Positions 1-64,000 of a stretch of DNA of 64,000 bases are shown here, piece by piece; the stretch's first letter is position 1, and each line of letters begins with the position of its first letter. The DNA is taken from positions 80,308 through 144,307 of the IMG/VR virus record IMGVR_UViG_3300031999_001882. One strand, 5' to 3'. The notes beneath the pieces were generated by a model that saw nothing but the letters and a program-made list of their open reading frames with translations, made no database searches and had not been told where the DNA came from. This stretch comes from a virus. Both the position numbers and the translations under genes were made by a program.

Positions 1-436
1 CGAAATAATACTGGCTCTGCAAATTTGACGGGTACAAACTGCTCTGCGACTTGAGCGCCGTGATATTGACCGTTGGCGCAGGAGCCGTGAACGTCATATT
101 GATGTCTCCAAACGGCGATACCCCAAAGGCGCTCGTATTCTCATAGGTCTGCGGCGTTGATGGGGCGCTCTCTCCCATGATGTTCACCGATGTCACCGAA
201 TAATACGGATCGGTGTCTATGATGATCGGCACGCTGGTGTCCACGAAGCCCGTAGACTGAATCAAAGACGTATTGACCCGGACAAAATCGCCGTAAGGCG
301 TGAAGTTCCGGTACACATTGAATCCGCTCACCCCGTTCAGGTTATCCCAAAGGAGCTGGACCTCGGTTTCGGGGATGTTTACCCCCGTCACCAGCAGGTT
401 GCGGACCATGATGTTGCCCGGCGGAACACACGCCAT
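1..436 (-). CDS. Partial virion protein with fibronectin type III-like N-terminal domain (runs off window)
   Basis: ATG at 436 directly follows TAG of the 437..916 ORF; reads MACVPPGNIMVRNLLV...VQLLWDNLNGVSGFNVYR...FVDT...YYSVTSVN..GES, an Fn3-like pattern. Confidence 0.55.
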   Translation of the reverse strand, partial: MACVPPGNIMVRNLLVTGVNIPETEVQLLWDNLNGVSGFNVYRNFTPYGDFVRVNTSLIQSTGFVDTSVPIIIDTDPYYSVTSVNIMGESAPSTPQTYENTSAFGVSPFGDINMTFTAPAPTVNITALKSQSSLYPSNLQSQYYF

Positions 437-916
437 CTATATACCTACCTTAACCAATTTTTCGCTCGATGCCAATTCATTCGGACTCGCCAGAGTTTCC
501 GTCGATGGAGACAAGGGAAACCCAGCCTCTTTGAACGCCGCATCCACCCATGTCGAGCACACCTTATACGACTGCGCGATCTTGAGATAGCCCAAGAGCA
601 TATTCAGGAAGCTGTAATGGTCGTTGATGTTCATGTAGCACCAATAAAGCGCCCTGATTTTGAACTTGTCATCGCACGCTGGCCGGAACACTTGATATGC
701 CCTTGTGTCATCCACCAGCATCCGAAATCGCGGGCGCGGCCAGACCATTTCTACCACCAGATCAGGCTCCGTCGAGATCATGGCGGCGTGCGTGTAAATC
801 GGCGATTTCACCGATCCCAGCTCGCCGAACAGCTTTTGAAGCACCGCGAAAAAGTGGTGCTTCCATAACCCGTCATCCGGGTAAAGCAGGATGTCGCCCG
901 GTTTCAGCTCCATCAT
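437..916 (-). CDS. Permuted papain-like amidase (YaeF/YiiX-type NlpC/P60)
   Basis: GDILL near N-terminus, YTHAAM His, downstream CSTWV..AF..AG Cys and SPNEL tail; His-before-Cys order is the permuted form. Confidence 0.75.
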   Translation of the reverse strand: MMELKPGDILLYPDDGLWKHHFFAVLQKLFGELGSVKSPIYTHAAMISTEPDLVVEMVWPRPRFRMLVDDTRAYQVFRPACDDKFKIRALYWCYMNINDHYSFLNMLLGYLKIAQSYKVCSTWVDAAFKEAGFPLSPSTETLASPNELASSEKLVKVGI

Positions 917-1542
917 TGAAAGAACTCCACCATGACGTTATGCGTTCGCACAGCCGTCTCGCTGACTCCATCCGGGCAAGAGATCGACAACCTGAGCTTG
1001 TAATAGTTCGGGAATGCCATCGACTCATCGCTCAAAAACGGGATCATCATGCCGGATGAAATCGGAACAGCGTCGATCATCTTTGGCATGAGAACAGAAT
1101 CATTGGTCGCCAACAAAACATCGGCTGACAGCATATCGTCAATGTCGGCATCGTTGGTGTAGAGATGCCCGCCACGGAAATAAACTGTCGTCGGAAACTG
1201 AACATCTACAAACGTAAATGTCGCACCCGGCGGCATGGTCATCTGGTAACCCTTCCACTTGTTGTAGGTATTCAAGGGTTGAGGAGACATGGAGAAGCGC
1301 TCTGGCCTGCTCACTCCGGCCTTCACTTCCAATGGCGCGTTGGCTTTGGCTTTATAGTTCGTCTCAAAATCCGTCTGATCGGAGCCGCTATCCTTGAGAA
1401 GAACCGTATGCCACAAAAAGGTCCGAGCCTCTGGCGCATAAATCTGGTAACGGTCGCCCAGATCGCTATACTGGATCAAGAGCGCTTTGCTTGTGACAAG
1501 GCTCTTGAAATCAGCCCAAGTCGCTATATCCATCATGTTCAT
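913..1542 (-). CDS. Putative virion protein; N-terminal ~65 aa paralogous to 1539..2567
   Basis: Shared IYAPEAxTFLWH...TDFETNYK motif; coupled overlap with neighbours. Confidence 0.6.
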   Translation of the reverse strand: MNMMDIATWADFKSLVTSKALLIQYSDLGDRYQIYAPEARTFLWHTVLLKDSGSDQTDFETNYKAKANAPLEVKAGVSRPERFSMSPQPLNTYNKWKGYQMTMPPGATFTFVDVQFPTTVYFRGGHLYTNDADIDDMLSADVLLATNDSVLMPKMIDAVPISSGMMIPFLSDESMAFPNYYKLRLSISCPDGVSETAVRTHNVMVEFFQ

Positions 1543-2567
1543 AGCGTCACCTCCCGCCCATTCATTCCGGCTTCAAAATCACCAGCCGACGCTTGTTTGT
1601 TGGTGACGCTTACGACGATACGATGCCCTGCCGGAACAGAAACAGGAACCGGAAATATGTGATTGTATGGCGAGTTTGCGGCGCTGAAAAAATGGTCAAT
1701 TTCAGAACTGTCGCCAAGAGTTAGAGTTCGTAGCGCGTCAAAATGAAATTCTCGGTTAGCCGTTTTAGACACAAAAATGTCAATCTTGGAAACCGCCGTT
1801 TTGTCGAATGTCGTGATCTCGGAAAGATCAAAATGAAAATCTGTCCAAGCCAACCCCAAAGCTTGTTGAGAAAACGCATAAGTAGTCGCCGCTTGCGTGA
1901 CGCGAATCCAAATTTTTGGTCCGTTAGTGAGAGAGCTTGCCTTGGCCCACAAAACAATCTCTGCTTCCGATGCCCAATTCTGCGTCGGGCTGACTGTCTT
2001 AGTAAGAATGGCTGTTGCTCCACTCCCTCCGGTAGCGTTGATCTTGAGAGAGCCTGTGCCTTCTTTCTTGTCAACCGTGTCAACAGTCAGAGTTCCCGGC
2101 CCGGAGGAAATAGCCCATCCCGTCGCCGAGTCCATTGAATCCCGCATTGTCTCAGTTTGAGTCCCGAAAAGCTCAATCAGCTCGTAATATCCGCTATTGG
2201 TCCCAGACGCATCCCAAGCTGAAATCTCCCATCGCTTTCCGGCTGGAACTTCGAGATCAATCACTCTGGCTGTTTTGTTGGCCGCGATATTCACCAAGGC
2301 AATCGGAATGTTGTCGCCCAAATCCTTAAAATTCTGGACCCTCGGAATCAGGGCTGAGTTGGCCGTTGGTTTATAGTTCGTCTCAAAATCGGTTACATCA
2401 GGCCCGGCATCTCTGAGCAAAGTAATGTGCCACAAAAACGTCGCCGCTTCTGGGGCATAGATGTCATACCGATCCGGCATCTCTGTATATTGAACGGTCA
2501 AGACCTTAGAGTTGATGAGATTTGTCAACCCACCCCACGTCGATAATTCCATGTTTTGCATAGTCAA
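1539..2567 (-). CDS. Putative virion protein with carbohydrate-binding-like jelly-roll domain
   Basis: DSATGW...KKEGTGSLKI...WAK...WTDFHFDL...FHFDALR pattern typical of CBM-like domains. Confidence 0.55.
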   Translation of the reverse strand: MTMQNMELSTWGGLTNLINSKVLTVQYTEMPDRYDIYAPEAATFLWHITLLRDAGPDVTDFETNYKPTANSALIPRVQNFKDLGDNIPIALVNIAANKTARVIDLEVPAGKRWEISAWDASGTNSGYYELIELFGTQTETMRDSMDSATGWAISSGPGTLTVDTVDKKEGTGSLKINATGGSGATAILTKTVSPTQNWASEAEIVLWAKASSLTNGPKIWIRVTQAATTYAFSQQALGLAWTDFHFDLSEITTFDKTAVSKIDIFVSKTANREFHFDALRTLTLGDSSEIDHFFSAANSPYNHIFPVPVSVPAGHRIVVSVTNKQASAGDFEAGMNGREVTL

Positions 2568-2573
2568 TATCCC

Positions 2574-5138
2574 TTACGGAGTAGTCTCAGCATATTCAAT
2601 GCTCGTCGCCAAGATTCTATTGTTGGCATCGCCGACTCCGGTAATCAACAAATTAGTGTTGGGGGCCAACACGATCCCATAACCTACATCAACAAGCATG
2701 GAATTAGCGTCTTTTCCGGTTGATAAAGTTTTGATTTTAGTTCCAAACGCAGTAGTCGTCGGAAGCGTGTAAAACTTCATTACGCTGGTTGCTGGCGATG
2801 TTTTGATATACCCAGAGACAGGCGCGACAGACGTTCCGTTGGCGGTGATCGTCGGACTGATATAAAAACGTGGCTCAATGCTCCCGCCCTTAGTCACACA
2901 ATCCATATAGATTCTGCGAATCCACATCGTTCCTCCCGATGCGTTTGGATTATTGATGAGCATGAGAGAGGTTTCGGCGGTGGTAGCGGAGTTCTGCTCC
3001 AAGGCCACATGAAAAAATTGTCCTGTAAAAGTGAACTCTGCCTCCGCAGGAATAGACGCGACATACATGGCATTTTCGCCAACCACATTGCTATCGACGG
3101 AAACATTATGAAATGTCAGGCCATCCAAACCGCCAATTTGCAGGGCGCGGGTTGGTATGGTTATCGTCGAACCATCCTGCCCGGTATAGGAACTGAGCTG
3201 GGCGATCTCTTGGGCTACGGCGGTATTCAGATTCGATAGCTGAGTGACTTCCTGCGATCCGTAAAGCTCAATGGTTGTGAGCTGGGTGATTTCAGTCGAA
3301 AGTTGGGAGTTTACCGTCGTAAGTTGCGTCACCTCAAGAGCAACGGCGGCGTTTAAGTTCGATAACTGAGTTACCGCCTGCGATCCATAAAGCTCGATGG
3401 TCGTCATCTGCGTCGTCTGAGCAGAGAGCTGAGCATTGACCGTCGTAAGTTGAGTGACTTCCAGAGCCACGGCAGAGTTCAGGTTTGAAAGCTGAGTAAT
3501 TTCCTGCGAAAGCTGGGACAAATTATTGTTGATGAGCGTCGTCAGCTCTGCCGCTAATTGCGCCGCCGTCGTGTTCAAATTAGTGAGCTGGGTTATCTGT
3601 TGGCTTTCATAAAGCTCAATCGTGGTCATCTGCGTGGTTTGCGCCGAAAGATTGGCGTTGACCGTCGTAAGCTGTGTTACTTCCAAAGCGACCGCCGCAT
3701 TGAGATTCGATAGCTGAGTGACTTCTTGCGCCAATACCGTAATTTGCGCGGTCTGGTTTGCGGCGGTTGATACGGCTGAGTTCAGCGAAGAAAGCTGGGC
3801 CGCTTCCTGCGCCAGAGTCACATTCACGGTGGAGAGTTGAGTCACTTCCAGAGCTACAGCCAGATTCAAATTACTGAGCTGGATAACTTCTTGAACGGAT
3901 AAATAGGTATCCGCATCCGTGGAAGTATTGGTAATGATCTGGCTGAGTTGACCGACCTCCTGCGATCCATAAAGTTCCAGCGTCGAGAGTTGAGTAATTT
4001 CCTGAGAATGATATGGACGGTAATCTACTCCGGTGATGGCTGTGTTTGTGATGATGCTCGATAACTGAGCGACCTCTTGAGTTAAAAGAGCGACCGTTGA
4101 TGTCGAAACGGTGCGGACCTCTCCGCCCGTGAACGTAAATTGGCTGAGTTGTGTAATTTCCTGAGCCAAGGACACCAAAACGTCCGTCAACTCAGTCACT
4201 TGCTGGGAAGCCAGCGTAATCTGGGCATTTTGTCCAGCAGATGTCGCTCCGGTCGATGAAGTCACATTCAAATTTCCGCCAGAGAATGTGAACTGACTCA
4301 GTTGCGTGACTTCTTGCACCTCATAAAGCTGTAGCGTCGAAAGCTGAGTAATTTCCGCGCTCAACTGATTGCTGACGATGGTGAGCTGATTCACCGTCTG
4401 GTTGATGACCACTCCTGACAAGGTGTTGGTAATGATTTGGCTAAGCTGGGCAACTTCTTGGCCTAAAATTACCGTCTGCGCGTCCTGCTTGACCTGCACA
4501 TTGGTGAGCTGGCTCACTTCTTGCCCCAAAAGCAGAAACACATTGGTGAACCCGGTCGCGGCTGAGATCATTATGTTTGTCATCCCGGTCGCGTTCGAGG
4601 CAAGCAAGTCTCTGGTCAAATCTTCGAGCTGGTCCGTGTTGACGTTCACATCGCCAATGGTGATCGACAGCCCTTGAAGCTCAGCGATGATCGCCGAGAG
4701 CTGACCGACTTCAAAACTGACATTGGGCGACACCAGATCGGTGTTGATGATGACGGTCGAAAGCTGATCCACCATCTGAGTCAATGCCGGGGAGGTGACC
4801 ACGGCAGTATTGGTCAGCGAAGCAATGAAATAGGTAATCCGAACATTGTTGGCCGGAGACGACGGGATAGCCTGTGTCGTCGTAATCACATACCCAGCGA
4901 CCGTAAAGGCTGAAAAAGTGGTCCAATTTGTTCCATCTGCCGTAATTTCGACAAAAACATTGGATGAGACAGGCAGATGAGCCAGCGTAAATTGCTGACC
5001 GATAGCGTTGTTACCCGTGAACTTCTCCTGAACGGAAAAGAACGCTCCAATAACTTGAAGCGAATCTTCGCGGACGCGAGCCGCCTGTTTCGTTAAAGGA
5101 TCGCGGATGAAAAGGTCTGACGATTGACCGCTAAACAT
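2574..5138 (-). CDS. Fibre-like protein with QEVTQLS repeats (854 aa)
   Basis: About 30 (Q/L)E(V/I)(T/A)QL(S/T) units, many at 14-aa spacing, between beta-rich terminal domains. Confidence 0.6.
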   Translation of the reverse strand: MFSGQSSDLFIRDPLTKQAARVREDSLQVIGAFFSVQEKFTGNNAIGQQFTLAHLPVSSNVFVEITADGTNWTTFSAFTVAGYVITTTQAIPSSPANNVRITYFIASLTNTAVVTSPALTQMVDQLSTVIINTDLVSPNVSFEVGQLSAIIAELQGLSITIGDVNVNTDQLEDLTRDLLASNATGMTNIMISAATGFTNVFLLLGQEVSQLTNVQVKQDAQTVILGQEVAQLSQIITNTLSGVVINQTVNQLTIVSNQLSAEITQLSTLQLYEVQEVTQLSQFTFSGGNLNVTSSTGATSAGQNAQITLASQQVTELTDVLVSLAQEITQLSQFTFTGGEVRTVSTSTVALLTQEVAQLSSIITNTAITGVDYRPYHSQEITQLSTLELYGSQEVGQLSQIITNTSTDADTYLSVQEVIQLSNLNLAVALEVTQLSTVNVTLAQEAAQLSSLNSAVSTAANQTAQITVLAQEVTQLSNLNAAVALEVTQLTTVNANLSAQTTQMTTIELYESQQITQLTNLNTTAAQLAAELTTLINNNLSQLSQEITQLSNLNSAVALEVTQLTTVNAQLSAQTTQMTTIELYGSQAVTQLSNLNAAVALEVTQLTTVNSQLSTEITQLTTIELYGSQEVTQLSNLNTAVAQEIAQLSSYTGQDGSTITIPTRALQIGGLDGLTFHNVSVDSNVVGENAMYVASIPAEAEFTFTGQFFHVALEQNSATTAETSLMLINNPNASGGTMWIRRIYMDCVTKGGSIEPRFYISPTITANGTSVAPVSGYIKTSPATSVMKFYTLPTTTAFGTKIKTLSTGKDANSMLVDVGYGIVLAPNTNLLITGVGDANNRILATSIEYAETTP

Positions 5139-6580
5139 TAAAATCCCCCATTGGCGTAAATTTGGAGATTGGCCGCAACGCCATTGGTCGAAACGTATAT
5201 CCGATGAGCGTTCTGATTGCTAAACCCAAACGTCCCATTGGTAAGGCTCATCACCGAATTTGCGACAGACTCAAATCTCACGTTTATGTTTGCATCGGAT
5301 GTCAGATAAACGTCCTCCATCCGAAGCCCGCCAAAATCATAGAGCACGTCAGAAAGTCCGGTCGCCTGCGTACCCTCAAAAACATAGTATTGGCCGTGCG
5401 GCGGAGTCTGCGTAATCGACAACCCTTCCACCGCCGTCAGCACGCTGAGTTGGGTGACCTCTTGATTGAGCGTAGCCGAATTGATATTGACGCACAACCC
5501 TGCAATTTCTTGGAGGATACTGAGCTGGGTCACCTCTTGAGCCAATGAGCCGGAATTGATATTGACGCACAGCCCGGCCAGCTCTTGAAAGATGCTGAGC
5601 TGGGTTTCTTCTGTCGCCAGCCGCGCCTGCAAATCGGAGAGCTGAGCTACTTCCTGAGCCATCAAAAACTCGGTGTCTGTGAATCCGCCCGCAATGGTGG
5701 CCGTCTGAATCCGGGTCAATTCCTCAAGCTGATCCGTGTTGACATCCACCTTGCCGATTGAGACGGATAGATTAGACAGCTCGTAAAGAACGCTGAGCTG
5801 GGTCACTTCCTGCGCCAGCGCATTCGAGTTGATGTTGACGCACAGCCCTTGAAGTTCTTGCAGGATGCTGAGCTGAGTAATCTCGGTGGCCGCCCGGAGT
5901 TGCAGGTCGGACAGTTGCGTGATTTGCTGGCTGATTAAGGATTCCAGCGTCGAAAGCTGGACCACTTCTTGAGCCACCAGCGTCACGATATTGGTCATGC
6001 CCTCCAACAGCTCAATCTTGAGATCGGTCAGCCCATCCTGAATGGAGATGGTCGAGGACTGGATCGCGGCAAGCATCAGCGTCATGCCATCGGCCATCGT
6101 CGCCGTGTTCAGGCGCATCAGCAATTCCAGCTCATCGGTGTTCACGTTGATGTCGCCAATCGTGATCGACAGGCCGTTCAGGGCATTGATGATGTTGGTC
6201 ATGCCCTCGCTGTTGGAGATGATGAGATTCTGGATCAGGCCAATCTCGGTGAGCTGGCTGGCTTCGCTCGCCAAGGTCGGGCTGGTGATGCTCATGCTCC
6301 ATGTGCCGTCCGGGTTCGGCGTAGCTTGGATGTCGTGCTTGGCCCCGCCATAATCCACACCCTGCACAACTACCTTCCCAATGGTGATGGGCGGAACAGA
6401 AATTTCAGTATTGGCCGCAAGCGCATACTGGTTCGTTGTTCCATCGACGAGCGACACCGAAATAGGAACAATAACGCCATCATCGCGCTGTCCGGCAAGT
6501 ACGGCAACCCATTCTGAATCAGCACTTCGCGGGAAGTGCTTTTTATTCAGATTAGGATTCCATGTGGGAAATATCTCCAT
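5138..6580 (-). CDS. Paralogous QEVTQLS-repeat fibre-like protein (480 aa)
   Basis: Same repeat plus LSITIGDxNVNTDxLE block shared with 2574..5138; three GLCVNINS repeats. Confidence 0.6.
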   Translation of the reverse strand: MEIFPTWNPNLNKKHFPRSADSEWVAVLAGQRDDGVIVPISVSLVDGTTNQYALAANTEISVPPITIGKVVVQGVDYGGAKHDIQATPNPDGTWSMSITSPTLASEASQLTEIGLIQNLIISNSEGMTNIINALNGLSITIGDINVNTDELELLMRLNTATMADGMTLMLAAIQSSTISIQDGLTDLKIELLEGMTNIVTLVAQEVVQLSTLESLISQQITQLSDLQLRAATEITQLSILQELQGLCVNINSNALAQEVTQLSVLYELSNLSVSIGKVDVNTDQLEELTRIQTATIAGGFTDTEFLMAQEVAQLSDLQARLATEETQLSIFQELAGLCVNINSGSLAQEVTQLSILQEIAGLCVNINSATLNQEVTQLSVLTAVEGLSITQTPPHGQYYVFEGTQATGLSDVLYDFGGLRMEDVYLTSDANINVRFESVANSVMSLTNGTFGFSNQNAHRIYVSTNGVAANLQIYANGGF

Positions 6581-9037
6581 TTACGCCAGAACCCCCACTA
6601 CCTGTTTATTTTTTTCCGCATCCTTGAGCCTCTGAAACATCGTCTCAATCGCCCGGAGATTGTCGTCGATCTTCTTGACGTGATCCGGGTGACTGTTCGG
6701 ACTGATATTGGCCTTGGCCTTTTCAAAAGCGTCCTTGGCTCCCTGATATTCCTTCTTGTTGAACAGGATCACGCCGATGTCATTCCACGCGCCCCAGAGC
6801 TTCGGGTCCAGCTCAGTCGTCTTGTTGTAAAGCTCCAAAGCCTCCTCATACTTCTTGTTGTGGTAGAGGTGGATCGCCCGGACAAAGAACGGGCGCGGGT
6901 CTTTGGGTGTCAGCTCACATTGTTTCTCAGCCAGCTTGTAATACCAGTCGTGCTTTTCCGCCAGCGCGTGCTTTTCCTTGAGATACCCGAAGTGGTAGAG
7001 CGGCACAGGAGTTCGCACGATATTGACTTTGCGAGTCTTGCCCAGCTCAACCAAACTGTCGTCGATGTCCTCATGGATGAGCCGGGTATAGAACACGCGC
7101 TCATCGTTGATGAACATTCGCAGGGTTTCCGACAACACCCACTTGGCATCCCAGCCCTTCTCATAGGGGTTTTCCTGATAGTTGCGTATGGGAAACAAGT
7201 ACGCATCCACAGCTTCGACCTGCGCCAGCTTCCAGACGTTCATAAGCTGATCGCGGGGAACCATCTCGTCAGCATCCAATCTGAGAATCCACGGCTTTGT
7301 GCAGGCTCGAATGGCCTTATTGCGCGGCTCCGCAAACCCTTGGGTCGGGATGTCCCAAGGAAATTCCACCACCTTGGCTCCCAAGCTCTTGGCGATTTCC
7401 ACGGTCTTGTCCGTGCTTCCGGTGTCGCAGACCACGACTTCATCCACGATAGGGAACGCCGATTTGATGGCGCGGGCGATATTGGCTTCCTCGTTCTTCG
7501 CCATGATGCAGAGCGAGACTTGGTTATACCGGGGAAGCTTGGCTCGCCATTCCGAGAACTTTTTGACTTCTTCATCGAACTTCTTGTCAGCTTCCAGCGC
7601 GGCCTTGGTCTTTTGCTCCGGCGTTAAACTCTCCTCTTTCTCCACATGATCCGGGGTAAAAAAGGTATCCGCCCAGAGCTTGTAGCCCGCGCAGGTCGCC
7701 CGCACGCAGAAATCCCGGTCCTCGCCGCGCATATCGCGGGGAAGATTCGGAACCCGTGCATAGCTCACACCCTTTTTGACGATCTCCTTAGAGATATAGG
7801 TGCACGCGCCAAGTCCGCCCACCGGGTACATACCGGGCCGCCGGAGCATGGTCAGGAACTCCGCGCTGATCTCGTAGCCGCCCCTAATCCAGACGTTCGG
7901 AAGCGGCTGAGCCGTGGTATGGCCCCAGAGCGCCCAGAACACCTCAGAGACAATCGGACGCTCCAAACCGACCATATGCTTCAAAATGCGGGGGTGGCGG
8001 ATGATGATGTCCGAGTCCACCATGAATACGCCTTCGGCATCGAACTGCTGAAACATGGACCCTAGCACCCGATTCCGCATGAAGGCCATATTCGCAAGCT
8101 TCTGGTCCTCCCAATGGTGCTCTTTGTTATCCATATTGCCGAAACTCAGCGTCTCAATTTCGATCCGCTTATAAGCCTTGTCATTGCGGGCCGACCATTC
8201 CTTGATCTTATCGAGCGTCGCATCGGTTGAATCGTTGACGATAAAATAGAAGGAAAGCTTCTCCTTGGGATAATCCAAGCTGTCCATTCCAGCCAGCCAG
8301 CGATCAATGACCCATGCCCGGTCACGCACCAGAGTCGCCACCACGACGTTCGGCCATTCGATCTGATCCTTAAAATCCTTCAAGGTCGCGGGCATGAAAA
8401 TCGAATGCGCGTGCTCCAAGTTGATGCCCGTCGCCCGTTGGAGGTAAAATTCATATTTGCGCTCTTTGTCGTCCTGCCGCGCCCATCCCCAATGATTCAG
8501 GAACAGGTCAGACCGCGCCGTGCCGTTATTGTTCTTGCCGACAAAGGCAGGCACACATCCGCAATGGATATTGCCCACATAACCGAAGGATTCATTCTTG
8601 AACCGAAACAAGCGCGTGATAAGCGGACTCCAATAGCCGTCTACCCGGTACTGAGTCTCGCTCCACATATCCAAAAGCCGCACGCAGTACCAGTCAAACT
8701 TGCCCGCCATGAGCGCCGGAAGCTCCTTGATGAAGGAGTCCGAGAACGTCTCGTCGGCATCCTGCGAAATGATCCAGTCGCCTTCCTTAGCGATCTTGCG
8801 CGTCATCTCCCATTGGAGGTTGCGAAGCTGGGACTCATCCACCCCGAACATCGGTTTATCGAAAGGCGACTTGTGAAATTCCACCTTGGGATACGACCGA
8901 CAAATCTCCTCGGTTTTATCGTCGCTCAGATCATCCAGCACCATGATCTTGTCGGCGAACTTCGAGGCGTTATCCAGCATCCGGGTCAGGTAGCGATCCG
9001 CTTCGTTTCTAACCATGAGTTGACAAATTACCGACAT
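6581..9037 (-). CDS. Multidomain glycosyltransferase: three GT-A domains plus C-terminal TPR
   Basis: GT2-like VRNE...DDLSDD...DADE; middle domain VNDSTD...VDSD...GEDRDFC; third domain CIMAKNEE...DTGSTD...LDADE...HE...HFGY; TPR-like helices at end. Confidence 0.88.
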   Translation of the reverse strand: MSVICQLMVRNEADRYLTRMLDNASKFADKIMVLDDLSDDKTEEICRSYPKVEFHKSPFDKPMFGVDESQLRNLQWEMTRKIAKEGDWIISQDADETFSDSFIKELPALMAGKFDWYCVRLLDMWSETQYRVDGYWSPLITRLFRFKNESFGYVGNIHCGCVPAFVGKNNNGTARSDLFLNHWGWARQDDKERKYEFYLQRATGINLEHAHSIFMPATLKDFKDQIEWPNVVVATLVRDRAWVIDRWLAGMDSLDYPKEKLSFYFIVNDSTDATLDKIKEWSARNDKAYKRIEIETLSFGNMDNKEHHWEDQKLANMAFMRNRVLGSMFQQFDAEGVFMVDSDIIIRHPRILKHMVGLERPIVSEVFWALWGHTTAQPLPNVWIRGGYEISAEFLTMLRRPGMYPVGGLGACTYISKEIVKKGVSYARVPNLPRDMRGEDRDFCVRATCAGYKLWADTFFTPDHVEKEESLTPEQKTKAALEADKKFDEEVKKFSEWRAKLPRYNQVSLCIMAKNEEANIARAIKSAFPIVDEVVVCDTGSTDKTVEIAKSLGAKVVEFPWDIPTQGFAEPRNKAIRACTKPWILRLDADEMVPRDQLMNVWKLAQVEAVDAYLFPIRNYQENPYEKGWDAKWVLSETLRMFINDERVFYTRLIHEDIDDSLVELGKTRKVNIVRTPVPLYHFGYLKEKHALAEKHDWYYKLAEKQCELTPKDPRPFFVRAIHLYHNKKYEEALELYNKTTELDPKLWGAWNDIGVILFNKKEYQGAKDAFEKAKANISPNSHPDHVKKIDDNLRAIETMFQRLKDAEKNKQVVGVLA

Positions 9038-9576
9038 ACAGCCTCCCTTTCAGTTTTCTGATATTCAGCTTCGGTTTTTTGATGGCACGACTTACAAAGA
9101 GTTTTTAAGTTGTTAAGGTCATTGTTGTGCGAAATCCTCCACGGAACAATATGGTGAACATCTAAAATCGGATGATGGTTGCTGGCGTTTCTTTGGCACT
9201 TATAGCCATCTCTTTCAAGGCACATTGCCTTTTGATCGTCCCAATCTTCTCCACGATAAAAACTTATTCCGCCAAGCCATCGGCCATTGCCGCTACCACT
9301 TATTTTTTTGGAATGCTCTGGTCTAAATTCTCCTCGCGCCGCAGTAGCCATCGGGCGAATGCGATCCAGCCATTGAGACGACCATTTCCTATGCGCCTTT
9401 GTATGGTTGCATGGCTTACCCGTCTTGGCGACGCTGATTTTGTCGCCCCAAGTAACGGGTCTTTGCTTCGCCAAAATACTCACCTTTTTGCGCCACGAAA
9501 GGTCATGTGAATTTATATTGTTGCGATGCCATCTCTTGAATTCCGGCGATGACTTTGGCATACATTGTGGCCTCAT
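9028..9576 (-). CDS. HNH homing endonuclease
   Basis: LERDGYKCQ...VHHIVPW....NDLNNLKTLCKSCH. Confidence 0.85.
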   Translation of the reverse strand: MRPQCMPKSSPEFKRWHRNNINSHDLSWRKKVSILAKQRPVTWGDKISVAKTGKPCNHTKAHRKWSSQWLDRIRPMATAARGEFRPEHSKKISGSGNGRWLGGISFYRGEDWDDQKAMCLERDGYKCQRNASNHHPILDVHHIVPWRISHNNDLNNLKTLCKSCHQKTEAEYQKTEREAVCR

Positions 9577-10223
9577 GGCTTGTCCTTTTCAGTTTCTTTT
9601 TCGAGGACCATGCCATAAACCGCAAGCTGGTCCACATGACAATCAATGTCAAATTCACGGCTCCGTAGGATGTCTGGTGGGATGACAGGAGCGACCCCCC
9701 AATTCCCCGCGAACTTCAAGAACTTCTCCATCGGGAAATCGTAAGGACTCGGCTCAATGCTCACATCCACCGTCAGATAAAATTTCCCTCCCGGTTTAAG
9801 AACCCTCATGCACTCGTTCACGCTTTCCAACGGATCATCGCCGACGTGCTCCAAAACGCTGATACAGTAAACTGCGTCGAAGGAAGCGTCTGGGAAAGGC
9901 ATCTTGCGAATGTCGGCCACCACCGCCGTCAAATTCGCAAACTCCTTTTCATGCGATGTCACCGCCGGGTCGATATCCACGTTGAACACTTTTTTGACCT
10001 TCTTGCAGAGATACTTCTGCAAGCAAGAATGACCCGCGCCAGCGTCCAACACAACCATGTCGTCCTTGAGTTCTCCGCTTTGCAAGAGCACCCACGGATA
10101 TTCCCATTGACGACTCCACGCCAGACGACCCTTGTTCAAGGTTTCCAAGTCCCTTTTCAGGTTCTTGAATTCCGGCTTGTCGAGGTCTGTTTTCAGACCG
10201 TATGTGTAGGCCACTAATTTCAT
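9573..10223 (-). CDS. Class I SAM-dependent methyltransferase
   Basis: VLDAGAG motif I, ADIRKMPFPDASFDAV, SVLEH, RVLKPGG. Confidence 0.9.
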   Translation of the reverse strand: MKLVAYTYGLKTDLDKPEFKNLKRDLETLNKGRLAWSRQWEYPWVLLQSGELKDDMVVLDAGAGHSCLQKYLCKKVKKVFNVDIDPAVTSHEKEFANLTAVVADIRKMPFPDASFDAVYCISVLEHVGDDPLESVNECMRVLKPGGKFYLTVDVSIEPSPYDFPMEKFLKFAGNWGVAPVIPPDILRSREFDIDCHVDQLAVYGMVLEKETEKDKP

Positions 10224-11128
10224 ATGCCTCGTTCAGTCACCGTCAATTCATGCGCCCAATAAGCGCCTTCCTTGCCGTCGTCCCATTTCACGATGAATGA
10301 GCCGTCCTTGTTTTTCTTGGAAACAACGCCCTTGTGTCCGGCCTTAACGACGTGCGCCCGGCGAGACACGGGTTGATAGGACTCGTCCTTGGGAATTGTC
10401 ACCGACGCTTTGCGCTCCATCTTCGGAAGGCTCAGAACCGAGAGCACCGCGCTGGCAATACGAAGCGATGCTTCGCGCCGCTTGTTTTTCTCGATGAACT
10501 GATCGAGCGTGGTTTTTTCCTCGGTCGCCGCGCCGTATTTACGAAACGTGCAGTAATCCTTCTTCGTCGCCGTCTGATAGAACGGGCAGGACTCCCCGGT
10601 AGTCGTCCCGCGACACGCATGAATCTCGATCCGCTTGTCGTCGATAGGGCATACCGGATGCTCGTCTTTCAGCTCGGCGGCCACTTCAATGCCAGCCTTC
10701 GGATGCTTCATCTGCGCGAGCTGGACAATCGCCACACCGCTTTCCCAATCCAAATCAAGAATGTTGGCCTGCTTCTGACCGTATTTCTTGGTGATGTGGG
10801 CGAGCACGTCTCGCTTGACCGTCTCCGCATTCCAATCCTGATTGTTTTCATCAATCAAGTCCCATTGAGCCGCGATAAATAAGGAATCATCGTCGGAAGA
10901 ATAGTGCGACCATTGCTCCGTCACCTTTCCGGCTGACACGACCGCAGGAACTTCGTTAGGTTCTTGCGCCGCCGGACGAGCCTCCCACGTCATTGACCCG
11001 TCGGGAAGTTTTGAGAGCTTCCATTTCTTGCCTGCGCCGGGATCGCTGGATGGCTTGGGCGAAATGTTCTGAGCCGCCTTGCTGGTTTGTTGCTCCTTTA
11101 ATGTTTGGAGCCGTTCTTTTATGTTCAT
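10220..11128 (-). CDS. Hypothetical multidomain protein (Cys cluster, C-terminal SH3/KOW-like segment)
   Basis: GGAGG RBS; CP..C..CPFY...YC cluster; GVV...DGSFIVKWDDG. Confidence 0.55.
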   Translation of the reverse strand: MNIKERLQTLKEQQTSKAAQNISPKPSSDPGAGKKWKLSKLPDGSMTWEARPAAQEPNEVPAVVSAGKVTEQWSHYSSDDDSLFIAAQWDLIDENNQDWNAETVKRDVLAHITKKYGQKQANILDLDWESGVAIVQLAQMKHPKAGIEVAAELKDEHPVCPIDDKRIEIHACRGTTTGESCPFYQTATKKDYCTFRKYGAATEEKTTLDQFIEKNKRREASLRIASAVLSVLSLPKMERKASVTIPKDESYQPVSRRAHVVKAGHKGVVSKKNKDGSFIVKWDDGKEGAYWAHELTVTERGI

Positions 11129-11165
11129 GTGTGAGCCTCCTCCTTGAAATCTCGGAAAATCATCG

Positions 11166-13145
11166 TCACTCTGATTGGCAAAGTGATCGTCGCTTCAAAT
11201 AATCATCCAACGACAAAATATCCATATCCGTCGCATCCTTGGGATCGAAGTTGACGATCACACGCCACTCGTTCCTTGGAGGACTCCACACCGAATACGC
11301 CTCGTCAAACTGCCTGCACGTTCCTGTCTTTTCATCACCCACAAGCAGGAATCCATTACGATCACGGTTTTCTTCTGACGGTGCGCCGGGCGGCAAATCA
11401 GGTTTTTTCGATTCAGGTTTCGTTTCCTTCTTCGTCGGCTTTCCGGGTTCTTGAGGAGCTTGCTGAATGCGCTTGCCATGCGCCTGCTCCTTCAACGCCT
11501 CATAGCGCGGCTGGACGACCTGCCAAATCTCGCCAGACGCATGGGCGACCTGCTCCTCGACTTCCGGCGGATTCATGTATGCCCCGATATACTCCCGAAA
11601 TTCGTTGGTGGCTTCGTCGGCGATCTCTTGCGGGTCCACAAACTGAAACTCGCCGTCATCGGTGTCGTTGTTCAGACCCCACCACATCGTCTCATCGGCC
11701 CATTGAAGCGTTCCGGCGGCTTCGTACAGGCCCGTGCTTTCGACGAAATTCTCCTTCACGATCACAGGGGAATAATTCTCCGCTTTGCGCGTGATGCCAT
11801 AGTCCAGCCGGGACTTGAGCGCTTTGGACTCGTCGTAATAGCGGTAGTCCACATCCTTCAAAACCTCGGCCTCGGTTTTGTGCCGGACAAATTCGATCTC
11901 GTTCGGGTGAACCTCGAAGATGCTCTGGCCGTTGATGGGCTTTTCCCAGCGCACCACGATGTCGATGTCGGCCTCATGGTGAATTTTGGAGATGGCAATG
12001 ACCTCGCCTTCGGTGGCCGTATTGATATCCTTCACAATGTCGCCCACGGTCAGGGTGAGGGTCTTGCCGACTTCGGTACTGTGCTTGACCAGCGCATAGT
12101 TGCCGAAGCCATCCTGAACCATCGCGCCTTTGCGGATGAGGCCAAAGAGATGATCCATTGGGTAGCGCAGGCCGGACTTCTTGAACAGCTCCACCAAATA
12201 AGGGGTGGCCCGGCGCATGAACTCGCGTTGCTGGCGCGGCGCGACCTCGCCATTGGCCTGTACCAAGAGCTTCAAAGCGGCCAACTCGGTCCGGTCCTTG
12301 ACCACGGGCAGTAAATCTTCCAAGGCAAAGGCCAGACTGTGCCCGGTAACCTTGAACTGGCGGCGAATCCACGGGTTATAAACGGCCCGAACGAATAGGG
12401 GTGAAATATGGGCTTTTGGGGCGAAAAAAGCCACATGGAGGTTGTCGTTGTCCGGTAGTTCTTCCAACATAGAGGCCGGAACGCGCAGGGCCGCGATTTG
12501 GTAGCCCCTGTGTCCCGCCGCCGTACCCAGCGTGTCGGTCAGGGCCTCGCCTTCCCCGATGCCATTGGTCACCGGGTCAGCGAAGCGATCCACCGCCGCA
12601 TAGACCGTCACCAAGGCGGCCCGCGCCGGAACAGGGTCATCATTAAGCGCATGGTGAGGCAAGCCCAAGAATGCCTCCACCAAAGACCAAGCCTGATCTG
12701 CCTTTCCCTCGTCCAAAAGACGCTTGAAGCGCTGGATATGCTCATCGTCAGCCCTCTGGATGAACTTGGCCGTCTCCATGACCCCCATCCATCCGGGGTA
12801 AAAGAGCGACCAGCGCCGAACGCTGGCCCTGATCTCTCCCTGAACGCTGGAAATGCCCTTGATATGCTCCGGCGCGATGACGGCCTTGGCGAAGGCTCCA
12901 AGCGGCTCCACGATAACCACCGCCGACTCCGGCACATCCACCTCTACGACCACGGCATTGCCGCCCAAGACCTCTGGGAAAGCTTGCCGGAAGGCATTGC
13001 TGGCATTCACGCGCAGGCTGGCAAAGAACGCCGCCTCGCCCCGCGAAGCGGTGAGCCAAGCGGGTTGTCGGTACTCCCAATCGTAGAGGCCATGCGCCTT
13101 GATCTTGTCGATGGCCTGATCTGTGGTTCCGTGATAAAGTTTCAT
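11166..13145 (-). CDS. Multidomain protein with N-terminal ADP-ribosyltransferase-fold domain
   Basis: LYHGT....I...GL...WLT....A..FA....VVEVDV is the usual ART-like signature; further small domains follow. Confidence 0.6.
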   Translation of the reverse strand: MKLYHGTTDQAIDKIKAHGLYDWEYRQPAWLTASRGEAAFFASLRVNASNAFRQAFPEVLGGNAVVVEVDVPESAVVIVEPLGAFAKAVIAPEHIKGISSVQGEIRASVRRWSLFYPGWMGVMETAKFIQRADDEHIQRFKRLLDEGKADQAWSLVEAFLGLPHHALNDDPVPARAALVTVYAAVDRFADPVTNGIGEGEALTDTLGTAAGHRGYQIAALRVPASMLEELPDNDNLHVAFFAPKAHISPLFVRAVYNPWIRRQFKVTGHSLAFALEDLLPVVKDRTELAALKLLVQANGEVAPRQQREFMRRATPYLVELFKKSGLRYPMDHLFGLIRKGAMVQDGFGNYALVKHSTEVGKTLTLTVGDIVKDINTATEGEVIAISKIHHEADIDIVVRWEKPINGQSIFEVHPNEIEFVRHKTEAEVLKDVDYRYYDESKALKSRLDYGITRKAENYSPVIVKENFVESTGLYEAAGTLQWADETMWWGLNNDTDDGEFQFVDPQEIADEATNEFREYIGAYMNPPEVEEQVAHASGEIWQVVQPRYEALKEQAHGKRIQQAPQEPGKPTKKETKPESKKPDLPPGAPSEENRDRNGFLLVGDEKTGTCRQFDEAYSVWSPPRNEWRVIVNFDPKDATDMDILSLDDYLKRRSLCQSE

Positions 13146-13852
13146 TGTTTTAGCCCCGAAGTTCCCACTAAGAACTCCTCGCCCGGCGGAACCTGCTCCA
13201 CCTGCGGCTGTGTCATTGGCCCGGTCACCCTTCTGAATGCCTCTGGGTCGATCTCCAAGACCATCAATTCCTCATCTGTCAGCGATTTGAGCCAGCTCAG
13301 CGTCTCTTGGTCAGTCTTTTGGACCAGATCAAGGACTGCTTCATCCTCCGGGGTCACATCTTCGGCATCGCCCCCGGCCAGACCCCAGCTATCCACTCGA
13401 ACTACCGGAACATCGTCACGGCCATCGCAATAAACCAGCACCGAACACATCTTGTCGCCCGGATGACTGCGCTCAAAGAGCGGCGCGTCATGGGCCAACC
13501 CCTGCAAAAATTGGTTTAAGGTCCAGCGCTGGCCGCCCAGCGCCAAACACACATCATGGGTCGAAACTCCGCTATCCCATTCCACCGTGTCATAGCCCCG
13601 GTGCAACAGGGTTTGGAGAAGGGGCCGCGATTTGTCCTTGCGGCGGTTCCCCGGCCCCGGACCCTCATAATTCGGCCCCGGAGCATCGCGGTGATCCGGC
13701 CATGTCGACAGCCCAACAGGGGCCGGAGCCTTCGGCGCAACCGCCGGAGCACCCTGCCATTGCTCCAAACGCTTCCTGAACTGCCCGGCGCTTTCGCCCG
13801 GCTTTTTGCGCGGAATCTTGCTCTTTGGTTGCGCGATCACTACCCAGCCCAT
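13142..13852 (-). CDS. MuF / gp7-like head morphogenesis protein (divergent)
   Basis: W.....HDVCLALGG...P...SHPG..C resembles the MuF C..L.G...P.HPnCRC motif. Confidence 0.45.
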   Translation of the reverse strand: MGWVVIAQPKSKIPRKKPGESAGQFRKRLEQWQGAPAVAPKAPAPVGLSTWPDHRDAPGPNYEGPGPGNRRKDKSRPLLQTLLHRGYDTVEWDSGVSTHDVCLALGGQRWTLNQFLQGLAHDAPLFERSHPGDKMCSVLVYCDGRDDVPVVRVDSWGLAGGDAEDVTPEDEAVLDLVQKTDQETLSWLKSLTDEELMVLEIDPEAFRRVTGPMTQPQVEQVPPGEEFLVGTSGLKQ

Positions 13853-13884
13853 AAAACCCCTCTAAAAATCAATCCGTTTTGTTG

Positions 13885-13914
13885 TTCACAAAAACGGCCA
13901 TCCCAACGTAATCT
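13885..13914 (+). promoter_or_regulatory. Putative sigma70-type promoter for the lone plus-strand gene
   Basis: TTCACA-18 nt-TAATCT, then AGGAGG RBS and ATG at 13933. Confidence 0.4.
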
Positions 13915-13932
13915 TAGTCAGGAGGGCCGAAT

Positions 13933-14379
13933 ATGAAACGAGTCTGGTTTCCCCAATTAGAAAAATACGTTGATGTCATTGAGCCAGTCAAAATTCAGGC
14001 TGAACGCGCCAAAGAGTCTTTCCTCGGCCAAATCAACGTCATTGATCTTCTTTTTCGGGTTATCGTTCTCATTTTCGTTGCCCTGCCACTTTCAACTTGG
14101 GTGCTCTACGTCTTTTTCACAACTTTCACGCTCAAAGGCGGACTGCTGATCCTTGCTATCGCGTGGTTCCTGATTGTCATGTGCGTCCTGTCCAACTGCA
14201 AACCGGGCGAAATCTCCGTCACCTTCGGCACTCTGCTCCAAGCCGCCCTGCTCCTGCCGTTCACTCTGCTCGCCACCGTTCTTCTGGCCGGGACTCAGAT
14301 CGGAACGGCCACCGCCATAGGCGGCGCTTATTCCATCCTCAATGAAGCTGTCCGCAAAGCCACCGACAAAAACATCTAA
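13933..14379 (+). CDS. Integral membrane protein (3-4 TM); only credible plus-strand gene
   Basis: AGGAGG RBS, long hydrophobic stretches, fills a gap with no minus-strand ORF, stop overlaps convergent gene. Confidence 0.8.
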   Translation: MKRVWFPQLEKYVDVIEPVKIQAERAKESFLGQINVIDLLFRVIVLIFVALPLSTWVLYVFFTTFTLKGGLLILAIAWFLIVMCVLSNCKPGEISVTFGTLLQAALLLPFTLLATVLLAGTQIGTATAIGGAYSILNEAVRKATDKNI

Positions 14380-14822
14380 GCGCTGTCCCTTGGCGGCTGA
14401 GTGTAGCGCTCGCCCTGCTCCGAATGCGGCGGTCCCTGCTGTCCGGGGTCTGTCAAAGGCTCGTTCTTCTTGATCTTAGGCCGTAGCCTGTCACGTTCCC
14501 TTGTAAACCCGGTGGCCGCATCTTCCTCGCTTGCCGGGTCAGCGCCCATCGCACTTGGAGCCTCGCCCTCGCCATCATCAGTCACGTTGTCGCCTGTCTG
14601 CGTCACGGCATTGGCGGCTAACGCCCATCGCCCGCTTTCAAGGTCCGCTATGCGAATCACCATATGCGAGTCCAAGCCATACATCTTGCTCATCAGGCCG
14701 ATCTTCTCACCCTGAATCCAGCGCACGGTTCCCGACTGGACACCGCCGCGCTTGATGAGAAGATCACCCAGCTTTGGGCTGTTCATTTCGCTGAGCCTTG
14801 AACGCGAGCATTTGACCCACAT
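14376..14822 (-). CDS. Hypothetical protein
   Basis: ORF in operon context; starts MWVKCS. Confidence 0.55.
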   Translation of the reverse strand: MWVKCSRSRLSEMNSPKLGDLLIKRGGVQSGTVRWIQGEKIGLMSKMYGLDSHMVIRIADLESGRWALAANAVTQTGDNVTDDGEGEAPSAMGADPASEEDAATGFTRERDRLRPKIKKNEPLTDPGQQGPPHSEQGERYTQPPRDSA

Positions 14823-14976
14823 TATCGAACCTCGGACACTTGCCTCTGACCATTGCCTTCGTGCTGATAAAACAATGACACACCGTACAGCGCAATACCC
14901 CGATGTGAACCCCGACGATATCCTCTGTGCTGAGTGAACATTGGCTACAAACCTCCGTCGAAACTACGAACGGCAT
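14764..14976 (-). CDS. Small Zn-ribbon-like protein
   Basis: GGAGG RBS; CxxC...CxxC. Confidence 0.45.
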   Translation of the reverse strand: MPFVVSTEVCSQCSLSTEDIVGVHIGVLRCTVCHCFISTKAMVRGKCPRFDNVGQMLAFKAQRNEQPKAG

Positions 14977-15196
14977 TGCTGGCCTCCTGTTTCTCTTTCT
15001 GTTTTCGGCGCTTCTTCATCAAGTGTGATTTGCAAACGACATGACCCTGCGCGGCCTTTTTCTTACAGAGCGGACAAAGGCCAAACCGTTTCATCGCCTC
15101 GTACATGGATTCTGAACGAGGCTTCTTACTTATTTTTTCTGAAAGTCCGATGGCACTAACCCCTTTTCGATATTGCCGATGATTGCGTCGTAGCAA
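14945..15196 (-). CDS. Small basic Cys/His protein (start uncertain)
   Basis: CPLC...C..H followed by Lys/Arg-rich tail. Confidence 0.4.
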   Translation of the reverse strand: MLRRNHRQYRKGVSAIGLSEKISKKPRSESMYEAMKRFGLCPLCKKKAAQGHVVCKSHLMKKRRKQKEKQEASNAVRSFDGGL

Positions 15197-16572
15197 CCAG
15201 CGCAGTCGAATCGGTAATTCGCCAGCCGAATCAAGTCCACGTTATCGCCGAGCTTGGCAAGCTTCTGTGCCAGCTCCACGCACACCGCACTCACATCCTT
15301 GTCGCCTTTGATAGCGGCAAATTTGCCAGCGAATTCCTTGTCCTTCGCCAGCCGAGCCATGAACGACTCCACCAAGACCTTCGCCAAGTTCGCTTCTTTG
15401 TCTGTCGAGACAACTTCCTTGACGGCGGCAGGAACTTTCACCGCGCCCATGATGGATTTCGTGCAGATGGCAAACGCCGATTCCTTCTTGGTGCGACCCT
15501 TCTGAGGCTTGAACGACTGATCGCCCATCTTGGATTCAACGCACCGATCAATCTTCCCGGCTTCCTCTTTGTCTTTTGCCAGCACGGTCAGCGTTCCTTC
15601 GCGCTTGTAATAGCCGCCAATGGCTTCACGCCAGCCAGACAATTCACGGGGTTTGACCCGATCCAGCGTCCGGGCGATGGTAGTGATGATCCTGTCGATC
15701 TTGTCCACCATCGAGTTCGAGGTCTGCAAGCCAATGTGCGCCAATGCTTTGCCGAACATCTCCGTATCCACACTCTCGCCTGTAGCCTGCGTATAGAAGC
15801 CAAAGAGCGTCGCATACTCATCCGCCATGTCCGAGAACGAGGCGTAGCGCTCTGGGAGCGCCGGGTTTACCGGACCATCGTAAACCACGGGATTTTTAAG
15901 CCATGCGCTAAGTCTGCCAAGACTGGCATCCTTCGGGCTGATTTTCTTGGCCCCATCTTCCTTATATTCCTCACCAGAAACATCCGATTCGTGCGTCTCG
16001 GACTTCACGGGCTTCTGGTCACCTTCGGGCGCGTCTGTTTTTTCCTGATTGCCTTCCTCTTTGTATTCCTCGCCGATCTTGTTATCGGTCGTGGTTTTCT
16101 GAGGAACGGCTTTCTGGTCGCCTTCCGGCTCGTCGAGAACTTTGGTCTTTTCGCCTTCGTTCTCCTTATATTCGTAGCCGATGGCCTCATCCGTGGTTCC
16201 GGGCTTGGTCTTGTTCGGCGTGCCGGGCGTAGCATCCGCCTTCTTCAACCATGCCTTTGGCCCCATCGTAATGTTGTCTGCCAGCGTGTCCTTGGCCGGA
16301 GCCTCGACGTGAGTTTTCTGAGGAACCTTTTTCTGGTCACCCTCTGGCGCATCCGTCTTATCTTGATTGTCGGTGCGCTTATATTCCCCGCCAATGGCCT
16401 CGTCAGGCTTGGTCGTCTCCTTGGGTTCTTTTTGATCGCCCTTGGGTTCGTCCATGATCTTGGGCTTATCTTCTTCTTTGTAGTTCTTCCCGATGCCGGA
16501 ATCCGTCGTGCCCGGCTTAATATCCGTGTTCTTGTCACCGGGGGTTACATCAGCCTGCTTAGTCCATTGCAT
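15130..16572 (-). CDS. Repeat-containing putative internal head protein with MQWTKQA leader
   Basis: GAGGAGG RBS; repeats of IGxxYKE...PxGDQK; leader motif recurs internally as WLKKAD. Confidence 0.65.
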   Translation of the reverse strand: MQWTKQADVTPGDKNTDIKPGTTDSGIGKNYKEEDKPKIMDEPKGDQKEPKETTKPDEAIGGEYKRTDNQDKTDAPEGDQKKVPQKTHVEAPAKDTLADNITMGPKAWLKKADATPGTPNKTKPGTTDEAIGYEYKENEGEKTKVLDEPEGDQKAVPQKTTTDNKIGEEYKEEGNQEKTDAPEGDQKPVKSETHESDVSGEEYKEDGAKKISPKDASLGRLSAWLKNPVVYDGPVNPALPERYASFSDMADEYATLFGFYTQATGESVDTEMFGKALAHIGLQTSNSMVDKIDRIITTIARTLDRVKPRELSGWREAIGGYYKREGTLTVLAKDKEEAGKIDRCVESKMGDQSFKPQKGRTKKESAFAICTKSIMGAVKVPAAVKEVVSTDKEANLAKVLVESFMARLAKDKEFAGKFAAIKGDKDVSAVCVELAQKLAKLGDNVDLIRLANYRFDCAGCYDAIIGNIEKGLVPSDFQKK

Positions 16573-16652
16573 TGTCGTCTCCTCCTCTTAAAATAACTTT
16601 GTAAGTTCGTTGATCGGAAAATCTGTTACTCTGACCCATTCAATTTCGTTTT

Positions 16653-17153
16653 TCATTGCGCCGGGACAAACTGCTCGCTCGGCGCTGGATTCTCAACAGG
16701 AGGTTCCGAAGGTACAGGCGCAATCTGGTCATATGGCACGCCCGGAATCGTCATCTCCGCGCTAGACTGAGCCGCAACAACTTCCAGCGCGGCCAGTTTC
16801 TTCCTCATCCTCCCGACATTCTTCCACAGCAAATAAATTTCGTATTTGTCGTCCTTGATCGCCTTCCAACTATCAACGTGCTTCTGATCCAAGTCCTCGG
16901 CGACTTTCTGTAAGTCAACCACCCTCACAGACAAGTCCTCCAAGGGTTTGGACAAGTCCGGGGCGATCTTGGCCGCGATCTGTGTCGTCAGCTCGTCTTT
17001 GACCCGCATCAGCCTTGAGTCATACGACGAACTGATCCACCAAAGGCCACCACCCGAAAGTACCAGAGCCGCCACCGTTCCAATAATGACCGCCATGATC
17101 CATGACGAATCGCCTTCGGGCGGCTCCGACGTAAAGGTTTGAGGATCAGCCAC
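16653..17153 (-). CDS. Single-pass membrane protein with coiled coil
   Basis: TM segment WIMAVIIGTVAALVLSGGGLWW followed by helical region. Confidence 0.6.
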   Translation of the reverse strand: MADPQTFTSEPPEGDSSWIMAVIIGTVAALVLSGGGLWWISSSYDSRLMRVKDELTTQIAAKIAPDLSKPLEDLSVRVVDLQKVAEDLDQKHVDSWKAIKDDKYEIYLLWKNVGRMRKKLAALEVVAAQSSAEMTIPGVPYDQIAPVPSEPPVENPAPSEQFVPAQ

Positions 17154-17914
17154 TATCGCCCCATGCTGTTGAAAATATCCAAGATATTTGACACGCCGCG
17201 ACTCACAGACCCGCCGATGCCGACGGGGAGTTGCAGGGTTCCCACCGACGACCCCGTGAAAGCAAATTCCAGCTTAATGATCGCCAGCAGATCATTGACG
17301 ATCTTCTGAACATTGGCAATCGCCACATTGATCTTGGCTCCGCGATCAATGTTGAGCGAGATGCCGTTGTCCGAATAATTGAAGTCGTTGATAGAGAACC
17401 CAAGATACAGGTTCATCATCGTGAATAGCTGAGCCAAATACAGGAGCATGACTTGGTAACAATGCGGAAAATTATCAGCCGTAAAATCTGTGACAGGCGG
17501 ATAAATATTGAACGCACAGATGCCCATGTTGATGCCCATGAGTAATTCCTGATCGGTGAGCGGCTGTCCGGTCATCGGGTTCACGGTCATCACAGAACCG
17601 AGCATAGAGCGGAGCTGATAGACCAGTCGCGTCTGGACAGGCGACATCTCCGGGGCGGCGGGGATCAGCGTAGTTTCTTGGCTCGCCGTCGAGTCAAAAA
17701 ACCGCACGTTGTAGAACTTATCCCCGCCGTTCCCAGAGGTCGTATCTGCAAAAGACGTGACAAAGGCTGGCGGACAATTCGCCACCCCAGACTGGATCGT
17801 ACCGATCAGCGTGTAGGGGCCGGGTTCAGCATCCGCCCGGTAGATGTGAATTTGATCGTACTGCGGCTGGCCCGCCACCATCGCTGGAATGGGCCAAGTA
17901 ATGAGTGTGCTCAA
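17153..17914 (-). CDS. Putative head-tail adaptor / neck protein with Fn3-like N-terminus
   Basis: Position downstream of MCP; LR..LG...LTDQEL and YSDNGISLNIDR segments. Confidence 0.5.
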   Translation of the reverse strand: MSTLITWPIPAMVAGQPQYDQIHIYRADAEPGPYTLIGTIQSGVANCPPAFVTSFADTTSGNGGDKFYNVRFFDSTASQETTLIPAAPEMSPVQTRLVYQLRSMLGSVMTVNPMTGQPLTDQELLMGINMGICAFNIYPPVTDFTADNFPHCYQVMLLYLAQLFTMMNLYLGFSINDFNYSDNGISLNIDRGAKINVAIANVQKIVNDLLAIIKLEFAFTGSSVGTLQLPVGIGGSVSRGVSNILDIFNSMGR

Positions 17915-18516
17915 GCGCTTTCCTCCGAACCAGCATTGCCGTTATTCCGTTCCTCTCTGACAAGAGGTGAAAGCATCACGCGCCGCTTGCCGTCCTTGAT
18001 CTCCTCCGGGTTTAAGATCACCACGGGGATTCCCATGATTCCGTTATGCTCGACCAAGGGCATCTTGAACCACTTGCGCCGAGCCGTTGAGTAGCCGTAC
18101 ATATGCTCGTTTTTGCGGCTGTCATCTTTCTCATAGGGCGGGAGCACCCCATAGGAATGGACCTTGATCCGCGCTTCAAGCTGGTCGGCAGGAACATCAT
18201 CGGCTCCAAAGATGACCTTGAACCAATAATCCTCTGCCGCCGACATCTTGTTTTCTTCATGGCGAACCAATGCCATGTCCGTCTCGGCGATTTCCAGCCT
18301 GATCCCCTCCCCCGAAGCCGTCCCATATTTCACGGGACGATATCGGGCCACTCCCTGCTCCTCATCCTCTACAGAGATGATGATGTGATCTCGCTGGTTC
18401 TGCGTTAATCCTTTGGTATCCCACAAGAGCGAGATCAACTCCTGCGTCCGCCGATACACCCGAAGGCGAATCGGCGGTTTTTGAACTTGGTTTGAAGTCG
18501 GCGTAGTCATTGTCAT
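17911..18516 (-). CDS. Hypothetical virion-module protein
   Basis: ORF with RBS in head operon. Confidence 0.55.
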   Translation of the reverse strand: MTMTTPTSNQVQKPPIRLRVYRRTQELISLLWDTKGLTQNQRDHIIISVEDEEQGVARYRPVKYGTASGEGIRLEIAETDMALVRHEENKMSAAEDYWFKVIFGADDVPADQLEARIKVHSYGVLPPYEKDDSRKNEHMYGYSTARRKWFKMPLVEHNGIMGIPVVILNPEEIKDGKRRVMLSPLVREERNNGNAGSEESA

Positions 18517-18534
18517 TTTCAGATTTCTCCCTCG

Positions 18535-19842
18535 TTAAGCTATTTGTAATTGAGCAATTCGTTCGTCCAGCATCCGTCGCACAGGCTGATCGGCGGCTAC
18601 AAACTGCGCCAATTCCTGCAACTTCTCAACGCTGTTGGTTCGAGCGATATGGAATTTCTGCTCGTTTGACTTTGACGAGAGAAACTTACTGACGTGCGCT
18701 GGCGCTCCTTTAGGAACCGCCGGAGTCTCCGGGGTCTGTGTCTTGGCTTTGAGCCGATCACGATAGCGGAGGTTATATTCCCGCTTCTTGGCGGCGCGAG
18801 CCTGCTCTTTGGTCAGAGATTTCACCGTGTCGCGCACTAAGCGCTGAGGTGTAACCTCGGCTCCATCAAGCGGATTATTCTTGGGAGCGCTCACAATGAT
18901 CGTCCCGCGATCCTCGTCGGCCTCCGTCTGATCCGTCGGAGAATCCGAAATCTCGATTTCCGGCAACGGCTGTGTCCGGCCATGCAACTTGTCCGATACC
19001 AGCGTCTCCGAGTTTACGATCTGCTGGTTCGGCATCATAATCTCGACTCCACCTTCCACCGGGGGTCGGCCCTTCACTTCATCCGTGGTAAAGCGCCTGC
19101 CGCTTACTGCCGCACCTTCGTCCGGTCGAGCGGGCTTTCCCTGCAACTGGCTGGCCGGGGTCGAGGTGCGGTTCCGCATCACGGCATCGGCGCTCATGCG
19201 CTTGTCCGTGACCTGAGCGAAACGTCTCTGCTTATCCGGCGTGACAATGTTCCGCTTGAGCACTTCCGAAGCGGAGAGCGTCGTCTTGGTTGGTTCGGCG
19301 GGCGAGCTGACTGCATACTGATCGACGGTGAGCATGGACTCCTCATAGGCATAAGCCACGCGCCCGTCTTGAAGCTGAACCTGCCACCGCCCGTCCGATT
19401 TGCGGCTGGAAATGCGACCGGACAAACCGGATGGCCCTTTCAAATGGACGAAATCACCCACCGCAAACAGGGGATTCACAAACTCCGTTCCTTGAGACGA
19501 GATGTAGCTGTTTCCCTTTTCGTCAATGCTCTGCACATCCACGCCATCAGGAATGGCCGCTCTCCGGCGCACCGGAGGCTGATTGACTGATTCCGGCAGG
19601 ATTCTGGCCGGGATACTTCGGCGAAGCGGCGGAAGCACGTCGGGCGGAGTTTCCTCCTGCGTCAAAATGCCCAGCTCATAAAAACGCCGCAAGTCCGAGG
19701 ACTGCCGGACCTCATCAGGGGTAAAGCTTCGAGACACCTGTCGCGGGCCAATAGAGGCCGGGCGCGTCAGGTCATTCACGATGATCGTGCTGTCTGTCGT
19801 GTTGCGAAACCAGTAATAGTCTTGATCTGCGTTCGGATTCAT
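18535..19842 (-). CDS. Hypothetical protein after MCP (SH3-like segment)
   Basis: AAGGAG RBS; FAVGDFV...G.I.....WQVQLQDG. Confidence 0.65.
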   Translation of the reverse strand: MNPNADQDYYWFRNTTDSTIIVNDLTRPASIGPRQVSRSFTPDEVRQSSDLRRFYELGILTQEETPPDVLPPLRRSIPARILPESVNQPPVRRRAAIPDGVDVQSIDEKGNSYISSQGTEFVNPLFAVGDFVHLKGPSGLSGRISSRKSDGRWQVQLQDGRVAYAYEESMLTVDQYAVSSPAEPTKTTLSASEVLKRNIVTPDKQRRFAQVTDKRMSADAVMRNRTSTPASQLQGKPARPDEGAAVSGRRFTTDEVKGRPPVEGGVEIMMPNQQIVNSETLVSDKLHGRTQPLPEIEISDSPTDQTEADEDRGTIIVSAPKNNPLDGAEVTPQRLVRDTVKSLTKEQARAAKKREYNLRYRDRLKAKTQTPETPAVPKGAPAHVSKFLSSKSNEQKFHIARTNSVEKLQELAQFVAADQPVRRMLDERIAQLQIA

Positions 19843-19916
19843 TTTGATTCTCCTTTTCGTTTTCGTTTTATCGGCTTTCAGTTTCGGTGTAGCCGATTCC
19901 TGTTTTTTCTGGTGAA

Positions 19917-19957
19917 GGATGTGGGGAGGAGGGCTGTTACACCCTCCTCCCCTACCC
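19917..19957. terminator. GC-rich hairpin downstream of MCP (terminator or mRNA stabiliser)
   Basis: GGGGAGGAGGG (19923-33) pairs with CCCTCCTCCCC (19942-52); no clear U-tract on the minus strand. Confidence 0.5.
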
Positions 19958-19982
19958 TTTAATTCTTTTTCGAGTCCTTGAC

Positions 19983-20984
19983 TTACACGATGTCTAGTTC
20001 AACCACGCCAGCCGTGTTATGGATTCCCATTCCGATCTGTTCCCAGCCGTAGATGTCATACTGACCTTGAGGGACGTTATCGAAGATTTTGACTTCGACT
20101 TTCTTCCGCTCAGGTAGACGGCCAAGTTTGTCAGGGGTGGTAACCACGAACACTTTGTTGACAGGGTTGCGTGTGCTAACGATCAACTTCATCCCGAAGA
20201 TCGACCCAAAATATCCCGTTTCAACGACAGTGTTCAGGGTGACCTGATCTATGTCATTGGAGGGGAATTTCAGGAGGTCTGAGTAGTTCTTAGGGTTCAT
20301 CAGAACCGTGGAAGCGATGAGCTGATTCTGCGTGATGCTCCCCACCATGTCGGCCAATACGGTCTTGGTGACCGCGCTGGACGAGAATGGCGTATTCGGC
20401 GAAACTGCACTCGCCGCTTGGAGCACTCGATAGAATTCGTCATCCTCGGCAATCGCCATCGCAATCGCTACGCGCTCTTTAGCGCGGTCGAAGATTGGAT
20501 AACGACGGATTTGGATGTCCTCATACTTCACGACTTCATCAATCCCTAGAACGAACGTCGGGAATTGCACGCGACGAACATTCGTTTCAAACGTGGTCGG
20601 TGAACCCAAAGCGGCCAACTTCACCGCTCCGAATTCAGGGATGTCCACGTCATAGATCGGAAAATCTCCCTGTGGCATTTCATCCACAAGCAGAACTTTC
20701 CGGTCCACCGAAACGTAGTCCAAACGAGTTTTCAAGGGCAACTGCATGGAGTACGCCAACCGCCTGAACCCGTTAGGGCCAGACAGGATTTGCGACAGCG
20801 CATCTTCCATTTGCTGTGGCGGGACGGTCGGAAGGAGAGGCGCATTACCCGCAGAGCGAGCAAAGCCACCTGTTCCAAGCTGACCCGAACCGCCAACAGT
20901 ATTCGCCGCTTTCAGAATTTGCGCGATGAAGCGATCCTTCTGAACTGGCGATAAATCACCCATCAGGTTTTGTCCCGGTAGCAT
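19983..20984 (-). CDS. Major capsid protein (HK97 fold)
   Basis: 333 aa; position after protease/scaffold/decoration; AIAEDDEF helix, VLMNP..YSDL, GSIFGMKLIVS, WEQIGMGI.N..GV. Confidence 0.85.
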   Translation of the reverse strand: MLPGQNLMGDLSPVQKDRFIAQILKAANTVGGSGQLGTGGFARSAGNAPLLPTVPPQQMEDALSQILSGPNGFRRLAYSMQLPLKTRLDYVSVDRKVLLVDEMPQGDFPIYDVDIPEFGAVKLAALGSPTTFETNVRRVQFPTFVLGIDEVVKYEDIQIRRYPIFDRAKERVAIAMAIAEDDEFYRVLQAASAVSPNTPFSSSAVTKTVLADMVGSITQNQLIASTVLMNPKNYSDLLKFPSNDIDQVTLNTVVETGYFGSIFGMKLIVSTRNPVNKVFVVTTPDKLGRLPERKKVEVKIFDNVPQGQYDIYGWEQIGMGIHNTAGVVELDIV

Positions 20985-21017
20985 GATGTTTCTCCTGTTA
21001 GTTAAGTTCGTGTCCCG

Positions 21018-21488
21018 TTAAGCCAGTAACCCAAGACGAATTTCCATGTTTGGATTTGTGATCGTCGGGGGCACATTGACCCTACCAACAAAGTTGGTAA
21101 GACCATTAGCAACACCAGCATCGTTGGTGAGAAGGCCCGCCGAGGTTGCCCACAGCGTGTCATTCACCAAGTACGTCTTAGACGAGTCATACACATCCAC
21201 CGTGGTCGTGCCATTGACGGTCGAATAGAGAGACGGTGCTACGGTCACAATGCCTGCTTTGACGACATTGATTTTTCCAGACCCGAAAGCGCCAAACTCT
21301 CCATAGGTGTCATCACGATAAGAGTTCTTATCGTTTTTGGACAGACCATAAACAAGCGTGGAGGCAGAGGCGGCAACCACAGTAGCGGCAGAATCCAACG
21401 CGACAGCGCGGCCAGCATAGACCACGGCGGTTGCATTCGCTACTTTTGTGGAATCTTCCTCGACTCGACGATCCGTATTGATACTCAT
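21018..21488 (-). CDS. Capsid decoration / cement protein
   Basis: 156 aa beta-rich, AGRAV.L...YGL...GLLT, immediately upstream of MCP. Confidence 0.6.
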   Translation of the reverse strand: MSINTDRRVEEDSTKVANATAVVYAGRAVALDSAATVVAASASTLVYGLSKNDKNSYRDDTYGEFGAFGSGKINVVKAGIVTVAPSLYSTVNGTTTVDVYDSSKTYLVNDTLWATSAGLLTNDAGVANGLTNFVGRVNVPPTITNPNMEIRLGLLA

Positions 21489-21542
21489 GTTATGTTCCTC
21501 CGATTGGAGTTCGTTTTGGTACTGCGACTAACCTTTTTGAGA

Positions 21543-22598
21543 TTAGCCGCGATTCAGCGTGTCCTGAGTCCACAGATTCGAGAGACGTTCGACCGCGCTT
21601 CCCTGCGAGGTTTTTTCAGGACCAAGCACCACAGGGGGCACATCTCCTTCACCTTCGTCAAGACTGCTGAATGTTTCAACACCTTCGGGTTTCGGTAATC
21701 CTTCGGATTTCGGTAGTCCTGCACCAGAAACTTTTGACTGGACCTTTTCGATGACACTTTCCAGCGCGGCAAGCGCCTTGTCGTCAAGTTCGGCCAGTTC
21801 TTTGCGGCAAGCTTCAAGATCAGCTTCCTCGATACCGATTTCGGTCAGCTCATGGAGAATCGCGTCAATGGCGGTAGCCTTCTCCCTCTGAACTTCCTCC
21901 TCGGCTTTCTTCTGTAGCGCGGCCTTGGCTTCGGCGGCTTCCTTCTTTGCCGCTTCCACCGCTTTCAGGGCTTCGCCACGTTCATCGAGCGCTCTTTTCA
22001 GCAACTTCATGGGGCCGCTCAAATTTTTTGATTTGAGGTCAATGGCCTTGGTGGGTTCACCAACACCCGCCGGGTCCGGCAGACGATTGAAGAAGTCTTT
22101 GATCTTCCGGCCATGTCCCGGCACGGGAGAGATTTTGCCAGCCAAATCTCGATTGGCTTTGGCTTCTTCTTCGCTGACAGCTTCGGTCGGTCTTTCTTCC
22201 TTGCTGGCATCCTGCCGGGGCACTTCTTTTTCATTCAGCGCCCAATTCGCATAGTCAAAGTCCTTGTCGCCGGACGTGGCGATCTTTTTGAGTCCCGCTT
22301 TGACCACGGTCTTTTGCGCCGTCACCCATTTCAGGTAACCATCGAAGGTTCCACCACATTCCTTCTTAATCAGATCACAGATTTGTTCAGGTTCAATGAC
22401 CTCGGACTGCTTGCCCTTGACAATCAATTTCTGAATCTCAACGGGCACGACATCTGCGGCCTTCACGACCTTGAGCTTCCCGGCCCCTTCTCTTGCAAGG
22501 AAAAAGGAACGCAGGAACGAATCACGGGCGTTCGAGCCTTCACGAATCATGTATTTCAGCGAGAATTCCATTGTAGATAGCCTCCTATTGGCATTCAT
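21543..22598 (-). CDS. Putative scaffolding protein
   Basis: Charged coiled-coil C-terminal half; lies between protease and MCP. Confidence 0.55.
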   Translation of the reverse strand: MNANRRLSTMEFSLKYMIREGSNARDSFLRSFFLAREGAGKLKVVKAADVVPVEIQKLIVKGKQSEVIEPEQICDLIKKECGGTFDGYLKWVTAQKTVVKAGLKKIATSGDKDFDYANWALNEKEVPRQDASKEERPTEAVSEEEAKANRDLAGKISPVPGHGRKIKDFFNRLPDPAGVGEPTKAIDLKSKNLSGPMKLLKRALDERGEALKAVEAAKKEAAEAKAALQKKAEEEVQREKATAIDAILHELTEIGIEEADLEACRKELAELDDKALAALESVIEKVQSKVSGAGLPKSEGLPKPEGVETFSSLDEGEGDVPPVVLGPEKTSQGSAVERLSNLWTQDTLNRG

Positions 22599-24270
22599 AT
22601 TTCGGCGTTTCCGCCGTGTCAGATTTCCTATCTAAGCCCAGCGACTCCCGCCAATAGGCGATCTTCTGCGTTTCAGGCATCTCAGTTTTCGTGCGTTCGA
22701 GCAAGACTTGGGTCGCTTGTCCGCCCCGGTAGAGCCGGAGCAAATTGGTTTGTGCATCTGCCTTGAGAGTCAGGCCCGGTCCGATTTCGATGCCGATTTC
22801 TTCCGGCTTCGGCTGGATCACGGCATAGAGCGCCTTCAAATAGGCCCCTTGGCGCGTGTCGCCCTCAAGAGACTGCCGAACGGCCTTGTCCAAGAGAATG
22901 GTTGCCATGACCTGCGGACCATAGACCAGCTCCGGGGATACCATCGGCGGGCAGGCGGTTTCCGGCGGATTGGCGATCTCCTCCTGCATCCTCTGGACTT
23001 CCTGCTGGGCATCTTGGCGGTGCTCTTGGACAGCTTGGCTGACTTCGTTGATGATCGGAAGCTGGACTTGGGCCATCATCTCGGCCAACAGCACGTCCAC
23101 CTGCTTCATCACCTCTTGGGACACTAGCCCGTCGATCTTGTTCTTGATCGCGTCCTTGATCGTTTCGTCGATCTTGGTGGAAATGGGCTTGGTTTCTTCC
23201 TGAATCTGGTCCAAAAGCGGGGTTGGAGGCACTTCGCCCACCAGCGCATCGGCCTTTACCACCTTGGAAATGGGGGCGATATCCGCCGGGTTGAAGGAAG
23301 CCGGGCCACGGCGCTCTTTGCGGCGCTTTTCCACGAAATCCCCGCCCCCGGTCATGCTGGGGGCGGCATCCATGACCTTTTTGGGGTTGGCCGCGCCGCT
23401 ATCCACGGCGGGGTTGCCCTGAAAGGTCGAAGGCGACTGAGCGTTGAGCGCGGACTTATCCAGCGCAGAGCGGAGCGCCACGCGCTCCTCTGGCGACAGA
23501 TTGGACAGCGCCATGTCCAGCGTGCACTTCCCGTCCGGGCATCCGGCGGCCTTGGCCTTCCTGTTCTGGTACTGGACGGCATGGGTCAAAAGGTTCTTCT
23601 GGACCGAAGCAAACACTTCAAAGACGTGCGCCTCGATGTCGGCGGGCTGGGCCACGCCGGACAGCTCCGAGAAGGTCACTTTGCGGTTGATCTCATAGGC
23701 TTTGACCCCATCCGACTGCGTGCGGCCCTTGCAGTAGGTGGGCGACATAGGGTTCATATGGGCGCACAGCTCATGCTGGTTGCGGGCGATGTTGCGGCAG
23801 ATCGAGCACTCCGCTTCTTCCACGACGCATCCCATCGACACGCTGTTGAGGATTCCGGCTTCGATCTGGCGGGCGATGTCTTGATAAGCTTTCCGGTCTA
23901 CAGCGACAAGACACTCAATGTATTTGCCTTCGGGATACCACACCGAGTCCAAGATGATGCCCTTGGCCTTCTCGATGGAGTCCGAGTCATGCTCGATGTA
24001 GAAACCCTTGCCCACGAAGGACTTATAGGAAGCCTCAAGCTCTTTGTCCTCAAAGAAATCCCCGTTGCCATTGGCGATGTTGGCCGTGATCGAGCGAGCG
24101 CGGAAATAAACAAAATTATCGGGGTCATAGTCGAAGGCTTCCGCCGGGAGGAAATCGCTCTTTTTAAGGAGCGTGGATTTCTTCACGACTTCCTGCCATG
24201 TCCATGTCTTGTTGTCGTTCTGCTTTAAGATGTCCGAAATCTCGATGGTCGCTTTTCTGTAAAACATCAA
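22585..24270 (-). CDS. Prohead (capsid maturation) protease with C-terminal extension
   Basis: NGNGDFF, FVGK..YIEH, GIILD, SVSMGC, FSELSGVAQPAD: HK97/herpes-type protease motifs with CxxC...C.H insert. Confidence 0.8.
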   Translation of the reverse strand: MMFYRKATIEISDILKQNDNKTWTWQEVVKKSTLLKKSDFLPAEAFDYDPDNFVYFRARSITANIANGNGDFFEDKELEASYKSFVGKGFYIEHDSDSIEKAKGIILDSVWYPEGKYIECLVAVDRKAYQDIARQIEAGILNSVSMGCVVEEAECSICRNIARNQHELCAHMNPMSPTYCKGRTQSDGVKAYEINRKVTFSELSGVAQPADIEAHVFEVFASVQKNLLTHAVQYQNRKAKAAGCPDGKCTLDMALSNLSPEERVALRSALDKSALNAQSPSTFQGNPAVDSGAANPKKVMDAAPSMTGGGDFVEKRRKERRGPASFNPADIAPISKVVKADALVGEVPPTPLLDQIQEETKPISTKIDETIKDAIKNKIDGLVSQEVMKQVDVLLAEMMAQVQLPIINEVSQAVQEHRQDAQQEVQRMQEEIANPPETACPPMVSPELVYGPQVMATILLDKAVRQSLEGDTRQGAYLKALYAVIQPKPEEIGIEIGPGLTLKADAQTNLLRLYRGGQATQVLLERTKTEMPETQKIAYWRESLGLDRKSDTAETPKYECQ

Positions 24271-24515
24271 TGCCCCCCGTTTTTAGCGGCCAGCCGTTTG
24301 GCTTTCTGGCTGTCCCACGCATACTCACGACCGCATTCGCACCGCATCTCGCTCTTGCCGCCAATGAGTAAAAATCCGTTTGTCGCTTCCAGCACGCCAT
24401 GAGAGTATCGGCCCAACGACCTGCCGCACGGACAATTCACCACGGTCGCGTCATCCACCACAAAGGCCCCTTTGTGGGTGATGGGTTCCGGCGATCCTTG
24501 GCGCTGAAAGCTCAT
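24267..24515 (-). CDS. Small Zn-ribbon protein (start revised to MSFQRQG)
   Basis: CPCG...CECG; ATGA overlap with upstream stop. Confidence 0.55.
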   Translation of the reverse strand: MSFQRQGSPEPITHKGAFVVDDATVVNCPCGRSLGRYSHGVLEATNGFLLIGGKSEMRCECGREYAWDSQKAKRLAAKNGGH

Positions 24516-24730
24516 TTCTTTGTAAGCCTCTCCAAAAATCCTTCGGTCACTTGGCGCTCCGCCTCTTGCCACGCCCAATAAGTCGCCAAAGCTACTCGCT
24601 CCTGCTCTTTACTCGTCCGCTTCATTGCCCGCCGCACCAGCCGACTCAGCTCAAGCGTCGGCACTTTGAAAGCATCTTTGCCAGCCCGCACCTTGGCGAG
24701 TCCGTGGTCTGGCCGATCATCGCCGAACAT
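24512..24730 (-). CDS. Small hypothetical protein (start revised to MFGDD)
   Basis: ATG just after stop of 24735..25076; ATGA overlap downstream. Confidence 0.5.
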   Translation of the reverse strand: MFGDDRPDHGLAKVRAGKDAFKVPTLELSRLVRRAMKRTSKEQERVALATYWAWQEAERQVTEGFLERLTKK

Positions 24731-24734
24731 CGCA

Positions 24735-25076
24735 TCAATCGAGTGATGCAGAAACAGGCTGATCGCTGGGAGAAAAGCGCGGGGTACGCGAATTTGCACG
24801 CTGTCCCTTAGCACTTCTTTGGCTAAGAGCCGCGCTCTCTCGATGGGCTTCTTCGTCGATTTCGCGGAGGACTCTCTGTTGTTCTTGCTGGACATACCGA
24901 GCGATGTTCTCCCCGAAGCGTGCGATCCCATTGGACACTTCCCCAATCTCCCGATACAGCAATCCCATTTCTCGGTCATTAAGAACCCTCTTTAACTGCG
25001 CCAGCGCCCGATCCACCTGCGCCAGATAGTGCCCTGCGTCATTTTCAAATCCGTTTAACGATTCGAGATCGCTCAT
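24735..25076 (-). CDS. Hypothetical helical protein
   Basis: Starts 5 nt after portal stop. Confidence 0.55.
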   Translation of the reverse strand: MSDLESLNGFENDAGHYLAQVDRALAQLKRVLNDREMGLLYREIGEVSNGIARFGENIARYVQQEQQRVLREIDEEAHRESAALSQRSAKGQRANSRTPRFSPSDQPVSASLD

Positions 25077-25081
25077 TCAAG

Positions 25082-26962
25082 CTATACCGCCGGGCCTTCC
25101 GCGCCCGGAGTCACAGGTAACTTCTCTTTTTCTTCCGGTGCGCCAGCGCCCGGCTTGGCTTCTTCGGGCTTACCCGGAGGCGGCCCAAGGCTCGGACCCT
25201 TCATCGGTCCGCCGCCTGCGGGCGCTTTGGTATCCATCAAATCTTTGAGTGGCTTGGGGCGCGAAGGCTTTTCCTCGACAGGCTTGGAATCTTCCGATGC
25301 CTTTTCCTTCATGGCGATGTCTTTCAAGATGTCCTTCATCTTGTCGCCGCGCAGGAAGCGGTCGCGCAACTCTTTGTTCTGCTCATCCGTGAGATACGCC
25401 TTCTTGAGTTCCTGCCAATCAGGATCGAGGTAAGTGGCTTCCTCTGTCTCGAACTGCTTGGTGACGATCTTAGATGACAGCCCAAAGACATCGTTGATGA
25501 TCTCCTGCGGAATGCGGCCATCGGTTCGCATTCGGAGCAACATCTCCTGCTCCTGCGTGTTGTTGAGCAAATTGAGCTTCTGCCAAATGAAGGTCGGCAG
25601 ATAATAGCGGTCGTCCGGCACATTCTCTTTGAAGTTGTTGCGAACCTTGTGGTCGATCTCGGCCTTGGTTCGGCGGATGAGCTTCTGCTCACGGGCGATG
25701 GGCAGGAAAATCTTGTATTTGAAAATCTTTTCGATCTCGGCCCGCTCGGTGATATAGCGATGGAACAGCATTTTGAGGTTGACCGTCTGCCCGGCGTAGC
25801 TCGGCGCTTCGCCGCCCAACAGCGCTTCGTTGGCGAACAGCCCGGTCATAATGCGCTTGCCCACCCAATCGAACCACGGAATGAGGTTTTCAATCTTGTC
25901 CTTGGTCCCGACATAATCCACCTGCACGCCAAAGTGGTAGATGATGTTGTAGTCCGGGTCATTCGCCGCGCTGACCAAAAGCTGTTTGAACTTGTCAAAA
26001 TGCTTCTTCGACGGAATCCAGCCCTTCGCCTCGGAACCGAGCTTGAAAATCTTGATCGGGAACATATGCCGATCTACGAAGGTGTATTGGAGATACCGAA
26101 GCTTGTCCTCGAACAGCAAATCCTTGAGCACACGCTTGACCAAGGACAGGCCGCGCAGGGTGTATTTCGATGTCCGGTTAGCGAAGTGGATCACCCGGTT
26201 GGCATCGAGCATATAGGGTTTCCCCCGACCCACAGACTCCACGAAATGCTTAGGCATCAGGCCCACGATGGCCCGGTCCACCGGGTCATTGGAGCCGACG
26301 ACTTTCTGCAACTCAGGATCGGGCAGGAGGAAATAGGCGGCGGAGTTCGAGACATAGGTGCGCTTGATGTCGATGTATTCCGGTGGATACTGGTTCCACT
26401 CGGACCATTCGAGATTGTTCTTGTCCCACATCCCATACCACATCGACTCGCCCAAAAGATGCTTGTCACGGAGCATCCAGACCGCCATTTGCAGGAGGTC
26501 CAGCTTTTCCTTGATATAGTTGAACTTGGATTTTACGGATGGCTCATCGACATGAAGCTCGAAGTCGGAGAGCGGAAAGGTCGAATGGATGTCAATGATC
26601 GAGCCGACGTAAGGCTGAAATTTGTAGTAGTGACGTAGCCGCTTATTGACCTCTTTGAGATTGTCCTCTGGGAACAGGAGGAGAACGGTATCCCAAAGCG
26701 GATCAACATAGAGAAGCGGAGTGCGTACTGTGTCTTGGGTGGAGGAGGACTGAAACAACTGCTGAAAGTCAGCTTGGCGCTTAAAGCCTTTTCCGTCACC
26801 CAACTGGCCGCCGCGCCGTGTGCCTGTGCCATCGGCTTGCGCGATCTCCGCCAGAGCTTCGCCCGCCGACTCCAACAGCTCGGACTGCTGGGCAGAGCGA
26901 TGGAAGGCCCCGGAGAAGCCTACTGGCTCGAATGATTCGTCTGGATTACTATTTTTCGCCAT
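25082..26962 (-). CDS. Portal protein
   Basis: 626 aa upstream of protease; PYVGSIID.H..FPLS, LLGE, IHF......RG.SL helical pattern; Pro-rich tail. Confidence 0.8.
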   Translation of the reverse strand: MAKNSNPDESFEPVGFSGAFHRSAQQSELLESAGEALAEIAQADGTGTRRGGQLGDGKGFKRQADFQQLFQSSSTQDTVRTPLLYVDPLWDTVLLLFPEDNLKEVNKRLRHYYKFQPYVGSIIDIHSTFPLSDFELHVDEPSVKSKFNYIKEKLDLLQMAVWMLRDKHLLGESMWYGMWDKNNLEWSEWNQYPPEYIDIKRTYVSNSAAYFLLPDPELQKVVGSNDPVDRAIVGLMPKHFVESVGRGKPYMLDANRVIHFANRTSKYTLRGLSLVKRVLKDLLFEDKLRYLQYTFVDRHMFPIKIFKLGSEAKGWIPSKKHFDKFKQLLVSAANDPDYNIIYHFGVQVDYVGTKDKIENLIPWFDWVGKRIMTGLFANEALLGGEAPSYAGQTVNLKMLFHRYITERAEIEKIFKYKIFLPIAREQKLIRRTKAEIDHKVRNNFKENVPDDRYYLPTFIWQKLNLLNNTQEQEMLLRMRTDGRIPQEIINDVFGLSSKIVTKQFETEEATYLDPDWQELKKAYLTDEQNKELRDRFLRGDKMKDILKDIAMKEKASEDSKPVEEKPSRPKPLKDLMDTKAPAGGGPMKGPSLGPPPGKPEEAKPGAGAPEEKEKLPVTPGAEGPAV

Positions 26963-27371
26963 TACTGAACACGCCAGCCTTTTGTAATCGTTCGACTTCC
27001 TGCGCCTTGCTCGTCAGACCCGTCATCAAAAGAACCGTGATCTTCCGGCCTGCGTCCGCCTGCTCATTCCATAAGACTCGCAACTGCTCCTTGCGCTCAT
27101 CTTGGAACAGGTCAGTCATATACTCGTAAGGGACCGCGACCTGACTCCGCAATCCCGACTTGGCGAAGGCCACGAACACGAATTGAGTCTTGGGCACATC
27201 GTCAAAGAGTCTGAGCGCCCATCCGCCATCTACCAGCTTCATCAAATCCTGCAACTGGTTCACGATTTCCGGCAACGGCAACCTCGGTAAGTTAATGACA
27301 TCCACTCGATAACGCTCCCGCCCGCCCTGTATCATGGCGGCATCAGTTGAACAGAATTTCAAACCCGCCAT
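26949..27371 (-). CDS. Hypothetical protein
   Basis: ORF coupled to portal; true start probably later (MIQGG). Confidence 0.5.
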   Translation of the reverse strand: MAGLKFCSTDAAMIQGGRERYRVDVINLPRLPLPEIVNQLQDLMKLVDGGWALRLFDDVPKTQFVFVAFAKSGLRSQVAVPYEYMTDLFQDERKEQLRVLWNEQADAGRKITVLLMTGLTSKAQEVERLQKAGVFSNGEK

Positions 27372-27813
27372 ACGGCCCGCCGCGCCATTTCCCGGCCTGC
27401 CAGTCTCTTGCGCTCCACATCCCGATGGCGGTGTATTTCAGGAGGCCGCTTGTAATGACCCCGGACTGCGCCAAGGTCTTAAAGAAGTCCACCCGATCCA
27501 CCAGCAATTCCCCGGCATAAAGTCGAAGCCCGCCCATCGCCAATGCTCCGCTTGAATCACCCGTGATAGGCTTGACCGCGCCAAGGTCCGCCGAGATGTA
27601 GTATTTCTTGTAGAGGGTCGTTACGCCGCCCGCGAGCCATTGCCCTTGAGCGATGTCGTAGAACGATCCGGGTGTCAAGTTGTCGAGAACGTGATAAGTG
27701 TCGGCGATTCGGGCCACCCCGGTCGGAGTCGATGTGCTGAGCACCACCGGATCAGCCTGCGCCACACTACACAGCCCAGCCACCAAAGCCACGACGATCA
27801 TTTTCATTTTCAT
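27343..27813 (-). CDS. Secreted, outer-membrane-like beta protein
   Basis: Signal peptide MKMKMIVVALVAGLCSVAQA; aromatic/Gly beta strands; C-terminal ...YGGFEILFN. Confidence 0.55.
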   Translation of the reverse strand: MKMKMIVVALVAGLCSVAQADPVVLSTSTPTGVARIADTYHVLDNLTPGSFYDIAQGQWLAGGVTTLYKKYYISADLGAVKPITGDSSGALAMGGLRLYAGELLVDRVDFFKTLAQSGVITSGLLKYTAIGMWSARDWQAGKWRGGPYGGFEILFN

Positions 27814-27825
27814 GTTCGGGCCTCC

Positions 27826-28137
27826 TTAGCTCGCCATCTCTACACAGCCCTTATCCTTGCGGAAGTAGAACTGTGTGTTGCACGGAAACGTCTTGATGCC
27901 TTGTCCACGGCGCGGATCGAAAATCGTTCTCACCGCATGAGAAATCGACTTTTTACCATACACCTGCTCCGCGCTCATCTGAATGTCTGCGTAGCACTTC
28001 GGGCACGAAATGATGGCTTCCGGCCCGAATGAACCGTCTGTTTTTGTCATCCACGCCCATGTCCCAGACGGCATCGAGTCTTTGCGCCACCCTGCGAGGC
28101 CGATTGGCGCTCGCTGGATAGGAAAGACGGTCGGCAT
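27826..28137 (-). CDS. Hypothetical Zn-binding protein
   Basis: CPKC...H...C. Confidence 0.5.
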   Translation of the reverse strand: MPTVFPIQRAPIGLAGWRKDSMPSGTWAWMTKTDGSFGPEAIISCPKCYADIQMSAEQVYGKKSISHAVRTIFDPRRGQGIKTFPCNTQFYFRKDKGCVEMAS

Positions 28138-28488
28138 CTAGCGGAAATTGCCGCTTGCGCCGCTATTTTCGGTGGCCGGAGCCGCCGTATTGCCCAAATC
28201 GCCCGGAACTTTGGACGCGCCCGGATTGGTCGCATCCAGCAAGGACGGACCCCAAGAGTTCATTCCGCCATAAGCCGGAACCTGAACGCTCTTAGTCTGG
28301 TGCGTGATAACGCCCACGCCTGTGGGTTCGCCAATGACAGCACTCTCATTGAGCGTGTCGCGGGAAACCGCAACAGTCTTGACGGGAGCATCTGCCGCCA
28401 AAGGGATACCATTGCCTGCGCCCGGATATGACTGTTTGGGCGCGGGCGCTCCTGCCACCAATCCACCTGTGAAATCTAAATTAGCCAT
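28138..28488 (-). CDS. Small protein of the ESAVIG paralog family
   Basis: AAGGAGG RBS; TLNESAVIG motif. Confidence 0.6.
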   Translation of the reverse strand: MANLDFTGGLVAGAPAPKQSYPGAGNGIPLAADAPVKTVAVSRDTLNESAVIGEPTGVGVITHQTKSVQVPAYGGMNSWGPSLLDATNPGASKVPGDLGNTAAPATENSGASGNFR

Positions 28489-28511
28489 TGAATCCTCCTT
28501 TGATAGTTCTG

Positions 28512-28703
28512 TTACGACGCTGACTGTGCCGGGGTTTCCGGCGCGGCTGGCGCTTCTGCCGGAGCCACTTCGGGCGCTGTCTCCGCTACTGGCGCTTCAA
28601 CCGGGGCTGGCGCTTCGGGCGCTGTCTCCGGCACAACGGTCGGTTCGGCTGTCGGCGCTTCTGGTTTCACTTCTGGTTCGGGTACTGGCGTTTCATCGTT
28701 CAT
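28512..28703 (-). CDS. Pro/Glu/Ala low-complexity acidic peptide
   Basis: AGGAGG RBS; PETAPEAPAP repeats. Confidence 0.55.
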   Translation of the reverse strand: MNDETPVPEPEVKPEAPTAEPTVVPETAPEAPAPVEAPVAETAPEVAPAEAPAAPETPAQSAS

Positions 28704-28730
28704 GGTAGCCTCCTAAAAACAGTCACCCAA

Positions 28731-28793
28731 CAAAAAGGGGGCTGGCTCAGACCAACGACAACAAAATTCGTTATCGGTCTGGAACCAGCCCCC
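28731..28793 (-). terminator. Long-stem intrinsic terminator
   Basis: GGGGGCTGG..CAGACC..ACGA / TCGT.GGTCTG..CCAGCCCCC followed by TTTTTG on the minus strand. Confidence 0.65.
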
Positions 28794-28882
28794 AAAGGCT
28801 GTTGGGCTATGCTACGGCCAAGGTTTTGGGCCTTGTGCGCGGGGATCAGCCGCTACCGCAAAAACGACATGAAAAAGATCGG

Positions 28883-29176
28883 TTACTGTTGTTCTTCGGG
28901 CTTTACTACTGGCTTGTCCGAAGGAACTCTCATCAAGATGACTTTATCATCTATACGCAGGTCCGTAAATGGAACCTCGGCCTTGCCTCGAACACACATC
29001 ACGTCTTTGTCCACAGGAAACGTGAACAAGTCGCCGTCCTTATTCTGAATCGTGACGATTGACTTCTTGAAGTCGAGGGCTTTGACTTCGCCCCTGAATC
29101 TTGTCCATTGAATTTCGGTGGCCTGAGAAAGCGCCGGGATCGACACCATCAGCAAAAGAGCCGCTAAGCGCTTCAT
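28883..29176 (-). CDS. Secreted small OB-fold-like protein
   Basis: Signal peptide; G.V..LD....VTI......TF.V...L..DDKV pattern. Confidence 0.55.
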   Translation of the reverse strand: MKRLAALLLMVSIPALSQATEIQWTRFRGEVKALDFKKSIVTIQNKDGDLFTFPVDKDVMCVRGKAEVPFTDLRIDDKVILMRVPSDKPVVKPEEQQ

Positions 29177-29517
29177 GCGTCTTTCACCACGGCAAGCGTT
29201 TTCTCGGCTTCAACCGGAATCTGGCTCAGGCCCTTCACGTTGTTCACGCCGCCGCGAGTCTGTTCGACAGCAATGCTTTCAGGCGTGACGGTGATGGCTG
29301 GGTAAGGCGGAAGCTGGCCGATGGCGGTGGTATCGCGGAGCGTGTTGACGGTCTGAACTAAAATCCTGCTTTCGAGTTTCGGGGCTACGCTTCTCGGCGT
29401 AGCGGCTAAATTCTCATACGAAGGAGTGAATAAAATATCCAGCTTCGGCGCGTCTAAGGGTGCGGCTCTCTGTCCATCTAGGAAATATCCCATCTTAACC
29501 CTCCCTATGTATAGCAA
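29173..29517 (-). CDS. Small protein of the ESAVIG paralog family (likely start MGYF)
   Basis: IGQLPP.P.IT...RGGVN shared with 29588..29902. Confidence 0.6.
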   Translation of the reverse strand: MLYIGRVKMGYFLDGQRAAPLDAPKLDILFTPSYENLAATPRSVAPKLESRILVQTVNTLRDTTAIGQLPPYPAITVTPESIAVEQTRGGVNNVKGLSQIPVEAEKTLAVVKDA

Positions 29518-29587
29518 ATCGGGGATTGTCGCTCATCGAAAACGACAATCCCAAGTGGCGTGCAGGCGTTGAGGCTTAAATTTCTCA

Positions 29588-29902
29588 TCAGGTTCCTGCG
29601 TGTCTATAGACGAGCGACGCACTCACATCATTAACCCCGGCGCGGATCGTCTGGATCAAACTGTCTCGGATCACGGTCGTGATTGGCGGAAGCGGCGGGA
29701 GCTGTCCAATCACCGCCGACTCGCTCAGCATCGTCACTTCCTGCATCACGCTTCCCAAGCTGATACTGTTCTCCGTGTACGGTTGTGTGAACTGCAACTG
29801 CGTCGCTTCCGTGATATGGAGAAACGAAATGTCTGAAATCGGTATCGGCTGAGACTCTTTGGGGGCGGCCCCACCTCCAAAATTTATAAGGTCATCAGCC
29901 AC
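29588..29902 (-). CDS. Small protein of the ESAVIG paralog family
   Basis: LSESAVIGQLPPLPPIT...RAGVN. Confidence 0.6.
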   Translation of the reverse strand: MADDLINFGGGAAPKESQPIPISDISFLHITEATQLQFTQPYTENSISLGSVMQEVTMLSESAVIGQLPPLPPITTVIRDSLIQTIRAGVNDVSASLVYRHAGT

Positions 29903-30554
29903 AGGCGGCTCCGTTATGTCTCCGCGAATCTAAAACATCCCTGATTTCATATCCGCGCTTAATTCTGTGCGCTAAAGTATCAGCCGTCAAGCCAACCTCC
30001 TTGGCCCAATCTTGAAGAATCATTTTTCTTCCATCAAACTCAATCCAAACATTATCGCTTCTATTGCGAGCTTGCTCTGCAATCGTCGCCCAGCGAATGT
30101 TGCCGGGAACATAACCCTTGGAATTATCAATGCGATCTATGGAATGCTGTGGTGATGGCCTTCGGCCAATGGTACTTAAAAGATATTTCAAAAATTCTGG
30201 ATAAGAATTGCGCCATAGCTTATACACCTGAATGCCTTTTGCGCCATATTTTTCATAGCCCCCAGAATTTTTGCTGTGACATCTTTTTTTAATACCCATC
30301 CACAATGAATACTCTCGCGTGCTTTTGCCTACCTTTTTCTCTCCATGAATTGTAGCTCGCTTAGATGATACCTCTCTCCTTAAACACCCGCATGACCGAG
30401 AATGACAAGTTATTAAATTCGACTGCATGACGACTACGGACTTGCCGCATTCGCACTTACACAGCCATAATTGCCTTTTTCCACATTTATAGCGGATTAA
30501 CTTGTCTTTCCCGATAACAACGAGCCGACCAAAAACATCACCAGTCTTAATCAC
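29895..30554 (-). CDS. HNH homing endonuclease (start revised to GTG 30554)
   Basis: FGRLVV...WLCKCECG...SCGC...YGAKGI...SIDRIDNSKGYVPGNIRWAT...N; AT-rich. Confidence 0.88.
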   Translation of the reverse strand: MIKTGDVFGRLVVIGKDKLIRYKCGKRQLWLCKCECGKSVVVMQSNLITCHSRSCGCLRREVSSKRATIHGEKKVGKSTREYSLWMGIKKRCHSKNSGGYEKYGAKGIQVYKLWRNSYPEFLKYLLSTIGRRPSPQHSIDRIDNSKGYVPGNIRWATIAEQARNRSDNVWIEFDGRKMILQDWAKEVGLTADTLAHRIKRGYEIRDVLDSRRHNGAACG

Positions 30555-30645
30555 GATTCCTCTGGTTCCACTTTTCCGCCGCCCACCACCAAGCTCCCAG
30601 CACCCACGACAACGGCACAGCAATGATCTTGAGCAACAGCCTCAT
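30547..30645 (-). CDS. 32-aa Trp-rich hydrophobic peptide (not in ORF track)
   Basis: MRLLLKIIAVPLSWVLGAWWWAAEKWNQRNRD; ATGA overlap with upstream stop. Confidence 0.5.
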   Translation of the reverse strand: MRLLLKIIAVPLSWVLGAWWWAAEKWNQRNRD

Positions 30646-30827
30646 CCTTGTGTTTGGAGAGGTTTGACGGTGACCCGGTACTCTTGGCCCCTAAAGCTGA
30701 CCGTACCCTCGGCTCCATCTGCAAGATAGTTCGAGTTCGTAAGCCCACCACCAACTCCTTCTGCCAAAGCGTCAAGGCATTCCCTGACGTGCGTCTCCTG
30801 AATCTCGGCCACTTTGGTCCAGCTCAT
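30642..30827 (-). CDS. Small protein with MSWTKVA leader
   Basis: GGAGGGG RBS before ATG 30827; shared leader. Confidence 0.6.
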   Translation of the reverse strand: MSWTKVAEIQETHVRECLDALAEGVGGGLTNSNYLADGAEGTVSFRGQEYRVTVKPLQTQG

Positions 30828-30921
30828 CGGCCCCTCCCCACAAACCACGCCCCGACACACGCCACCATCCCGCCCAAAAACGGGAGGAGTTGTTCAAGAG
30901 GACACAAAACGCAGTAGAACT

Positions 30922-31404
30922 TCATCCTCTGAAATAAACAATGCCCTGCCGTGTCTGGGCAAAGCGTCCATCCGTCAAATAGGTATCCCAACCATCAGCA
31001 ATCACAAGCTCCTGCGCGGCTTCCTGCGCGTTAATGAGCGAGCTTTGGATAGAGATGATCCATGCTTGGTCAAACGATTCGGGGGTGGCTTCCAGCATCT
31101 TCTGGACGTGCGCCACCGCGACACGCTCTGCCTTATAGGTGTCCCAGAAGAAGCGGTACTCTTGGGCGCGGCAGGTGAATGTGCCGCCGTCCTTGTCCGC
31201 TTGGAAGTTTTCGATGTCCGTAGCCCGGCAACGAAGCGAACTCGCCAGATCAGCGCGGACGCTTTCATCGCTCAGCTCAGAGGCATCACGGATCAGACGG
31301 ATTGCGTCGCGGGTTTCAACCCCACGTTCCGCGAGCCGTTCAAGCCGTTCCAGCTTATCCTCGTATTGAGGTTCCATAATTTTCCGTTGAGTGTTCTCTC
31401 TCAC
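30922..31404 (-). CDS. Shorter paralog of 31405..32154
   Basis: LERLAExGVET..AI.LIR.ASELS...EYRFFWD..AERV...ADGW identical blocks; likely start MEPQ. Confidence 0.65.
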   Translation of the reverse strand: MRENTQRKIMEPQYEDKLERLERLAERGVETRDAIRLIRDASELSDESVRADLASSLRCRATDIENFQADKDGGTFTCRAQEYRFFWDTYKAERVAVAHVQKMLEATPESFDQAWIISIQSSLINAQEAAQELVIADGWDTYLTDGRFAQTRQGIVYFRG

Positions 31405-32154
31405 TCAGTTCTCTCTGAAATAGACCAGACCCTTGGGGGTCGTCTCGTAATTGCCGTCGTAATGGCTGACGAAATGCGGCCAGCCATCTGTGGACACCGC
31501 ATCCTGCGCCGCTTCGTCGGTGTCGATCATAATGAAGTTGGCCTTCATCAAATCTTCGATTGAATACATCCCGCGATCATGCACGAAATACTGAATCGGG
31601 TCGGCCAACTCTTTTTCCAGCTCCTCGGACTTTGTGCCGCGCACTTCTTCCTTGGCTTCTTCGGCAATAGTCACCATCCGAGCTTCATCCCCGGCGGTCT
31701 GTGCCTCCGCATACTCATCGGCCTTGCCCGCTTCTTCGATCAGCGTGGCTTCGTCAGCCACATTGTCCACATAATCGTCGGCTTCTTCGCCCGCGATGAT
31801 CCGACGGTCGGTATCCGAGATCGTGATATAACTCTGCAACCAGTCCTGATTGAAAATCTCAGGCTCAGACTCAAGATCATTCTTAACCTGTTCGACGGTC
31901 ACGCGCTCCGCCGTATCCTCATCCCAGAAAAATCGGTATTCAAAGCCGCTCTTAAATGTACCCCCATCTTGGTCCATTTCAAGGTCGGTGATCTCGTCAA
32001 CTTCAACGCCAAGGGCCGCCGCCAAGTCCGCGATGGTTTCTTCCTCGGACAATTCAGAAGCGTGCCGGATCAGGTCGATAGCCTCATCCGTCTCCACGCC
32101 CTTCTCGGCCAGCCGTTCCAACTGCGCGAGTCGCTTCTCTGCGGTGTTTTCCAT
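31405..32154 (-). CDS. Acidic hypothetical phage protein (start revised to MENT)
   Basis: C-terminal ID.DEAAQDAVSTDGWPHFVSHYDG motif. Confidence 0.7.
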   Translation of the reverse strand: MENTAEKRLAQLERLAEKGVETDEAIDLIRHASELSEEETIADLAAALGVEVDEITDLEMDQDGGTFKSGFEYRFFWDEDTAERVTVEQVKNDLESEPEIFNQDWLQSYITISDTDRRIIAGEEADDYVDNVADEATLIEEAGKADEYAEAQTAGDEARMVTIAEEAKEEVRGTKSEELEKELADPIQYFVHDRGMYSIEDLMKANFIMIDTDEAAQDAVSTDGWPHFVSHYDGNYETTPKGLVYFREN

Positions 32155-32155
32155 T

Positions 32156-32332
32156 TTATTTCCCTGTGTCCGGCTTCTCGTCCTTATAGAAGTAGTCCCG
32201 AACAAAATTAGTCAGCACTTCATTCGTCAAATCGTCGTAACCCTTACCCATCTCCCGCGCAATCTGGCTGAGCTGTTGGTCCAGCCATGTCGTGATCGGG
32301 ACATACGCCCGCTTACGACGTTCTTCCGGCAC
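32156..32332 (-). CDS. 58-aa ribbon-helix-helix-like DNA-binding protein (not in ORF track)
   Basis: MPEERRKRAYVPITTWLDQQLSQIAREMGKGYDDLTNEVLTNFV; GTG overlaps upstream TAG, stop adjacent to next ATG. Confidence 0.55.
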   Translation of the reverse strand: MPEERRKRAYVPITTWLDQQLSQIAREMGKGYDDLTNEVLTNFVRDYFYKDEKPDTGK

Positions 32333-32517
32333 TACTTCGCCGCTTTAACCGTCCCGGTCGAAATCTCTACGGTCTGAACAGCCACCTTCGCCGCTCTGTG
32401 CTTCTTGACCACAAACAGCAATGCGATTGCGGCCACCACTACGACTGCGATAACGATTTTCTTCACTCGACCCTCCTTAAAGCCGTGCGTCCGCCGCCCA
32501 ATGCCCATCTCCACCAT
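32332..32517 (-). CDS. Small membrane-anchored protein (likely GTG start at VKKIV)
   Basis: KKIVIAVVVVAAIALLFVVKK TM segment after AAGGAGG. Confidence 0.55.
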   Translation of the reverse strand: MVEMGIGRRTHGFKEGRVKKIVIAVVVVAAIALLFVVKKHRAAKVAVQTVEISTGTVKAAK

Positions 32518-33580
32518 TACGATCAGTTAGGACGGCTGTTTGAAACAAAATAGAGGTGTTCTCTCCGATTGGATTTGCTGATGTCGGATGATCTGTCCTT
32601 GTTGCTGTCGTATTACTCCACCAACCCCAAGACCCAGATACTCCTGCCACCGTATAAGTATTGAAGTTTGTTGGAACTGCTCTCTTTGGAACTTTATAAA
32701 TGACCATCACATCAACCTCATCGCCAATAACAAATACAGGTGCAAGACGATACATATTTATAGAAGTATTAGTCCCCGGCACAGTATCAAGCGCATAGCT
32801 TTTCTCAAAATACCTCTGACAAAGCTGAACCTCTATCGGGAACGGTCGATACTCGAACGGGGTCGCCGAAGAACCAAGCTCAAGCTGGACCCCGGTGATG
32901 TCAAAAGTGTTGCTGATTGTCGCCATCCAATTAACTTGATTTATTGAATTGGGTCGTCCGCTTGCGTTCCATTGATTCGGCGTGTCTGCAATACCTGAAT
33001 CTCTAGCTAAAACAAAATGGACCGCAAACCCCGCATTTACATCAGTCGCCCATGTGCCAGATGTATCGCCCGGATAAGTCAATGTGACGAGTTGCCACAC
33101 ATTTGCGCTTGTGATCGTATACTCTCGGATAAAACTTCTATTGGGCGATCCATTTTGAAGTGCCACGCAATAAGTTCCGGCCAAACTTGAGCGAACCCAA
33201 AACTGCAAAGACAATGTTTTCGCATTTACTGAACCGAATAAAAAATCCCTAACATTTAATCCTTCAATGCGTTGCTGAAACGTATAGTTGTCGTTGGATG
33301 TCAAGGGAGTACGAGCCGTCGATACAGTTGCTCGCAAATAGTAAGGAAATCCTGTTGGCGGAGTAGCCGTAGCGCGTTGAAGGGTAAAAACCCCCGCCGC
33401 ACTACGTCCATTCGCTATCCACATATCAGTAGAGCGAAAATCAGCAGTACCATTTACTGTTAAAGCTGTCCCGCCGTTGGCTTGGTCAATCGCCATCTCG
33501 CCATTGATGAGCCGATTGCGGCCCATCGACGGGAAGGCCGTTGTGTTAAAATCCAACGCTGGATTCAGTTGAGTGACCAT
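32477..33580 (-). CDS. Tail-fibre / receptor-binding-like protein with carbohydrate-binding domain
   Basis: RNRLING...DQ...GVQLELGSSATPFEYRP...E..LCQRYF, a common phage fibre domain signature. Confidence 0.75.
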   Translation of the reverse strand: MVTQLNPALDFNTTAFPSMGRNRLINGEMAIDQANGGTALTVNGTADFRSTDMWIANGRSAAGVFTLQRATATPPTGFPYYLRATVSTARTPLTSNDNYTFQQRIEGLNVRDFLFGSVNAKTLSLQFWVRSSLAGTYCVALQNGSPNRSFIREYTITSANVWQLVTLTYPGDTSGTWATDVNAGFAVHFVLARDSGIADTPNQWNASGRPNSINQVNWMATISNTFDITGVQLELGSSATPFEYRPFPIEVQLCQRYFEKSYALDTVPGTNTSINMYRLAPVFVIGDEVDVMVIYKVPKRAVPTNFNTYTVAGVSGSWGWWSNTTATRTDHPTSANPIGENTSILFQTAVLTDRNGGDGHWAADARL

Positions 33581-33582
33581 AG

Positions 33583-33744
33583 TTATTTACCCACCCATTT
33601 GCCGCTTGCCTTGCGCGGCTCTCCGCCGCCCTTCTTCCGGCTCCCGCAGGCTTGGTGATATTTGCCAAGCGACCCCGGCGTGCTCATGGCTTCCACGCCA
33701 CATTTGTCGCACACAACACGGATCGCCGCTTGGCTGACGCTCAT
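33583..33744 (-). CDS. 53-aa Zn-finger-like peptide (not in ORF track)
   Basis: MSVSQAAIRVVCDKCG...H..C; ATGA overlap. Confidence 0.5.
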   Translation of the reverse strand: MSVSQAAIRVVCDKCGVEAMSTPGSLGKYHQACGSRKKGGGEPRKASGKWVGK

Positions 33745-33983
33745 GCAGGCTCCTGCGGCGGCATCTGGCTCCGCGCCCCGCTATCTGGCGGCTCCGGCAG
33801 ATCAGAACCCAACAACGCCAAAGCATCATCAATCAAATCCCGCACCGCTTCGTTGCATTCGTCGGTGGTGTTATGGGCGCACTCGCCCGCCGTGTGCTTG
33901 TAGGCTTCCACCAACACCCTGATCGCCTGTCGTGTTTTCGGTTCGTTAGAAGCAGATGGCCCGGCTGTCTTGGTCCAGCTCAT
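33741..33983 (-). CDS. Small protein with MSWTKTA leader
   Basis: AGGAGG RBS; shared leader. Confidence 0.65.
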   Translation of the reverse strand: MSWTKTAGPSASNEPKTRQAIRVLVEAYKHTAGECAHNTTDECNEAVRDLIDDALALLGSDLPEPPDSGARSQMPPQEPA

Positions 33984-34180
33984 TGAAATCCTCCTGCTAC
34001 CGATCCCACAACCGCTTCGGCGGCTTCGATAGCCTCTATCACTTCGTCAAAATGATCGCCTTCCGGGTCTTTAATCAGGCCCCGGTCAACCAAATTTCGC
34101 ATGGCCGCCAGCGAAATCACCAACGCATTTTCGAGACTCTTTTCGCGGCCTGCTTCTGGTGCGGCTGTCTTAGTCCACAT
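33980..34180 (-). CDS. Small protein with MWTKTA leader (start revised)
   Basis: AGGAGG RBS before ATG 34180. Confidence 0.65.
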   Translation of the reverse strand: MWTKTAAPEAGREKSLENALVISLAAMRNLVDRGLIKDPEGDHFDEVIEAIEAAEAVVGSVAGGFQ

Positions 34181-34341
34181 TATCGAAATCCTCCTAGTAT
34201 GATTTTTTCTATCCCGCAATCACATCGACAAAGCCATTGAGTCGAAGTCGAACTGCCATACCGAACAGACGGCATCTTCTGTAAAACAAGCCATCTCCCA
34301 TAACGCTGTTTAGGATGAATGTAGCTGGATCGTCCAATCAT
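34180..34341 (-). pseudogene. Frameshifted, truncated HNH endonuclease remnant
   Basis: MIGRSSYIHPKQRYG then, after a frameshift, WLVL...QWLCRCDCGIEKII: the N-terminus of the 29895/60781 HNH family. Confidence 0.6.
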
Positions 34342-35732
34342 AAATGTCCGAGTTCAGTATCATGGCTCTGCTGTCGCTCTCTATAGAACAGCTTTCCAAG
34401 ACCTTCTTCTGTAAGGGCCATGATTTTGTTTTCATCCGACTTAAAAGTATCGTCAAAAACAATGCTTCCGTCGGCGATCACAAAAACTAAAAGACCAGCC
34501 TTTGTTCCTATGTCGGCAGATAGCGTATTGTCAACGATATCGACGATCACCGACATAATGGCGTTTGCCGAGAAGAATTGTTCGATATCTTCTCCCGGCA
34601 CTTGGACTTCGTTCTCTATTTTCTCAGCCAATTCTCTGCCATGATATTTGAAGCTCGATATTCGTAACGAAAAATTACGCAGAACTGAATTCTTCTGACG
34701 GATGTATTCGAGAATCTTGGAGACATTCTCGGTCATCGCCTTGTCCACATCCACTTCGTCGCGCTCTGCTTCAAAATACTCAGAAGGCGTGACCTGCTTG
34801 CGCTCGTCCTCAAACGGTTGCTTCTTCACATCTGTCTCGGCATCCATCAGCTTCTCAGAGAGGCCCGTCTCCATCGCTCTCTGCTGGGAATCGCCCGCAG
34901 GTTGCTCAGTCGGGGTGGCTTCGGTCGGCGTAAGCGCCACGCGAATCCACTCCGATTCCTTGGACGAGATATGACCCATTTCTTCCGCGCCCTTGAGCAT
35001 CGTGTCGATCTCGCGGTTGTCGCGTGCGTGCCGATATAAGTGCGTGTAGATGGCCGAAGCCCGCTCGCCCAGCTCTGCGGCCTGCAACAGAATGCTGGGG
35101 TTGTTCGAGTCCAGCGTGCTCAGCGCTTCGCCATCGTCCTTAAAGTCCTTCATCTGGTCTTTGGTGAGCGGTGCGTCAAAGAGCATTGCTTCCTTCACAT
35201 GATCCTTGAGTCCTTTGATCGCGTGATCGGAAGTCAGATACATCTCGACGACATCTCGCTGAGTATCGCCCTTCTGACCAAAAAGAGCGAAGCCCCAATT
35301 AAACGGATTTATGAAAAAATAATCGTACTTTTCTTTGCCCTTGGCTTCGCCCCATCCCATCGAGATTCCGGGGATGGTCGGAGGCGTGCTCAAGAACTTC
35401 GCCGGGTTCAGGAGATCGTAGGGGTGGATGCCCGTGAGATGCTTAAAAGCCCGCACGATCTCATCTCGCTGATAGCCGAGAGAAATCAGGTAGCCTTCCA
35501 TGAACTTGTAAGCAAAGCGGCCCTCATTGATGAGACGCTTTAAGTTTCTCTCAAGCTCAATGCGCTCCGGGCGCGTGTTGGTCCCGGCGTAATAGACATC
35601 AGCGTATTGATGGCTGATATTCCAGTCACGGGCGGAGGCGGTTCGTTTGGTCTTTTCCAATGCGTTAAGAACGGGGTCGAAGTCTCCCCCTTCAAAGTCG
35701 GTCACTTCATTTTCCAGCCAATTTTTAGACAT
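34338..35732 (-). CDS. Hypothetical multidomain protein, putative head-associated
   Basis: AGGAGG RBS; KRTAS motif after acidic N-terminal peptide. Confidence 0.7.
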   Translation of the reverse strand: MSKNWLENEVTDFEGGDFDPVLNALEKTKRTASARDWNISHQYADVYYAGTNTRPERIELERNLKRLINEGRFAYKFMEGYLISLGYQRDEIVRAFKHLTGIHPYDLLNPAKFLSTPPTIPGISMGWGEAKGKEKYDYFFINPFNWGFALFGQKGDTQRDVVEMYLTSDHAIKGLKDHVKEAMLFDAPLTKDQMKDFKDDGEALSTLDSNNPSILLQAAELGERASAIYTHLYRHARDNREIDTMLKGAEEMGHISSKESEWIRVALTPTEATPTEQPAGDSQQRAMETGLSEKLMDAETDVKKQPFEDERKQVTPSEYFEAERDEVDVDKAMTENVSKILEYIRQKNSVLRNFSLRISSFKYHGRELAEKIENEVQVPGEDIEQFFSANAIMSVIVDIVDNTLSADIGTKAGLLVFVIADGSIVFDDTFKSDENKIMALTEEGLGKLFYRERQQSHDTELGHL

Positions 35733-35748
35733 TAACCTGCCCTCCTAA

Positions 35749-35777
35749 AATATATGCTATTTTTATGCGCTTTACAA
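35749..35777 (-). promoter_or_regulatory. Putative sigma70-type promoter
   Basis: TTGTAA-17 nt-TATATT in AT-rich intergenic gap. Confidence 0.45.
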
Positions 35778-35804
35778 CTGGTGGTGTTCTTTTTTAACAC
35801 ACCC

Positions 35805-36032
35805 CTACCCGTTGCGTTGCCCGTTACTGCTTGCCACGGCTCTTAACGCCTTCAAAGTATCTTCATCCAGACGTGATCCTAAGCTGAAATCCAACCTCTC
35901 TGGCCGGGCTTGCGCCGGGCGCTCTTGTCTTACAAACGCCTGCGGCTGACGACGAACGACCTTCTGCATCGGCCTTACGGCCTGAGTCTTTCGATCTAAG
36001 AGTTCTACAGCCCGGTCGAGACTTCCCATCAT
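35805..36032 (-). CDS. Small hypothetical protein
   Basis: ATGA overlap with giant ORF stop. Confidence 0.55.
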   Translation of the reverse strand: MMGSLDRAVELLDRKTQAVRPMQKVVRRQPQAFVRQERPAQARPERLDFSLGSRLDEDTLKALRAVASSNGQRNG

Positions 36033-39000
36033 TTCGTTGGTTCGAGTTCTTTCTCAGCGATAGTAAATTGCGATCCAGTACGCTGGCCGTAAGAATCCAG
36101 CGTAATCACTTCATAGCTTTTGTCCGCAGAGATCGCAGAAGCCACACGCTTGATGATCTCGGCTTTGTCACCGGACACCAACCAGACGTGAGAGCCTTCC
36201 GCGAAGCGATACCCGGCGTTCTTGAAGAAGTCGGCTGTCGATTGAAGCTTCATAGAGAGCTTTTTGCGGCGAAGCTTCTTGGATTCTTTGTCCAGCTCCC
36301 ACGCGCTTCCTACAAGGTCCGAGGACTTGAACTGATCGAAGTAGCGGGCCGCACGCTGGGCGGCTTGCGCTGGCGGCAGATCGGACTTGGTAGCGATCTG
36401 ATCCAAGAGCGCAGTAACGGCGGCTTTGACATCGCCGCCTCTCAGGTAAGCTTCTTCGCCAGCCTTCCAGACCTTTGAAATGTCCATCATATTGATCTGG
36501 TAGCCATACACCGCATCTTGAATGAGGTGCGCCATCTCATCCTTTTGCTTGCGCGTAATCTTGCCGGGAACTGCCGCCTGTTTCTCCACAGATGTGTCGC
36601 CGCCGATAATCCCGTTCTCAACAAACTCGTCCTTCAATTCAGGGAACCGCTCGGCGAGCTGTTCAAAATAAGCCCCCCATTCAGCGAGTTCGCCGTAGCT
36701 GAGGTTCTGCTGACTCACCCAATTCTGCCAGCCTATCGCATAATCTCTGGCTTCTTGGGCAGTCTTGAGGACAGCATAGGGAGCCTTCTTGAGTTCTTTG
36801 GCCGCCGTGACTTCGGCAGTCGCAGGAGTGGCTTCGGCTTCCTTGGCCTTCTCCTCTTTGCGCTTGGCCCGGTCCTCCTGCTGTTCCTTGAGCCGCTTCT
36901 CCATCTTCTCAAGCGCGTCCACGGTTGACGCGATCTCTGAGGGGTCGGCTTTGTCCACATCCAAATCCTTGAGCTTGCGCCGGAGCGACTTCACCTGATC
37001 CGACAATCCTGATTCGACTTCCATGCTGGCCTCCTTTAACTCGAACGGTTCTTCTCCTGCATAGGTGAAGATGGTTTTGCCAGTCTCCGCCAAGTCCTCT
37101 AAAGGAGAACGCAACTCATACTGCGGATACCACCAAAACTTTGGCTTGCTTCCGAAATCAATCTCTCCGTTGTCATCCAAGCTTCCATCGGAGATGATGA
37201 GCGAATCAGTCAAAGCGCCGATCTGCTCTGGCCGAACTAACATATAGCCGTTGCCAAACATCGGCTCAAGATAATCCAGCAAACGCGAATCGCTCTGATC
37301 CTCAACATCCTGTCGGATTTCCTCTAAATCATCACCCGTTGCGGTGATCTCAAGATTCTTATTTGGCAGAACCTTCCAGCTTATACCGCCGCGAGCCTTC
37401 TTCTCCATTGACCCAAACGCACTCCCGGTCATAATACCCAGCGCCGCCTGCACGCCTCCGGCATCTGCCCCGGCCCCGATAAGCGCCTGCGAGATGATGT
37501 GAAGCATCACCTTGCCTTGGCTCTTATACTGGTCCAAGACCCCCATGTAATCGCCGTAGTGCCCCTTGGTGGTGGCGGGCTTGCTCTCGATGTGCTTGAC
37601 CATCTCGATGATGTCCGGGTCTTTCGACAGCATATCAATGGCCTGCTTAATCTTCTGCTCTCTGGACACTTCCGGCCCGCCGAAGCGATCTAAGCTGGCC
37701 GCCATCTCCATCGGCTCCTCCGGTTGTGCTTTGGCCTTGCCGATTTCCTCCGCATTGGCATCTTGCGCCTGCTGGATCGCGGCCTTGATTCCGGCCTCGT
37801 CGCCCTCAGTCGCATCACTCAAATAGCGGCGAATCTGGGTCTGAATCTTGGAGGTGGTCACCGAATACTTCTGCGTGTTGAAGAAGGTTTCTCCGGTGTT
37901 GCTTCGGAACACGATGGGGGTCGCATAGTTCACCAGCGCCCAGCCACCCGGATACTTCTGGATGGTCAAGTGCTCTGTGCCCCAGCGATCCCGCTTGTCT
38001 TTGGGGAACGAATCGTGCGCGAACATCTCAATAACCTGCTCGTTGGAGGCGGCCTCAACCTTCATTGCGGCGGTCGGCTTGCCCGGCCACTCATCGCCTT
38101 CGGACATCGCCACGCAGTTCGCGTGCGCGAAAGAAGTCGGCATCACTTCCCCCGGCTCAGATTTGGAATCCACGATCATATCCCCGGCCTCGATTGCGTT
38201 GCCGCATATCGGGCACGTCTCTCCGATCTCTCCTTCTTCGGCAGATCGCGCCTCTAGCTTGGAATAACACTCGTTACACAACGCTTCGTTAGGGTCATCG
38301 CCTTCGCCCCAGCCTTCCGGCATCTCCACGGGCTTCCCGCATTGAGGACACGACACGCGCTGAGCGGCCTTCTGCTTGCGCCAGCTCTTGAACTCCTCGC
38401 TGTTGCGAACTTCGTCGCTTTCCTTCTTCTCCGGCGACTCGCGCCACTTCTTGTCCTCGTCTTGGAGCCGCTTCACGTCCTTCTGATTCTTGGGATTGTG
38501 TTCCAGAGGAGGCCAGCCAGAAGCGTCAACCTTGGTCGGCATATTGTCCGGGTCACAGCCGCATTCGTTGACGATATCATTCATCTTGCCGCAGGTCGGG
38601 CACTTGTGAATCCCGGCTTTGCGGTCATGCTTCTCGGCCAGCTCCTTCTCGAAATCCGCCAGCTCCTTACAATCCTTGCACCAGCGCGAGCCTTTCTCGG
38701 CATCGGCCTTGTGACAGAGCGTGCACTTCTGGGCGGAGGTCACCACTTGAAGGCCGCCGTGGTCATCCAAGAACCAGATGGTCGGATAGAAATTGCCCTG
38801 ATCCACCGCTTTGACGGCGGCAATCAGCTCGTCCCACTCCGGCGACTCGGCGAGCTTCTTACCGCTCTGATAAGCGGCGTACATCCCGCCAAGCTGTCCT
38901 TCGGTCTGGATCACGATATCGTCCTCGGCAGGCTCCTGCATCTCCTCCGAGTCAAACTCCTCCACCTCGGCTTCGGCTGTGCGCTTGCTGGCTTTCTTCT

Positions 39001-42000
39001 CTGATTTCTTTTGTTGCAGGATGGCTTCTGCTTCCTTGATTCGCTTGGCAACATACGCCTGCGTGCCCTTATCGGTCACATCGTTCATGCGACTCATCCA
39101 GTTATCAATGAGCGCTTCCAGCTCGGCTACTGATTTATCCTTGAGATCGCTGGCTGTGCGCTTGCTGGCGATGGTGTCTTTCCAATAAACCCAAGCGACC
39201 GTCACCTTGTCATTCTCCACTTCGTCGATCTTGACGGCATAACCCGCCGAAGCATAAGCGCCCTTCACGCCGTTAAAGCCCAGCTTCGCCAGATCACCAT
39301 TGGGTTCCACAACCTCGAACTCGCCCAGATCAAAGATGTTCCCGTCATACCGGAAGAAGTCGCCCTCTCCGTTCTCGACGTAATCCAGCTCCTTCTTCTC
39401 CTCGTCAGTCAGTTGAGAATAATCCATGAGCGGAACAGTCTGCTCGTTCTTAACCACCAATCCAGTCGGCCCCGCTTGGTCATCGGCCTTCTTTTCAAGG
39501 GGTGGTTTCCGGTGCTTAACCGGGATATAGTGATGTTCGTCATCCAAGCATTTGTCGCATTGTCCACGTCGTTCGCGTGTCTCGTTGTCGTGATTTTTGA
39601 GCGGGTGTCTGCATACGGCACATGGCGGGGCATCAACATTCTCTTTGAGCGGAGCATCAGCCTTGCGTCTGGCGGCCTGCGTCGGCGGCTTGCCCTGTAG
39701 CTCGGCAATGCCTGTGCTGATCCCTTCGCCCACGCCACGGTCGTACTCCTCCCACAGCTCATCAGCATTCTCGGCCTTGTTAAAGGCGCTGGCAAGAAAC
39801 TCGAAGGGCGTATATTGCCGACCATTCTGCTCGGCCTCAAACGCTTCGTCGGCGATCTTTTCCACGTCGAGATTGCCTTGGGCATCTTTATAGCCTTGGA
39901 ATTCGCCCTTGTTCGTGATGATGATGTTGAATCCCTCGTCATAGCCCATGCGGTACGCTTCATCCGGCATGATCGGTTCTTCTGCGCCCCGGCGACCCAG
40001 CGCCGAATAGAGACGCACCTTGGCTTCTTTGGAGAGCGGCTTGAGCGAGGACTGCTTGGTGGGTGGAATGTCGCCTTCTTCCAGATGCTCGATCTCGCCG
40101 CTCTCGGTGAACGCCAGATCATTGGCCTCCGCATCCTCTTTGATGTATTCGTCGGACTGCTGGTACTCAAGCTCGGCATAGCCGTCCTTCTCAAGCTGAC
40201 TACACAACTCCTGACGAACCTCGTCGATATACTGGATGAACTCGACGTACAGCTTCTCAAATTCCTCCGTGGACATCCCGGCTTCTGCGGCCAGATCATC
40301 CATGCTTCCGGGGGTATTGTCCTCCACCTTGACGGTGTATTTGTGGGAGTAATGATGGTCGATGCTCTTGAGGTCGATGTAAAGCGACTCATAGAACTTG
40401 GCGAAGATATTGAACCGCTCGTTCGGGTGCGCTTGCAGGAACTTCGCCACGTCCATGTGCGCGGTAAAGCTCACGCCGGAACCCTGCGTCGAGCTGAGAT
40501 CGTAATTCACCTTCGGGTTCACAAACCCGTGCTCTTGCAAATCGCTCTCGGCATTCTCTTTCCAGAAATCAACGTCCGCCATTTCGTAATACTTATAGCG
40601 CACCTTGTCCTTGGCCTTCTCATCCAGATCATCGAAGGTAAAGAGATCGACCTTCCGGTAGAAGGTGTGCTTGGGCTTGCGCGGCTCGTCGGCAAATCGC
40701 TTCATAAAGCTCTCCTTGGCGGCGAGGCGCGAAGCCTCTTTGCTGATATTCTTGGCATAGGCCATCGCTTCTTCGCGTGAATCAAATGTCTTGTTGCCAG
40801 CGCCGGACTTATCCCGCTCGCCGCCGTGCTGAATGCCATCCACCAGCACCATGAACTTTCCGCCCAAAGCTTCCTTGATCGAAACATTCTCAGGCATCGA
40901 CGACTTCCTTGTGCGCCGCCCGACGCGCTGTTCCGTCGGATTCACATAGACATTGTTATCCTGATCCTTGAAGAAGTCAGCGCCAAAAGAATCGAACTGG
41001 CCGCCGTTACGTTCATAGGGATCGAGAAACACCAGCTTGAAGTCCGTCGCCAAATCGCTGGCCGACATATAAAGGAACTCTGTGTTCGGCTCCTCGTCCT
41101 CTTTAAGCGGCTCGCCCGTCAGCGCTTGGTAATCCTCTTTGCTCCAATCGTTCGCATAGACCCGGAGAACCATCTCTGCCGTCTCGACTTCTCCACCCGG
41201 CGGGACCAGCATATAGACTCGATGGCCGCTCTGCATATCGGTGTCGGTCAAAAGAGTCCAGCCCGTGCGAATCTCTCCGATGTTCTCTACCGCATTCCAG
41301 TCCACCTGAGTCTTGAGCGCTTCGCCATCGCCTTGAGTCAGCTCGGCGGGCAATGTCTTGAGCATTGCCACGGCTTCCGCGCCACTACCTTCCGCATATT
41401 CGGTCAGGGTAGCCGAGTAATTCACCTCGGTCCGCGCCCAATCCAAGAGGAATGCCAACTGCTCATCAGTCAGCGCGGCGGCTTTGCGGCTCACCTTCTT
41501 AGCTTCAAACTCTTTGCGGTGTTCTTTCTCCTGCGAGATGGCGTGGTCCAGCACTTCCTTGAGCGCTGGGCTGGCATCTTCCTTCTGCCCGCGATACTCG
41601 TCGATAGCGGCCTGCTCCTGCTCCACATCGCGCTTGACGATCTCAGCATCCCGGTCGGCTTTGCGCTTGGACGCGAAGGGCATCTTCATCTGCGCGGGGT
41701 TCTCTGGCGGTGTCAGCTCTTGTTTGATCGCTTGGTGAACGCCGGAGTCCTCGGCATACTTCAACAGGTCTTTGGCATCCATAAAAGCTTCACCGTTGTT
41801 TTCAAAGGACGACTCCACAGCTTCCCATAAGAGTTGAAGCACGCGCTCGGAAGGCTCATACGCTTCGAGTGCTTCCTGCTTCTCCGCCGGAAGCTCCTTC
41901 GCCAAATCTTCCTTGACCCATTTCAGGGCTTCATCCTTACCCCATACGTCAAACGATTCCCGGTATTCCTGCTGTTCTGCATTCGTAAGAGCTTCCTCAT

Positions 42001-43363
42001 CAAGCACCGGATAATCGGCCATGTCGCGCTCAATGCCTTCGGCAATCGCTACCTTGTCGGCGGCATCTTTATGGACCAGCAAGAATTCAACCCAGCCCAC
42101 CGCCCAATGACCTGACTTTGCCACGACCACGCCATTGCCTTCGCCGCCCAAAGCTTTGAGCGCCGCATCGAAATTGGTTTTCTCAAGCGCTTCGGAGTCC
42201 CGGTTCTGCGTGAGCACGACATAATAATCGGAGTAGTCGTCGCCCATATAATTCTCGGCAGGCTTCCACAGTTCGAGCGCCTTGCGCTTTAAGCTGGCCG
42301 TGTCATAACGACCCTTGATGGGCGGCGCGGTCTTTTTGCCTGTGCCTTTGCAATAGGGGCACGTCTCCAAAGGCCCGGCTCCGGTGCGTGACTTCCCATA
42401 ACCAGCGCAATACTCACACTCTGCTCCGTCTGCCGCCTTCGCTGTCATGCCGCCCTCCAAATAGACGTTGCCATCGTCGCCAACAATAGCATCGCAGTTC
42501 CCGAAGGCTCTGGCAATGTCGCTCAGCTTCTCACCCACATCGCCCAGCCCGCGATCCCAGAAGCCCGCGCCATGCCCACAGCGCGTCAGCCAGAAGTCAT
42601 GGCCCGCCTGCTCATCGTCAATCTCATTTAAGAGATCGCCTGCTTGCTGGCGAAACGCCGCGCAATCGGCCTTGGCCTTCTCGATGCTCTCCGGGGCAAT
42701 ATCCTCGATCCCGAAGTTCTGATCCAGAGGTTCGCCGCCCGTCTCCGGGTCAGAGTTGTCGTTCGACGACCATAGCGCCGCTTCGAGATAGGCCGACACA
42801 AAGGGATCAAGCCCTGCGGCTTGCCGAGATGTCTTGGCCTGCTCATCGACCAGCCGCTTGTTGTGCTCGCCCTGCATATGCTCGAACGACTCCTCAGATT
42901 CATTTAAGGGTTCGCCCTTGGCTCGCTTGGCTTTGATCTTGGCTTCCATCTCCTCCTGCCACGCTACAGTCCCGAACTGAGCCGCCGACTTGGTTGCGGG
43001 CTTAACCTTGGCCCAGCACGCATCACACAGCGCCCCAAAATTCTGTTCGTTGAACATCCGCTCTCTGGCAGGCTGGCCGTCGTTCTTGCATTGGCGAGCC
43101 GCATCCCGGTTCCCGAAGTCCCGCTCTAAGATGCCCGTCTCGCAGGAGTCGCACAGCCCAGCCGCCGCGCCATAGGTATTGATGATGGTGTCCTTGCCAC
43201 ACTTCTTACACTTGCCTTGGGCGGCAGAGCGCTTGGAAGCCGCGCACGCGCAGGTTCCCCCGCAGGCGCACGTCTCCGACTCTTGACGAATTTTTGAAGG
43301 AGCTTTTTTGTCTTTTGGCTCCACGATATCTGTCCAATGATTTTTCAATACCGCTTTATCCAT
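36029..43363 (-). CDS. Giant (2444 aa) multidomain polyprotein-like protein
   Basis: More than 20 small acidic domains and Zn fingers separated by basic [KR]-x-A linkers; AAGGAG RBS. Confidence 0.85.
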   Translation of the reverse strand: MDKAVLKNHWTDIVEPKDKKAPSKIRQESETCACGGTCACAASKRSAAQGKCKKCGKDTIINTYGAAAGLCDSCETGILERDFGNRDAARQCKNDGQPARERMFNEQNFGALCDACWAKVKPATKSAAQFGTVAWQEEMEAKIKAKRAKGEPLNESEESFEHMQGEHNKRLVDEQAKTSRQAAGLDPFVSAYLEAALWSSNDNSDPETGGEPLDQNFGIEDIAPESIEKAKADCAAFRQQAGDLLNEIDDEQAGHDFWLTRCGHGAGFWDRGLGDVGEKLSDIARAFGNCDAIVGDDGNVYLEGGMTAKAADGAECEYCAGYGKSRTGAGPLETCPYCKGTGKKTAPPIKGRYDTASLKRKALELWKPAENYMGDDYSDYYVVLTQNRDSEALEKTNFDAALKALGGEGNGVVVAKSGHWAVGWVEFLLVHKDAADKVAIAEGIERDMADYPVLDEEALTNAEQQEYRESFDVWGKDEALKWVKEDLAKELPAEKQEALEAYEPSERVLQLLWEAVESSFENNGEAFMDAKDLLKYAEDSGVHQAIKQELTPPENPAQMKMPFASKRKADRDAEIVKRDVEQEQAAIDEYRGQKEDASPALKEVLDHAISQEKEHRKEFEAKKVSRKAAALTDEQLAFLLDWARTEVNYSATLTEYAEGSGAEAVAMLKTLPAELTQGDGEALKTQVDWNAVENIGEIRTGWTLLTDTDMQSGHRVYMLVPPGGEVETAEMVLRVYANDWSKEDYQALTGEPLKEDEEPNTEFLYMSASDLATDFKLVFLDPYERNGGQFDSFGADFFKDQDNNVYVNPTEQRVGRRTRKSSMPENVSIKEALGGKFMVLVDGIQHGGERDKSGAGNKTFDSREEAMAYAKNISKEASRLAAKESFMKRFADEPRKPKHTFYRKVDLFTFDDLDEKAKDKVRYKYYEMADVDFWKENAESDLQEHGFVNPKVNYDLSSTQGSGVSFTAHMDVAKFLQAHPNERFNIFAKFYESLYIDLKSIDHHYSHKYTVKVEDNTPGSMDDLAAEAGMSTEEFEKLYVEFIQYIDEVRQELCSQLEKDGYAELEYQQSDEYIKEDAEANDLAFTESGEIEHLEEGDIPPTKQSSLKPLSKEAKVRLYSALGRRGAEEPIMPDEAYRMGYDEGFNIIITNKGEFQGYKDAQGNLDVEKIADEAFEAEQNGRQYTPFEFLASAFNKAENADELWEEYDRGVGEGISTGIAELQGKPPTQAARRKADAPLKENVDAPPCAVCRHPLKNHDNETRERRGQCDKCLDDEHHYIPVKHRKPPLEKKADDQAGPTGLVVKNEQTVPLMDYSQLTDEEKKELDYVENGEGDFFRYDGNIFDLGEFEVVEPNGDLAKLGFNGVKGAYASAGYAVKIDEVENDKVTVAWVYWKDTIASKRTASDLKDKSVAELEALIDNWMSRMNDVTDKGTQAYVAKRIKEAEAILQQKKSEKKASKRTAEAEVEEFDSEEMQEPAEDDIVIQTEGQLGGMYAAYQSGKKLAESPEWDELIAAVKAVDQGNFYPTIWFLDDHGGLQVVTSAQKCTLCHKADAEKGSRWCKDCKELADFEKELAEKHDRKAGIHKCPTCGKMNDIVNECGCDPDNMPTKVDASGWPPLEHNPKNQKDVKRLQDEDKKWRESPEKKESDEVRNSEEFKSWRKQKAAQRVSCPQCGKPVEMPEGWGEGDDPNEALCNECYSKLEARSAEEGEIGETCPICGNAIEAGDMIVDSKSEPGEVMPTSFAHANCVAMSEGDEWPGKPTAAMKVEAASNEQVIEMFAHDSFPKDKRDRWGTEHLTIQKYPGGWALVNYATPIVFRSNTGETFFNTQKYSVTTSKIQTQIRRYLSDATEGDEAGIKAAIQQAQDANAEEIGKAKAQPEEPMEMAASLDRFGGPEVSREQKIKQAIDMLSKDPDIIEMVKHIESKPATTKGHYGDYMGVLDQYKSQGKVMLHIISQALIGAGADAGGVQAALGIMTGSAFGSMEKKARGGISWKVLPNKNLEITATGDDLEEIRQDVEDQSDSRLLDYLEPMFGNGYMLVRPEQIGALTDSLIISDGSLDDNGEIDFGSKPKFWWYPQYELRSPLEDLAETGKTIFTYAGEEPFELKEASMEVESGLSDQVKSLRRKLKDLDVDKADPSEIASTVDALEKMEKRLKEQQEDRAKRKEEKAKEAEATPATAEVTAAKELKKAPYAVLKTAQEARDYAIGWQNWVSQQNLSYGELAEWGAYFEQLAERFPELKDEFVENGIIGGDTSVEKQAAVPGKITRKQKDEMAHLIQDAVYGYQINMMDISKVWKAGEEAYLRGGDVKAAVTALLDQIATKSDLPPAQAAQRAARYFDQFKSSDLVGSAWELDKESKKLRRKKLSMKLQSTADFFKNAGYRFAEGSHVWLVSGDKAEIIKRVASAISADKSYEVITLDSYGQRTGSQFTIAEKELEPTK

Positions 43364-43838
43364 TGCAATTACTCCTTGATTTCAAATTCGCCAAAGCGCT
43401 TTGATATGCCTTACTCGCCCTATGTTCGTCAGCGAACATCCCAAGATGATGACACTTGCCATCAAATTTAATTGCGGCCTTCCATCGTCTATTATGCTTA
43501 TCCCATGAAATGCCAACGAATTTTGACGAGAGCTTCCCTTCCTTTTTTCTTTTCTGATTGGATACGTTTTCTCTATTCGTGACGATCTGTAGATTCTCTC
43601 GCTGATTGTTCAAGCCATTGCCATCCTTGTGATCGGTAACAAACCCTCGTTGCGGAACACCTGCGACACAATGGTGCATCAGTCGCCTTCGCCGCAAGCC
43701 ATCTCCAAGAATTTCATTTCTGGACGCATAAAAAACATTGTGAGTGCGACAAGCACTCCACTTAAATTGATTAAGCTCGTTAAATATATCGTCATCGACA
43801 AAAGCTACCCTGCCTTGAGATAATTTAATCTTCTTCAT
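43356..43838 (-). CDS. HNH endonuclease with AP2 DNA-binding domain
   Basis: TDHKDGNGLNNQRENL...N then SKFVGISW....WKAAI......LGMF..E..A..AY. Confidence 0.9.
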   Translation of the reverse strand: MKKIKLSQGRVAFVDDDIFNELNQFKWSACRTHNVFYASRNEILGDGLRRRRLMHHCVAGVPQRGFVTDHKDGNGLNNQRENLQIVTNRENVSNQKRKKEGKLSSKFVGISWDKHNRRWKAAIKFDGKCHHLGMFADEHRASKAYQSALANLKSRSNCNG

Positions 43839-43853
43839 TGCCGACCTTCTCCT

Positions 43854-44228
43854 TCAAAATTTCTTCATAGACTCGTAAAGAGACACCCGCGCAATGATCC
43901 TCTCAATAGCAAGCTCAGCGTTCTTTTCGTTGATACCCATAAATTCTTCGTGCGACACGCCATGATCCCATGCCGTGTCAATGCAGATGGTTTCCTTCCC
44001 TTCTCGGCAATCAAACAGGAGCGTAATCATCACCCGCCACCGCATGAAGATAAAGCGGGCGAAGCGATCATGGAAAATCTGGTGTTGATGCCAGCCCTTG
44101 AGCTGGTGCGAAATTTTCTCAGCGATGGCCTTGCATGGCGCGAGACTCTGATCGCTACAGACACAGCCCTCGTTACAACACTTCCCGTCACAATGTTTTT
44201 CGTCCACCGTTTCCTTATGCAAATTCAA
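43854..44228 (-). CDS. Hypothetical protein, Cys-rich N-terminus
   Basis: AAGGAG RBS; lower GC. Confidence 0.5.
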   Translation of the reverse strand: MNLHKETVDEKHCDGKCCNEGCVCSDQSLAPCKAIAEKISHQLKGWHQHQIFHDRFARFIFMRWRVMITLLFDCREGKETICIDTAWDHGVSHEEFMGINEKNAELAIERIIARVSLYESMKKF

Positions 44229-44245
44229 ACTCCTTATTTTTTTTC

Positions 44246-44572
44246 CTAAAAAAGTGAAAGTTCCTCGATGACAGTCGCTCGCGCAATAGCACTTTTAATC
44301 GCTTTTTCAGCGCCGACAGACGTAAATCCTCGGTAAGAGTCACGGCAGAAACCCGAAGGCCAGTCAGCGTGCACCTCGAAACCTTCTTCCCCTTCTCGGA
44401 CTGAAAGATAGACGGAGATAGAAGAAGCTTTTTTGGCGAACCTAATTTTTCTGATAGCAACGTCGATTTCAACAGTTTCCTCTTTCCACGTCGGCAATTC
44501 TTTTTTCAGGGCCACCAACATCACCGCCGTTGAATGGTCCAGCTTCCTGATCGCGCCTGTATTGTCGGGCAT
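44246..44572 (-). CDS. Hypothetical protein
   Basis: AGGAG RBS. Confidence 0.6.
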   Translation of the reverse strand: MPDNTGAIRKLDHSTAVMLVALKKELPTWKEETVEIDVAIRKIRFAKKASSISVYLSVREGEEGFEVHADWPSGFCRDSYRGFTSVGAEKAIKSAIARATVIEELSLF

Positions 44573-44633
44573 TGTCTATTAAACTCCTGCAATTAAATTC
44601 ACCGCTTCTCCATTTCATATTTTCAGCTCAATA

Positions 44634-47600
44634 CTACGAAACAGACAACACTTGATCGAGGACATCCATCGCCTGAGCTTCTGTGAGCTTGAACTCACGC
44701 ATCAAATCCTCGGCAATTTCATCCTCATTGGCCTGACCCAGCCGAACAAGATCACGGGCCAAATCAAGAGCGCTGTTCGTAGGAATATCCGGCTCGGTCG
44801 GTCCTCGCTTCGGATATACGTCGCGTGTTCCAGTTTCTACAGCATCTTCAAATTGATCGCGGTAAGTGGCCGGGGCGCTTTGCCCCGGTGCTTCTGTCGG
44901 GCCGCCCTTCTCTGCGTCCGTGTCGGTATGCGCGTGCATATCGTTGGTCTTGAGACTGAACGGTTTGACCCAGCCCCAAGACACCATGCGCCCATAAATC
45001 TCCGTGGCAGACATCCCTGTGCCGCCGCCTGTCTCCGCCGCATAGCGCTGTGCCAGTACCTCTGCCTGCTTCTCATCAAGGAACGCATGATCCGGTTCGA
45101 TGTCTGTGCCAAGAAATTCGCGGGCCAAGACCAGCAAAGACTCCTGCTCGTCCTCCGCCCGGCGCTTGATCTCGGCCACCTTCTCGTTGCCGGAGAGCGA
45201 GGCTTCCAGCTCAAGGAGCCGGACAAAAGCCGGAGCGCCCTTCGCGGAAGCCGCAACCCACTCAAACCCACTATTGGATTTAGCGGTGCGCCAGCCGGGG
45301 TTGCCCTGAACCAGCGAGCGCCATTCATCGAACTCCGTGGCTTTCACAAAGCCAGCGCCAGACTTCACAAATATGATCCGGCCAATGACCTTGGGGGCCG
45401 GGCGCGGCGTTGGGGCTGAGGGCGGCGTGCGGACCACAGGCTCCTCGCCGGGGGCCGGGTTAGACTCCGGCTCTGGCTCGGCGGCGGGCGCAGGCTTCGG
45501 CGCTTCGCCTTTAATCTGATCCACCGGGGTCGGAGGCATGACTGGCCCGCCAGCCGGGGCAGATTCGTCCGGCTTCGGTTCCTTCGGGGGCGGCTCCTCA
45601 ATCCCGGTCTGCTTGGATAGCTGGTCGTGAATCTTCCGCACGTCCTCTTTGGTGTATTTGAGCTGGTTGCGAGAAAGCCATGTGTAGATTTCGTGCTGGA
45701 TTGCGTCGAACTCCATGCCTTTGAGCTTTTCTAAGGTCACCAGCTCAAGGATTCGGTTCGCCACATAGACAGGTTGGAGGGAGATCGCGGCCTTCACAGT
45801 CCCGCCGCGCTTGCCGGAGCCGCCACAGTCCGGGCAATCCACGAAATGCCAGCCATCCTCGGAATGCTCCTTGGCCTCTTGCTCGGCCCATAGCTTCTTG
45901 AACACTTCCCGGCTGTCGTCCGCCTTGACCGGAACAAAGCCCGTGCCTTCGCAATGGCCTTGGCACATGGTCGCCGGGTCAGGCAAAGCCATGCCCAGCG
46001 CCTCGTAGCGGTCCGATGCCTTTTTGCCGGGAAGCCTTGCCTGCACCACCAGATAGCCGCCGTCACCATCCTCGCCAATCACCTGAGCGCCGGAGCCAAA
46101 ATTCACTTCCGTGGCTTCGCCATAGCGCCGCGCATCTGCCTTGGCCTTGGTCACCCACATGGCATTGATCGCCGGGATGCCTTCAAACTTGGCCCATTGG
46201 TCTTGGCCGATGTAGCTGGCCGCCGGGTTGCCCAGCTCCTCGACTTCGTGGCGCACGACATCGGCCACGCTCTCCTTGCCATGCTGATACCCGGTGTCGG
46301 CGCGGTACGCCTTGCCGTTCCAAGGGTAAGGGAACTTACCGGGAATCCCGGTGTCTCCGGCCACGGCCCCATTTCCCGGTATGCCAGCCGCCGCCTTGAT
46401 ATCGGCCCACGTCATCAGGTCCGCAGGAATGTCCGGCAAAATGTCCGGGGCTTTTGGTTGTAAAGACAATGCTTTCTTGGTGTTCTGCATCGGGATGATG
46501 GCGGCGGACTTGTCCACAGTATCCACAGACTTACCCACATTGCCGACCTTAAAAGATAGTTTCGTTTCTTGTGGAACAATTCTTGGAGCTAAGCTGTCGG
46601 GGTATGCGCTCTCAGGTTGCACAGGTGGCACATCCAAACCACCATGAACGGGTTGCTGTAATTCGTGTGACGCATCTCTGAATTTTGGCTCCCGCACTTG
46701 GCGCACGGTTCCTTCTTTATCAGACCCTTTTTGACGTAATATCTCGACAGCTTCCTCATGCTCACCTTCTCCGCTTGCGCCGGAGTGAGGGGCTTTTTCG
46801 TTCGTGGTTGTCGAGGGAGAGTTCTTAAAATCTCTTGATGGTGTGCGTGATGGCATGGACGACACAGCCACACTATTTCCAGAGGCTTGCTGTGATCTGG
46901 ATGGTGCATTTGAGAGATCGGATTCCCGCACAGAGCGCAAGGCTCCATCACTTTCTCCTTGCCTCGCCGAAGATGATTCCAAGCAATCTGCCGCGCTTTT
47001 TTTCTCATCTTCTGCGCTTCCGTCAGAGGGCGACCCTTGCTCCACACCAGCATATACTCCCTCATGTATTTCCGATGACACATGAGGCAACGTCCATTGC
47101 CGCGCATTCTCTTTTGGCCGCACAAGCACAGAGTCGAATCCATGATCGTCAATTATAGACCACTTTTTAAGGCTACTCCAAACTTTCAAATCCTCAATGG
47201 ACACATCCACGTTGGTCAAATTCTCCCAGAACTCCTTGCCCTCCGGCTCATACTCGATGCCGGACTCGATCTCGGCGCTCAGATTCAGCTTCATCTCGCC
47301 GTCTTTCACGCCCGTGGCCTTGTTCACCAGCTCTACAAAGACCTCGGCAAACACCAGCCCCTCGTCCTGATCCATCCCGGTCACGATGATGTTCGGCTTG
47401 AACGCCGCGAAATCTAGCTCCAAATAGCTCGACACCAGATCGGGCAACACATCAAGCGTGTGAAATTCCACCTGCTCCGACCAGCGCCATGCCGCGCCCT
47501 CGCGCTCGCCTTCGGCTGGCGTAGGGGTGCGTGGATCGTCAACCTTCATGGTCTTAACGCTAGGCCCTTTGGCCTTCTCTGGTAAACTTGCGCCACCAGC

Positions 47601-48944
47601 CTCCGGCGGCTTCGCCGCACGGGGAGGCTCCGCCTCCGCATCGCCGCTCTCAGGTTGATTCGCCTTATCTGGCGAATCGTTTTTGATCTTGGTATGTTCT
47701 GATACCGCTTTTTCGTTGGTATGTTCTGATACCAGCTTGGGGGGATGATCCTCTATGCGGCGCGGCTCGCCGGGTTCTTGCGCGGTCCGGGTGACCGGGG
47801 AGTAATCGGTGACCATCTGGATGACCTCAGTCGCATTGGCCTGAACGTAATCGTCGAAAGCTCTGGTGATAAACCCATGATCGCAGGCCAGAGCGCTCCA
47901 CAGCCGCAGGTCGTCCGGGGCCAGCTCCATGCCTTCTTCCAGCCACGAAATGACCTCTGGCAACAGTTCTTGGCCGAACCATGATGCCTGCCTCTTGGCT
48001 CGCTTATCGTCCATTGGTGTGATGCCTTGGTCGATCACTTCCTTGACCTGAGACACATCCTCCGGGGCCAGTTGCGGGGCTTCGTCGGCATCACCCATGA
48101 TCTTCTCCAAGGTTTTCCACAGCCAGATATAGCCGAACTTTTGCAGGTACTTAAACCGGATGTTCTCTTTAGAGTCCGGCTGATACCCTTCATCCCGTTG
48201 GTCCGAGATATCTTGGGCCGTTTGCATCACATCCACCAGCTCTTGCTCAAGCTCCTCGGTCCGCTCCTTGAGCCTTTGCTGAAACTTCAACCGGGCCTGT
48301 CCGTCCATGTTGGACATGGCTTCTTTCAGCGCTTCGATATTCTTCACATCGCGCTTGGCTTTGCCGATGGTCATGTCCAGATCAGACGCGATGGATTCTG
48401 AGTCGTCGATGATCTTCTGGTAAATCTCCTGCGGGTCCATGTCCAAATCCACGGTCCTTGGTTCCTTGATCCATGCGTCCGATGACAAATTGTAGTCGCC
48501 GTCGGTGATATGCGGCTTCATATGGGGAGTTTCAAATGAGAACTCCAAGGGATGCTGAGTGCCCGGCACGATGAACTTCTCGGCTCTCATCGCGTCCTTG
48601 TACGAGTCCAGCACATCGTCCAAGGCACTCTGATCCAAGCCCGGATACTCGGCTTGGAGAGTCGGCCAGTCCACGATGATGTGAACATCCAAATCAGATC
48701 GAGAATTGTATTGGTATGAGGTGAGTGACCCGATGATATGAAACTGATTAACCCACGGCTCGCCATCCAAGAAAGCCTTGGCCTGTGAGAAGATGAACTC
48801 TTTGATCTCTGGGCGCAGAGTGCCGTCATCCTGCCATACGTCCGGGTCCAGACCGGGGCGGGCATAGTCCAGCACATTCGCCACCCGGACAGATTTAGAC
48901 TTCGGGGTGAATTTAGTCCTTCGCCTTAAATTAGTCGTCGTCAT
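44634..48944 (-). CDS. 1436-aa multidomain protein: N-terminal Pol-beta-type nucleotidyltransferase, later ART-like and DnaJ-type Zn-finger segments
   Basis: IIGSLTSYQYNSRSDLDVHII (hGS...DxD); AYR...WVT....ARRYG; CQGHCEGTG...CPDCGGSG. Confidence 0.75.
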   Translation of the reverse strand: MTTTNLRRRTKFTPKSKSVRVANVLDYARPGLDPDVWQDDGTLRPEIKEFIFSQAKAFLDGEPWVNQFHIIGSLTSYQYNSRSDLDVHIIVDWPTLQAEYPGLDQSALDDVLDSYKDAMRAEKFIVPGTQHPLEFSFETPHMKPHITDGDYNLSSDAWIKEPRTVDLDMDPQEIYQKIIDDSESIASDLDMTIGKAKRDVKNIEALKEAMSNMDGQARLKFQQRLKERTEELEQELVDVMQTAQDISDQRDEGYQPDSKENIRFKYLQKFGYIWLWKTLEKIMGDADEAPQLAPEDVSQVKEVIDQGITPMDDKRAKRQASWFGQELLPEVISWLEEGMELAPDDLRLWSALACDHGFITRAFDDYVQANATEVIQMVTDYSPVTRTAQEPGEPRRIEDHPPKLVSEHTNEKAVSEHTKIKNDSPDKANQPESGDAEAEPPRAAKPPEAGGASLPEKAKGPSVKTMKVDDPRTPTPAEGEREGAAWRWSEQVEFHTLDVLPDLVSSYLELDFAAFKPNIIVTGMDQDEGLVFAEVFVELVNKATGVKDGEMKLNLSAEIESGIEYEPEGKEFWENLTNVDVSIEDLKVWSSLKKWSIIDDHGFDSVLVRPKENARQWTLPHVSSEIHEGVYAGVEQGSPSDGSAEDEKKSAADCLESSSARQGESDGALRSVRESDLSNAPSRSQQASGNSVAVSSMPSRTPSRDFKNSPSTTTNEKAPHSGASGEGEHEEAVEILRQKGSDKEGTVRQVREPKFRDASHELQQPVHGGLDVPPVQPESAYPDSLAPRIVPQETKLSFKVGNVGKSVDTVDKSAAIIPMQNTKKALSLQPKAPDILPDIPADLMTWADIKAAAGIPGNGAVAGDTGIPGKFPYPWNGKAYRADTGYQHGKESVADVVRHEVEELGNPAASYIGQDQWAKFEGIPAINAMWVTKAKADARRYGEATEVNFGSGAQVIGEDGDGGYLVVQARLPGKKASDRYEALGMALPDPATMCQGHCEGTGFVPVKADDSREVFKKLWAEQEAKEHSEDGWHFVDCPDCGGSGKRGGTVKAAISLQPVYVANRILELVTLEKLKGMEFDAIQHEIYTWLSRNQLKYTKEDVRKIHDQLSKQTGIEEPPPKEPKPDESAPAGGPVMPPTPVDQIKGEAPKPAPAAEPEPESNPAPGEEPVVRTPPSAPTPRPAPKVIGRIIFVKSGAGFVKATEFDEWRSLVQGNPGWRTAKSNSGFEWVAASAKGAPAFVRLLELEASLSGNEKVAEIKRRAEDEQESLLVLAREFLGTDIEPDHAFLDEKQAEVLAQRYAAETGGGTGMSATEIYGRMVSWGWVKPFSLKTNDMHAHTDTDAEKGGPTEAPGQSAPATYRDQFEDAVETGTRDVYPKRGPTEPDIPTNSALDLARDLVRLGQANEDEIAEDLMREFKLTEAQAMDVLDQVLSVS
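46589..47152 (-). CDS. Nested out-of-frame HNH-like endonuclease (two HNH-like repeats)
   Basis: PCALCG....MHHPDHSKPLEIVWLCRPCH..HH and degenerate copy PCAKCG....RHTNYSNPFMVVWMCHLCN..H; likely ATG 47143. Confidence 0.75.
   Translation of the reverse strand: MTIMDSTLCLCGQKRMRGNGRCLMCHRKYMREYMLVWSKGRPLTEAQKMRKKARQIAWNHLRRGKEKVMEPCALCGNPISQMHHPDHSKPLEIVWLCRPCHHAHHQEILRTLPRQPRTKKPLTPAQAEKVSMRKLSRYYVKKGLIKKEPCAKCGSQNSEMRHTNYSNPFMVVWMCHLCNLRAHTPTA
47152..47181 (-). promoter_or_regulatory. Internal promoter for nested HNH gene
   Basis: TTGGAG-18 nt-TATAAT, 8 nt upstream of ATG 47143. Confidence 0.5.
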
Positions 48945-48961
48945 AAATCAACCTTGTTCCT

Positions 48962-49186
48962 TCACTCGGAATGGGTCATTATCTTCTGCGTAAAGTACGG
49001 ATCGAAAAATTCCCAAATCCTCGCGCTCAACGGCAATTTCCTTCTCAACCTGATCTTGATAGAAAACGGTCCTCTGTGATGCCCATTGCTGTTCTCGCTA
49101 TGCCCGTTGCCGTTCCCGTTTGTTTTATGGTGGCCGTTCCCGTTAATTTGTAAACGGTGGTGGCCCCGCCCTATCCATAAGCGCAT
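48962..49186 (-). CDS. Small His/Asn/Gly-rich basic protein
   Basis: NGNGHH repeats. Confidence 0.4.
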   Translation of the reverse strand: MRLWIGRGHHRLQINGNGHHKTNGNGNGHSENSNGHHRGPFSIKIRLRRKLPLSARIWEFFDPYFTQKIMTHSE

Positions 49187-49451
49187 AATGCACCCCTAAA
49201 GGAATTCTGGTTCTCATATAGTCATTCATTCGGTTTACCTGCACCCAGACATCTTCATCACGCTTCCCGACAAATCCGAGGCACGGCCAAAACTCGCCCT
49301 TAACATAATGCCGCATAAACACAGGACAAAAAGGAAATTGAGAAAAAAACCAAGAGTCTCGCGCCGTGATCGTTCCAAAGACCGTCTTATACGGTTCCGG
49401 CGGATCAATCTGTTCTCCATTTGGCAAGAAATGTCGTAGCTCATGCTTCAA
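49143..49451 (-). CDS. Hypothetical protein
   Basis: GAGGGG RBS, TTG start. Confidence 0.5.
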   Translation of the reverse strand: MKHELRHFLPNGEQIDPPEPYKTVFGTITARDSWFFSQFPFCPVFMRHYVKGEFWPCLGFVGKRDEDVWVQVNRMNDYMRTRIPLGVHYALMDRAGPPPFTN

Positions 49452-49461
49452 CGCCGCCCCC

Positions 49462-49569
49462 TCATCCCAGCCCGCGCATAATCGTGCTCATCAGCGCACG
49501 CCGGAAGGCAACGACCGCAAGAGCAATCCCCAGCCCAATGCCTCCGATGACGCACAGAGCAAAGCTCAT
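49462..49569 (-). CDS. 35-aa membrane peptide (not in ORF track)
   Basis: MSFALCVIGGIGLGIALAVVAFRR...; ATGA overlap. Confidence 0.5.
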   Translation of the reverse strand: MSFALCVIGGIGLGIALAVVAFRRALMSTIMRGLG

Positions 49570-49634
49570 TGAACCACCATCGTGAACACCTTGGCTCCTA
49601 TCATCGCTACCCAGATGATTGCCCAGAGCGGCAT
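49566..49634 (-). CDS. 22-aa hydrophobic peptide (not in ORF track)
   Basis: MPLWAIIWVAMIGAKVFTMVVQ; TAATG and ATGA overlaps on both sides. Confidence 0.4.
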   Translation of the reverse strand: MPLWAIIWVAMIGAKVFTMVVQ

Positions 49635-49804
49635 TACCGGATGCCTCGCACGTCGCTTGCCAAGCTTTCCAGCTCGACCGCGATCCCTTCCGTGTCGCCC
49701 GGTTCCATCGCCCCGCCTTCCAACTGGTCAGCGATCATCCTCAACTGCTGAGCCATCTGCTTGAGAAAAGGCGCGTTCGGTGCGGCTGTTTTGGTCCAAG
49801 ACAT
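49634..49804 (-). CDS. Small protein with MSWTKTA leader (start revised)
   Basis: TAAGGAG RBS before ATG 49804. Confidence 0.65.
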   Translation of the reverse strand: MSWTKTAAPNAPFLKQMAQQLRMIADQLEGGAMEPGDTEGIAVELESLASDVRGIR

Positions 49805-49814
49805 AATGTTCTCC

Positions 49815-50072
49815 TTATTGAGTGTAGCCAATAGCGATCTCGCCTACGGTCACGGCGGCTTCATCGCCCTCGGCATATTTTTTGTTCACAATGATGATCT
49901 TCTTACCGCCGTGCTTAATGTAGAAATGCGGAACCGGATCAAAAGAGAAATCAATGTCCTTCGGCTTAAACAAGGACTCCAATGGCTTTCTCAGGCTCAC
50001 CAAGGTTTTGCCCTCAGCGAGCTTGGCGATCTGATCCAGCACAGGGTCGGCGGCAATCTTTGTCCAGCTCAT
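49815..50072 (-). CDS. Small protein with MSWTKIA leader
   Basis: GGAGG RBS; shared leader. Confidence 0.7.
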   Translation of the reverse strand: MSWTKIAADPVLDQIAKLAEGKTLVSLRKPLESLFKPKDIDFSFDPVPHFYIKHGGKKIIIVNKKYAEGDEAAVTVGEIAIGYTQ

Positions 50073-50073
50073 A

Positions 50074-50334
50074 TCAGCCTCCGATATATTCTGCGCCAGC
50101 CAGCCCGATCACCCATGCCCCGGATGCCGACCCATAGACTCCGCTTGAGAAATCCAAGCCATTTGGGAAATCGTGCGAGCCGGGCGGCAACACTACCGTC
50201 ATCGTGATCCCGTTGGCTCCCGTCGCGCTGTCAAAGAGCTGGACCGTCCCGGCGCTCGACACCTGCACGCTCGTCACCTTCCCTGTCCCTAAAGTCGCCT
50301 GCGCGTTTCCTGTTCTCCAAACTGGTTTCGCCAT
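50074..50334 (-). CDS. Small beta-rich putative virion protein
   Basis: AGGAGG RBS; G.VQLFD...FPNGLDFSSGVY. Confidence 0.6.
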   Translation of the reverse strand: MAKPVWRTGNAQATLGTGKVTSVQVSSAGTVQLFDSATGANGITMTVVLPPGSHDFPNGLDFSSGVYGSASGAWVIGLAGAEYIGG

Positions 50335-50342
50335 ACTGCCTC

Positions 50343-50462
50343 CTATTTCTTAATCAAGAATGCAAAAACAGCCACAATCACCACGAACACCGCATACCAA
50401 ATCCACATCCACAGAAACTCTTTCTTCTCACTCTCAGTCAAGGGGTCGTCGTCGTAGCCCAT
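50343..50462 (-). CDS. 39-aa membrane peptide (not in ORF track)
   Basis: MGYDDDPLTESEKKEFLWMWIWYAVFVVIVAVFAFLIKK. Confidence 0.55.
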   Translation of the reverse strand: MGYDDDPLTESEKKEFLWMWIWYAVFVVIVAVFAFLIKK

Positions 50463-50466
50463 CGCC

Positions 50467-50604
50467 TCAAAGCTTTTTCACCAGCTCACAGTTTTTGAAG
50501 TCTGTGCCCTTCACATCCTGACAGTCCTTGACCAGAACACGATGACTGCACGCCGAAAGAACGGCAGACGCACAGCACAACAACGCCAGAATGAGCTTAC
50601 GCAT
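50467..50604 (-). CDS. 45-aa lipoprotein (not in ORF track)
   Basis: MRKLILALLCCASAVLSA-C lipobox, GAGG RBS, two further Cys. Confidence 0.65.
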   Translation of the reverse strand: MRKLILALLCCASAVLSACSHRVLVKDCQDVKGTDFKNCELVKKL

Positions 50605-50797
50605 GAGTAGTCCTCGCATGATAAAGTTCCGCCTGCCATCGTTTCACGTCCCTGAGCATTGCCTGAAACTTGGCCTTGGGCAATGGACCGGGGTTATCGC
50701 GCATCAAAATGATGTCCGAGAGTGCGATCTCAAACATCGCCAGATGGTTCTTGAGCACCAGATAGAAGGCTTCGGCTTCAAGCTGTGCCAGTCTCAT
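50597..50797 (-). CDS. Small hypothetical protein
   Basis: Coupled ORF. Confidence 0.45.
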   Translation of the reverse strand: MRLAQLEAEAFYLVLKNHLAMFEIALSDIILMRDNPGPLPKAKFQAMLRDVKRWQAELYHARTTHA

Positions 50798-51042
50798 GGC
50801 TTATGTCTGCACTCCTCTTTGTGGCAGGAAGCGAAACACGCTCCGACTGCCGGGTATCCGCACACGACGCACACCGCTTGATACTTCTCAAGCTTTCCTG
50901 CGTCGATGGCCTGCTTCTCTTGCTCGCTGAGTTTGTGCTCTGTCTTATGTTGATGCCTTAGTCCCAGCATCGTCATCTTGATTCTTGAATAAACCTTTGA
51001 ATATCCACCTGCCATCGGCTCTCTCGTCTTGGCCTCGATCAA
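50794..51042 (-). CDS. Small Zn-finger-like protein
   Basis: GGGAGG RBS; CVVCG...C..SC. Confidence 0.5.
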   Translation of the reverse strand: MIEAKTREPMAGGYSKVYSRIKMTMLGLRHQHKTEHKLSEQEKQAIDAGKLEKYQAVCVVCGYPAVGACFASCHKEECRHKP

Positions 51043-51061
51043 GGGTCGGCCTCCCTGCGTT

Positions 51062-51256
51062 TTAGACTTGTGCTAAAAGCGCCTGACTTTCCTTCACATT
51101 TCTCAAAAGAGATTGCAACGTCTCGACATTTATCGGTTGCTCGTTCTTCTTCAACTGGACGAGTTCAATGAGCATATCCTCCAAGCATCCGAACTTGGCC
51201 CGCAAGATCGCGGATGCAAAGGAATGAACCTCGCTGATCTCAGCTTGCTCGTTCAC
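51062..51256 (-). CDS. Small hypothetical protein
   Basis: GTGA overlap. Confidence 0.5.
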   Translation of the reverse strand: MNEQAEISEVHSFASAILRAKFGCLEDMLIELVQLKKNEQPINVETLQSLLRNVKESQALLAQV

Positions 51257-52131
51257 TTCGCCAGAGCCTCGCCTTCACTTGCCAAATCTTCGAGAGCATC
51301 CTGATCTTCTTCCACCAAATTGAATGTCTGGGTGAGAAAGCTCATCATGGAATTGAGCCAGCCTTTGAACTCGTCCCATGCGCCGTCTGCTTCTACCCGG
51401 AGCGATGACTTGAGCGGTTCCGGGCCTTTCTCCGGCTCCATCAGCTCGATCTGCTTGGCCGGAGGGATGGCTTTGAGCGATTCATCTTCAAGTTCTTTGG
51501 GTCGGCGCACCGCAGGGTCCGGGGAATACTTCTGGGTGAAAGACTCCGGCACATCGCGCCCTTGCGTGAAGGCTTCGGTCTTGAGCGCGTCCCAGAGCGC
51601 GACCTTATCTGCCGGGATAAGCTGAGCGGTTTTGTCCAGCCATGTGTTCAGCGCTTCCACGCTCTTTAAGGCCGATTCAGGGTCAGTCTTGTAAGCGGCG
51701 GCAGTCGTATAAGCGATCTTGCCCAGCGTGAACTGCCTCTGGGTGAGCGCCGCTTGGAGCTTTTTCAGCCATTCCAAGGCTTTGGCCGCCGCCTGTGCGA
51801 GCTTGGGCACGCCCATCTCTTTGTTCAGGCGTTCTTCTTCCTGCTTCAAAATACCTTTGATCTGAGCAATGGCATCCATCCATTTCTCAACGCGAGCGTT
51901 CAGGGTTTGCGCCCGCTTCTTCACCATCTCCCAGACCGAGATGGGCTGGTCGCTCTCGCCCTTGGGCTTGGCCGGGGCTTTGGCCGGGACCGGGGTGGTT
52001 TTCTTCTCAACAGGTTCGGCAATGCGATTCATAAAATCCTCCGTCAAGTCTTTACTGCTGGCGATCACTTCAAGCGCGATTTCTTCGATATTCATAGCCA
52101 CCTCAAAACTGATAATCCCAGAACTGCCCAT
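51253..52131 (-). CDS. Coiled-coil hypothetical protein (likely start MNIEE)
   Basis: GAGGTG RBS; helical. Confidence 0.65.
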   Translation of the reverse strand: MGSSGIISFEVAMNIEEIALEVIASSKDLTEDFMNRIAEPVEKKTTPVPAKAPAKPKGESDQPISVWEMVKKRAQTLNARVEKWMDAIAQIKGILKQEEERLNKEMGVPKLAQAAAKALEWLKKLQAALTQRQFTLGKIAYTTAAAYKTDPESALKSVEALNTWLDKTAQLIPADKVALWDALKTEAFTQGRDVPESFTQKYSPDPAVRRPKELEDESLKAIPPAKQIELMEPEKGPEPLKSSLRVEADGAWDEFKGWLNSMMSFLTQTFNLVEEDQDALEDLASEGEALAK

Positions 52132-52645
52132 AAGCCATGTCGATTCTCTGCTTTTGGCCTACCGTGAGCTGGTAGTACGACAGACCATAAACCAGCTCAG
52201 ACATCTTTTTCTTGATGTCCCACTCATTCTTGACGGTGTTCGGAAACGGTTGGTCGGCCTTGAATCCCCGCACCTTGGTCAAGTCCAGATCAACGCCGTG
52301 GCCCATCGGGTCCGACCGGGGATGCTCCGGCGCACGCAAGGGCGGTCGGTTCCGCACCGGGCGGCCCGCTTTCTCCACCAGCCCTTCGTAATTCTGGATA
52401 TGCTCGGTCCCTGTCTCGGAGTTGCCCGTGCCCGGTTCCATGCGGTTGACCGGATCAAGCTTGAAACTGCAATCCGGGCAGGAAAACGCTTTATAAGGAG
52501 AGGACGGCTCGGTGGTAATGACCATCTTGCGCTGGCAATTCGGGCAATCCGGGGTATAGTTCTGCGACGACGGATACGAATATGGATGGACGGCATCGCC
52601 GCTTGGCGAGTTGTCGAGCGGGCCGTTGTCAGCGCTTCGCTTCAT
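52103..52645 (-). CDS. Zn-ribbon protein starting MKRSA
   Basis: CPNC...CPDC; TAATG overlap. Confidence 0.65.
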   Translation of the reverse strand: MKRSADNGPLDNSPSGDAVHPYSYPSSQNYTPDCPNCQRKMVITTEPSSPYKAFSCPDCSFKLDPVNRMEPGTGNSETGTEHIQNYEGLVEKAGRPVRNRPPLRAPEHPRSDPMGHGVDLDLTKVRGFKADQPFPNTVKNEWDIKKKMSELVYGLSYYQLTVGQKQRIDMAYGQFWDYQF

Positions 52646-54204
52646 TATTTCGCGGCTCCGACATGAACGACGTATGCCTTGCGCGAGTCCTTGGTCCAGC
52701 GCATGACCTTGGAGCTTTTGCGAAGCGCCCAGCCAAAGTTCCGGCCTAAGAGGTGCGCGACTACCGCCGGGTCTTGGGTGACATGAGGGCTGTTCTCTTT
52801 GTCATTCGCCAGCCACAGCTCCCATGAGCCGGAGCGATAACGAATGCTGGACTTCTTGGGATATACGCCGGGGGTCTGTTCTTCTTTCACGGTCTGCTTA
52901 TCGTTGTCACCCTCTGGCCCCTTGGGGGTGGTTTCGTAATTGGGCTTCTCATTGTGGTCGGCGATTGTGGACAGGTTGGTGATCTGGGTTTCCATCGTCA
53001 TCGGCATCTTGGATTTGACCTCGGCTTCTTTCTCCTTGGCCTTGTCCAGATCGTTGTACGTCCCGACTTCCTTCCACGTTTTCGTCATAGGATCGAGCGC
53101 GTCCAGCCGATACTTGATGGTGTCCGGGGTCTGATTCTCGGATTCGGGTTCCTGCGGGTTCTTCTTGGTCGCTCCGGGCTTGTCGTCCGGGGTTCCTACC
53201 GCCGCCGAAACAAACTCAAGCCCTCTCTCTTTTGCCAACTTCATCGCTTCTGGCTTGGAAAGCCACTCCGATTGCCTTAAGCCGCCAATCGAAACAGACC
53301 CGACAGCAACGCCGCCTTCTTCGCCTTCATCTTTCCATACGAGCTTGTTGCCGGATTCTGCCGCCGACATCGTGAGGCCGGGCTTCTTGGCCGGGGCCAC
53401 GGCGCTGGGTGACTGCGTGGGAGCCTTCTTTGGGCCTTCCTGCTCATCTTCCTCAAGCTCGTAGCCTTGCAGGTAGTCCATGAGCGGGTTGCGCTCAAGG
53501 TCTGCTCCGCCAGACGTGCCTTCCGGGGAATCCGCCGGGCCTTGGGCTGTGCCTACGCCGGACTCAACGGCTGTCCCGCTCTCATCTTCCAGCCGTATAT
53601 CTCCGGCGGCCAGAGCTTCCTGCGCGATCCATTGCTCGTTGCCATCTTCCCACCGGATCAAGACCTGATCCGGGTCCACATGAACCACGGTTCCTTTGCC
53701 GAGCGAGTCCGACATGATGTTCCGGCCCGCATCCTCGGCCTTGATATTTTCGTAGCCGGGGAGTTCTTCTTCCATGTCGAGGGCATTGCGGGTGAGCGCT
53801 TGGCGGGCAGTTTCAAAGCTTTTGATCGCGGCCATCGGGTCCACAACAGAGCCGAAGATTTGTTTCAGGTAAGCTTGCAGATCGGTGCGGGCATCGCTGG
53901 CGTGGCGCTCAAACTCCTTCATCTGCTGGTAGGTGCTTTCCAGCTCCTCGCCTTCCATCTTGCTCATGGCAACCTTAAATCGCTCCTGATCGGATTCCAG
54001 CGAAGCAATGACCCTCAGAGCCTCGGCGATCTTTCGCTGGTTGCTGTACGCCTCCACCTCGATGTCCTGCACGATCTGACGGAAATCGTCATGGGATCGC
54101 ACATTGTCAAAAGCATTCACCCCGGCGCTCAGGCTGGCGGTGATATGCTTCTCCGCCTTGTCCAACACTAAATTTTCAGAAATTCCTGTCTCAAGTGCAC
54201 CCAT
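52645..54204 (-). CDS. Multidomain hypothetical protein, putative head-associated
   Basis: GGGAGG RBS; coiled coil, SH3-like segment, acidic linkers. Confidence 0.7.
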   Translation of the reverse strand: MGALETGISENLVLDKAEKHITASLSAGVNAFDNVRSHDDFRQIVQDIEVEAYSNQRKIAEALRVIASLESDQERFKVAMSKMEGEELESTYQQMKEFERHASDARTDLQAYLKQIFGSVVDPMAAIKSFETARQALTRNALDMEEELPGYENIKAEDAGRNIMSDSLGKGTVVHVDPDQVLIRWEDGNEQWIAQEALAAGDIRLEDESGTAVESGVGTAQGPADSPEGTSGGADLERNPLMDYLQGYELEEDEQEGPKKAPTQSPSAVAPAKKPGLTMSAAESGNKLVWKDEGEEGGVAVGSVSIGGLRQSEWLSKPEAMKLAKERGLEFVSAAVGTPDDKPGATKKNPQEPESENQTPDTIKYRLDALDPMTKTWKEVGTYNDLDKAKEKEAEVKSKMPMTMETQITNLSTIADHNEKPNYETTPKGPEGDNDKQTVKEEQTPGVYPKKSSIRYRSGSWELWLANDKENSPHVTQDPAVVAHLLGRNFGWALRKSSKVMRWTKDSRKAYVVHVGAAK

Positions 54205-54220
54205 GACAAACCTCCCTTAA

Positions 54221-56923
54221 TTAAACTCTCGAATGTAGTCTGGCCTTCACGCCTTCGCCCGTCTCCGAAGTGATGGACACGATCTCGCCTTCGTCATCCA
54301 TCGCACCTAAATTCTCGGATACTATTTCACCTTCGTCAAATCCTAAAAGCCCCATCGGTTGCAAAAGTACCTTGACCGCGCCGCAAATGGTGTCGGCCAC
54401 GTCCTTTGAATTATGAACAACCACCCCTGCCGATAAAGAAAAGTTAGACCATTTCTCAACGGAGAGATCATAAACAGGAACAGGCTCTTTAAGGTGGACA
54501 GGAATAATCACCCTAACTTTGTGATTGGTTTCCTTCCCCGAAAACTCTTTCCACTCACGAAACCCATGATCCCCAAGAACACGCACGACGACATTGCGGC
54601 CACAACGAAGCAATCGAGCCGCAACGCCAGCGTTCTCCGCCTGATTTATAACGCCGCGCAAAGAATCAATGGTGATATCTCCACGGAAATTTCCATTATG
54701 ACTGGCTCGATTTTTAAGCCATTCATCAGACGCTTGCGCCATCGTGCGGCTCATTGCCTCTGAATGTTTCTTTCGCCCTTCAACGCTGAGGTTAAATTCC
54801 TGAGCCTTCTGATAAAGTTTGCGCCGCCATGCCAAATCTGTTTTGTGGCGATGCGCCGTATGATGACGCGCATGGTCAATCAGAGACTCAATTTGAAGAT
54901 TTGAAGGCCGATTGTCTGTCTTGTTCCCGTTTTTATGATGAACCAGAAACTCATTCGGAATATCGCCGAAACAATGACGAAAGACCATGTGATGAGTCAA
55001 CTGTTTAAAGGCGTGTCGATCTGAAACCGATTCATAACCGCCATTGACAGGCCAAAATCGGTTACACGGCATCAGGCGATCAACGCCGGGAATCAAATCA
55101 GAAGCCGCCTTGTATGACCCATCCCTCAGCATCCACAGATGATTCGTCGTACATCGGACAGTCGCGCCAGAATCCAAAACAACATCCACCAAATCCGTTA
55201 CATACTTCGTCATACGGCCTTTGGCTTTCCCCGGCACAATCCGTCCATCAGATGAGCAAGAATAGACCCACACTTCTTTCCCGGCAAGCTCGGCTATCGT
55301 CGGGATCGTTCCATCCAAAAGCGGAATCCGCGTATCGCCAACAAAACAGCCCGTGTCCGGGTGATCGACCCGGATGCCGTTGATGATTTCCAGAGCCTTG
55401 AGTTCGGTGATCTGCCGCTCATAATTCAACAGACCGATCTTGCCGAAGTAAATGCGCTCCTTGAGATTGCGGTAATCCTGCAAGTCCAGTCGGTACGTCT
55501 CGCAATGGATCGAGGCCGAATTCAACGTCTGAACCATCTGCGCCGAATTCCATTGGTCAAAGTAAACGCCCTTCACAATGATCTTAGCCGAAATCAGCTT
55601 AATGATCTCCTCGATATTCGGGAAGCTGACGATCAGTTGCTTCTTGGGGTCCGGCTCCCATGCCGTCACACCGTCCTGAATAAAGTGGATGTCCTGTACG
55701 CCGCCGGGCATGATGTATTTCTCGGCATGGAAAATAGAGAAGCCCGCGCTGTCGGAACTCAAGCCAAGATCAATGGTGATGACGTGCTCATGCCGGACGA
55801 ACGACGGCAGGTTCCATCGCCTGATCCGCTTCTTGATATAGCGGCCCTCGATATAATCCTCGAACTCAATGATCGGAGCGCGGTTCTCGATGATGATATC
55901 CACCATCTCCGGCTTCTCGATGAAGGGAGATTCCGCGCCCGGCGGCAAGCACATATACTTGGCTTTGGCATCGGTGGGGTCACGGTCGAAGTGTTCCTTG
56001 AACTCTAACGGAACTTTGTGACCCTCAAAGTCGAACCACTTGCCGGAAAAACAGGACGGCGGCTTCACTTCCCATGTGAACGCTTTGTCAGCGTAAACGT
56101 GCATCTTGTCCTGCGCCCACTTAAACATCTTCTCAATGAAATCGCCTTCGTAGCGCGGGTAGGAGAGGAGAAAGCCTTTGACGGATGTACCGAAGCGGGA
56201 CTTGGCCGAGGAGTCGAGCATATTGTAAATCTTCGACGCATTGCGGGTCTGGGTCTTGTCCTTAAACGCGCTGATTTCATCACACACATACGCGAGGATG
56301 TTCATGCCCTCGGTGGATTCCTGCTCTGAGTGGCGGGAGAAAGCGCGGAGACGTTTCGGAAAGAAAATCGAATTCTGGTTGATGACGACCAGATTGGCGT
56401 ATTCCCAATCCTCGGTCGGTTCCACGAAGCGCCCGGACATCTTGATCGGATACTTCCGCTTGAGCCATCCCCAATTCAGCACATTGTTCTTGAGCTTGTC
56501 GAAAAAGACGTTCAGCGCTTGGCTGGCCGAGTATGCGACGTTGATGGAGTCAATCGCGTCGCGTGGCGCGATGCCGGGAAACATCGCCTGCGGGCGGCGC
56601 ATACAAAGGAGGACGTAATTAACGTAGAGGATGATGTGACAGGAGATCGTGTCCTTGCCGGAGCCTTTGCCCCATTCGAGAATCGCTGTTGAGTTATCGT
56701 TAGAAAAAATCTTTTTGGGGTCATCCCCTAAAACAAAATCGGCGACCTGATATTGTCGGTCGCCGTAAGGCGGAAATCCCATATGGTCCGGGGAAGTAAT
56801 AAATTGCTTAAAGGTCACCGGATTCTCGTCCCAAAATACTGAGGAAAGCGATTTACCGGAGATCACCGATTTGTTGGTGACCAACGATTCTTCACCGAAA
56901 GCATTGAGGAGGCTAAGCGTCAT
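54221..56923 (-). CDS. terL: Terminase large subunit containing an intein
   Basis: Walker A GKGSGKD, Walker B YVCDE, nuclease ITIDLGLSSD, FDQWNS, DHP...SKDVAD split by intein. Confidence 0.9.
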   Translation of the reverse strand: MTLSLLNAFGEESLVTNKSVISGKSLSSVFWDENPVTFKQFITSPDHMGFPPYGDRQYQVADFVLGDDPKKIFSNDNSTAILEWGKGSGKDTISCHIILYVNYVLLCMRRPQAMFPGIAPRDAIDSINVAYSASQALNVFFDKLKNNVLNWGWLKRKYPIKMSGRFVEPTEDWEYANLVVINQNSIFFPKRLRAFSRHSEQESTEGMNILAYVCDEISAFKDKTQTRNASKIYNMLDSSAKSRFGTSVKGFLLSYPRYEGDFIEKMFKWAQDKMHVYADKAFTWEVKPPSCFSGKWFDFEGHKVPLEFKEHFDRDPTDAKAKYMCLPPGAESPFIEKPEMVDIIIENRAPIIEFEDYIEGRYIKKRIRRWNLPSFVRHEHVITIDLGLSSDSAGFSIFHAEKYIMPGGVQDIHFIQDGVTAWEPDPKKQLIVSFPNIEEIIKLISAKIIVKGVYFDQWNSAQMVQTLNSASIHCETYRLDLQDYRNLKERIYFGKIGLLNYERQITELKALEIINGIRVDHPDTGCFVGDTRIPLLDGTIPTIAELAGKEVWVYSCSSDGRIVPGKAKGRMTKYVTDLVDVVLDSGATVRCTTNHLWMLRDGSYKAASDLIPGVDRLMPCNRFWPVNGGYESVSDRHAFKQLTHHMVFRHCFGDIPNEFLVHHKNGNKTDNRPSNLQIESLIDHARHHTAHRHKTDLAWRRKLYQKAQEFNLSVEGRKKHSEAMSRTMAQASDEWLKNRASHNGNFRGDITIDSLRGVINQAENAGVAARLLRCGRNVVVRVLGDHGFREWKEFSGKETNHKVRVIIPVHLKEPVPVYDLSVEKWSNFSLSAGVVVHNSKDVADTICGAVKVLLQPMGLLGFDEGEIVSENLGAMDDEGEIVSITSETGEGVKARLHSRV
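54410..55348 (-). mobile_element. Intein (313 aa) with HNH endonuclease domain
   Basis: G|CFVGDTRIPLLDG start, block B TTNH, VHHKNGNKTDNRPSNL, VYDLSV...VVVHN|S end. Confidence 0.92.
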
Positions 56924-56927
56924 GGGT

Positions 56928-56997
56928 AAAAAAATCCCATCGTCTTGAAAAACAAAGTCGTGTGGTACTCAAGCGATGGGTCAATGTCCTCTCCCTC
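56928..56997 (-). promoter_or_regulatory. Terminator-like hairpin between SD and terL start
   Basis: CCCATCG-CTTGA...TCAAG-A-CGATGGG followed by T7, four nt before ATG. Confidence 0.5.
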
Positions 56998-57014
56998 TAT
57001 AGATTAAAAGTAGT

Positions 57015-57491
57015 TCACAACGCAGACCTCCTTATCAGTTCTTCGGTTTTCGTTTTCACACTATTCATGTATTCGAGTATCAAAGGTTCTCGTTGTTCTT
57101 GTGGAACGTGATTGAGAAACAAATCGAAAGCTGTACGCGATGCTTCAACGACGGCACTCTCCAACAGCTTAGCAATATCATGGCGCGAATCAAATCGACT
57201 CAGGCTATCCAATATCCGGTTGAACTCGGTGTAATAGCTCAACAAGCTGTCCTCGATGTGAGGACGGTAGAGCACGTTGTTACAGGCTTTGCAAGTGACT
57301 CCGTATTTTTTCTCGTACTCTTTGGTCTTGTCGATTCGTTCTCGGACTTCGTTTCGGACCCACTTACGGTCCTCCACGATCCCGGTGTAATTGTCCGCGA
57401 CCGCTTGACCGATAGAGAGAGCAACCGCCGTCGAACCCTGTTGGATCGTCGCCCCATTGCTCCCCAGCTTCATCAAAGGCTTTTTAGACAT
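57015..57491 (-). CDS. Hypothetical protein, terminase small subunit candidate by position
   Basis: 158 aa helical, CxxC, directly upstream of terL. Confidence 0.4.
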   Translation of the reverse strand: MSKKPLMKLGSNGATIQQGSTAVALSIGQAVADNYTGIVEDRKWVRNEVRERIDKTKEYEKKYGVTCKACNNVLYRPHIEDSLLSYYTEFNRILDSLSRFDSRHDIAKLLESAVVEASRTAFDLFLNHVPQEQREPLILEYMNSVKTKTEELIRRSAL

Positions 57492-58147
57492 CAGACCATT
57501 TGCTCAGTCACGCCTGCGCTTTCCATTTGCTTACGCAAGTAAACCAACACATTCGTCATCTTTTTATAAAACCACTTGCTCTCCGGGTACTCCGCTTGAA
57601 GCTGATTCAGAAGCTCGCGCATACTCATGTCGCGTGGCTCCTTGGCTTCGAGAATCGTAACCAATATCTCCTGCGCCCGTGACGATTTCGGCGAGGAGTC
57701 AGCCTGAATCTGAGTCTGCACCCGATCCACCGCTTCTTCAAGCTCTTGTTGTTCAAAGGCCCGGTAAATATCTCCCGGCTCAATTAAGGATTCAGGGACT
57801 CCCCGGCCCTCAGACTCCTCGGAGATTTCCTCCACGCTGGTCGGAATATGCTCCCGCTCTACTTTAGAATGCCGCATTGCATCTTCCAGCCGATTACGAA
57901 GCGAGGAGAGAATATGGTTGCGCCAATGATCTTCCGTGAACGACTCGTCATACGAGTCCAAGAGTTCACCGATCAAAAAGTTGGAGAGGTCTTGAATGAG
58001 GTCAGCGAAGTCGAGTTGCTTGTAATCTCTGGCACGTTTCTCGACGATAGAAATAATGAAGGGTTTGAAGGCGTTGTAAAAAGACAAAAGAGCTGTCTGG
58101 TCATAACGGTTTTCTCGGAGTCTTTGGGTTGCCTCCGTCAGCGTCAT
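57491..58147 (-). CDS. RNA polymerase sigma-factor-like protein
   Basis: Region 2-like DFADLIQD..........YDES......I...LRNRLED..R; C-terminal HTH-like MSMREL. Confidence 0.6.
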   Translation of the reverse strand: MTLTEATQRLRENRYDQTALLSFYNAFKPFIISIVEKRARDYKQLDFADLIQDLSNFLIGELLDSYDESFTEDHWRNHILSSLRNRLEDAMRHSKVEREHIPTSVEEISEESEGRGVPESLIEPGDIYRAFEQQELEEAVDRVQTQIQADSSPKSSRAQEILVTILEAKEPRDMSMRELLNQLQAEYPESKWFYKKMTNVLVYLRKQMESAGVTEQMV

Positions 58148-58356
58148 GCGTTAGCTCTCTCTTGAAGTATTGGCTGGTTGCATTCCTCGATCTCTACCAA
58201 ACGTCCGAGCGCCGCGATCCAGATAAAAAGGGACGAGCAACTTTCGCAGAAACACTTACGCCCGCGATACCATGTCGGAAACCCATTGACATCGCCGCGC
58301 TTGTCCCAGAAAGCCGTCACTTCAACGTCAGTCTTGCGGATGTTATGATGACACAA
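58144..58356 (-). CDS. Small Zn-ribbon-like protein (start revised to TTG)
   Basis: CHH...CESC; ATGA overlap with sigma gene. Confidence 0.45.
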   Translation of the reverse strand: MCHHNIRKTDVEVTAFWDKRGDVNGFPTWYRGRKCFCESCSSLFIWIAALGRLVEIEECNQPILQERANA

Positions 58357-58396
58357 AAGGCCATTCCCCCCGCCCGTTGAGCCGCCCTTCCCATTA

Positions 58397-58425
58397 TTTA
58401 TACCACATCTTTTGAAACGGCGCAA
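58397..58425 (-). promoter_or_regulatory. Sigma70-type promoter upstream of sigma/terminase genes
   Basis: TTGCGC-17 nt-TATAAA with extended -10 TG. Confidence 0.55.
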
Positions 58426-58426
58426 T

Positions 58427-59365
58427 TCAACGCGCAAAAATAGCTTCAACAAAGTCGCGTAGAGTCTCCGTTCGGCAGTCGTTCGGATCAAGACCTGCTG
58501 GGCATTCAAAGCGCTTGACCCCGAACCAATGGGTCAGCTTATCGCCGACCTTCTTGGAAGCTTCCTGTCCGGCCTTGTCGCCATCGTACAGAAGCCCGAT
58601 CTCATCCACCCCTTTGCTCAGGAGCGCTTGAATATGGCGATTGTTCACATGGGTTCCAAAGCAGGACACCGCGAATCCCCCAGCCTGATCCAGCGACCAA
58701 ACATCCTTGGCTCCTTCCACCAGAGCCACCCGGCGCAGTCCGGCAGGCAAGCGGTCGAGATTGTAAACCACCGATCCAAGCTGACTGTGAAGCGGGTAAA
58801 TGACCTTCTTGCCGCCTATTCCCTGTCCGACGGCCCGCCGGAACTCATAGGTGTAAAAGGCCCCTTGCAGGTCGTTTACAGGCACAGCCACATAGCCCCG
58901 GTAATACCCGTCGGAACAATAAGACAAGCCAAAACGATCCGCCGTAGCCTCCACAATCCGGGCATTCGCCAGCCACGCCACGGCCTCCGGCGAAGTCCGC
59001 CACGGGATCAAAGTCATGTCCTCTGGAATCTTCGGGAAAGGCTTGTCAGGAGGAGGAGGCTTCTCAAGAGAGATATTTCTCGCCCAATCCGCAATCCTCT
59101 CATAGTGCTTATTGGAGTCCTCGCCCCCATGAAGTTTTCTCGCGGCCTCCTTGTCTGAGCAATGCTCAAGACGAGCAACGAGAGAAATAAGGTGTGGGCC
59201 TGCCAACCCACATGAGAAACATTGCCATGCGCCCGTCGTAGAGTTGATGGAGAAAGAAGGGTTCTTATCCGTGTGCCATAAACAAGCGCATGAGAAATTC
59301 TCACCCGATCTCGTTATTCTTTTGAACTCATATTTCTTGATGATGTCGAGAACGTCAACGCTCAT
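58427..59365 (-). CDS. dnaG: DNA primase (CHC2 Zn finger + TOPRIM)
   Basis: CLWHTDKNPSF...CFSCG; LVEGAKD; YDGDKAG; DPND. Confidence 0.92.
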   Translation of the reverse strand: MSVDVLDIIKKYEFKRITRSGENFSCACLWHTDKNPSFSINSTTGAWQCFSCGLAGPHLISLVARLEHCSDKEAARKLHGGEDSNKHYERIADWARNISLEKPPPPDKPFPKIPEDMTLIPWRTSPEAVAWLANARIVEATADRFGLSYCSDGYYRGYVAVPVNDLQGAFYTYEFRRAVGQGIGGKKVIYPLHSQLGSVVYNLDRLPAGLRRVALVEGAKDVWSLDQAGGFAVSCFGTHVNNRHIQALLSKGVDEIGLLYDGDKAGQEASKKVGDKLTHWFGVKRFECPAGLDPNDCRTETLRDFVEAIFAR

Positions 59366-59476
59366 TTCTCACCTAAGAAGTCATCAAGGGTCATCTGACG
59401 TGGGTCAGGCTTCTTTGGCTCCTTGGGCTTGGGGAGCGGCCTGCCACACGCCGGACAGCGCGGACGCTTGGGCCTT

Positions 59477-60784
59477 TTAGCCTTGATGGATTCTCCCGAA
59501 AGCAGGATCAGGGTTTATCAAGATGGGCGGACACTTGGCTTTGCGGCGGATTTTGAGCACTTTAATCTCCGCTTGGTGCGCCTGCTCCTGCTCCGGGCTT
59601 TGGGTGACCTTCAACAAAATATCGACGTTCTGCCCGGCGGCCTTGGAAAAGGCGATATCCTCCGCCGAATCCTCGCCCTTCTTGGCTTGGCCGCCCGCGA
59701 TCTGCTGAGCGGCGGTCCAGATGCCGACTTTGAACTGCCGGGCCGTTTCCTTGAGCTTCTTGGAGATGATTGCCAGCGCCTTCCAATCGTACAGGTCAGC
59801 ATCCCCGTTTCGGGTTTCCATGATCTGCATATAGTCCACAACCACCAGCTCAAGATTGGAGCGCCGCTTATACTCCCGCACCTTGGCCTTGAGAAGATCA
59901 ACCGTGCATCCGCTCGAAACGTCCACAATGAACAGCTTGTTCTTCTTGCGGTCAGCGTATGCCTTGACCTCAGCCCGCATCCGTTCCAGCTCGGCCTTGG
60001 ACACAACAGCTTCGTCCAGTTCGGTGATATTGATGTGCGCGATCCGACCATACAAACGACGAAGAATCTGCTCACCACTCATTTCAATGGTAACCATCAT
60101 CGTGTCATGCCCGGCCATGTAGGACTCAATGGCAAAATTATAGAGCGCGGTGCTCTTGAACCCGGCGGTCTTACCCACAATCAGCCCGACCTCGGAGAGC
60201 ATGATTCCCTTCAAATGCTTGTCGAGCGACGGAATCCCGGTAGGGATCGCCCAATACTTGTCCGGGTGATCCTGCATATCCTTGATCTGGGCAATCACCT
60301 GATCGACGCTCTCTGTCAACTCAAACTCATGGATGTTCTCAGCGCCGACAAAAAGAGGTTCATCCAGCACGTCTCGGATCGCGCCCTCTCCCTTGAACAG
60401 ATCGCCCCGGTCGATCATGTCACCGGACACCTTGATCGCGTTCATCAGCGATCTGGCTCGCCACATCCGAATAATCTCATCCTTGCAAAAAGCGTAATCC
60501 TGATCCGGCGGACGATCTACGAACAGAGATTTGGCGAGGGTAAAGTAGGAATCCTTCTCATCCTCCTTGAGCGGGTCGCGCTCCAAGACAGACAACAGCT
60601 CGCTCGGCGTGATTCGTTTGCTGTAGCGGTCGAAGTGCGAGAGGATGTGGGTATAGACCTTCACCAAAGGGTCTGAGGAAAAGACCTTCGGCGGAATCTT
60701 GACCGACAACTCAGCTAGTTTTTCGTCGTTAAGGAGAGCATGGCGGATGAGATCGCGTTCTGCACGGGCGTTTACATAATTCAC
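59477..60784 (-). CDS. dnaB: Replicative DNA helicase, DnaB family
   Basis: IPTGIPSLD, G.TAGFKST, TIEMS, VVVDYMQ, TAAQ, KIR. Confidence 0.92.
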   Translation of the reverse strand: MNYVNARAERDLIRHALLNDEKLAELSVKIPPKVFSSDPLVKVYTHILSHFDRYSKRITPSELLSVLERDPLKEDEKDSYFTLAKSLFVDRPPDQDYAFCKDEIIRMWRARSLMNAIKVSGDMIDRGDLFKGEGAIRDVLDEPLFVGAENIHEFELTESVDQVIAQIKDMQDHPDKYWAIPTGIPSLDKHLKGIMLSEVGLIVGKTAGFKSTALYNFAIESYMAGHDTMMVTIEMSGEQILRRLYGRIAHINITELDEAVVSKAELERMRAEVKAYADRKKNKLFIVDVSSGCTVDLLKAKVREYKRRSNLELVVVDYMQIMETRNGDADLYDWKALAIISKKLKETARQFKVGIWTAAQQIAGGQAKKGEDSAEDIAFSKAAGQNVDILLKVTQSPEQEQAHQAEIKVLKIRRKAKCPPILINPDPAFGRIHQG

Positions 60785-61437
60785 GTTCGACTCCTAATTG
60801 GCTGTGTCAAAATTTTTTCAACTGACCACCCAGAATAAAAACGTGAATTGATAGTGTTCCTGTTTATACCGCTCATTCTCGCCAACTCACCCAGAGTTTT
60901 TTTAACCCCACCAACAACAACAAAGCGATTTTTTCTTGTGTTATTTGCCTGCTGGGTCCGAGTGGCCCAGCGAAGATTTCCGGGGATATACCCTTTTGAA
61001 TTATCAATGCGGTCCAAAGAATACTGTGGCGATGGCCTTCGGCCAATCGTTTTCAGAAGATAGGCCAAGAATGTCCTGTAGGATTTCCGCCAAGAACCAT
61101 ATACAGAGATACCACGACCACCGTAATTCTCGTAAGCGGGATTATTGACGTTATGACAGCGATGATTGATGTCGCCCCAAACCTTATATTCGTAAGCGAT
61201 ACTGCCCCTTCTGGCATCGCCATGACTCATCGAAAGCTTTATCGTTATTTCACGCCTATAACATCCACACGATTTAGTGCGACGATGAATCAGAGCACAA
61301 TCATAAACGCTTGCTATTCTCCCGCAAGAGCACTTACAAAGCCACAAACCACCATGTCGGTCACGACGCAACAGCTTTGTTGTTGTTAAGCGGAAGAACC
61401 TCTGATTTGGAACTACCGTTAGTTTTCGTTTTTTCAT
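60781..61437 (-). CDS. HNH homing endonuclease, paralog of 29895..30554
   Basis: WLCKCSCG...SCGC...YGGRGI...TIGRRPSPQYSLDRIDNSKGYIPGNLRWAT. Confidence 0.9.
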   Translation of the reverse strand: MKKRKLTVVPNQRFFRLTTTKLLRRDRHGGLWLCKCSCGRIASVYDCALIHRRTKSCGCYRREITIKLSMSHGDARRGSIAYEYKVWGDINHRCHNVNNPAYENYGGRGISVYGSWRKSYRTFLAYLLKTIGRRPSPQYSLDRIDNSKGYIPGNLRWATRTQQANNTRKNRFVVVGGVKKTLGELARMSGINRNTINSRFYSGWSVEKILTQPIRSRT

Positions 61438-62041
61438 AGTCAGTTTTCAATGCCACAAGAATTTCCCCAAAAATATCCCAGCTAATGATTATGAATTTCT
61501 CCGCATCATTCTGGAATGTGAGCGGGTGACCAATTTTTTCGTCAAGCAAATCTTTGCGAATGGTATAGGTTTTCAGGTTCTCTTTTAGCTCAATCTCCAA
61601 CGGCTCCAAAGATTTCCGCATCACGCCCTTTGCGGCATTCCACAACACATCGTAGTCGGCCTGCCGAAAGATGGCGTGAAGCCTGTTTCTTGGACTTCCT
61701 TTGTAGGCGAAAGCGAACACAGGCATATAGCCGCACTCCTCGGCTTCGAGGACGTTCTTCTGAACCAGCTCCATATCCAGATGATAGACAGGTGTGAAAA
61801 TTGATCCATCCTTCGATTTCTCCCGGCGATGTTTGGCTTCGATCAAAAACTCTTTTGGGACGAAACCAAGACAACTTCGCACATCACCTTTCAATGAGCG
61901 CATAGCTCCTGAATTGGGTACGCGAAAAGAACGACTGATTCTCCCCTCTGCATCCATGATCGGGTCTTTGTTGGTGTGCCCGGTTAAGAGCAAAAAGTAT
62001 TCTTCGATCTGGTGTTCAAGGCCGTAGCCACGGTGCGACAT
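61361..62041 (-). CDS. Hjc-like Holliday junction resolvase (PD-(D/E)xK)
   Basis: GY.LE....RVPNSGA....GDV....LIEAK. Confidence 0.7.
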   Translation of the reverse strand: MSHRGYGLEHQIEEYFLLLTGHTNKDPIMDAEGRISRSFRVPNSGAMRSLKGDVRSCLGFVPKEFLIEAKHRREKSKDGSIFTPVYHLDMELVQKNVLEAEECGYMPVFAFAYKGSPRNRLHAIFRQADYDVLWNAAKGVMRKSLEPLEIELKENLKTYTIRKDLLDEKIGHPLTFQNDAEKFIIISWDIFGEILVALKTDYEKTKTNGSSKSEVLPLNNNKAVAS

Positions 62042-62043
62042 GG

Positions 62044-62181
62044 TTATGATCCTCTTTTTTCGGTTTTATCTTTGGATAGATGAACGCCAAGAATAGTGAA
62101 TGCAATTCCTACGGCCCCAACAGCAACCCCAATCACGAACCCCAACAACAAATTTGCGTCGATAATCGCTCGACTCGCCAT
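62044..62181 (-). CDS. 45-aa membrane peptide (not in ORF track)
   Basis: GGAGGGGG RBS; LLLGFVIGVAVGAVGIAFTILGV. Confidence 0.55.
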   Translation of the reverse strand: MASRAIIDANLLLGFVIGVAVGAVGIAFTILGVHLSKDKTEKRGS

Positions 62182-62192
62182 CTCCCCCTCCA

Positions 62193-62612
62193 TTATTTGC
62201 TTCCCCTTAGCTCTCGATTGATCTGCTCTATGCGCTCAGCAAACCCAGCTATCTGCTTAAATTCATCAATGGTCCTGCCCATGTTGGTGCGTTGCCATCG
62301 GATGAACGCCACATACTCAGCATCGGAAAGTTTTGAAAGTTTATCAAAATCAGCCAAAGCATTCGTCACAAAGGATTCCTTCTGAGTGAGACGCTTCTTC
62401 TCGCCCACGCCTTCTCTGACGAGGTTCGGCTCATAGATCGTTTTCCAAAGAAATTCAATCCGAGCCATGATCTTGTCCCGGCTGTACCGCTTCACGTCCT
62501 CCGTAACCTGCCGCTCGCGGCCCGGCCCATCACCAATGGTCGGAATATCAAACTGAGCCATACGCCTTCTCCTCCTTGGCTTCATAAACCAGCGTGACCT
62601 TGGACGCGCCAT
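62193..62612 (-). CDS. Hypothetical protein (likely start MAQF)
   Basis: GGAGGAG RBS before internal ATG. Confidence 0.55.
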   Translation of the reverse strand: MARPRSRWFMKPRRRRRMAQFDIPTIGDGPGRERQVTEDVKRYSRDKIMARIEFLWKTIYEPNLVREGVGEKKRLTQKESFVTNALADFDKLSKLSDAEYVAFIRWQRTNMGRTIDEFKQIAGFAERIEQINRELRGSK

Positions 62613-63246
62613 CGACCAACTTCACCCGAAACATCCGGTCGATATGCTCCAAAGCTTCGCCGTGGTGAGCGACCTGATCCGCATTGGTGACGATGATGAC
62701 CTGATCCTCAAAGCGCCGGGAAATCTCCTGAATGAATCGGTACGCCCGCAGAACGTAGTTATTGTCCTTGTCCACGGAGTTCAGTTGCTTGAGCGCTTCG
62801 TCCAGCATGAGCGGCCCTTCAATGGGCGGGTGCGTCATCTTCTTGAACATGATTCGCAACAGCACCGATACGATGTCGCGCACGCCGCCGCCCCTGCCAT
62901 CCATGATGTCCTCAAGCTCCTCGCCATTGGTCATATAAAGATTGGCATTCACCCGGCTGGCCTTGGTGTCGAATTCCACCTTGAGCCGCATATTCCGTGG
63001 CTCGAAGATTTGAATGAGCGCGGCATTTACCGTCTCCTCGATCCGGCCAATCGACTTGCGCCGCGACCAGTCTGACACGATCCGCAGGAAAGCCCCGGCC
63101 TTGTCCAATGCCTCACGCTGATAGGTCAGGTCCGCCAGCTTAGATCGACTCCGGTTGGCTGTCTCCCTCGCCTTGACCGTCATCTCGCGGAGCGTGGCAT
63201 AGTGCTGTAGCGCCTGCCTAGATTGATCCAGAATCTCGTTTACCAT
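62548..63246 (-). CDS. SbcC/Rad50-like ABC ATPase C-terminal subunit
   Basis: Coiled coil, signature-like GGG, Walker B LMLDE, QVIIVTN; no Walker A. Confidence 0.75.
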   Translation of the reverse strand: MVNEILDQSRQALQHYATLREMTVKARETANRSRSKLADLTYQREALDKAGAFLRIVSDWSRRKSIGRIEETVNAALIQIFEPRNMRLKVEFDTKASRVNANLYMTNGEELEDIMDGRGGGVRDIVSVLLRIMFKKMTHPPIEGPLMLDEALKQLNSVDKDNNYVLRAYRFIQEISRRFEDQVIIVTNADQVAHHGEALEHIDRMFRVKLVDGASKVTLVYEAKEEKAYGSV

Positions 63247-63866
63247 TCGCTTTCGATCTCCTTAATGGCCCGGTCCGCCGCATCCTTGGTCATGTCAGCT
63301 CTCAAAATTTCCAGACAGCGCTTCCGCAATTTTGACTTGGCCTCGGCCAAGCGAGCGCTTTCCTTCGTCGCATAAGTCAGCTCAGCCCGGAGCCTCTGGT
63401 TCTCAATGTCCAGTCGCGGAAGCTCGCGCTCAACCACCTTGAGATAGGTCCACATCCACGCCAGCCCAGCCCGCTTTTGCAAAGGCTTGGGCTTCCGCAC
63501 CCACTCCGCACCCCACGAAAAGCCATCCTTGATCCAGAGAAGGCCGAACGGCTTTTCCACCTCGTCCTTTTGGATCACGCCCTGCGGACACACATAAGAG
63601 AAGGACGACACGAACTGCGTGTAGAAAGCCGCCTTCTCGTCCTTGATGAAATCGGCATGACTCATCTTGATCTCGAACCCACGAACCCATTTGGTTTCAA
63701 GGTCGATCACCGCCGCATCAATCCGGTGCGACCCCCATGTAAACTCCGGCACATAGACCGAGTGATACCCGCCCAGCCGTTGCAGGACTTCATGGATCGT
63801 CGAGAGCGTCACTCCCTTATCCTTTTTGACGGTGACCGGATCAACGACAGCCATCAGTCGCCCCAA
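63240..63866 (-). CDS. MmcB-like PD-(D/E)xK nuclease
   Basis: E...RIDA......GFEIKMSHADF..D.K...Y. Confidence 0.7.
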   Translation of the reverse strand: MGRLMAVVDPVTVKKDKGVTLSTIHEVLQRLGGYHSVYVPEFTWGSHRIDAAVIDLETKWVRGFEIKMSHADFIKDEKAAFYTQFVSSFSYVCPQGVIQKDEVEKPFGLLWIKDGFSWGAEWVRKPKPLQKRAGLAWMWTYLKVVERELPRLDIENQRLRAELTYATKESARLAEAKSKLRKRCLEILRADMTKDAADRAIKEIESEW

Positions 63867-64000
63867 CTGTGATCGAACAGTCTGATCTCAAACAGCCCGA
63901 AATAAGCGCCATAAAACAAGTGACTACCCGTGCTCACAAAAGCGCTTGACCCCTTGTGCGGCCATGCCCAGATACGAAACTGAGGCCAACGACCCCACCA

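Follow-up and report, generated by a model that had tools for sequence, protein, structure and literature searches.

A short W-T-K-x-A start shared by unrelated phage proteins resembles the head-maturation protease's N-terminus

Small genes with a common start

The DNA analysed here, referred to below as the window, is a stretch of 64,000 nucleotides from an uncultured phage (IMG/VR record IMGVR_UViG_3300031999_001882, 144,307 bp in all), which we compared with its relatives G001, G002, G003 and L027. A sequence-only reading of the window had singled out six ORFs with a common start, each behind a good ribosome-binding site, and both the coordinates and the ribosome-binding sites are borne out by our check: all six, on the minus strand, open with M-(S/Q)-W-T-K-x-A, one of them in the shorter form MWTKTA, and each has GGAG or GAGG 5–9 nt upstream of its start. 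The longest encodes a protein of 480 aa (MQWTKQA, 15130..16572). The others, likewise on the minus strand, encode a 61-aa ORFan with no family match (MSWTKVA, 30642..30827); an acidic 80-aa ORFan (MSWTKTA, 33741..33983), whose start overlaps the stop of the preceding tagged gene; that preceding gene's product, an acidic 66-aa ORFan (MWTKTA, 33980..34180), in the slot downstream of a conserved 464-aa gene; an acidic 56-aa protein (MSWTKTA, 49634..49804), whose G001 orthologue starts MSWTKQAE; and an 85-aa protein (MSWTKIA, 49815..50072) with homologues elsewhere that lack the tag. Within the called frame, GC is lowest at the second codon position (GC2) in each of the six ORFs, a pattern that the large genes show as well. 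Given the genome's own residue frequencies, an N-terminal W-T-K-x-A is expected 0.002 times among 195 genes and is seen six times (Poisson P = 1.1e-19). The remaining 80 kb of the record holds no further N-terminal copy.

The tagged ORFs are ORFans, without a match to Pfam or PHROG families, and their products are mostly acidic. In none did we find the hydrophobic core of at least seven residues after a basic N-region that marks Sec, Tat or lipoprotein signals; polar linkers rich in Pro, Ala, Asp and Glu follow the tag. Scans for promoters and terminators stayed at background level and gave no indication of when these genes are expressed. BLAST searches with tag-stripped bodies confirmed for most pairs that similarity ends at the Ala, as had been proposed, but the bodies are not all unrelated: 33983 and 34180 lie in tandem as weak paralogues (30% identity over 60 aa, E 0.004), each with a weak similarity to 49804. 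Two looser variants of the start had also been suggested. One, MGWVVIA on a 236-aa protein (13142..13852, minus strand), is a decayed tag, as seen from the orthologous starts MSWTTVS in G001 and MPWTAIE in G002. The other, MWVKCS at 14822, is not kept in orthologues and is probably no tag.

Four related contigs carry 20 further tagged ORFs, giving 26 in five genomes or contigs, and the tagged bodies represent about 20 families with no relation to one another. A strong ribosome-binding site precedes every tagged start. Thr follows the Trp in 24 of the 26 tags, while the residue after the Ala is variable (Gln once, Glu not fixed). On the 9.2-kb contig L027 nine neighbouring free-standing genes are all tagged, and in every relative a tagged gene occupies the slot downstream of the 464-aa gene or lies at most about 2 kb further downstream. 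The genes for tagged proteins lie around the head genes; in G003 one of them has the portal gene on one side and the protease gene on the other, a place that in T4 is taken by the core genes 67 and 68. The tagged ORFans are small and fast-evolving, and lie in variable regions. Comparison of orthologues revealed both decay and duplication of the tag, and a protein 81% identical to the 85-aa protein, P0012, starts MINKKVLED and has no tag. Because so close a homologue can do without it, the tag is, as judged from these alignments, a modular add-on that can be gained and lost.

The codons speak for conservation of the peptide. Over the 26 tagged ORFs in five genomes, Thr and Ala are each encoded by all four of their codons, Ser by AGC, AGT and TCT, and the basic residue by AAA, AAG, AGA, AGG, CGA and CGT. 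Since every degenerate codon varies, it is the peptide, M-(S/Q/N)-W-T-[KR]-x-[AS], and not the DNA that is under selection, in line with the sequence-only reading, which had argued from synonymous differences among the first six. A shared start could in principle have come down from a common ancestor, have arisen at a recombination joint or serve translation initiation at the level of RNA, with no function of the peptide. The weak paralogy of 33983, 34180 and 49804 and the strong ribosome-binding sites at all tagged starts would suit such an origin. It is nevertheless scarcely credible: synonymous sites are scrambled (Ser AGC vs TCT; basic residue AAR vs CGN vs AGR), no run of identical nucleotides is long enough for recombination or RNA pairing, in-frame internal copies occur without a ribosome-binding site, and the tag stands on some 20 unrelated bodies.

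Internal copies in the 480-aa protein and the mosaic giants

The description of the motif as strictly an N-terminal leader does not hold, as conserved internal copies exist in the 480-aa protein and in giant proteins. Residues 1–246 of the 480-aa protein are predicted to be disordered, with Lys/Glu/Pro-rich repeats, and the C-terminal half is helical; no fold match exceeded Z 6. In its N-terminal tag, W3, K5 and A7 do not vary among 10 orthologues with identities as low as 40%. A second copy, W-L-K-K-A at residues 108–112 (16237..16251, minus strand), heads an internal repeat; alignment A1 shows W108, K110 and A112 without any change, and the site is kept in three of three genomes. A partial third copy, W-L-K at residues 224–226 (15895..15903, minus strand), lies just ahead of the folded C-terminal half, with W224, L225 and K226 again invariant in A1.

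The window also encodes a mosaic multi-domain protein of 2444 aa (36029..43363, minus strand), whose modules are shuffled among the relatives and each bear a basic-x-Ala header. It matches domains of phrog_1915, phrog_5162, phrog_20867 and others, and a search with the whole protein found no Pfam family at E <= 0.01. The order of the modules differs among the giant proteins of G000, G001 and G002. The giants of G001 and G002 carry internal copies of the tag, ..ASWTKVAKDWETC.. and ..GWTKTSKDWETC.., at module starts, and a second giant of G001 contains ..ASWTRTAQEPG... An unbiased count of gapped 3-mers in three mosaic giants ranked basic-x-Ala patterns at the top (KR.A, 7 seen vs 0.94 expected; KK.A, 7 vs 1.5; K.AS, 6 vs 0.77), second in G002 only to the CP.C of zinc ribbons, and these 3-mers are positioned at module boundaries.

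The giants invite the reading that the motif merely separates modules, as a cut site for the head protease or another protease with no addressing role, and that the N-terminal copies are leftovers of polyproteins. A basic-x-Ala at almost every module start of the giants is what such a site would leave. The same is true of a 106-aa protein of G003, a fusion of two zinc-ribbon modules with one tag ahead of each, and of the fact that the tag can be lost while the gene is retained. A useless leftover of seven residues, however, would not stay invariant while the body behind it diverges beyond recognition, nor would one expect it to be kept by all nine neighbouring free-standing genes of L027. We therefore consider a pure cut site distinctly unlikely.

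The head-maturation protease and other head proteins

The head-maturation protease of the phage (561 aa; 22585..24270, minus strand; phrog_18299, E 1.8e-22) begins with MMFYRKAT (24247-24270), a tag-like form. In four genomes, it is the only other gene with an N-terminus of the type aromatic-x-[KR]-x-[AS]. The protease family is large (4,556 homologues at E <= 0.001), and a start of the form M.{0,3}-hydrophobic-x-[KR]-x-[AST] was found in 102 of 147 diverse homologues (69%), with Ala at the last motif position in 93 of these 102, compared with 4.8% of internal windows of the same proteins and about 3–4% of other phage genes. The best PDB fold match to the model of the protease, by Foldseek, is T4 gp21 (5jbl; probability 1.0, target TM 0.5), which at E 7.6e-3 and with both structure models of low confidence (pLDDT 52–54) is a weak match; the next is the pseudorabies protease 4v07. 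In gp21, the catalytic centre is obstructed by nine N-terminal residues that the enzyme cleaves off itself (PMC9958956). At the level of sequence, then, accessory genes that are mutually unrelated copy the conserved N-terminus of the head protease, and this stands as a new and testable result even without a functional claim.

Sites of the same type occur in other head proteins. The portal protein (25082..26962, minus strand) has two conserved ones ahead of the portal core, FHRSA at residue 20 and FKRQA at residue 60, both within the N-terminal 64 residues. The major capsid protein (19983..20984, minus strand) has three, ILKAA, FARSA and FRRLA, in its first 77 residues. Four conserved five-residue sites lie in the protease and four in a 351-aa protein (21543..22598, minus strand) that is a candidate scaffolding protein because of its position and its helical, Lys/Glu/Ala-rich sequence. 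Altogether, the five-residue motif is seen 18 times in head proteins against about 10 expected, a modest excess for a motif that was defined after the fact. The simple patterns K.A and [KR].A show no enrichment in the protease, scaffold, portal and capsid protein of this phage, nor does [ST]K.A genome-wide, which speaks against the head-cargo reading favoured below.

These sites bear on the possibility that the tag is a turnover signal, either a ClpX-type N-terminal motif or another degron, and that the tagged proteins are short-lived. The N-motif-1 of ClpX reads polar-T/hydrophobic-hydrophobic-basic-hydrophobic, which the tag resembles, and the tagged proteins are small regulator-like ORFans. 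A signal that needs a free N-terminus, as ClpX N-motifs and N-end-rule degrons do, clashes, however, with the conserved internal copies; the genome encodes no ClpP; and neither the head protease nor the capsid proteins would be likely to carry a degron. We regard this explanation as very improbable.

A candidate address for head cargo

The reading that we find on balance probable is that the tag is a protease-recognised address and cleavage tag for head cargo. In form it is a Trp variant of the conserved residues with which the head-maturation protease of this phage starts, and it probably represents that enzyme's motif for recognition and cleavage, with a hydrophobic or aromatic residue at P5, Lys or Arg at P3 and Ala or Ser at P1. 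Binding by the protease or the head-assembly core would bring a tagged protein into the prohead, where it would be trimmed, presumably by cleavage after the Ala, before its delivery to the host along with the DNA. As a more far-reaching and tentative version, the N-terminus of the protease family may be a self-cleaved peptide that blocks the active site, copied in its Trp form onto every protein destined for the capsid, be it a free gene or a module of a polyprotein. That a short peptide can suffice for entry into an HK97-fold shell is known from the cargo-loading peptides of encapsulins and from the C-terminal capsid-targeting tail of the HK97 protease; in contrast to the present tag, they usually sit at the C-terminus, attach directly to the shell protein and stay uncleaved.

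The scheme would be that of the T4 internal proteins, with another sequence and another cutting rule. PMC9958956, citing Mullaney and Black 1996, describes a capsid-targeting sequence (CTS) on IPII and IPIII, and also on IPI and Alt, which is removed by the gp21 prohead protease. Both tags are short N-terminal peptides on otherwise unrelated proteins, and the present one may likewise end in the motif that its protease cuts; the proteases appear to belong to the same fold family (as suggested by the low-confidence model), and here too the protease's own N-terminal residues carry the presumed motif. The T4 peptide, in contrast, is MKTYQEFIAE, about 10 residues rather than seven, and its cutting rule is L/I-x-Glu, where we predict Lys or Arg at P3 and Ala at P1. 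The CTS is found on a handful of genes, whereas within a small clade the tag described here stands on at least 26 genes, from about 20 families, and also inside polyprotein-like giants. Of the earlier proposal of a T4-analogous tag with a different sequence, the modular tag on unrelated proteins around the head genes is upheld, to which a motif shared with the protease N-terminus is now added; loading into virions, which for the T4 proteins means injected head cargo, stays a prediction from sequence, as does a role as effectors.

Other systems are less similar. In the phiKZ-like phage SPN3US, the gp21-like protease gp245, with the motif A-x-E, removes N-terminal propeptides from many head proteins and also from ejection proteins (PMC10052503). 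Those propeptides, also found on the portal and capsid proteins, are 20–254 residues long and end in Glu (PMC10052503), and thus differ from the present tag in their length and their Glu end, and in having no shared sequence. The 2444-aa giant recalls the polyvalent proteins that phages and conjugative elements encode (Iyer, Burroughs, Anand, de Souza and Aravind 2017; PMC5512222), which in phages, according to that paper, adjoin virion genes and are predicted to be packaged and injected. It is likewise a string of small domains, shuffled among relatives and adjoining virion genes in a late-gene context, and that the motif heads the modules of such a protein speaks for the head-cargo reading. 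Searched as a whole protein, it gave none of the named polyvalent-associated (LPD) or effector domains in Pfam, and a term search of PMC5512222 did not find the basic-x-Ala module header or its likeness to a free N-terminal tag.

If the head-cargo reading is correct, the tag would be a second independent capsid address code after that of T4, differing in sequence and cutting rule, and the protease family that bears it numbers thousands among uncultured phages. The injected protein repertoire, likely to include counter-defence and takeover factors of the first minute, could then be listed from sequence alone, a tag of seven residues would be enough to load foreign cargo into such HK97-fold capsids, and it would be explained how giant mosaic proteins assemble from, and break into, small modules. 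A point against the head-cargo reading is that the tagged proteins, mostly acidic ORFans of no known function, would suit an early takeover of the host as well. Another is that such tags are absent from phage G, although its protease is related.

Lastly, a sister tag, M-N-W-Y-K-x-[AS], is present in three huge phages of the phage G type (13, 5 and 6 copies vs 0–1 in controls). Our literature search found no publication on the M-N-W-Y-K-x-A-Q tag. The portals of these phages are 26–29% identical to that of the present phage (E 1e-29 to 1e-40) and their proteases 30–37% (E ~1e-21). As here, an M-x-W-x-K-x-[AS] skeleton stands on many unrelated proteins, and the N-terminus of the protease has the same form. 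The present clade differs in having Thr for Tyr, accepting Arg for Lys and having no fixed Gln after the Ala; its genome is 144 kb, with protease (561 aa) and scaffold (351 aa) as separate genes where the huge phages have one ORF of 1,800–2,000 aa, and its tagged proteins are small ORFans as opposed to recognisable enzymes.

These phages also bear on a last alternative, namely that the tag has nothing to do with the capsid and docks its proteins, small host-takeover factors, onto some other common partner, which could be a phage adaptor or a host hub such as RNA polymerase, ribosome or chaperone. The tagged ORFans, which are small and acidic, evolve fast and lie in variable regions, are the proteins one would expect to find united by such a motif; its conserved internal copies mean that it acts as a linear motif, and the tagged genes of the huge phages are scattered. 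Docking, on the other hand, gives no account of the motif's presence at the start of the head protease family or of its recurrence in the N-terminal portions of both portal and capsid protein. The 464-aa neighbour gene, moreover, is absent from the W-Y-K phages and is therefore no shared receptor. We consider docking unlikely. The position of the tagged genes of the huge phages, scattered over the genome and not beside the head genes, also counts against the head-cargo reading. In its favour, two of the three giant protease-scaffold ORFs of the huge phages are enriched in K.A (31 seen vs 11.4 expected, and 30 vs 12.1).

A shared start on small genes

The virus record is linear (144,307 bp, estimated to be 83% complete), and the window is its final 64 kb, where the minus strand carries almost every gene. 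The six tagged ORFs, all on the minus strand, start where the sequence-only reading had placed them (MQWTKQA at 16572, MSWTKVA at 30827, MSWTKTA at 33983 and 49804, MWTKTA at 34180 and MSWTKIA at 50072), and each has GGAG or GAGG ahead of it. The tag has the form M-(S/Q/N)-W-T-[KR]-x-[AS]; N-terminal W-T-K-x-A starts are expected 0.002 times by chance in this genome, so that six of them correspond to P = 1e-19. GC2 is the lowest of the codon positions in the frame called for each tagged ORF, and likewise in the large genes. An internal MWTKTA at genome position 14381 was rejected as a chance match; the orthologues read MWSPT or MWSET. It lies outside the window in a 273-aa GT-A glycosyltransferase (genome positions 13965–14786, minus strand), which is paralogous to the first domain of an 818-aa glycosyltransferase encoded at window positions 6581–9037.

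A portal search of IMG/VR gave three relatives, G001 (90 kb), G002 (147 kb) and G003 (19 kb), with portal identities of 70–81%, and a metagenome scan gave one further contig, L027 (9.2 kb); these two sets yielded no other relatives. A codon-specific IMG/VR scan for GGAG...ATGAGCTGGACNAAR...GC returned, besides G001, single unrelated matches only. Reading the four relatives in full added 20 tagged ORFs. On L027, nine tagged small genes, starting MSWTRQAS, MSWTKIAE, MWTRIAI, MWTRTAI, MWTRVAG, MSWTKVSG, MSWTRHAL, MSWTRVSG and MSWTKQAM, flank orthologues of the genes for the 464-aa (34338–35732, minus strand) and 367-aa (32477–33580, minus strand) proteins. Over the resulting 26 tagged ORFs, the consensus core is W (26/26) and T (24/26), preceded by S (12/26), the start Met itself (10/26, one of them a GTG start) or Q (4/26), and followed by K (16) or R (10), a variable position, and then A (23) or S (3).

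A portable peptide

The claim that conservation lies at the peptide level holds for the enlarged set, since codons vary at degenerate positions over the 26 tagged ORFs: Thr and Ala are each encoded by all four of their codons, Ser by both codon families, and the basic position by six codons from three families. Judged from this codon usage, selection on the tag acts on the peptide (the synthetic peptide sequence named in this work is MSWTKTAAPNAP). When the tag-stripped bodies are compared by BLAST, no more than five small sets of orthologues connect, and the tagged bodies thus represent about 20 unrelated families. They are mostly acidic (pI 4–5), and Pfam and PHROG searches matched them to no family. 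Promoter and terminator scans near the tagged genes gave background levels only. A shared start could also reflect plain ancestry, an RNA element or a degron; all three are unlikely, because the bodies fall into 20 unrelated families, the codons are scrambled and conserved copies of the tag occur inside proteins (see below).

As an add-on, the tag is portable. A homologue 81% identical to the 85-aa protein at 50072 starts MINKKVLED, and more distant homologues have yet other N-termini. One G001 tagged gene has a G002 orthologue starting MWVQVV, while another G001 gene carries two tandem tags (MDWTRTT, 12 residues, AWVRSAS); in the alignment with the G002 orthologue, the second falls on that protein's N-terminal MWVRTAQ. 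Two looser variants had also been proposed as tags. MGWVVIA is a decayed tag, because its orthologues read MSWTTVS and MPWTAIE; MWVKCS (14822) is probably no tag, its N-terminus not being conserved in orthologues.

The head protease N-terminus

All on the minus strand, the portal (25082–26962; PHROG portal annotation, E 3e-48; 27% identity to the phage G portal), the head-maturation protease (22585–24270; phrog_18299, E 1.8e-22), a helical, Lys/Glu/Ala-rich candidate scaffold (21543–22598) and the major capsid protein (19983–20984) make up the head genes, together with a weak cement-like protein at 21018–21488. Upstream of them are genes for two large proteins, of 2444 aa (36029–43363) and 1436 aa, besides many small ORFans, and the replication genes lie still farther up.

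The link between the tag and the protease is the main new result. Apart from the tagged genes, the protease gene (MMFYRKAT, MFIRRAT, MFYRKAA) alone has an aromatic-x-[KR]-x-[AS] N-terminus in the four genomes. Searched against 1.84 billion representatives, a profile of the protease N-terminal domain matched 4,556 homologues, of which many are 1,800–2,700 aa long. Among the best 150 of these 4,556, 147 begin with Met, and 102 of the 147 (69%) show the start M.{0,3}-hydrophobic-x-[KR]-x-[AST]; of these 102, 84 have Lys and 93 have Ala. By comparison, 4.8% of internal windows of the same proteins and about 3–4% of the other genes of the three phages show the pattern. A low-confidence model of the protease (pLDDT 53.6) has T4 gp21, the T4 prohead protease, as its best PDB match, followed by herpesvirus protease. 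In gp21 itself, the first nine residues obstruct the catalytic centre and are removed by self-cleavage (PMC9958956). By analogy, the family's conserved first seven or eight residues would be a substrate-like propeptide of the protease itself, with the cargo tag as a Trp version of that propeptide.

We then asked where hydrophobic-x-[KR]-x-[AS] occurs in the head proteins, requiring conservation in all orthologues. The portal has two such sites (residues 20 and 60), before a conserved core beginning near residue 87; in the capsid protein there are three (residues 23, 41 and 73), with the PHROG capsid profile beginning between them at residue 57; and the scaffold and the protease each have four. 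The total of 18 against about 10 expected is a modest, post hoc excess. The positions in the portal and capsid protein are nonetheless where N-terminal propeptides would be expected; T4 and SPN3US strip such propeptides from the capsid protein or portal (PMC9958956; PMC10052503). That the tag is purely a cleavage site seems less probable to us than head targeting. As a genome-wide cleavage motif, [ST]K.A was seen 27 times against 27.4 expected, and neither K.A (at expectation) nor [KR].A was enriched in this phage's protease, scaffold, portal and capsid protein.

Several further features of this region were recorded. The candidate scaffold has a conserved C-terminal segment, ..S-[NQ]-L-W-[TA]-x-D-T-[LI].., in 4/4 genomes, which could be its shell-binding end; W-T is common to this segment and the tag. 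At about residues 150–175 the protease has a conserved insertion, C-S-x-C ... C-x-H, longer in huge-phage homologues and probably a zinc ribbon within the protease fold. Two HNH endonuclease genes (29895–30623, minus strand, phrog_374, E 8e-53; 43356–43838, minus strand, phrog_99, E 6e-26) lie scattered among the tagged and giant-protein genes. The 367-aa protein matches the 'tail fiber protein' phrog_4492 over the last 300 residues of that family (E 4e-52); despite this match, its gene sits among tagged genes upstream of the portal, and G003 has three paralogues of it in tandem.

Internal copies, mosaic giants and a related tag

The tag is not restricted to the N-terminus. The tagged 480-aa protein that starts at 16572 has two further copies, W108, K110, A112 and W224, L225, K226; ten orthologues, the most distant at 40% identity, keep both unchanged. 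Residues 1–246 of this protein are predicted to be disordered; it had no sequence match in Pfam, PHROG or PDB, its fold search gave helical matches at Z < 6 only, and the protein atlas gave nothing usable. In the relatives' giant proteins, S-W-T-[KR]-x-A occurs internally, at module starts. The capsid-targeting interpretation of the sequence-only reading is supported in part and has gained a mechanistic anchor in the head protease N-terminus; the tag is not purely an N-terminal leader. A motif found inside proteins might instead serve docking in a non-capsid role, which we regard as less probable than head targeting. On the preferred, capsid-targeting interpretation, the putative tag system is a variation on the principle of the T4 capsid targeting sequence; we found no paper describing such a tag, nor MNWYK as a protein motif. 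In G003, a 106-aa protein (4187–4507 of that contig, minus strand) has a tag ahead of each of its two zinc-ribbon modules (N-terminal MWTRLAE, internal ..SSWTKTAAP..); its gene lies between those for the portal and protease, the position of T4 core genes 67 and 68.

Mosaic structure is seen in the 2444-aa protein and its orthologues: module order differs between genomes, and nearly all modules open with basic-x-Ala, the next residue being A, D, S, G or E. An unbiased gapped three-residue count in three mosaics ranked KR.A (7 vs 0.94 expected), KK.A (7 vs 1.5) and K.AS (6 vs 0.77) top, except that in G002 the zinc-ribbon motif CP.C came first. The pattern [TSK][KR].A[ASGDE], picked after seeing the data, occurs 12 vs 2.7, 9 vs 2.0 and 10 vs 1.7 times in the three, and the two giants account for almost the entire genome-wide excess of [KR][KR].A[ADSGE]. 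A Pfam search of the giants named no domain. They fit the kind of the polyvalent proteins, for which packaging and injection were predicted (Iyer et al., 2017; PMC5512222).

Huge, phage-G-like phages (here W-Y-K phages) have a tag of the form M-N-W-Y-K-x-A-Q, and its exact DNA pattern matched 37 IMG/VR stretches. Three of four W-Y-K genomes have 13, 5 and 6 M-x-W-x-K-x-[AS] starts (0–1 in the reversed control), and their portals and proteases are 26–29% and 30–37% identical to those of the present phage. Their proteases head ORFs of 1,835–2,003 aa, starting MAIYKTAT, MSFMKKAK and MGFTKRAS, and K.A is enriched in two of three such ORFs (31 vs 11.4 and 30 vs 12.1); in contrast, the present phage has a much smaller genome in which protease and scaffold are separate genes. 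Given the W-Y-K starts, the related portals and proteases and the K.A enrichment, the W-T-[KR] tag is a dialect of the same system. Phage G has a related protease, gp19, with 43% identity in the core; the phage G genome has no M-x-W-x-K-x-[AS] starts, and its large terminase as query found nothing in the present, 83% complete genome. Several genes near the portal of Bacillus phage G (NC_023719.1, 4754–18253) share a leader x-R-[LI]-K-K (LSRIKKI, LTRLKKI, MKKSRLKKV, LKRLIKK, MSKKISRLKKTA), a weak signal with a whole-genome pattern count of 11 forward vs 5 in the control.

The 464-aa protein is the best-conserved of its neighbourhood (54–84% identity in five genomes), and a tagged small gene lies directly downstream of its gene, or, in G001, within about 2 kb downstream. 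It was rejected as a tag receptor, its homologue being absent from the four W-Y-K phages and phage G. Pfam, PHROG and PDB gave no match for it; a protein-atlas lead to HATPase/HisKin-conflict, scoring 0.80–0.82, was also dropped, and PF22561 finds nothing in the present genome. About 30 residues from its variable N-terminus is a conserved K-[RQK]-x-A-S-A-R-D-W junction, which resembles the linker motif of the mosaic giants.

Follow-up and report, generated by a model that had tools for sequence, protein, structure and literature searches.

A putative capsid cargo polyprotein of an uncultured phage, with shuffled modules and a linker motif common to leaders and head proteins

In 2017, Iyer, Burroughs, Anand, de Souza, and Aravind (PMC5512222) described the polyvalent proteins of phages and conjugative elements, with peptidases that are embedded in them or associated with them. 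The polyprotein described here, P0001, is encoded in a window of 64,000 nucleotides (the whole stretch of DNA that was analyzed) from the 144,307-bp genome of an uncultured phage. It resembles the polyvalent proteins in that many unrelated small globular domains are joined in one long polypeptide (no fewer than 19 segments between linkers, with independent stand-alone homologs for six bead families), in the location of its gene beside virion genes, in the extreme mosaicism between close relatives, and in the proposed DNA-accompanied delivery and release into units by a peptidase; its gene also has a DarA-type neighbor. However, P0001 has 20–25 modules versus 2–15, and its peptidase would work in trans, or else is found as an N-terminal fusion, whereas an assemblin-like peptidase was found only at C-termini (PMC5512222). 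An explicit conserved linker motif that is common to head-maturation sites and a leader is present here, in contrast to the earlier study, which describes none. The signature domains of the polyvalent network (zincin MPTase, ArdC-N, DarB methylase-helicase, DarA-N, LPDs) were not detected in P0001 with Pfam-A and NCBIfam.

T4 and phiKZ-type phages cut packaged head proteins (PMC9026906). The capsid-targeting sequence (CTS) of the T4 internal proteins IPI-III and Alt is a short N-terminal peptide on unrelated proteins that ends in a site for the head protease gp21 (PMC9026906), and in both systems the capsid protein is trimmed at the same site as the leader (here probably) and packaged proteins exit with the DNA (here putatively). 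The differences concern the cleavage site, predicted here to have Ala (or Ser) in P1 and Lys/Arg in P3 instead of Glu in P1 and Leu/Ile in P3, the length of the leader (6–7 versus 10–19 residues), the capsid protein, which is related to the types of phage G and mycobacteriophage cluster C and not to gp23, and the cargo, which is one giant multi-site chain instead of single proteins. The border sites of P0001 do not follow the L/I-x-E rule of gp21; their last residue is Ala, and P3 is basic. Therefore, the proposed mechanism would be T4-like in its working, without membership of the T4 system. A third relevant system is the herpesvirus assemblin, a serine protease that matures capsids and belongs to the superfamily predicted for the phage enzyme, albeit from a eukaryotic virus and without a cargo polyprotein. 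It cuts after Ala with the consensus V/L-x-A/S (here and below, a slash after Ala marks the actual or predicted cleavage position), and it is not known to prefer a basic P3. Welch et al. (1991) is the assemblin study cited in PMC5512222. In view of these precedents (PMC5512222; PMC9026906) the original prediction, which spoke of virus-style polyprotein processing in a phage, overstated the novelty.

Modules of the polyprotein and their borders

The P0001 gene is an open frame from the ATG at 43363 to the stop at 36029, and its 2444 codons lie in a single frame without internal stop, exactly as originally predicted for 36029-43363 (coordinates are those of the window, and all features named lie on its minus strand). 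It is part of a structural module on the same strand and is flanked by a DarA_C-like gene of 1436 codons and by the portal, protease, and capsid genes. The upstream 1436-aa protein (44634..48944) has an NTase-like GS...DxD N-terminus and the basic-Ala strings AKRQA, EKKSA, GKKA, and TVKA, and is a probable second cargo protein. The DarA_C matches of its homologs in the relatives L001 and L002 are weak or faint, and it is no paralog of P0001. At E ≤ 0.1 the only Pfam-A family to match P0001 was Imm52, below threshold, NCBIfam yielded no match, and a protease domain was not found inside P0001 in Pfam and PHROG searches. Full-length relatives have 2320, 1970 (+363), 2385, and 1665 aa and are encoded on phage contigs of 76–159 kb.

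Both ends of the chain are fixed in position. P0001 begins MDKAVLKNHWTDIVEPKD, and its N-terminal block (aa 1-47, 43223..43363) contains the pattern CxC...CxC and ends in the linker ASKRSA. It is 63% identical to aa 1-49 of the relative P0002, although the next module differs, and its N-terminal position is kept in relatives; it may serve for targeting or as an anchor. The C-terminal domain (aa 2336-2444, 36032..36358) is 55–62% identical to the C-termini of P0002 and P0003, and its position is likewise kept.

Several beads between these ends also exist as proteins of their own. The bead at aa 183-311 (42431..42817), with the linkers TSRQA and TAKAA at its edges, matches phrog_1915 (E 1e-29, aa 181-301) and proteins in 358 phage records; a stand-alone 129-aa gene of Serratia phage Kashira aligns with it end to end. 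It is followed by a basic zinc-ribbon bead (aa 312-362, 42278..42430; two CxxC, pI 9.2) that ends in the linker ASLKRKA, and exactly this bead (aa 312-357) is absent in the relative P0006, which has a 46-aa gap between the two linkers. The next bead, HWAVGWVE...YPVLDE (aa 363-569, 41657..42277), ends in ASKRKA and has about 50 stand-alone relatives of ~160 aa, the first residues of which project to aa 346-359; its AF2 model (pLDDT 82) has an alpha/beta core plus helices. The bead at aa 892-1127 (39983..40690) follows the linker MKRFA and matches phrog_5162 (E 1e-16, aa 904-1090), and the stand-alone 197-aa gene product gp040 of Bacillus phage JBP901 spans aa 900-1093. The bead FFRY...FDLGEF (aa 1294-1404, 39152..39484) is flanked by LEKKA and ASKRTA; uan_012, a 106-aa protein encoded on its own in Pseudomonas phage UAntarctica, aligns with it end to end, and the termini of protein P0184 project to aa 1302 and 1399.

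The C-terminal third gave the same picture. The YSVTTSK bead (aa 1761-1890, 37694..38083), which has borders without a strict [KR]-x-A and is followed by ASLDRF, was the commonest match in a search of 1.84 billion proteins, both alone (112–131 aa) and within proteins of 500–1700 aa. It precedes a helical bead (aa 1891-1990, 37394..37693) that ends in MEKKA, and stand-alone proteins of 82–104 aa stop at the projected aa 1980-1988. For the subsequent alpha/beta bead (aa 1991-2112, 37028..37393), ending in ELKEA, 17 stand-alone proteins of 105–152 aa were found, the shorter ones starting at the projected aa 1989-1994 and all stopping at 2101-2111. In an AF2 model (pTM 0.56), aa 1885-2115 form two domains that exceed pLDDT 90, the former bead being a five-helix domain; the pLDDT dips at the linkers AASLDRF, MEKKA, and ELKEA, to 66–78 across MEKKA and to about 50 at both model ends. 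The LSYGEL bead (aa 2195-2263, 36575..36781), flanked by ELKKA and VEKQA, has stand-alone relatives of 60–95 aa, the shortest of which project to aa 2190-2194 and all of which stop at 2253-2265; it also sits inserted in the L002 homolog of p464, the product of a gene at 34338-35732. Stand-alone relatives exist for all five beads that had been likened to free phage genes, namely YLEAALWSS/GHDFWLTR (the phrog_1915 bead), HWAVGWVE/DYPVLDEE, FFRY, YSVTTSK, and LSYGEL, and the predicted CxxC fingers correspond to zinc-ribbon modules.

The bead at aa 570-628 (41480..41656), two helices with E-x6-Y...E-x2-H and a terminal linker VSRKA, resembles encapsulated ferritins (EncFtn). EncFtn is a cargo of encapsulin, a shell with the HK97 fold. 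A profile of three sequences matched the encapsulated ferritin 6sv1_A at a marginal E of 0.0085, encapsulated ferritins were six of the best nine PDB matches, and at this E-value the ligand columns E, Y, and E-x-x-H align with the EncFtn two-helix unit. The Pfam families Rubrerythrin, COQ7, and EncFtn-like all stayed below cut-off (EncFtn-like 16.3 bits versus 27). The ferritin-like ExxH segment that had been predicted matches encapsulated ferritins, albeit below threshold. The label "effectors" for the beads fared worse and is unsupported, because no module matched an anti-defense, toxin, or effector family in Pfam, PHROG, and NCBIfam searches and because the three folded beads of the two models have no recognizable fold.

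The motif [KR]-x-A occurs 51 times in P0001, compared to 34.0 ± 5.3 times in 2000 composition-preserving shuffles, three of which reached 51, and [AS]-S-[KR]-[KR]-x-A occurs four times instead of the expected 0.03 (reached by no shuffle). Both patterns were picked after viewing the sequence, and therefore a positional test at module borders is the stronger one. Twenty borders were set by homology only, from rearrangement breakpoints and the termini of stand-alone homologs, and 15 of them have a [KR]-x-A at a distance of at most six residues, versus 6.7 expected (15 was reached by 1 to 14 of 5000 permutations). The other five borders lack a strict [KR]-x-A, and some of them bear ASLDRF or K-A instead. 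For six bead families the termini of the stand-alone homologs (60–200 aa) project onto linkers, as the original prediction had proposed as support for its reading; moreover, all 17 linker strings that it had named are present. Its number of more than 20 domains was about right: P0001 splits into 19 segments at strict sites, several of which contain two to four modules, and judged by its sequence the chain has 20–25 modules.

An alternative is that P0001 is an uncleaved polyvalent protein that acts as one chain, perhaps packaged and injected like the N4 virion RNA polymerase, and that the basic and alanine-rich strings are flexible spacers that tolerate shuffling. The motif is short and degenerate, its excess over expectation is weak, 36 of the 51 sites lie within modules, and plain flexible linkers are likewise basic and alanine-rich, K, A, S, and T being frequent in interdomain linkers. 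Iyer et al. mention polyvalent proteins that are transferred at full length (PMC5512222), and the lack of a protease domain in P0001 itself would also fit. We nevertheless regard an uncleaved chain as unlikely. The linker strings are conserved together with the upstream module when the downstream module changes, the N-terminal block being followed by ASK[RK]xA and the phrog_1915 bead by GGM[TK][AK][KT]AA, and spacers do not account for the leaders, the head proteins, and the protease fusions described below.

Shuffling between relatives

The phage that encodes P0002 is a close relative, with a capsid protein of 95% and a portal protein of 81% identity. However, only about 43% of the P0001 chain aligns with P0002, at 44–69% identity and in a different order. 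From such comparisons, the P0001 gene is an evolvable array, in which the linkers are the exact points where modules enter, drop out, or change order, in agreement with the expandable cassette that had been predicted. Similar linkers join other chains, e.g., ASKKTA (five times) in P0067, ASLNKRA, ASRNKRA, and ASLKKVA in P0066, and ASFKKNA, ASKKRA, and ASKKVA in P0085; as far as these sequences go, the basic-x-Ala type of linker is general, beyond P0001.

This variability bears on the possibility that P0001 is packaged and cut, but that its pieces are structural and form an inner body, an ejectosome, or a DNA-organizing core like those of phiKZ and SPN3US. In giant phages, many proteins inside the head are cleaved into fragments that remain with the DNA (PMC9026906), coiled-coil and zinc-ribbon modules are present in the chain, and no module matches a known effector. 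Yet cores are normally conserved, whereas over half of this chain is different in phages with 95% identical capsid proteins. In addition, many of the modules also occur as small genes of their own in unrelated phages that have other morphotypes and hosts, and relatives bear conflict-type domains such as mCpol. Purely structural pieces thus seem quite improbable.

A common motif in leaders, linkers and head proteins

Six unrelated ORFs of the late region start with M-[SQ]?-W-T-K-x-A, and their leaders differ by synonymous codons. Five are small, namely 85 aa (MSWTKIA, 49815..50072), 56 aa (MSWTKTA, 49634..49804), 66 aa (MWTKTA, 33980..34180), 80 aa (MSWTKTA, 33741..33983), and 61 aa (MSWTKVA, 30642..30827). 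The sixth has 480 aa (15130..16572), starts with MQWTKQA/D, and contains an internal A-W-L-K-K-A/D that heads a duplicated segment. The likeness between linkers and an MSWTKxA leader that had been predicted is therefore real and wider than stated. The pattern of a shared leader holds in three further phages, related or more distant: relatives have MWTKTA, MGWTKLA, and (V)WTRTA, and a third lineage has (V)SWLKVA, MVWLKQA, and MVWTKKA. W-T-K-T-[SA] lies inside polyproteins of relatives, and one 116-aa ORF with such a leader has a homolog (E 1e-13) within the polyprotein P0075, an internal bead located between LKKEA and IEKKA.

Capsid, portal, and scaffold proteins have a fuller version of the motif, hydrophobic-x-[KR]-x-Ala, as a conserved site close to the N-terminus. 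The capsid protein has F-A-R-S-A/G at aa 41-46 (20847..20864), a probable propeptide junction. The pattern G-[FL]-x-R-x-A-[GS] is kept in eight of eight homologs while the remaining N-terminus drifts, and capsid proteins of cultured phages align only from aa 43-63 on. Because the motif is conserved and the homologs start to align there, we infer that the capsid protein is probably trimmed at this R-x-A site. The portal protein is probably trimmed as well; its N-terminus (26771..26905) contains F-H-R-S-A (aa 20-24) and F-K-R-Q-A (aa 60-64), and both sites are kept in four of four phages, including a 41% identical portal with I-G-R-K-A and F-T-R-E-A. The scaffold-like protein has V-V-K-A-A at aa 44-48 (22455..22469), conserved in L003, and a protease-scaffold fusion of L010 has V-V-R-A-S at the scaffold site, so that the pattern is V-V-[KR]-A-[AS]. 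In p464 the N-terminal site T-K-R-T-A/S (35637..35651) corresponds to I-K-[QK]-K-A/SARDW in relatives and is kept as K-x-[TK]-A/S. Flexible spacers would explain neither the strict conservation in capsid and portal N-termini nor the motif at the extreme N-terminus of six or more small unrelated proteins, a place that requires no linker.

The predicted prohead protease (561 aa, 22585..24270; protease domain about aa 50-220) is encoded between the portal and scaffold genes. It matches phrog_18299 "head maturation protease" (E 2e-22) and, below cut-off, the NCBIfam prohead protease/MCP fusion (E 1.6e-4); Pfam gave no match, and neither did the PDB by sequence. His94 and the serine of Ser-Met-Gly are invariant in relatives and kept in fused forms. 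In the metagenomic proteins P0005, P0147, and P0152, a prohead-protease domain (E 3e-9 to 4e-25 against the window protease) is at the N-terminus, and bead chains joined by the same linkers come after it. The C-terminal segments of P0147 and P0152 are also similar and, on inspection, may be a scaffold end.

P0001 might also be cut elsewhere than in the capsid, by a host protease or another phage protease acting on a cytoplasmic accessory polyprotein, or only after delivery. In cultured phages the stand-alone homologs lie in arrays of small hypothetical genes that are early- or accessory-like and not in head modules, and P0001 lacks the W-T-K-x-A leader, both of which would fit. On the other hand, the motif is common to N-terminal sites of capsid, portal, and scaffold proteins, the canonical substrates of prohead proteases, bead chains are fused directly to such a protease, the P0001 gene is in the structural module, and no second protease was seen among the large ORFs of the window. 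Cutting by another protease or at another place is therefore very improbable.

The proposed pathway and its implications

Taken together, P0001 is rather probably a capsid-loaded cargo polyprotein that is cut by the prohead serine protease. Loading and cutting by the head protease are probable because the linker peptide also sits at the probable trimming sites of capsid and portal proteins. In the proposed mechanism, 20–25 small, independently folding modules would be expressed late as one chain and taken into the prohead, with the position-fixed N-terminal 47 and C-terminal ~110 residues as candidate anchors. As P0001 has no W-T-K-x-A leader, the way in which it would enter the head is conjectural. 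The protease (22585-24270) would then cut at the inter-module linkers, its preferred site being presumably hydrophobic-x-[KR]-x-Ala (sometimes Ser) with cleavage after Ala, and the same site would serve to trim the capsid, portal, scaffold, and p464 proteins. The M-x-W-T-K-x-A leader would address at least six other proteins to the same pathway, like the capsid-targeting sequence of T4. The freed modules, mostly strongly acidic small domains that alternate with basic zinc ribbons, would stay in the capsid and exit with the DNA. P0001 as a whole is a mostly acidic chain of 270 kDa, not an obviously favorable cargo in a DNA-filled head.

A broader reading is put forward more tentatively. It is possible that a lineage of phages unrelated to T4 uses a hydrophobic-x-K/R-x-Ala code for both address and cleavage, by which any small protein may enter the capsid payload through a leader of 6–7 residues or through splicing into the polyprotein. 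The latter would be a rapidly reshuffled library of injected modules for host takeover or anti-defense, including an encapsulin-type ferritin unit, the mCpol nucleotide cyclase in relatives, and mostly families of unknown function, and the linker would co-vary with the specificity of the protease across lineages.

If the proposed pathway is true, it would provide a sequence rule for proteins of a large uncultured phage group that are carried in the capsid and delivered in the first moment of infection, a class that is hard to find without proteomics. Some twenty families of unknown function, several of them common in cultured phages as small separate genes, would become candidate early-acting factors. 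The T4 capsid-targeting sequence has already been used to load foreign proteins into capsids, and the short leader and the linker would be testable as a tool for the same purpose. Under the broader reading, capsid payloads could be predictable from sequence alone throughout the virosphere.

Genomic context of the polyprotein gene

The 2444-aa protein P0001 is encoded by an uninterrupted frame of 2444 codons (36029-43363, minus strand) within the window, which represents the final 64 kb of one contig of 144,307 bp. The recognisable genes in its vicinity are all phage structural genes, and all of them lie on the minus strand. They encode the major capsid protein (19983-20984), a scaffold-like protein (21543-22598), a prohead protease of 561 aa (22585-24270; phrog_18299, E 2e-22), the portal (25082-26962), and a tail fibre (32477-33580). 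A conserved 464-aa protein, p464 (34338-35732, minus strand), is encoded downstream of P0001, and in a more distant relative its gene directly precedes the portal gene. Two HNH/AP2-type endonuclease genes are also on the minus strand, one at 29895-30623 and the other upstream of P0001, overlapping its start (43356-43838). Because the latter has this overlap and has no counterpart at the same position in L001, the contig of a related phage, the two genes are suggested to be homing-endonuclease insertions in the late operon. A promoter and terminator scan around the P0001 gene gave results that were not better than those for shuffled sequences.

Further upstream, a 1436-aa protein is encoded (44634-48944, minus strand), and its homologues in relatives match DarA_C weakly. 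Its N-terminus carries a GS...DxD motif like that of nucleotidyltransferases (phrog_36119), long stretches of the protein are rich in Ser and Pro, and an HNH-like ORF of 187 codons (46589-47152) is nested within its gene in another frame. A paralogous relationship to P0001 was ruled out, as BLAST gave no hit.

Bead borders, linkers and cassette turnover

The original prediction described P0001 as a chain of small modules (beads) separated by short basic linkers ending in Ala, and every linker string that it listed was found in the protein. The bare [KR]-x-A pattern is only mildly enriched, with 51 occurrences compared to 34.0 +/- 5.3 in shuffled sequences (3 of 2000 shuffles get there), while the longer string ASKRxA occurs four times, which was never attained by shuffles. 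The linker patterns had been chosen after the fact; therefore, an independent border set was built from homology alone. It consists of rearrangement breakpoints in four full-length relatives and of the projected termini of stand-alone homologues, which were retrieved from cultured phages, from a word-indexed search of 5.8 billion proteins, and from an exhaustive search of 1.84 billion proteins. [KR]-x-A lies at most six residues away from 15 of the 20 borders, compared to an expectation of 6.7, a result attained by 1-14 of 5000 permutations. Often the fit between border and linker is exact.

Stand-alone homologues with ends at the linkers, as anticipated, were indeed found for several beads. 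About twenty proteins of about 160 aa have projected start residues at 346-359, where P0001 contains ASLKRKA (356-362). The bead following MEKKA (1986-1990) is matched by 17 proteins of 105-152 aa, all with projected ends at 2101-2111, the site of ELKEA, and the shorter members start at 1989-1994, directly past MEKKA. Residues 2191-2253, between ELKKA and VEKQA, are matched by proteins of 60-95 aa, the shortest from end to end, and in Pseudomonas phage UAntarctica a gene of 106 aa covers the whole bead from LEKKA to ASKRTA. Homologous domains that span the linkers, which the original prediction named as evidence against it, were not found: the alignments crossing linkers are colinear blocks of several beads, and in one of them an entire zinc-ribbon bead is absent, with the gap precisely between its two linkers. 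Near-verbatim linkers are present in other metagenomic polyproteins, e.g., ASKKTA five times in P0067 and ASLNKRA, ASRNKRA, and ASLKKVA in P0066.

No full-length homologue of P0001 was retrieved by DNA-level and protein-pattern searches of cultured phages and IMG/VR, and a tblastn search with residues 1460-2444 against 50,697 phage records gave no match. The phage encoding the related polyprotein P0002 shares 95% identity with this phage in the capsid protein, 81% in the portal, and 66% in the protease, whereas only about 43% of P0001 can be aligned with P0002, at 44-69% identity and with the common beads reordered. Only the first ~47 and the last ~110 residues of P0001 hold their position. 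In another relative (contig L002) the LSYGEL bead (aa 2195-2263 of P0001) was found inserted in the p464 homologue. The turnover of P0001 is cassette-like, occurs at linkers, and is far faster than that of the neighbouring virion genes.

Several features of the relatives should be mentioned. The L002 polyprotein is called as two ORFs (8920-10011 and 10001-15913; 363 and 1970 aa), but the break lies inside the HWAVGW bead (aa 363-569 of P0001), and the split is therefore regarded as a frameshift or an assembly error. P0216 (2385 aa; L020 10001-17158; contigs of about 159 kb) is a polyprotein of a third lineage, which contains the HWAVGW and YSVTTSK beads (the latter aa 1761-1890 of P0001) and a DUF7249 domain. 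It also contains a genuine minimal CRISPR polymerase (mCpol) domain (PF18182, aa 64-178; 46 bits versus a cut-off of 26). In L010, a 111-kb relative with a 59% identical capsid protein, protease and scaffold form a single ORF of 753 aa (7169-9430), and a 5'-open ORF (2-1447) resembles a polyprotein end and has linkers of the ASLQKQS, ASLNKES, and SSLQKES types.

The linker motif in leaders, head proteins and protease fusions

The proposed identity of the linker with the end of a leader peptide on small ORFs was borne out. Six late-region ORFs start with M-[SQ]?-W-T-K-x-A, with differing synonymous codons and good Shine-Dalgarno sequences, and such N-termini were found nowhere else in the genome. 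Relatives have the starts MWTKTA, MGWTKLA, and (V)WTRTA, the third-lineage phage of P0216 has (V)SWLKVA, MVWLKQA, and MVWTKKA, and W-T-K-T-[SA] is present inside the relatives' polyproteins. In one leader ORF of 480 aa (15130-16572, minus strand) the N-terminal half is a duplicated low-complexity segment rich in K/E/T/P/D; W-[TL]-K-x-A-D heads each copy, and A-W-L-K-K-A starts the internal duplicate. A leader ORF of 116 aa shows homology (E 1e-13) to a bead inside the polyprotein P0075, where LKKEA and IEKKA flank this bead, and leader and linker are therefore interchangeable. This correspondence between leader ORF and bead is a single case between other phages; for this genome, the idea that the small leader ORFs are copies of P0001 beads was rejected.

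Capsid protein, portal, and scaffold are classic substrates for trimming by prohead proteases, and the hydrophobic-x-[KR]-x-Ala string of the linkers is conserved in all three. All eight homologues of the capsid protein retain G-[FL]-x-R-x-A-[GS] (residues 41-46), while the residues before it drift, and the alignment with capsid proteins of cultured phages starts only at residue 43-63. Two hydrophobic-x-[KR]-x-Ala sites of the portal are kept in four phages, the scaffold retains V-V-[KR]-A-[AS], and p464 retains K-x-[TK]-A|S.

The protease itself can be fused to beads. The metagenomic proteins P0005 (1810 aa), P0147 (1360 aa), and P0152 (1289 aa) have an N-terminal prohead-protease domain (E 3e-9 to 4e-25 versus the enzyme of the window) with a conserved His and an S-M-G serine (S-Q-E in P0005), followed by a chain of beads joined by linkers of the ASAKTA, ASKKEA, and VKA[GAS]D types. 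A similar C-terminal segment, scaffold-like in appearance, is common to P0147 and P0152, and therefore the beads may lie within a fusion of protease and scaffold. The protease domain and a four-sequence profile retrieved no sequence relative from the PDB. In three further protease homologues, the stretch from the His motif to the Ser motif is interrupted; P0220 (1112 aa) and P0222 (2136 aa) carry intein and LAGLIDADG Pfam domains, and P0221 (1164 aa) has a long insertion at the same site without Pfam annotation.

The main alternative is that P0001 stays uncleaved, as a polyvalent protein whose linkers are plain spacers, a reading with which the mild enrichment of the bare motif would be compatible. 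However, leaders, head-protein motifs, and protease fusions together argue that the linker is a probable processing site and not just a basic spacer, and we regard this alternative as unlikely. It is rather probable, though by no means assured, that P0001 is a capsid cargo processed by the prohead protease.

Bead families, comparison with known systems and proposed function

An AlphaFold model of residues 1885-2115, based on family alignments, contains two separate domains with pLDDT above 90, confidence dips at three linkers, and a pTM of 0.56, and the dips and the low pTM are what beads on a string would give. Submitting pieces to fold and protein searches, as originally proposed, yielded the stand-alone homologues but no recognisable fold: for two models, covering three beads, Foldseek against PDB and BFVD and VIA-align wide gave nothing above background. 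The best fold scores (Z 4.6 and 5.4) were to generic ferredoxin-like folds and helical bundles, and the BFVD matches were uncharacterised phage proteins only. With Pfam, NCBIfam, and PHROGs, the only solid matches of the whole P0001 were two PHROG families of unknown function, and no established family of anti-defence proteins, toxins, or enzymes was matched. ESM Atlas, queried with the bead homologue P0024, gave nothing usable.

The two-helix bead at aa 570-628 (window 41480-41656, minus strand) has the pattern E-x6-Y...E-x2-H and aligns with the encapsulated-ferritin unit. With a three-sequence profile, six of the nine top PDB matches were encapsulated ferritins (6sv1_A, E 0.0085), and Pfam Rubrerythrin, COQ7, and EncFtn-like were all sub-threshold. 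The bead may be a cargo unit of the ferritin type, carried in a phage head protein.

The concept of a cargo polyprotein is not new. The rule deduced here, Ala at P1 and Lys/Arg at P3, is reminiscent of herpesvirus assemblin, which cuts after Ala. It differs from that of T4, in which IPI-III and Alt are loaded via a capsid-targeting sequence (CTS) of 10-19 residues that gp21 removes at L/I-x-E; many internal head proteins are also cut in phiKZ and SPN3US (PMC9026906). In further contrast to T4, the capsid protein of this phage is distantly related to the phage G and mycobacteriophage cluster C types. Polyvalent proteins with 2-15 domains have been described in phages and conjugative elements, their release by embedded peptidases has been proposed, and they have been likened to RNA-virus polyproteins (Iyer et al., PMC5512222). 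P0001 differs from them in its module number and lacks, according to Pfam, every signature domain of that network, and the protease fusions found here are N-terminal, whereas assemblin-like peptidases were seen at C-termini only (PMC5512222). P0001 is therefore considered to act like the T4 CTS/internal-protein system and the polyvalent proteins, but, by the defining features of both, to be a member of neither.

In the proposed mechanism, P0001 would be made late and enter the prohead, with its fixed N- and C-terminal blocks as candidates for core contact. The prohead serine protease would cut after the linker Ala, the putative scissile bond, and would also remove the propeptides of capsid, portal, and scaffold and the 6-7-residue leaders of small cargo proteins. 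The predicted pieces, presumably packaged and later ejected, would for the most part be acidic domains (pI 4.1-5), in alternation with basic CxxC zinc ribbons. The original observation is confirmed. Of its interpretation, the shuffling cassette, the linkers, and the link to the protease are well supported by comparison of beads, leaders, head-protein motifs, and fusions, while cleavage, packaging, injection, and an effector role stay predictions. The rate of turnover, the free homologues among the small accessory genes of many phages, and the mCpol domain in P0216 give a hint that the beads may have a role in conflict.

Follow-up and report, generated by a model that had tools for sequence, protein, structure and literature searches.

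Hidden, out-of-frame HNH endonucleases have been described in the DNA methylase genes of mycobacteriophages, as the ShiLan domain and the Pacc40 gp60 insertion (Arsenault, Gosselin and Gogarten, Genes 2025, PMC11855218). A survey of actinobacteriophages found inteins whose homing endonuclease lies out of frame (bioRxiv 10.1101/2025.01.02.630785), and another such case is reported for a cyanobacterial dnaX intein (bioRxiv 10.64898/2026.09.14.751524). Homing endonuclease genes can also split phage genes, as in the case of mobE in Aeh1 nrdA, mobA in the T4 topoisomerase large-subunit gene (gene 60) and seg in gene 43 of phage 25 (PMC2988022), and Rickettsia palindromic elements and other MITEs are translated in frame within host proteins (PMC10969869).

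We analyzed a window of 64,000 nt (positions 80,308 to 144,307 of IMG/VR record IMGVR_UViG_3300031999_001882). The record, 83% complete, represents an uncultured phage of ∼145 kb or more. The initial annotation had described a 187-codon ORF lying wholly inside a much longer one, in its +1 frame, with a host frame that stays open throughout (Table 1). ORF coordinates and frame arithmetic agree on this layout ((48944 − 47152) mod 3 = 1), and across the 555 nt shared by the outer read-through and the HNH gene (46589..47143) we counted no outer-frame stop, compared with 11 stops in the third frame. The same nested gene is present at the same junction in a 146.6-kb IMG/VR contig (L003) that is ∼50% diverged and was assembled independently from a different sample. 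Its third frame contains 13 stops and its outer frame none. Homologues with outer-frame stops and a separate downstream start had been named at the outset as a finding that would speak against the arrangement. With the frames in this relation, the amino acids of the inner protein dictate the second and third positions of the outer codons.

Table 1. Features of the nested locus (window positions)
Feature	Position	Strand	Description	Evidence or counterpart
Outer (host) gene	44634..48944	−	1436-aa mosaic multi-domain protein, probably of the polyvalent / DarA-related kind	ORF list; homologues P0002–P0005; alignment A1
Nested gene	46589..47143	−	+1 frame; 184 aa from conserved ATG 47143	
Nested ORF, longer version	46589..47152	−	187 aa from TTG 47152 (three extra codons)	
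Outer-frame insert	46455..47156	−	No counterpart in insert-free alleles; outer residues ∼597–830; Ser/Glu/Pro-rich	Alignment A1
−10-like hexamer TATAAT	47152..47157	−	Left insert edge; 8 nt ahead of ATG 47143	TAAAAT in L003
Conserved A-run	47162..47170	−	Lys-Lys codons at the left junction; TTAAAAAGT in the window	TTAAAAAAT in L003

The locus has features of several of the systems above. As in the inteins with out-of-frame endonucleases, the insert's own frame stays open although a nuclease gene has been overprinted on it in a different frame; in those inteins, the outer frame encodes functional splicing domains that excise the insert, whereas none are found here. As with the gene-splitting endonucleases, an HNH gene of the free-standing type interrupts a phage coding region with no intron or intein around it, but those arrangements give two polypeptides that reassemble, and here a single polypeptide runs through. 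Rickettsia palindromic elements likewise represent selfish DNA tolerated in ORFs as an innocuous extra peptide. Unlike the present insert, they and other MITEs are ∼150 bp long, non-autonomous and free of a second, overlapping gene.

Among curated profiles, only PHROG 2340 ('endonuclease') matched the inner protein (5.8e-18), with no match to the Pfam HNH families (HNH, HNH_3 and others) at E ≤ 0.1. A protein search returned 12,850 representative homologues, 306 of them at E ≤ 1e-10; the best 150 of these representatives are all short (74–312 aa). We found no long fused forms of the family, which is weak evidence. The protein combines a zinc ribbon at its N-terminus with two modules, the first complete and HNH-like (His-Me), the second degenerate, and it keeps every family-invariant residue in a full-length alignment (A3). 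Both Cys/His repeats noted initially could be located, each as CxxC...HH/RH...CxxC[H/N]. Those of the first module (C69, C72, H80, H81, C94, C97, H98 and H102) are invariant or nearly so across the family, with the exception of C97, which is His in some members; the degenerate module has RH, and CN where the first has CH. AlphaFold2 modeled the inner protein with a pLDDT of 93.7. The top fold matches of this model are HNH nucleases, 4h9d (Z 5.2, rmsd 7.6, 71 aligned) and 5h0o (Z 4.4, rmsd 4.7, 72 aligned), and further ones include T5 SciA (9qgx, Z 3.4), McrA, Cas5-HNH, I-HmuI and T4 endonuclease VII, all with Z-scores (5.2 to 2.6) in the range that the structure-search tool grades as non-specific; the top Foldseek row had a probability of 0.75, but an E-value of 0.66. 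A nuclease is the probable identity of this putative enzyme, and its activity would be that of an endonuclease.

Homology and fold mark the inner ORF as a genuine gene of long standing, from a normally free-standing family of small proteins. The databases contain the outer protein and not the nested one. Same-strand nesting by overprinting is well known from phages, for example Rz1 in Rz of lambda, and B in A and E in D of phiX174. The present locus resembles these nests in that a single strand encodes two proteins in different frames and the smaller gene is entirely contained in the larger. The newcomer, however, is the nested frame in lambda and phiX174, whereas here the nested gene is old and the host-frame reading is novel.

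The outer protein gave no Pfam match, and PHROG 36119 matched its residues 31–217. Polyvalent phage proteins are long polypeptides with several unrelated effector domains, encoded near head or packaging genes (Iyer et al. 2017, PMC5512222). With respect to this class, we observed a mosaic architecture, with domains that come and go among orthologues (alignment A1), and a DarA_C domain in the ortholog P0002 (29 bits, cut-off 27), in a segment that is missing from the window protein. Two further proteins (P0006 and P0007) have a module in common and carry primase and ligase domains. Among cultured phages, no close DNA or protein relative of the locus was found, the matches to the outer protein being weak and limited to its N-terminus.

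We aligned five host homologues (A1), as the initial annotation had suggested. Two carry the insert (P0001 and P0002), and the element is missing from the other three (P0003, P0004 and P0005). The carrier P0002 is 88–92% identical to the insert-free P0003 and P0004, which were compared as proteins, and junctions within this ∼90%-identical clade are placed at that level; the window protein is only 50–65% identical to the other host homologues. Scanning viral contigs with the outer protein gave matches to L002 and L003 only, and two scans with the HNH protein returned L003 and unrelated small free-standing genes (L004 and L006). The outer-frame read-through peptide, used as a protein query, found nothing but itself. 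Nested copies thus number two across the collections searched, counting for the metagenome scan those among the matches listed, which makes absence elsewhere weak evidence; because there are only these two, every rate estimate below rests on one pair.

Of the two motifs initially proposed as domain boundaries, the left one (KKWS) was borne out by the alignment with insert-free homologues, and the nested ATG is located ∼17 nt past this junction. The right one (DKSAA) was not, as the L003 insert ends with the HNH stop codon ∼10 nt ahead of a different conserved block, AISLQPVYV. In L003 the cassette takes the place of a zinc-ribbon segment rather than being a plain interruption (A1). We detected no direct or inverted repeats flanking the insert, and the junction sequence occurs once in the window. 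Cleavage by a prohead protease at a [KR]-x-A motif was considered and dropped, since the residues ahead of AISLQP vary among the five homologues.

Comparing the window with L003, we observed 44, 43 and 84 differences at inner codon positions 1, 2 and 3, respectively, and an inner-frame dN/dS of 0.13 (pS 0.69). The inner protein is therefore kept by purifying selection. The outer frame of the insert gave a dN/dS-like ratio of 1.4 and 41% identity, compared with ratios of 0.07–0.24 for the flanking host domains: it is without constraint at the protein level, yet free of stops. This per-frame comparison, proposed in the initial annotation, runs opposite to a conserved outer peptide over an unconserved HNH frame, the pattern that would have counted against its reading. 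Its description of the host frame as unstructured, Ser-rich read-through also agrees with our data, in that the segment is Ser/Glu/Pro-rich, contains 72% disorder-promoting residues and was modeled by AlphaFold2 at a pLDDT of ∼30–37 with no secondary structure over the insert, although the model lends weak support to disorder because its confidence is low everywhere, even over the flanking domain. The segment is thus apparently unstructured. It had been interpreted as a spacer cut out of a polyprotein; a flexible linker that is retained explains the data equally well.

Purifying selection sustained over deep divergence could also mean that the phage has domesticated the nested protein, for instance as a terminase-assisting or other DNA-handling HNH protein, so that it would be no selfish homing endonuclease and nesting would be a form of compact packing. 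In line with this, the gene of the closest representative homologue (P0008) immediately precedes those for the small and large terminase and the portal, another (P0012) adjoins head genes, and the divergence of the HNH protein tracks that of the host gene. A function of this kind is harder to reconcile with the absence of the gene from three of the five related host alleles, two of them ∼90% identical to a carrier. Furthermore, the window genome has a single family copy, which is not adjacent to the terminase, no other copy was seen in the insert-free relative G001 (90 kb, record 53% complete), and one family member is intron-borne. We therefore regard domestication as possible, but doubtful. 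As for mobility, the HNH proteins of the two phages (69% amino-acid identity) have diverged about as much as the host genes, and such parallel divergence is explained as readily by ancient vertical descent, coupled with replacement in other lineages, as by homing. The disjunct distribution and the intron-borne relative are what suggest that the element may move, be it by homing or by cassette exchange.

In this frame relation, every possible outer-frame stop spans the boundary of two inner codons, with T ending the first and AA, AG or GA beginning the second (T|AA, T|AG or T|GA). We therefore defined risk codons as inner codons followed by AA, AG or GA, where a T in the third position creates an outer-frame stop. 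Such a T was present at 0 of 48 risk codons in the window and 0 of 50 in L003, compared with 36 of 135 and 34 of 135 (∼26%) at all other codons (Fisher p = 8e-6 for each copy). Restricting the count to codons with a T-ending synonym gave the same picture (0/28 and 0/34 at risk versus 36/104 and 34/99 elsewhere). At the genome-wide T frequency for risk sites (18.2%), the counts of 0/48 and 0/50 have probabilities of 6.5e-5 and 4.4e-5. Given the HNH protein and genome codon usage, the outer frame would be open with a probability of 2.3e-3 in the window and 1.2e-4 in L003, so that the initial rough estimate of 1e-4 was of the right order. Of the 36 risk sites that the copies share, 14 differ in the third base, and a further 25 sites carry the risk in just one copy, which makes the two copies largely independent trials. 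Outer-frame stops are thus selected against, and the host frame is actively held open. Since every such stop can be avoided by a synonymous change of the preceding codon, the arrangement costs the HNH protein nothing.

That the open outer frame is instead a compositional accident or an assembly artefact is hardly credible. Long spurious ORFs do exist in this genome, for example one of 327 codons at 39409..40392 inside a 2444-aa gene, but the null models together give 2e-3 to 4e-5 per copy, and no 184-codon stretch is open in the relevant frame among the real genes of this genome. In free-standing homologues, the equivalent frame contains 19, 16, 5 and 2 stops, and the third frame of both nested copies is likewise rich in them. 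The layout is common to the two independent assemblies, and the inner frame has deep homology.

The constraint on the outer frame also bears on whether a self-splicing intron, translational bypassing or an intein eliminates the insert prior to translation or in its course, leaving a host protein without the read-through peptide. HNH relatives do occupy introns, as does ORF87 of Staphylococcus phage K within a three-piece DNA polymerase CDS, and most out-of-frame endonucleases have been placed inside inteins (bioRxiv 10.1101/2025.01.02.630785). However, Rfam 15 gave no match at E ≤ 1 in the region 44000..49500, with no group I or group II ribozyme core, and Pfam detected no Hint/intein splicing blocks in the outer frame. 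Because the HNH ORF fills the L003 insert from ∼17 nt past the junction until ∼10 nt short of the following conserved block, neither a ribozyme core nor splicing domains would fit, in keeping with the initial observation that intron cores and intein ends are lacking. The flanks are common to insert-free alleles and so belong to the host gene. Removal would moreover lift the need for a stop-free outer frame, whereas both copies, diverged as they are, show strong avoidance of stops, and the unconserved outer peptide (ratio 1.4) also speaks against it. We consider removal very unlikely.

How the inner gene is expressed can be approached from its start region. As noted initially, TATAAT precedes ATG 47143 and no Shine–Dalgarno (SD) motif does; AGGA/GGAG/GAGG cores are present at ∼43% of long-ORF starts in this genome. 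The proposal of a promoter of its own holds for the hexamer, but a sigma-70-type promoter scan made no call at the site and found no −35 element. The inner ORF could nevertheless be transcribed from an internal promoter and translated from a start that is leaderless or lacks an SD motif. The missing SD motif, and an A-run junction unusually conserved between the two phages, might alternatively point to programmed +1 frameshifting that fuses the HNH protein to the N-terminal 597 host residues. In the window, however, a TAA in the HNH frame 9 nt upstream of the ATG leaves three codons for the shift, and we found no known +1 shift motif. The Met-(Asp/Asn)-Ser-x-Leu-Cys start equals the N-termini of free-standing members, and a fusion would leave the open outer frame unaccounted for, making it a highly improbable explanation. 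More speculatively, a −1 slip on the A-run would run into a stop located 5 nt (window) or 11 nt (L003) ahead of the nested ATG; stops abound in the third frame in any case.

We favor, with a probability of roughly 0.78, a reading of the locus as a hidden, out-of-frame HNH insertion element of the ShiLan type with both frames in use, in a new host gene and phage lineage. Here a giant, probably polyvalent and DarA-related gene harbors, in its +1 frame, a complete HNH-like (His-Me finger) gene of the free-standing type, placed precisely where a variable junction separates two conserved domains. The inner frame would give a folded, endonuclease-like protein, and ribosomes translating the host gene would pass through the same 555 nt, producing an unconstrained, probably disordered Ser/Glu-rich linker, so that the downstream host domains would still be made.

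Several features are shared with the published element. In both cases, the host ORF is stop-free through the insert, a complete HNH ORF (∼160–195 aa in ShiLan) lies on the same strand in another frame, beginning near the start of the insert (∼18 nt in for ShiLan) and stopping at its very end, and neither shows detectable signs of an intron or intein. The in-frame product is disordered, probably so in our case, and the HNH frame folds well, presence among related host alleles is disjunct, and there is no recognizable ribosome-binding site, for which leaderless initiation was proposed in ShiLan (PMC11855218). The differences concern the host, here a multi-domain protein of the probable polyvalent / DarA-related kind and there a methylase; the HNH frame, here +1 and there the 'third frame'; the site, here a variable inter-domain junction (with a zinc ribbon in other alleles) and there a conserved one; and the phage, here an uncultured, SD-using one of ∼145 kb or more and there a temperate actinophage. 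The HNH family also differs, being PHROG 2340 with a tandem second, degenerate module. The likeness is one of design, taken from the published description rather than from nuclease sequences, and no Mycobacterium phages were among the best 60 of 328 tblastn matches. The 'third route' besides introns and inteins proposed in the initial annotation was therefore already in print in 2025 as the ShiLan domain (PMC11855218), and the present locus is a further example of this design, not a new principle.

Its value lies in showing that the splice-free, out-of-frame design extends beyond actinophage methylases, to another host gene, nuclease family and frame relation and to a phage whose host uses SD sequences. 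It also provides unusually clean quantitative evidence for the upkeep of both frames and an explanation for the low cost, given that all outer-frame stops are synonymously avoidable. More tentatively, the HNH cassette might be a swappable module that also serves as an inter-domain linker of a capsid-delivered polyvalent protein and, among ∼90%-identical alleles, alternates with the zinc-ribbon cassette at one and the same junction. It might be expressed from a promoter of its own, through a start that is leaderless or lacks an SD motif in a host otherwise relying on SD sequences, and its +1 frame might be no accident. The +1 frame would be the sole one where synonymous changes in the nuclease remove every host-frame stop and, if this is true, a general rule for where hidden endonuclease genes persist without splicing. 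Standard gene callers miss such nested genes, so that phage nuclease content and mobile-element load are underestimated, and the 'disordered linkers' of giant phage proteins may conceal genes.

The window covers the final (3′) 64 kb of an IMG/VR virus record that is 144 kb long. The initial annotation described an out-of-frame ORF nested in a host gene whose own frame stays open, with a TATAAT hexamer and no Shine–Dalgarno (SD) motif upstream, and this description was accurate: ORF coordinates, frames, stop counts and sequence all agreed. Across the overlap, the outer frame contains no stops in the window and the third frame contains 11. Inspection of the sequence before the inner ATG found no SD motif (∼43% of the long ORFs in this genome have an AGGA/GGAG/GAGG core at their start), and a promoter scan at this ATG detected no −35 element and called no promoter.

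Coordinates of the nested locus and of related features
Feature	Sequence	Position	Strand	Remark
Outer ORF	window	44634..48944	-	1436 aa
Nested ORF	window	46589..47152	-	187 aa from TTG; wholly inside outer ORF, +1 frame
Conserved inner ATG	window	47143	-	gives 184 aa
TATAAT	window	47157..47152	-	8 nt before inner ATG
A-run in Lys-Lys codons	window	47162..47170	-	AAAAAG
A-run in Lys-Lys codons	L003	about 7558..7566		AAAAAA
K-x-A-[LI]-S-L-Q-P, first copy	window	46455..46478	-	∼35 residues after nested gene
K-x-A-[LI]-S-L-Q-P, second copy	window	45771..45794	-	opens AISLQPVYV block
HNH_3 + AP2 endonuclease gene	window	43356..43838	-	free-standing; Pfam 2.3e-7; PHROG 99 at 6e-26
HNH_3 + AP2 counterpart	L002	5076..5540	+	overlaps both neighbours
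Small ORF	window	44246..44572		beside HNH_3 + AP2 gene
Small ORF	window	43854..44228		beside HNH_3 + AP2 gene
Spurious alternative-frame ORF	window	39409..40392	-	327 codons, inside 2444-aa gene
ORF87	phage K (AY176327.1)	96314..96784		annotated only as hypothetical protein

The inner ORF is a genuine gene and an old one. Its product matched the PHROG 2340 'endonuclease' family (5.8e-18). Searched exhaustively with HMMER, it also matched 12,850 cluster representatives, of which 306 reached E ≤ 1e-10; the best 150 were all short proteins (74–312 aa). With these it could be aligned over its full length, from an N-terminal CxxC...CxxC zinc ribbon to a CxxC-...-HH-...-CxxC-H-...-H module, retaining all family-invariant residues; its second module is present in some relatives, too. 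The AlphaFold2 model (pLDDT 93.7) had HNH nucleases as its top structural matches (Gme 4h9d, phage GVE2 5h0o, T5 SciA, McrA, Cas5-HNH, I-HmuI and T4 endonuclease VII), with Z-scores of only 5.2 to 2.6, and Pfam HNH models gave no match. The label 'HNH-like' is therefore well founded, and nuclease activity is predicted as likely. In cultured phages, relatives are free-standing genes, some directly upstream of terminase. Staphylococcus phage K ORF87, of the same small HNH-like family, lies inside an intron-split three-piece DNA polymerase CDS and shares 37.5% identity over 71 aa with the nested gene (E 9e-7).

A second viral contig of 146.6 kb (L003), recovered in a metagenome collection as well, has this nested ORF too, at the corresponding position of an orthologous 1277-aa gene. 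The two inner proteins are 69% identical, with 44/43/84 differences at codon positions 1/2/3. In this single comparison, the Nei–Gojobori dN/dS of the insert was 0.13 in the HNH frame (pS 0.69, near saturation) versus 1.4 for the same nucleotides in the outer frame (41% identity), while the outer-frame host domains on both flanks gave 0.07–0.24. The per-frame check proposed in the initial annotation thus revealed protein-level constraint on the HNH frame and none on the outer frame within the insert. The read-through peptide is Ser/Glu/Pro-rich with 72% disorder-promoting residues, and AlphaFold assigned secondary structure to the flanking host domain and none to the read-through, in a model of low overall confidence (pLDDT 36, three-sequence alignment). 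The simplest reading is a tolerated flexible inter-domain linker. Its cleavage by a prohead protease is conceivable but speculative.

The outer frame is kept open despite this lack of protein-level constraint. With the two frames offset in this way, outer-frame stops arise only where an inner codon ending in T is followed by one beginning with AA, AG or GA. Codons preceding such a codon ('risk' codons) never ended in T (0/48 in the window, 0/50 in L003), as against 36/135 and 34/135 of the other codons (Fisher p = 8e-6 for each copy). Among codons having a T-ending synonym, the counts were 0/28 and 0/34 versus 36/104 and 34/99. With a genome-wide rate of T at such sites of 18.2%, the probability of finding none is 6.5e-5 for the window and 4.4e-5 for L003; that of an open frame, conditional on the protein sequence and the codon usage of the genome, is 2.3e-3 and 1.2e-4, respectively. 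The copies are nearly independent trials, since the third base differs at 14 of the 36 shared risk sites and 25 sites are risky in one copy only. Avoiding these stops comes at no cost to the HNH protein, because each amino acid with a T-ending codon has a C-ending one too; such synonymous choice could not clear the other frame (P = 0 for L003). The equivalent frame of free-standing homologues contained 19, 16, 5 and 2 stops, and in no real gene of this genome does it stay open for 184 codons. The single apparent exception, the spurious ORF inside the 2444-aa gene, encodes an Arg/Ser/Thr-rich, low-complexity product and looks compositional, since the gene around it is acidic and rich in Lys. 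A long nested ORF alone is therefore no evidence of a gene in this genome. The stop statistics and two independent assemblies exclude chance or artefact as the source of the open outer frame.

Splicing, bypassing or an intein would give no reason for stop avoidance. As initially annotated, intron and intein features were absent: Rfam had no match at the locus, Pfam detected no Hint domain in the outer protein, and the L003 insert has no room: just ∼10 nt separate the inner stop from the conserved AISLQPVYV block that follows, so that the insert is essentially only the inner gene. A frameshift fusion was rejected, as an HNH-frame TAA lies 9 nt upstream of the ATG and the start agrees with family N-termini. 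Regarding expression, the −10-like hexamer reads TAAAAT in L003, and its retention is suggestive only. After a −1 slip at the conserved A-run just before the insert, ribosomes would meet a stop ahead of the nested ATG, at a distance of 5 nt in the window and 11 nt in L003; termination followed by reinitiation would be a speculative route to the inner protein.

Homology with alleles that lack the insert breaks off, in both phages, at Lys-Lys-(Trp/Val/Thr)-(Ser/Gly) codons, ∼17 nt before the inner ATG; those alleles carry a zinc-ribbon segment there instead. The insert is present in ortholog P0002 but not in P0003 and P0004, which are 88–92% identical to it, yet it is found in the window protein, only 50–65% identical to all three. 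Its distribution is therefore disjunct, and the junction is a cassette-turnover site. The divergence of the HNH protein parallels that of the host gene, which also fits old vertical descent with replacement elsewhere; the nuclease may be a selfish homing element or, less likely, a domesticated one. Between the IEDMK.W block and AISLQPVYV (alignment columns ∼615–1090, outer residues ∼595–1050), P0002, P0003 and P0004, ∼90% identical elsewhere, have three different contents (HNH cassette, small domain plus zinc ribbon, or zinc ribbon alone), a pattern indicative of cassettes being exchanged frequently within the gene. Two copies of the peptide K-x-A-[LI]-S-L-Q-P are present in the outer protein, bracketing an extra ∼220-aa module (a YR...WVT segment and a CxxCxGxG-type zinc finger). 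These copies differ at synonymous sites and are thus not a recent duplication; the peptide may mark module boundaries or serve as a recombination motif.

The four homologue clusters of the outer protein are mosaics, with variable segments between conserved N-terminal, central and C-terminal blocks, and the DarA_C domain of P0002 scores higher than the Pfam threshold. Two distant relatives (P0006 and P0007, 1640–1650 aa) have ∼20% of the outer protein in common at 36–38% identity, joined to primase small-subunit, LigD-type and ATP-dependent ligase domains; this module therefore circulates among different polyvalent architectures. Judged by its architecture, the outer protein would fit the polyvalent proteins of phages, a class in which packaging and proteolytic processing are known for some members (PMC5512222). 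The HNH_3 + AP2 gene, of the classical free-standing type, is located where the 1436-aa gene adjoins the giant gene of 2444 aa, and a 90-kb relative (L002) has a counterpart at this position; in the L003-type relative it is missing, and the start of the next giant gene follows the stop by 13 nt.

The initial annotation proposed a new 'third route' besides introns and inteins, a claim superseded by the ShiLan domain of mycobacteriophage DNA methylase genes (Arsenault, Gosselin and Gogarten 2025; PMC11855218). ShiLan has the same design, an open host frame and a hidden HNH ORF with no intron or intein. The hidden ORF begins 18 bp inside the insert and its stop falls within the last four bases; the host-frame product of the insert is disordered, ShiLan is disjunctly distributed, and leaderless initiation has been proposed (PMC11855218). 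Out-of-frame nucleases within inteins (bioRxiv 10.1101/2025.01.02.630785) and free-standing endonuclease genes splitting host genes (PMC2988022) have also been reported. Compared with ShiLan, the nested gene has another host gene, another type of phage, another nuclease family, another frame relation and another site, here a variable inter-domain junction. It also adds a quantitative demonstration of dual selection.
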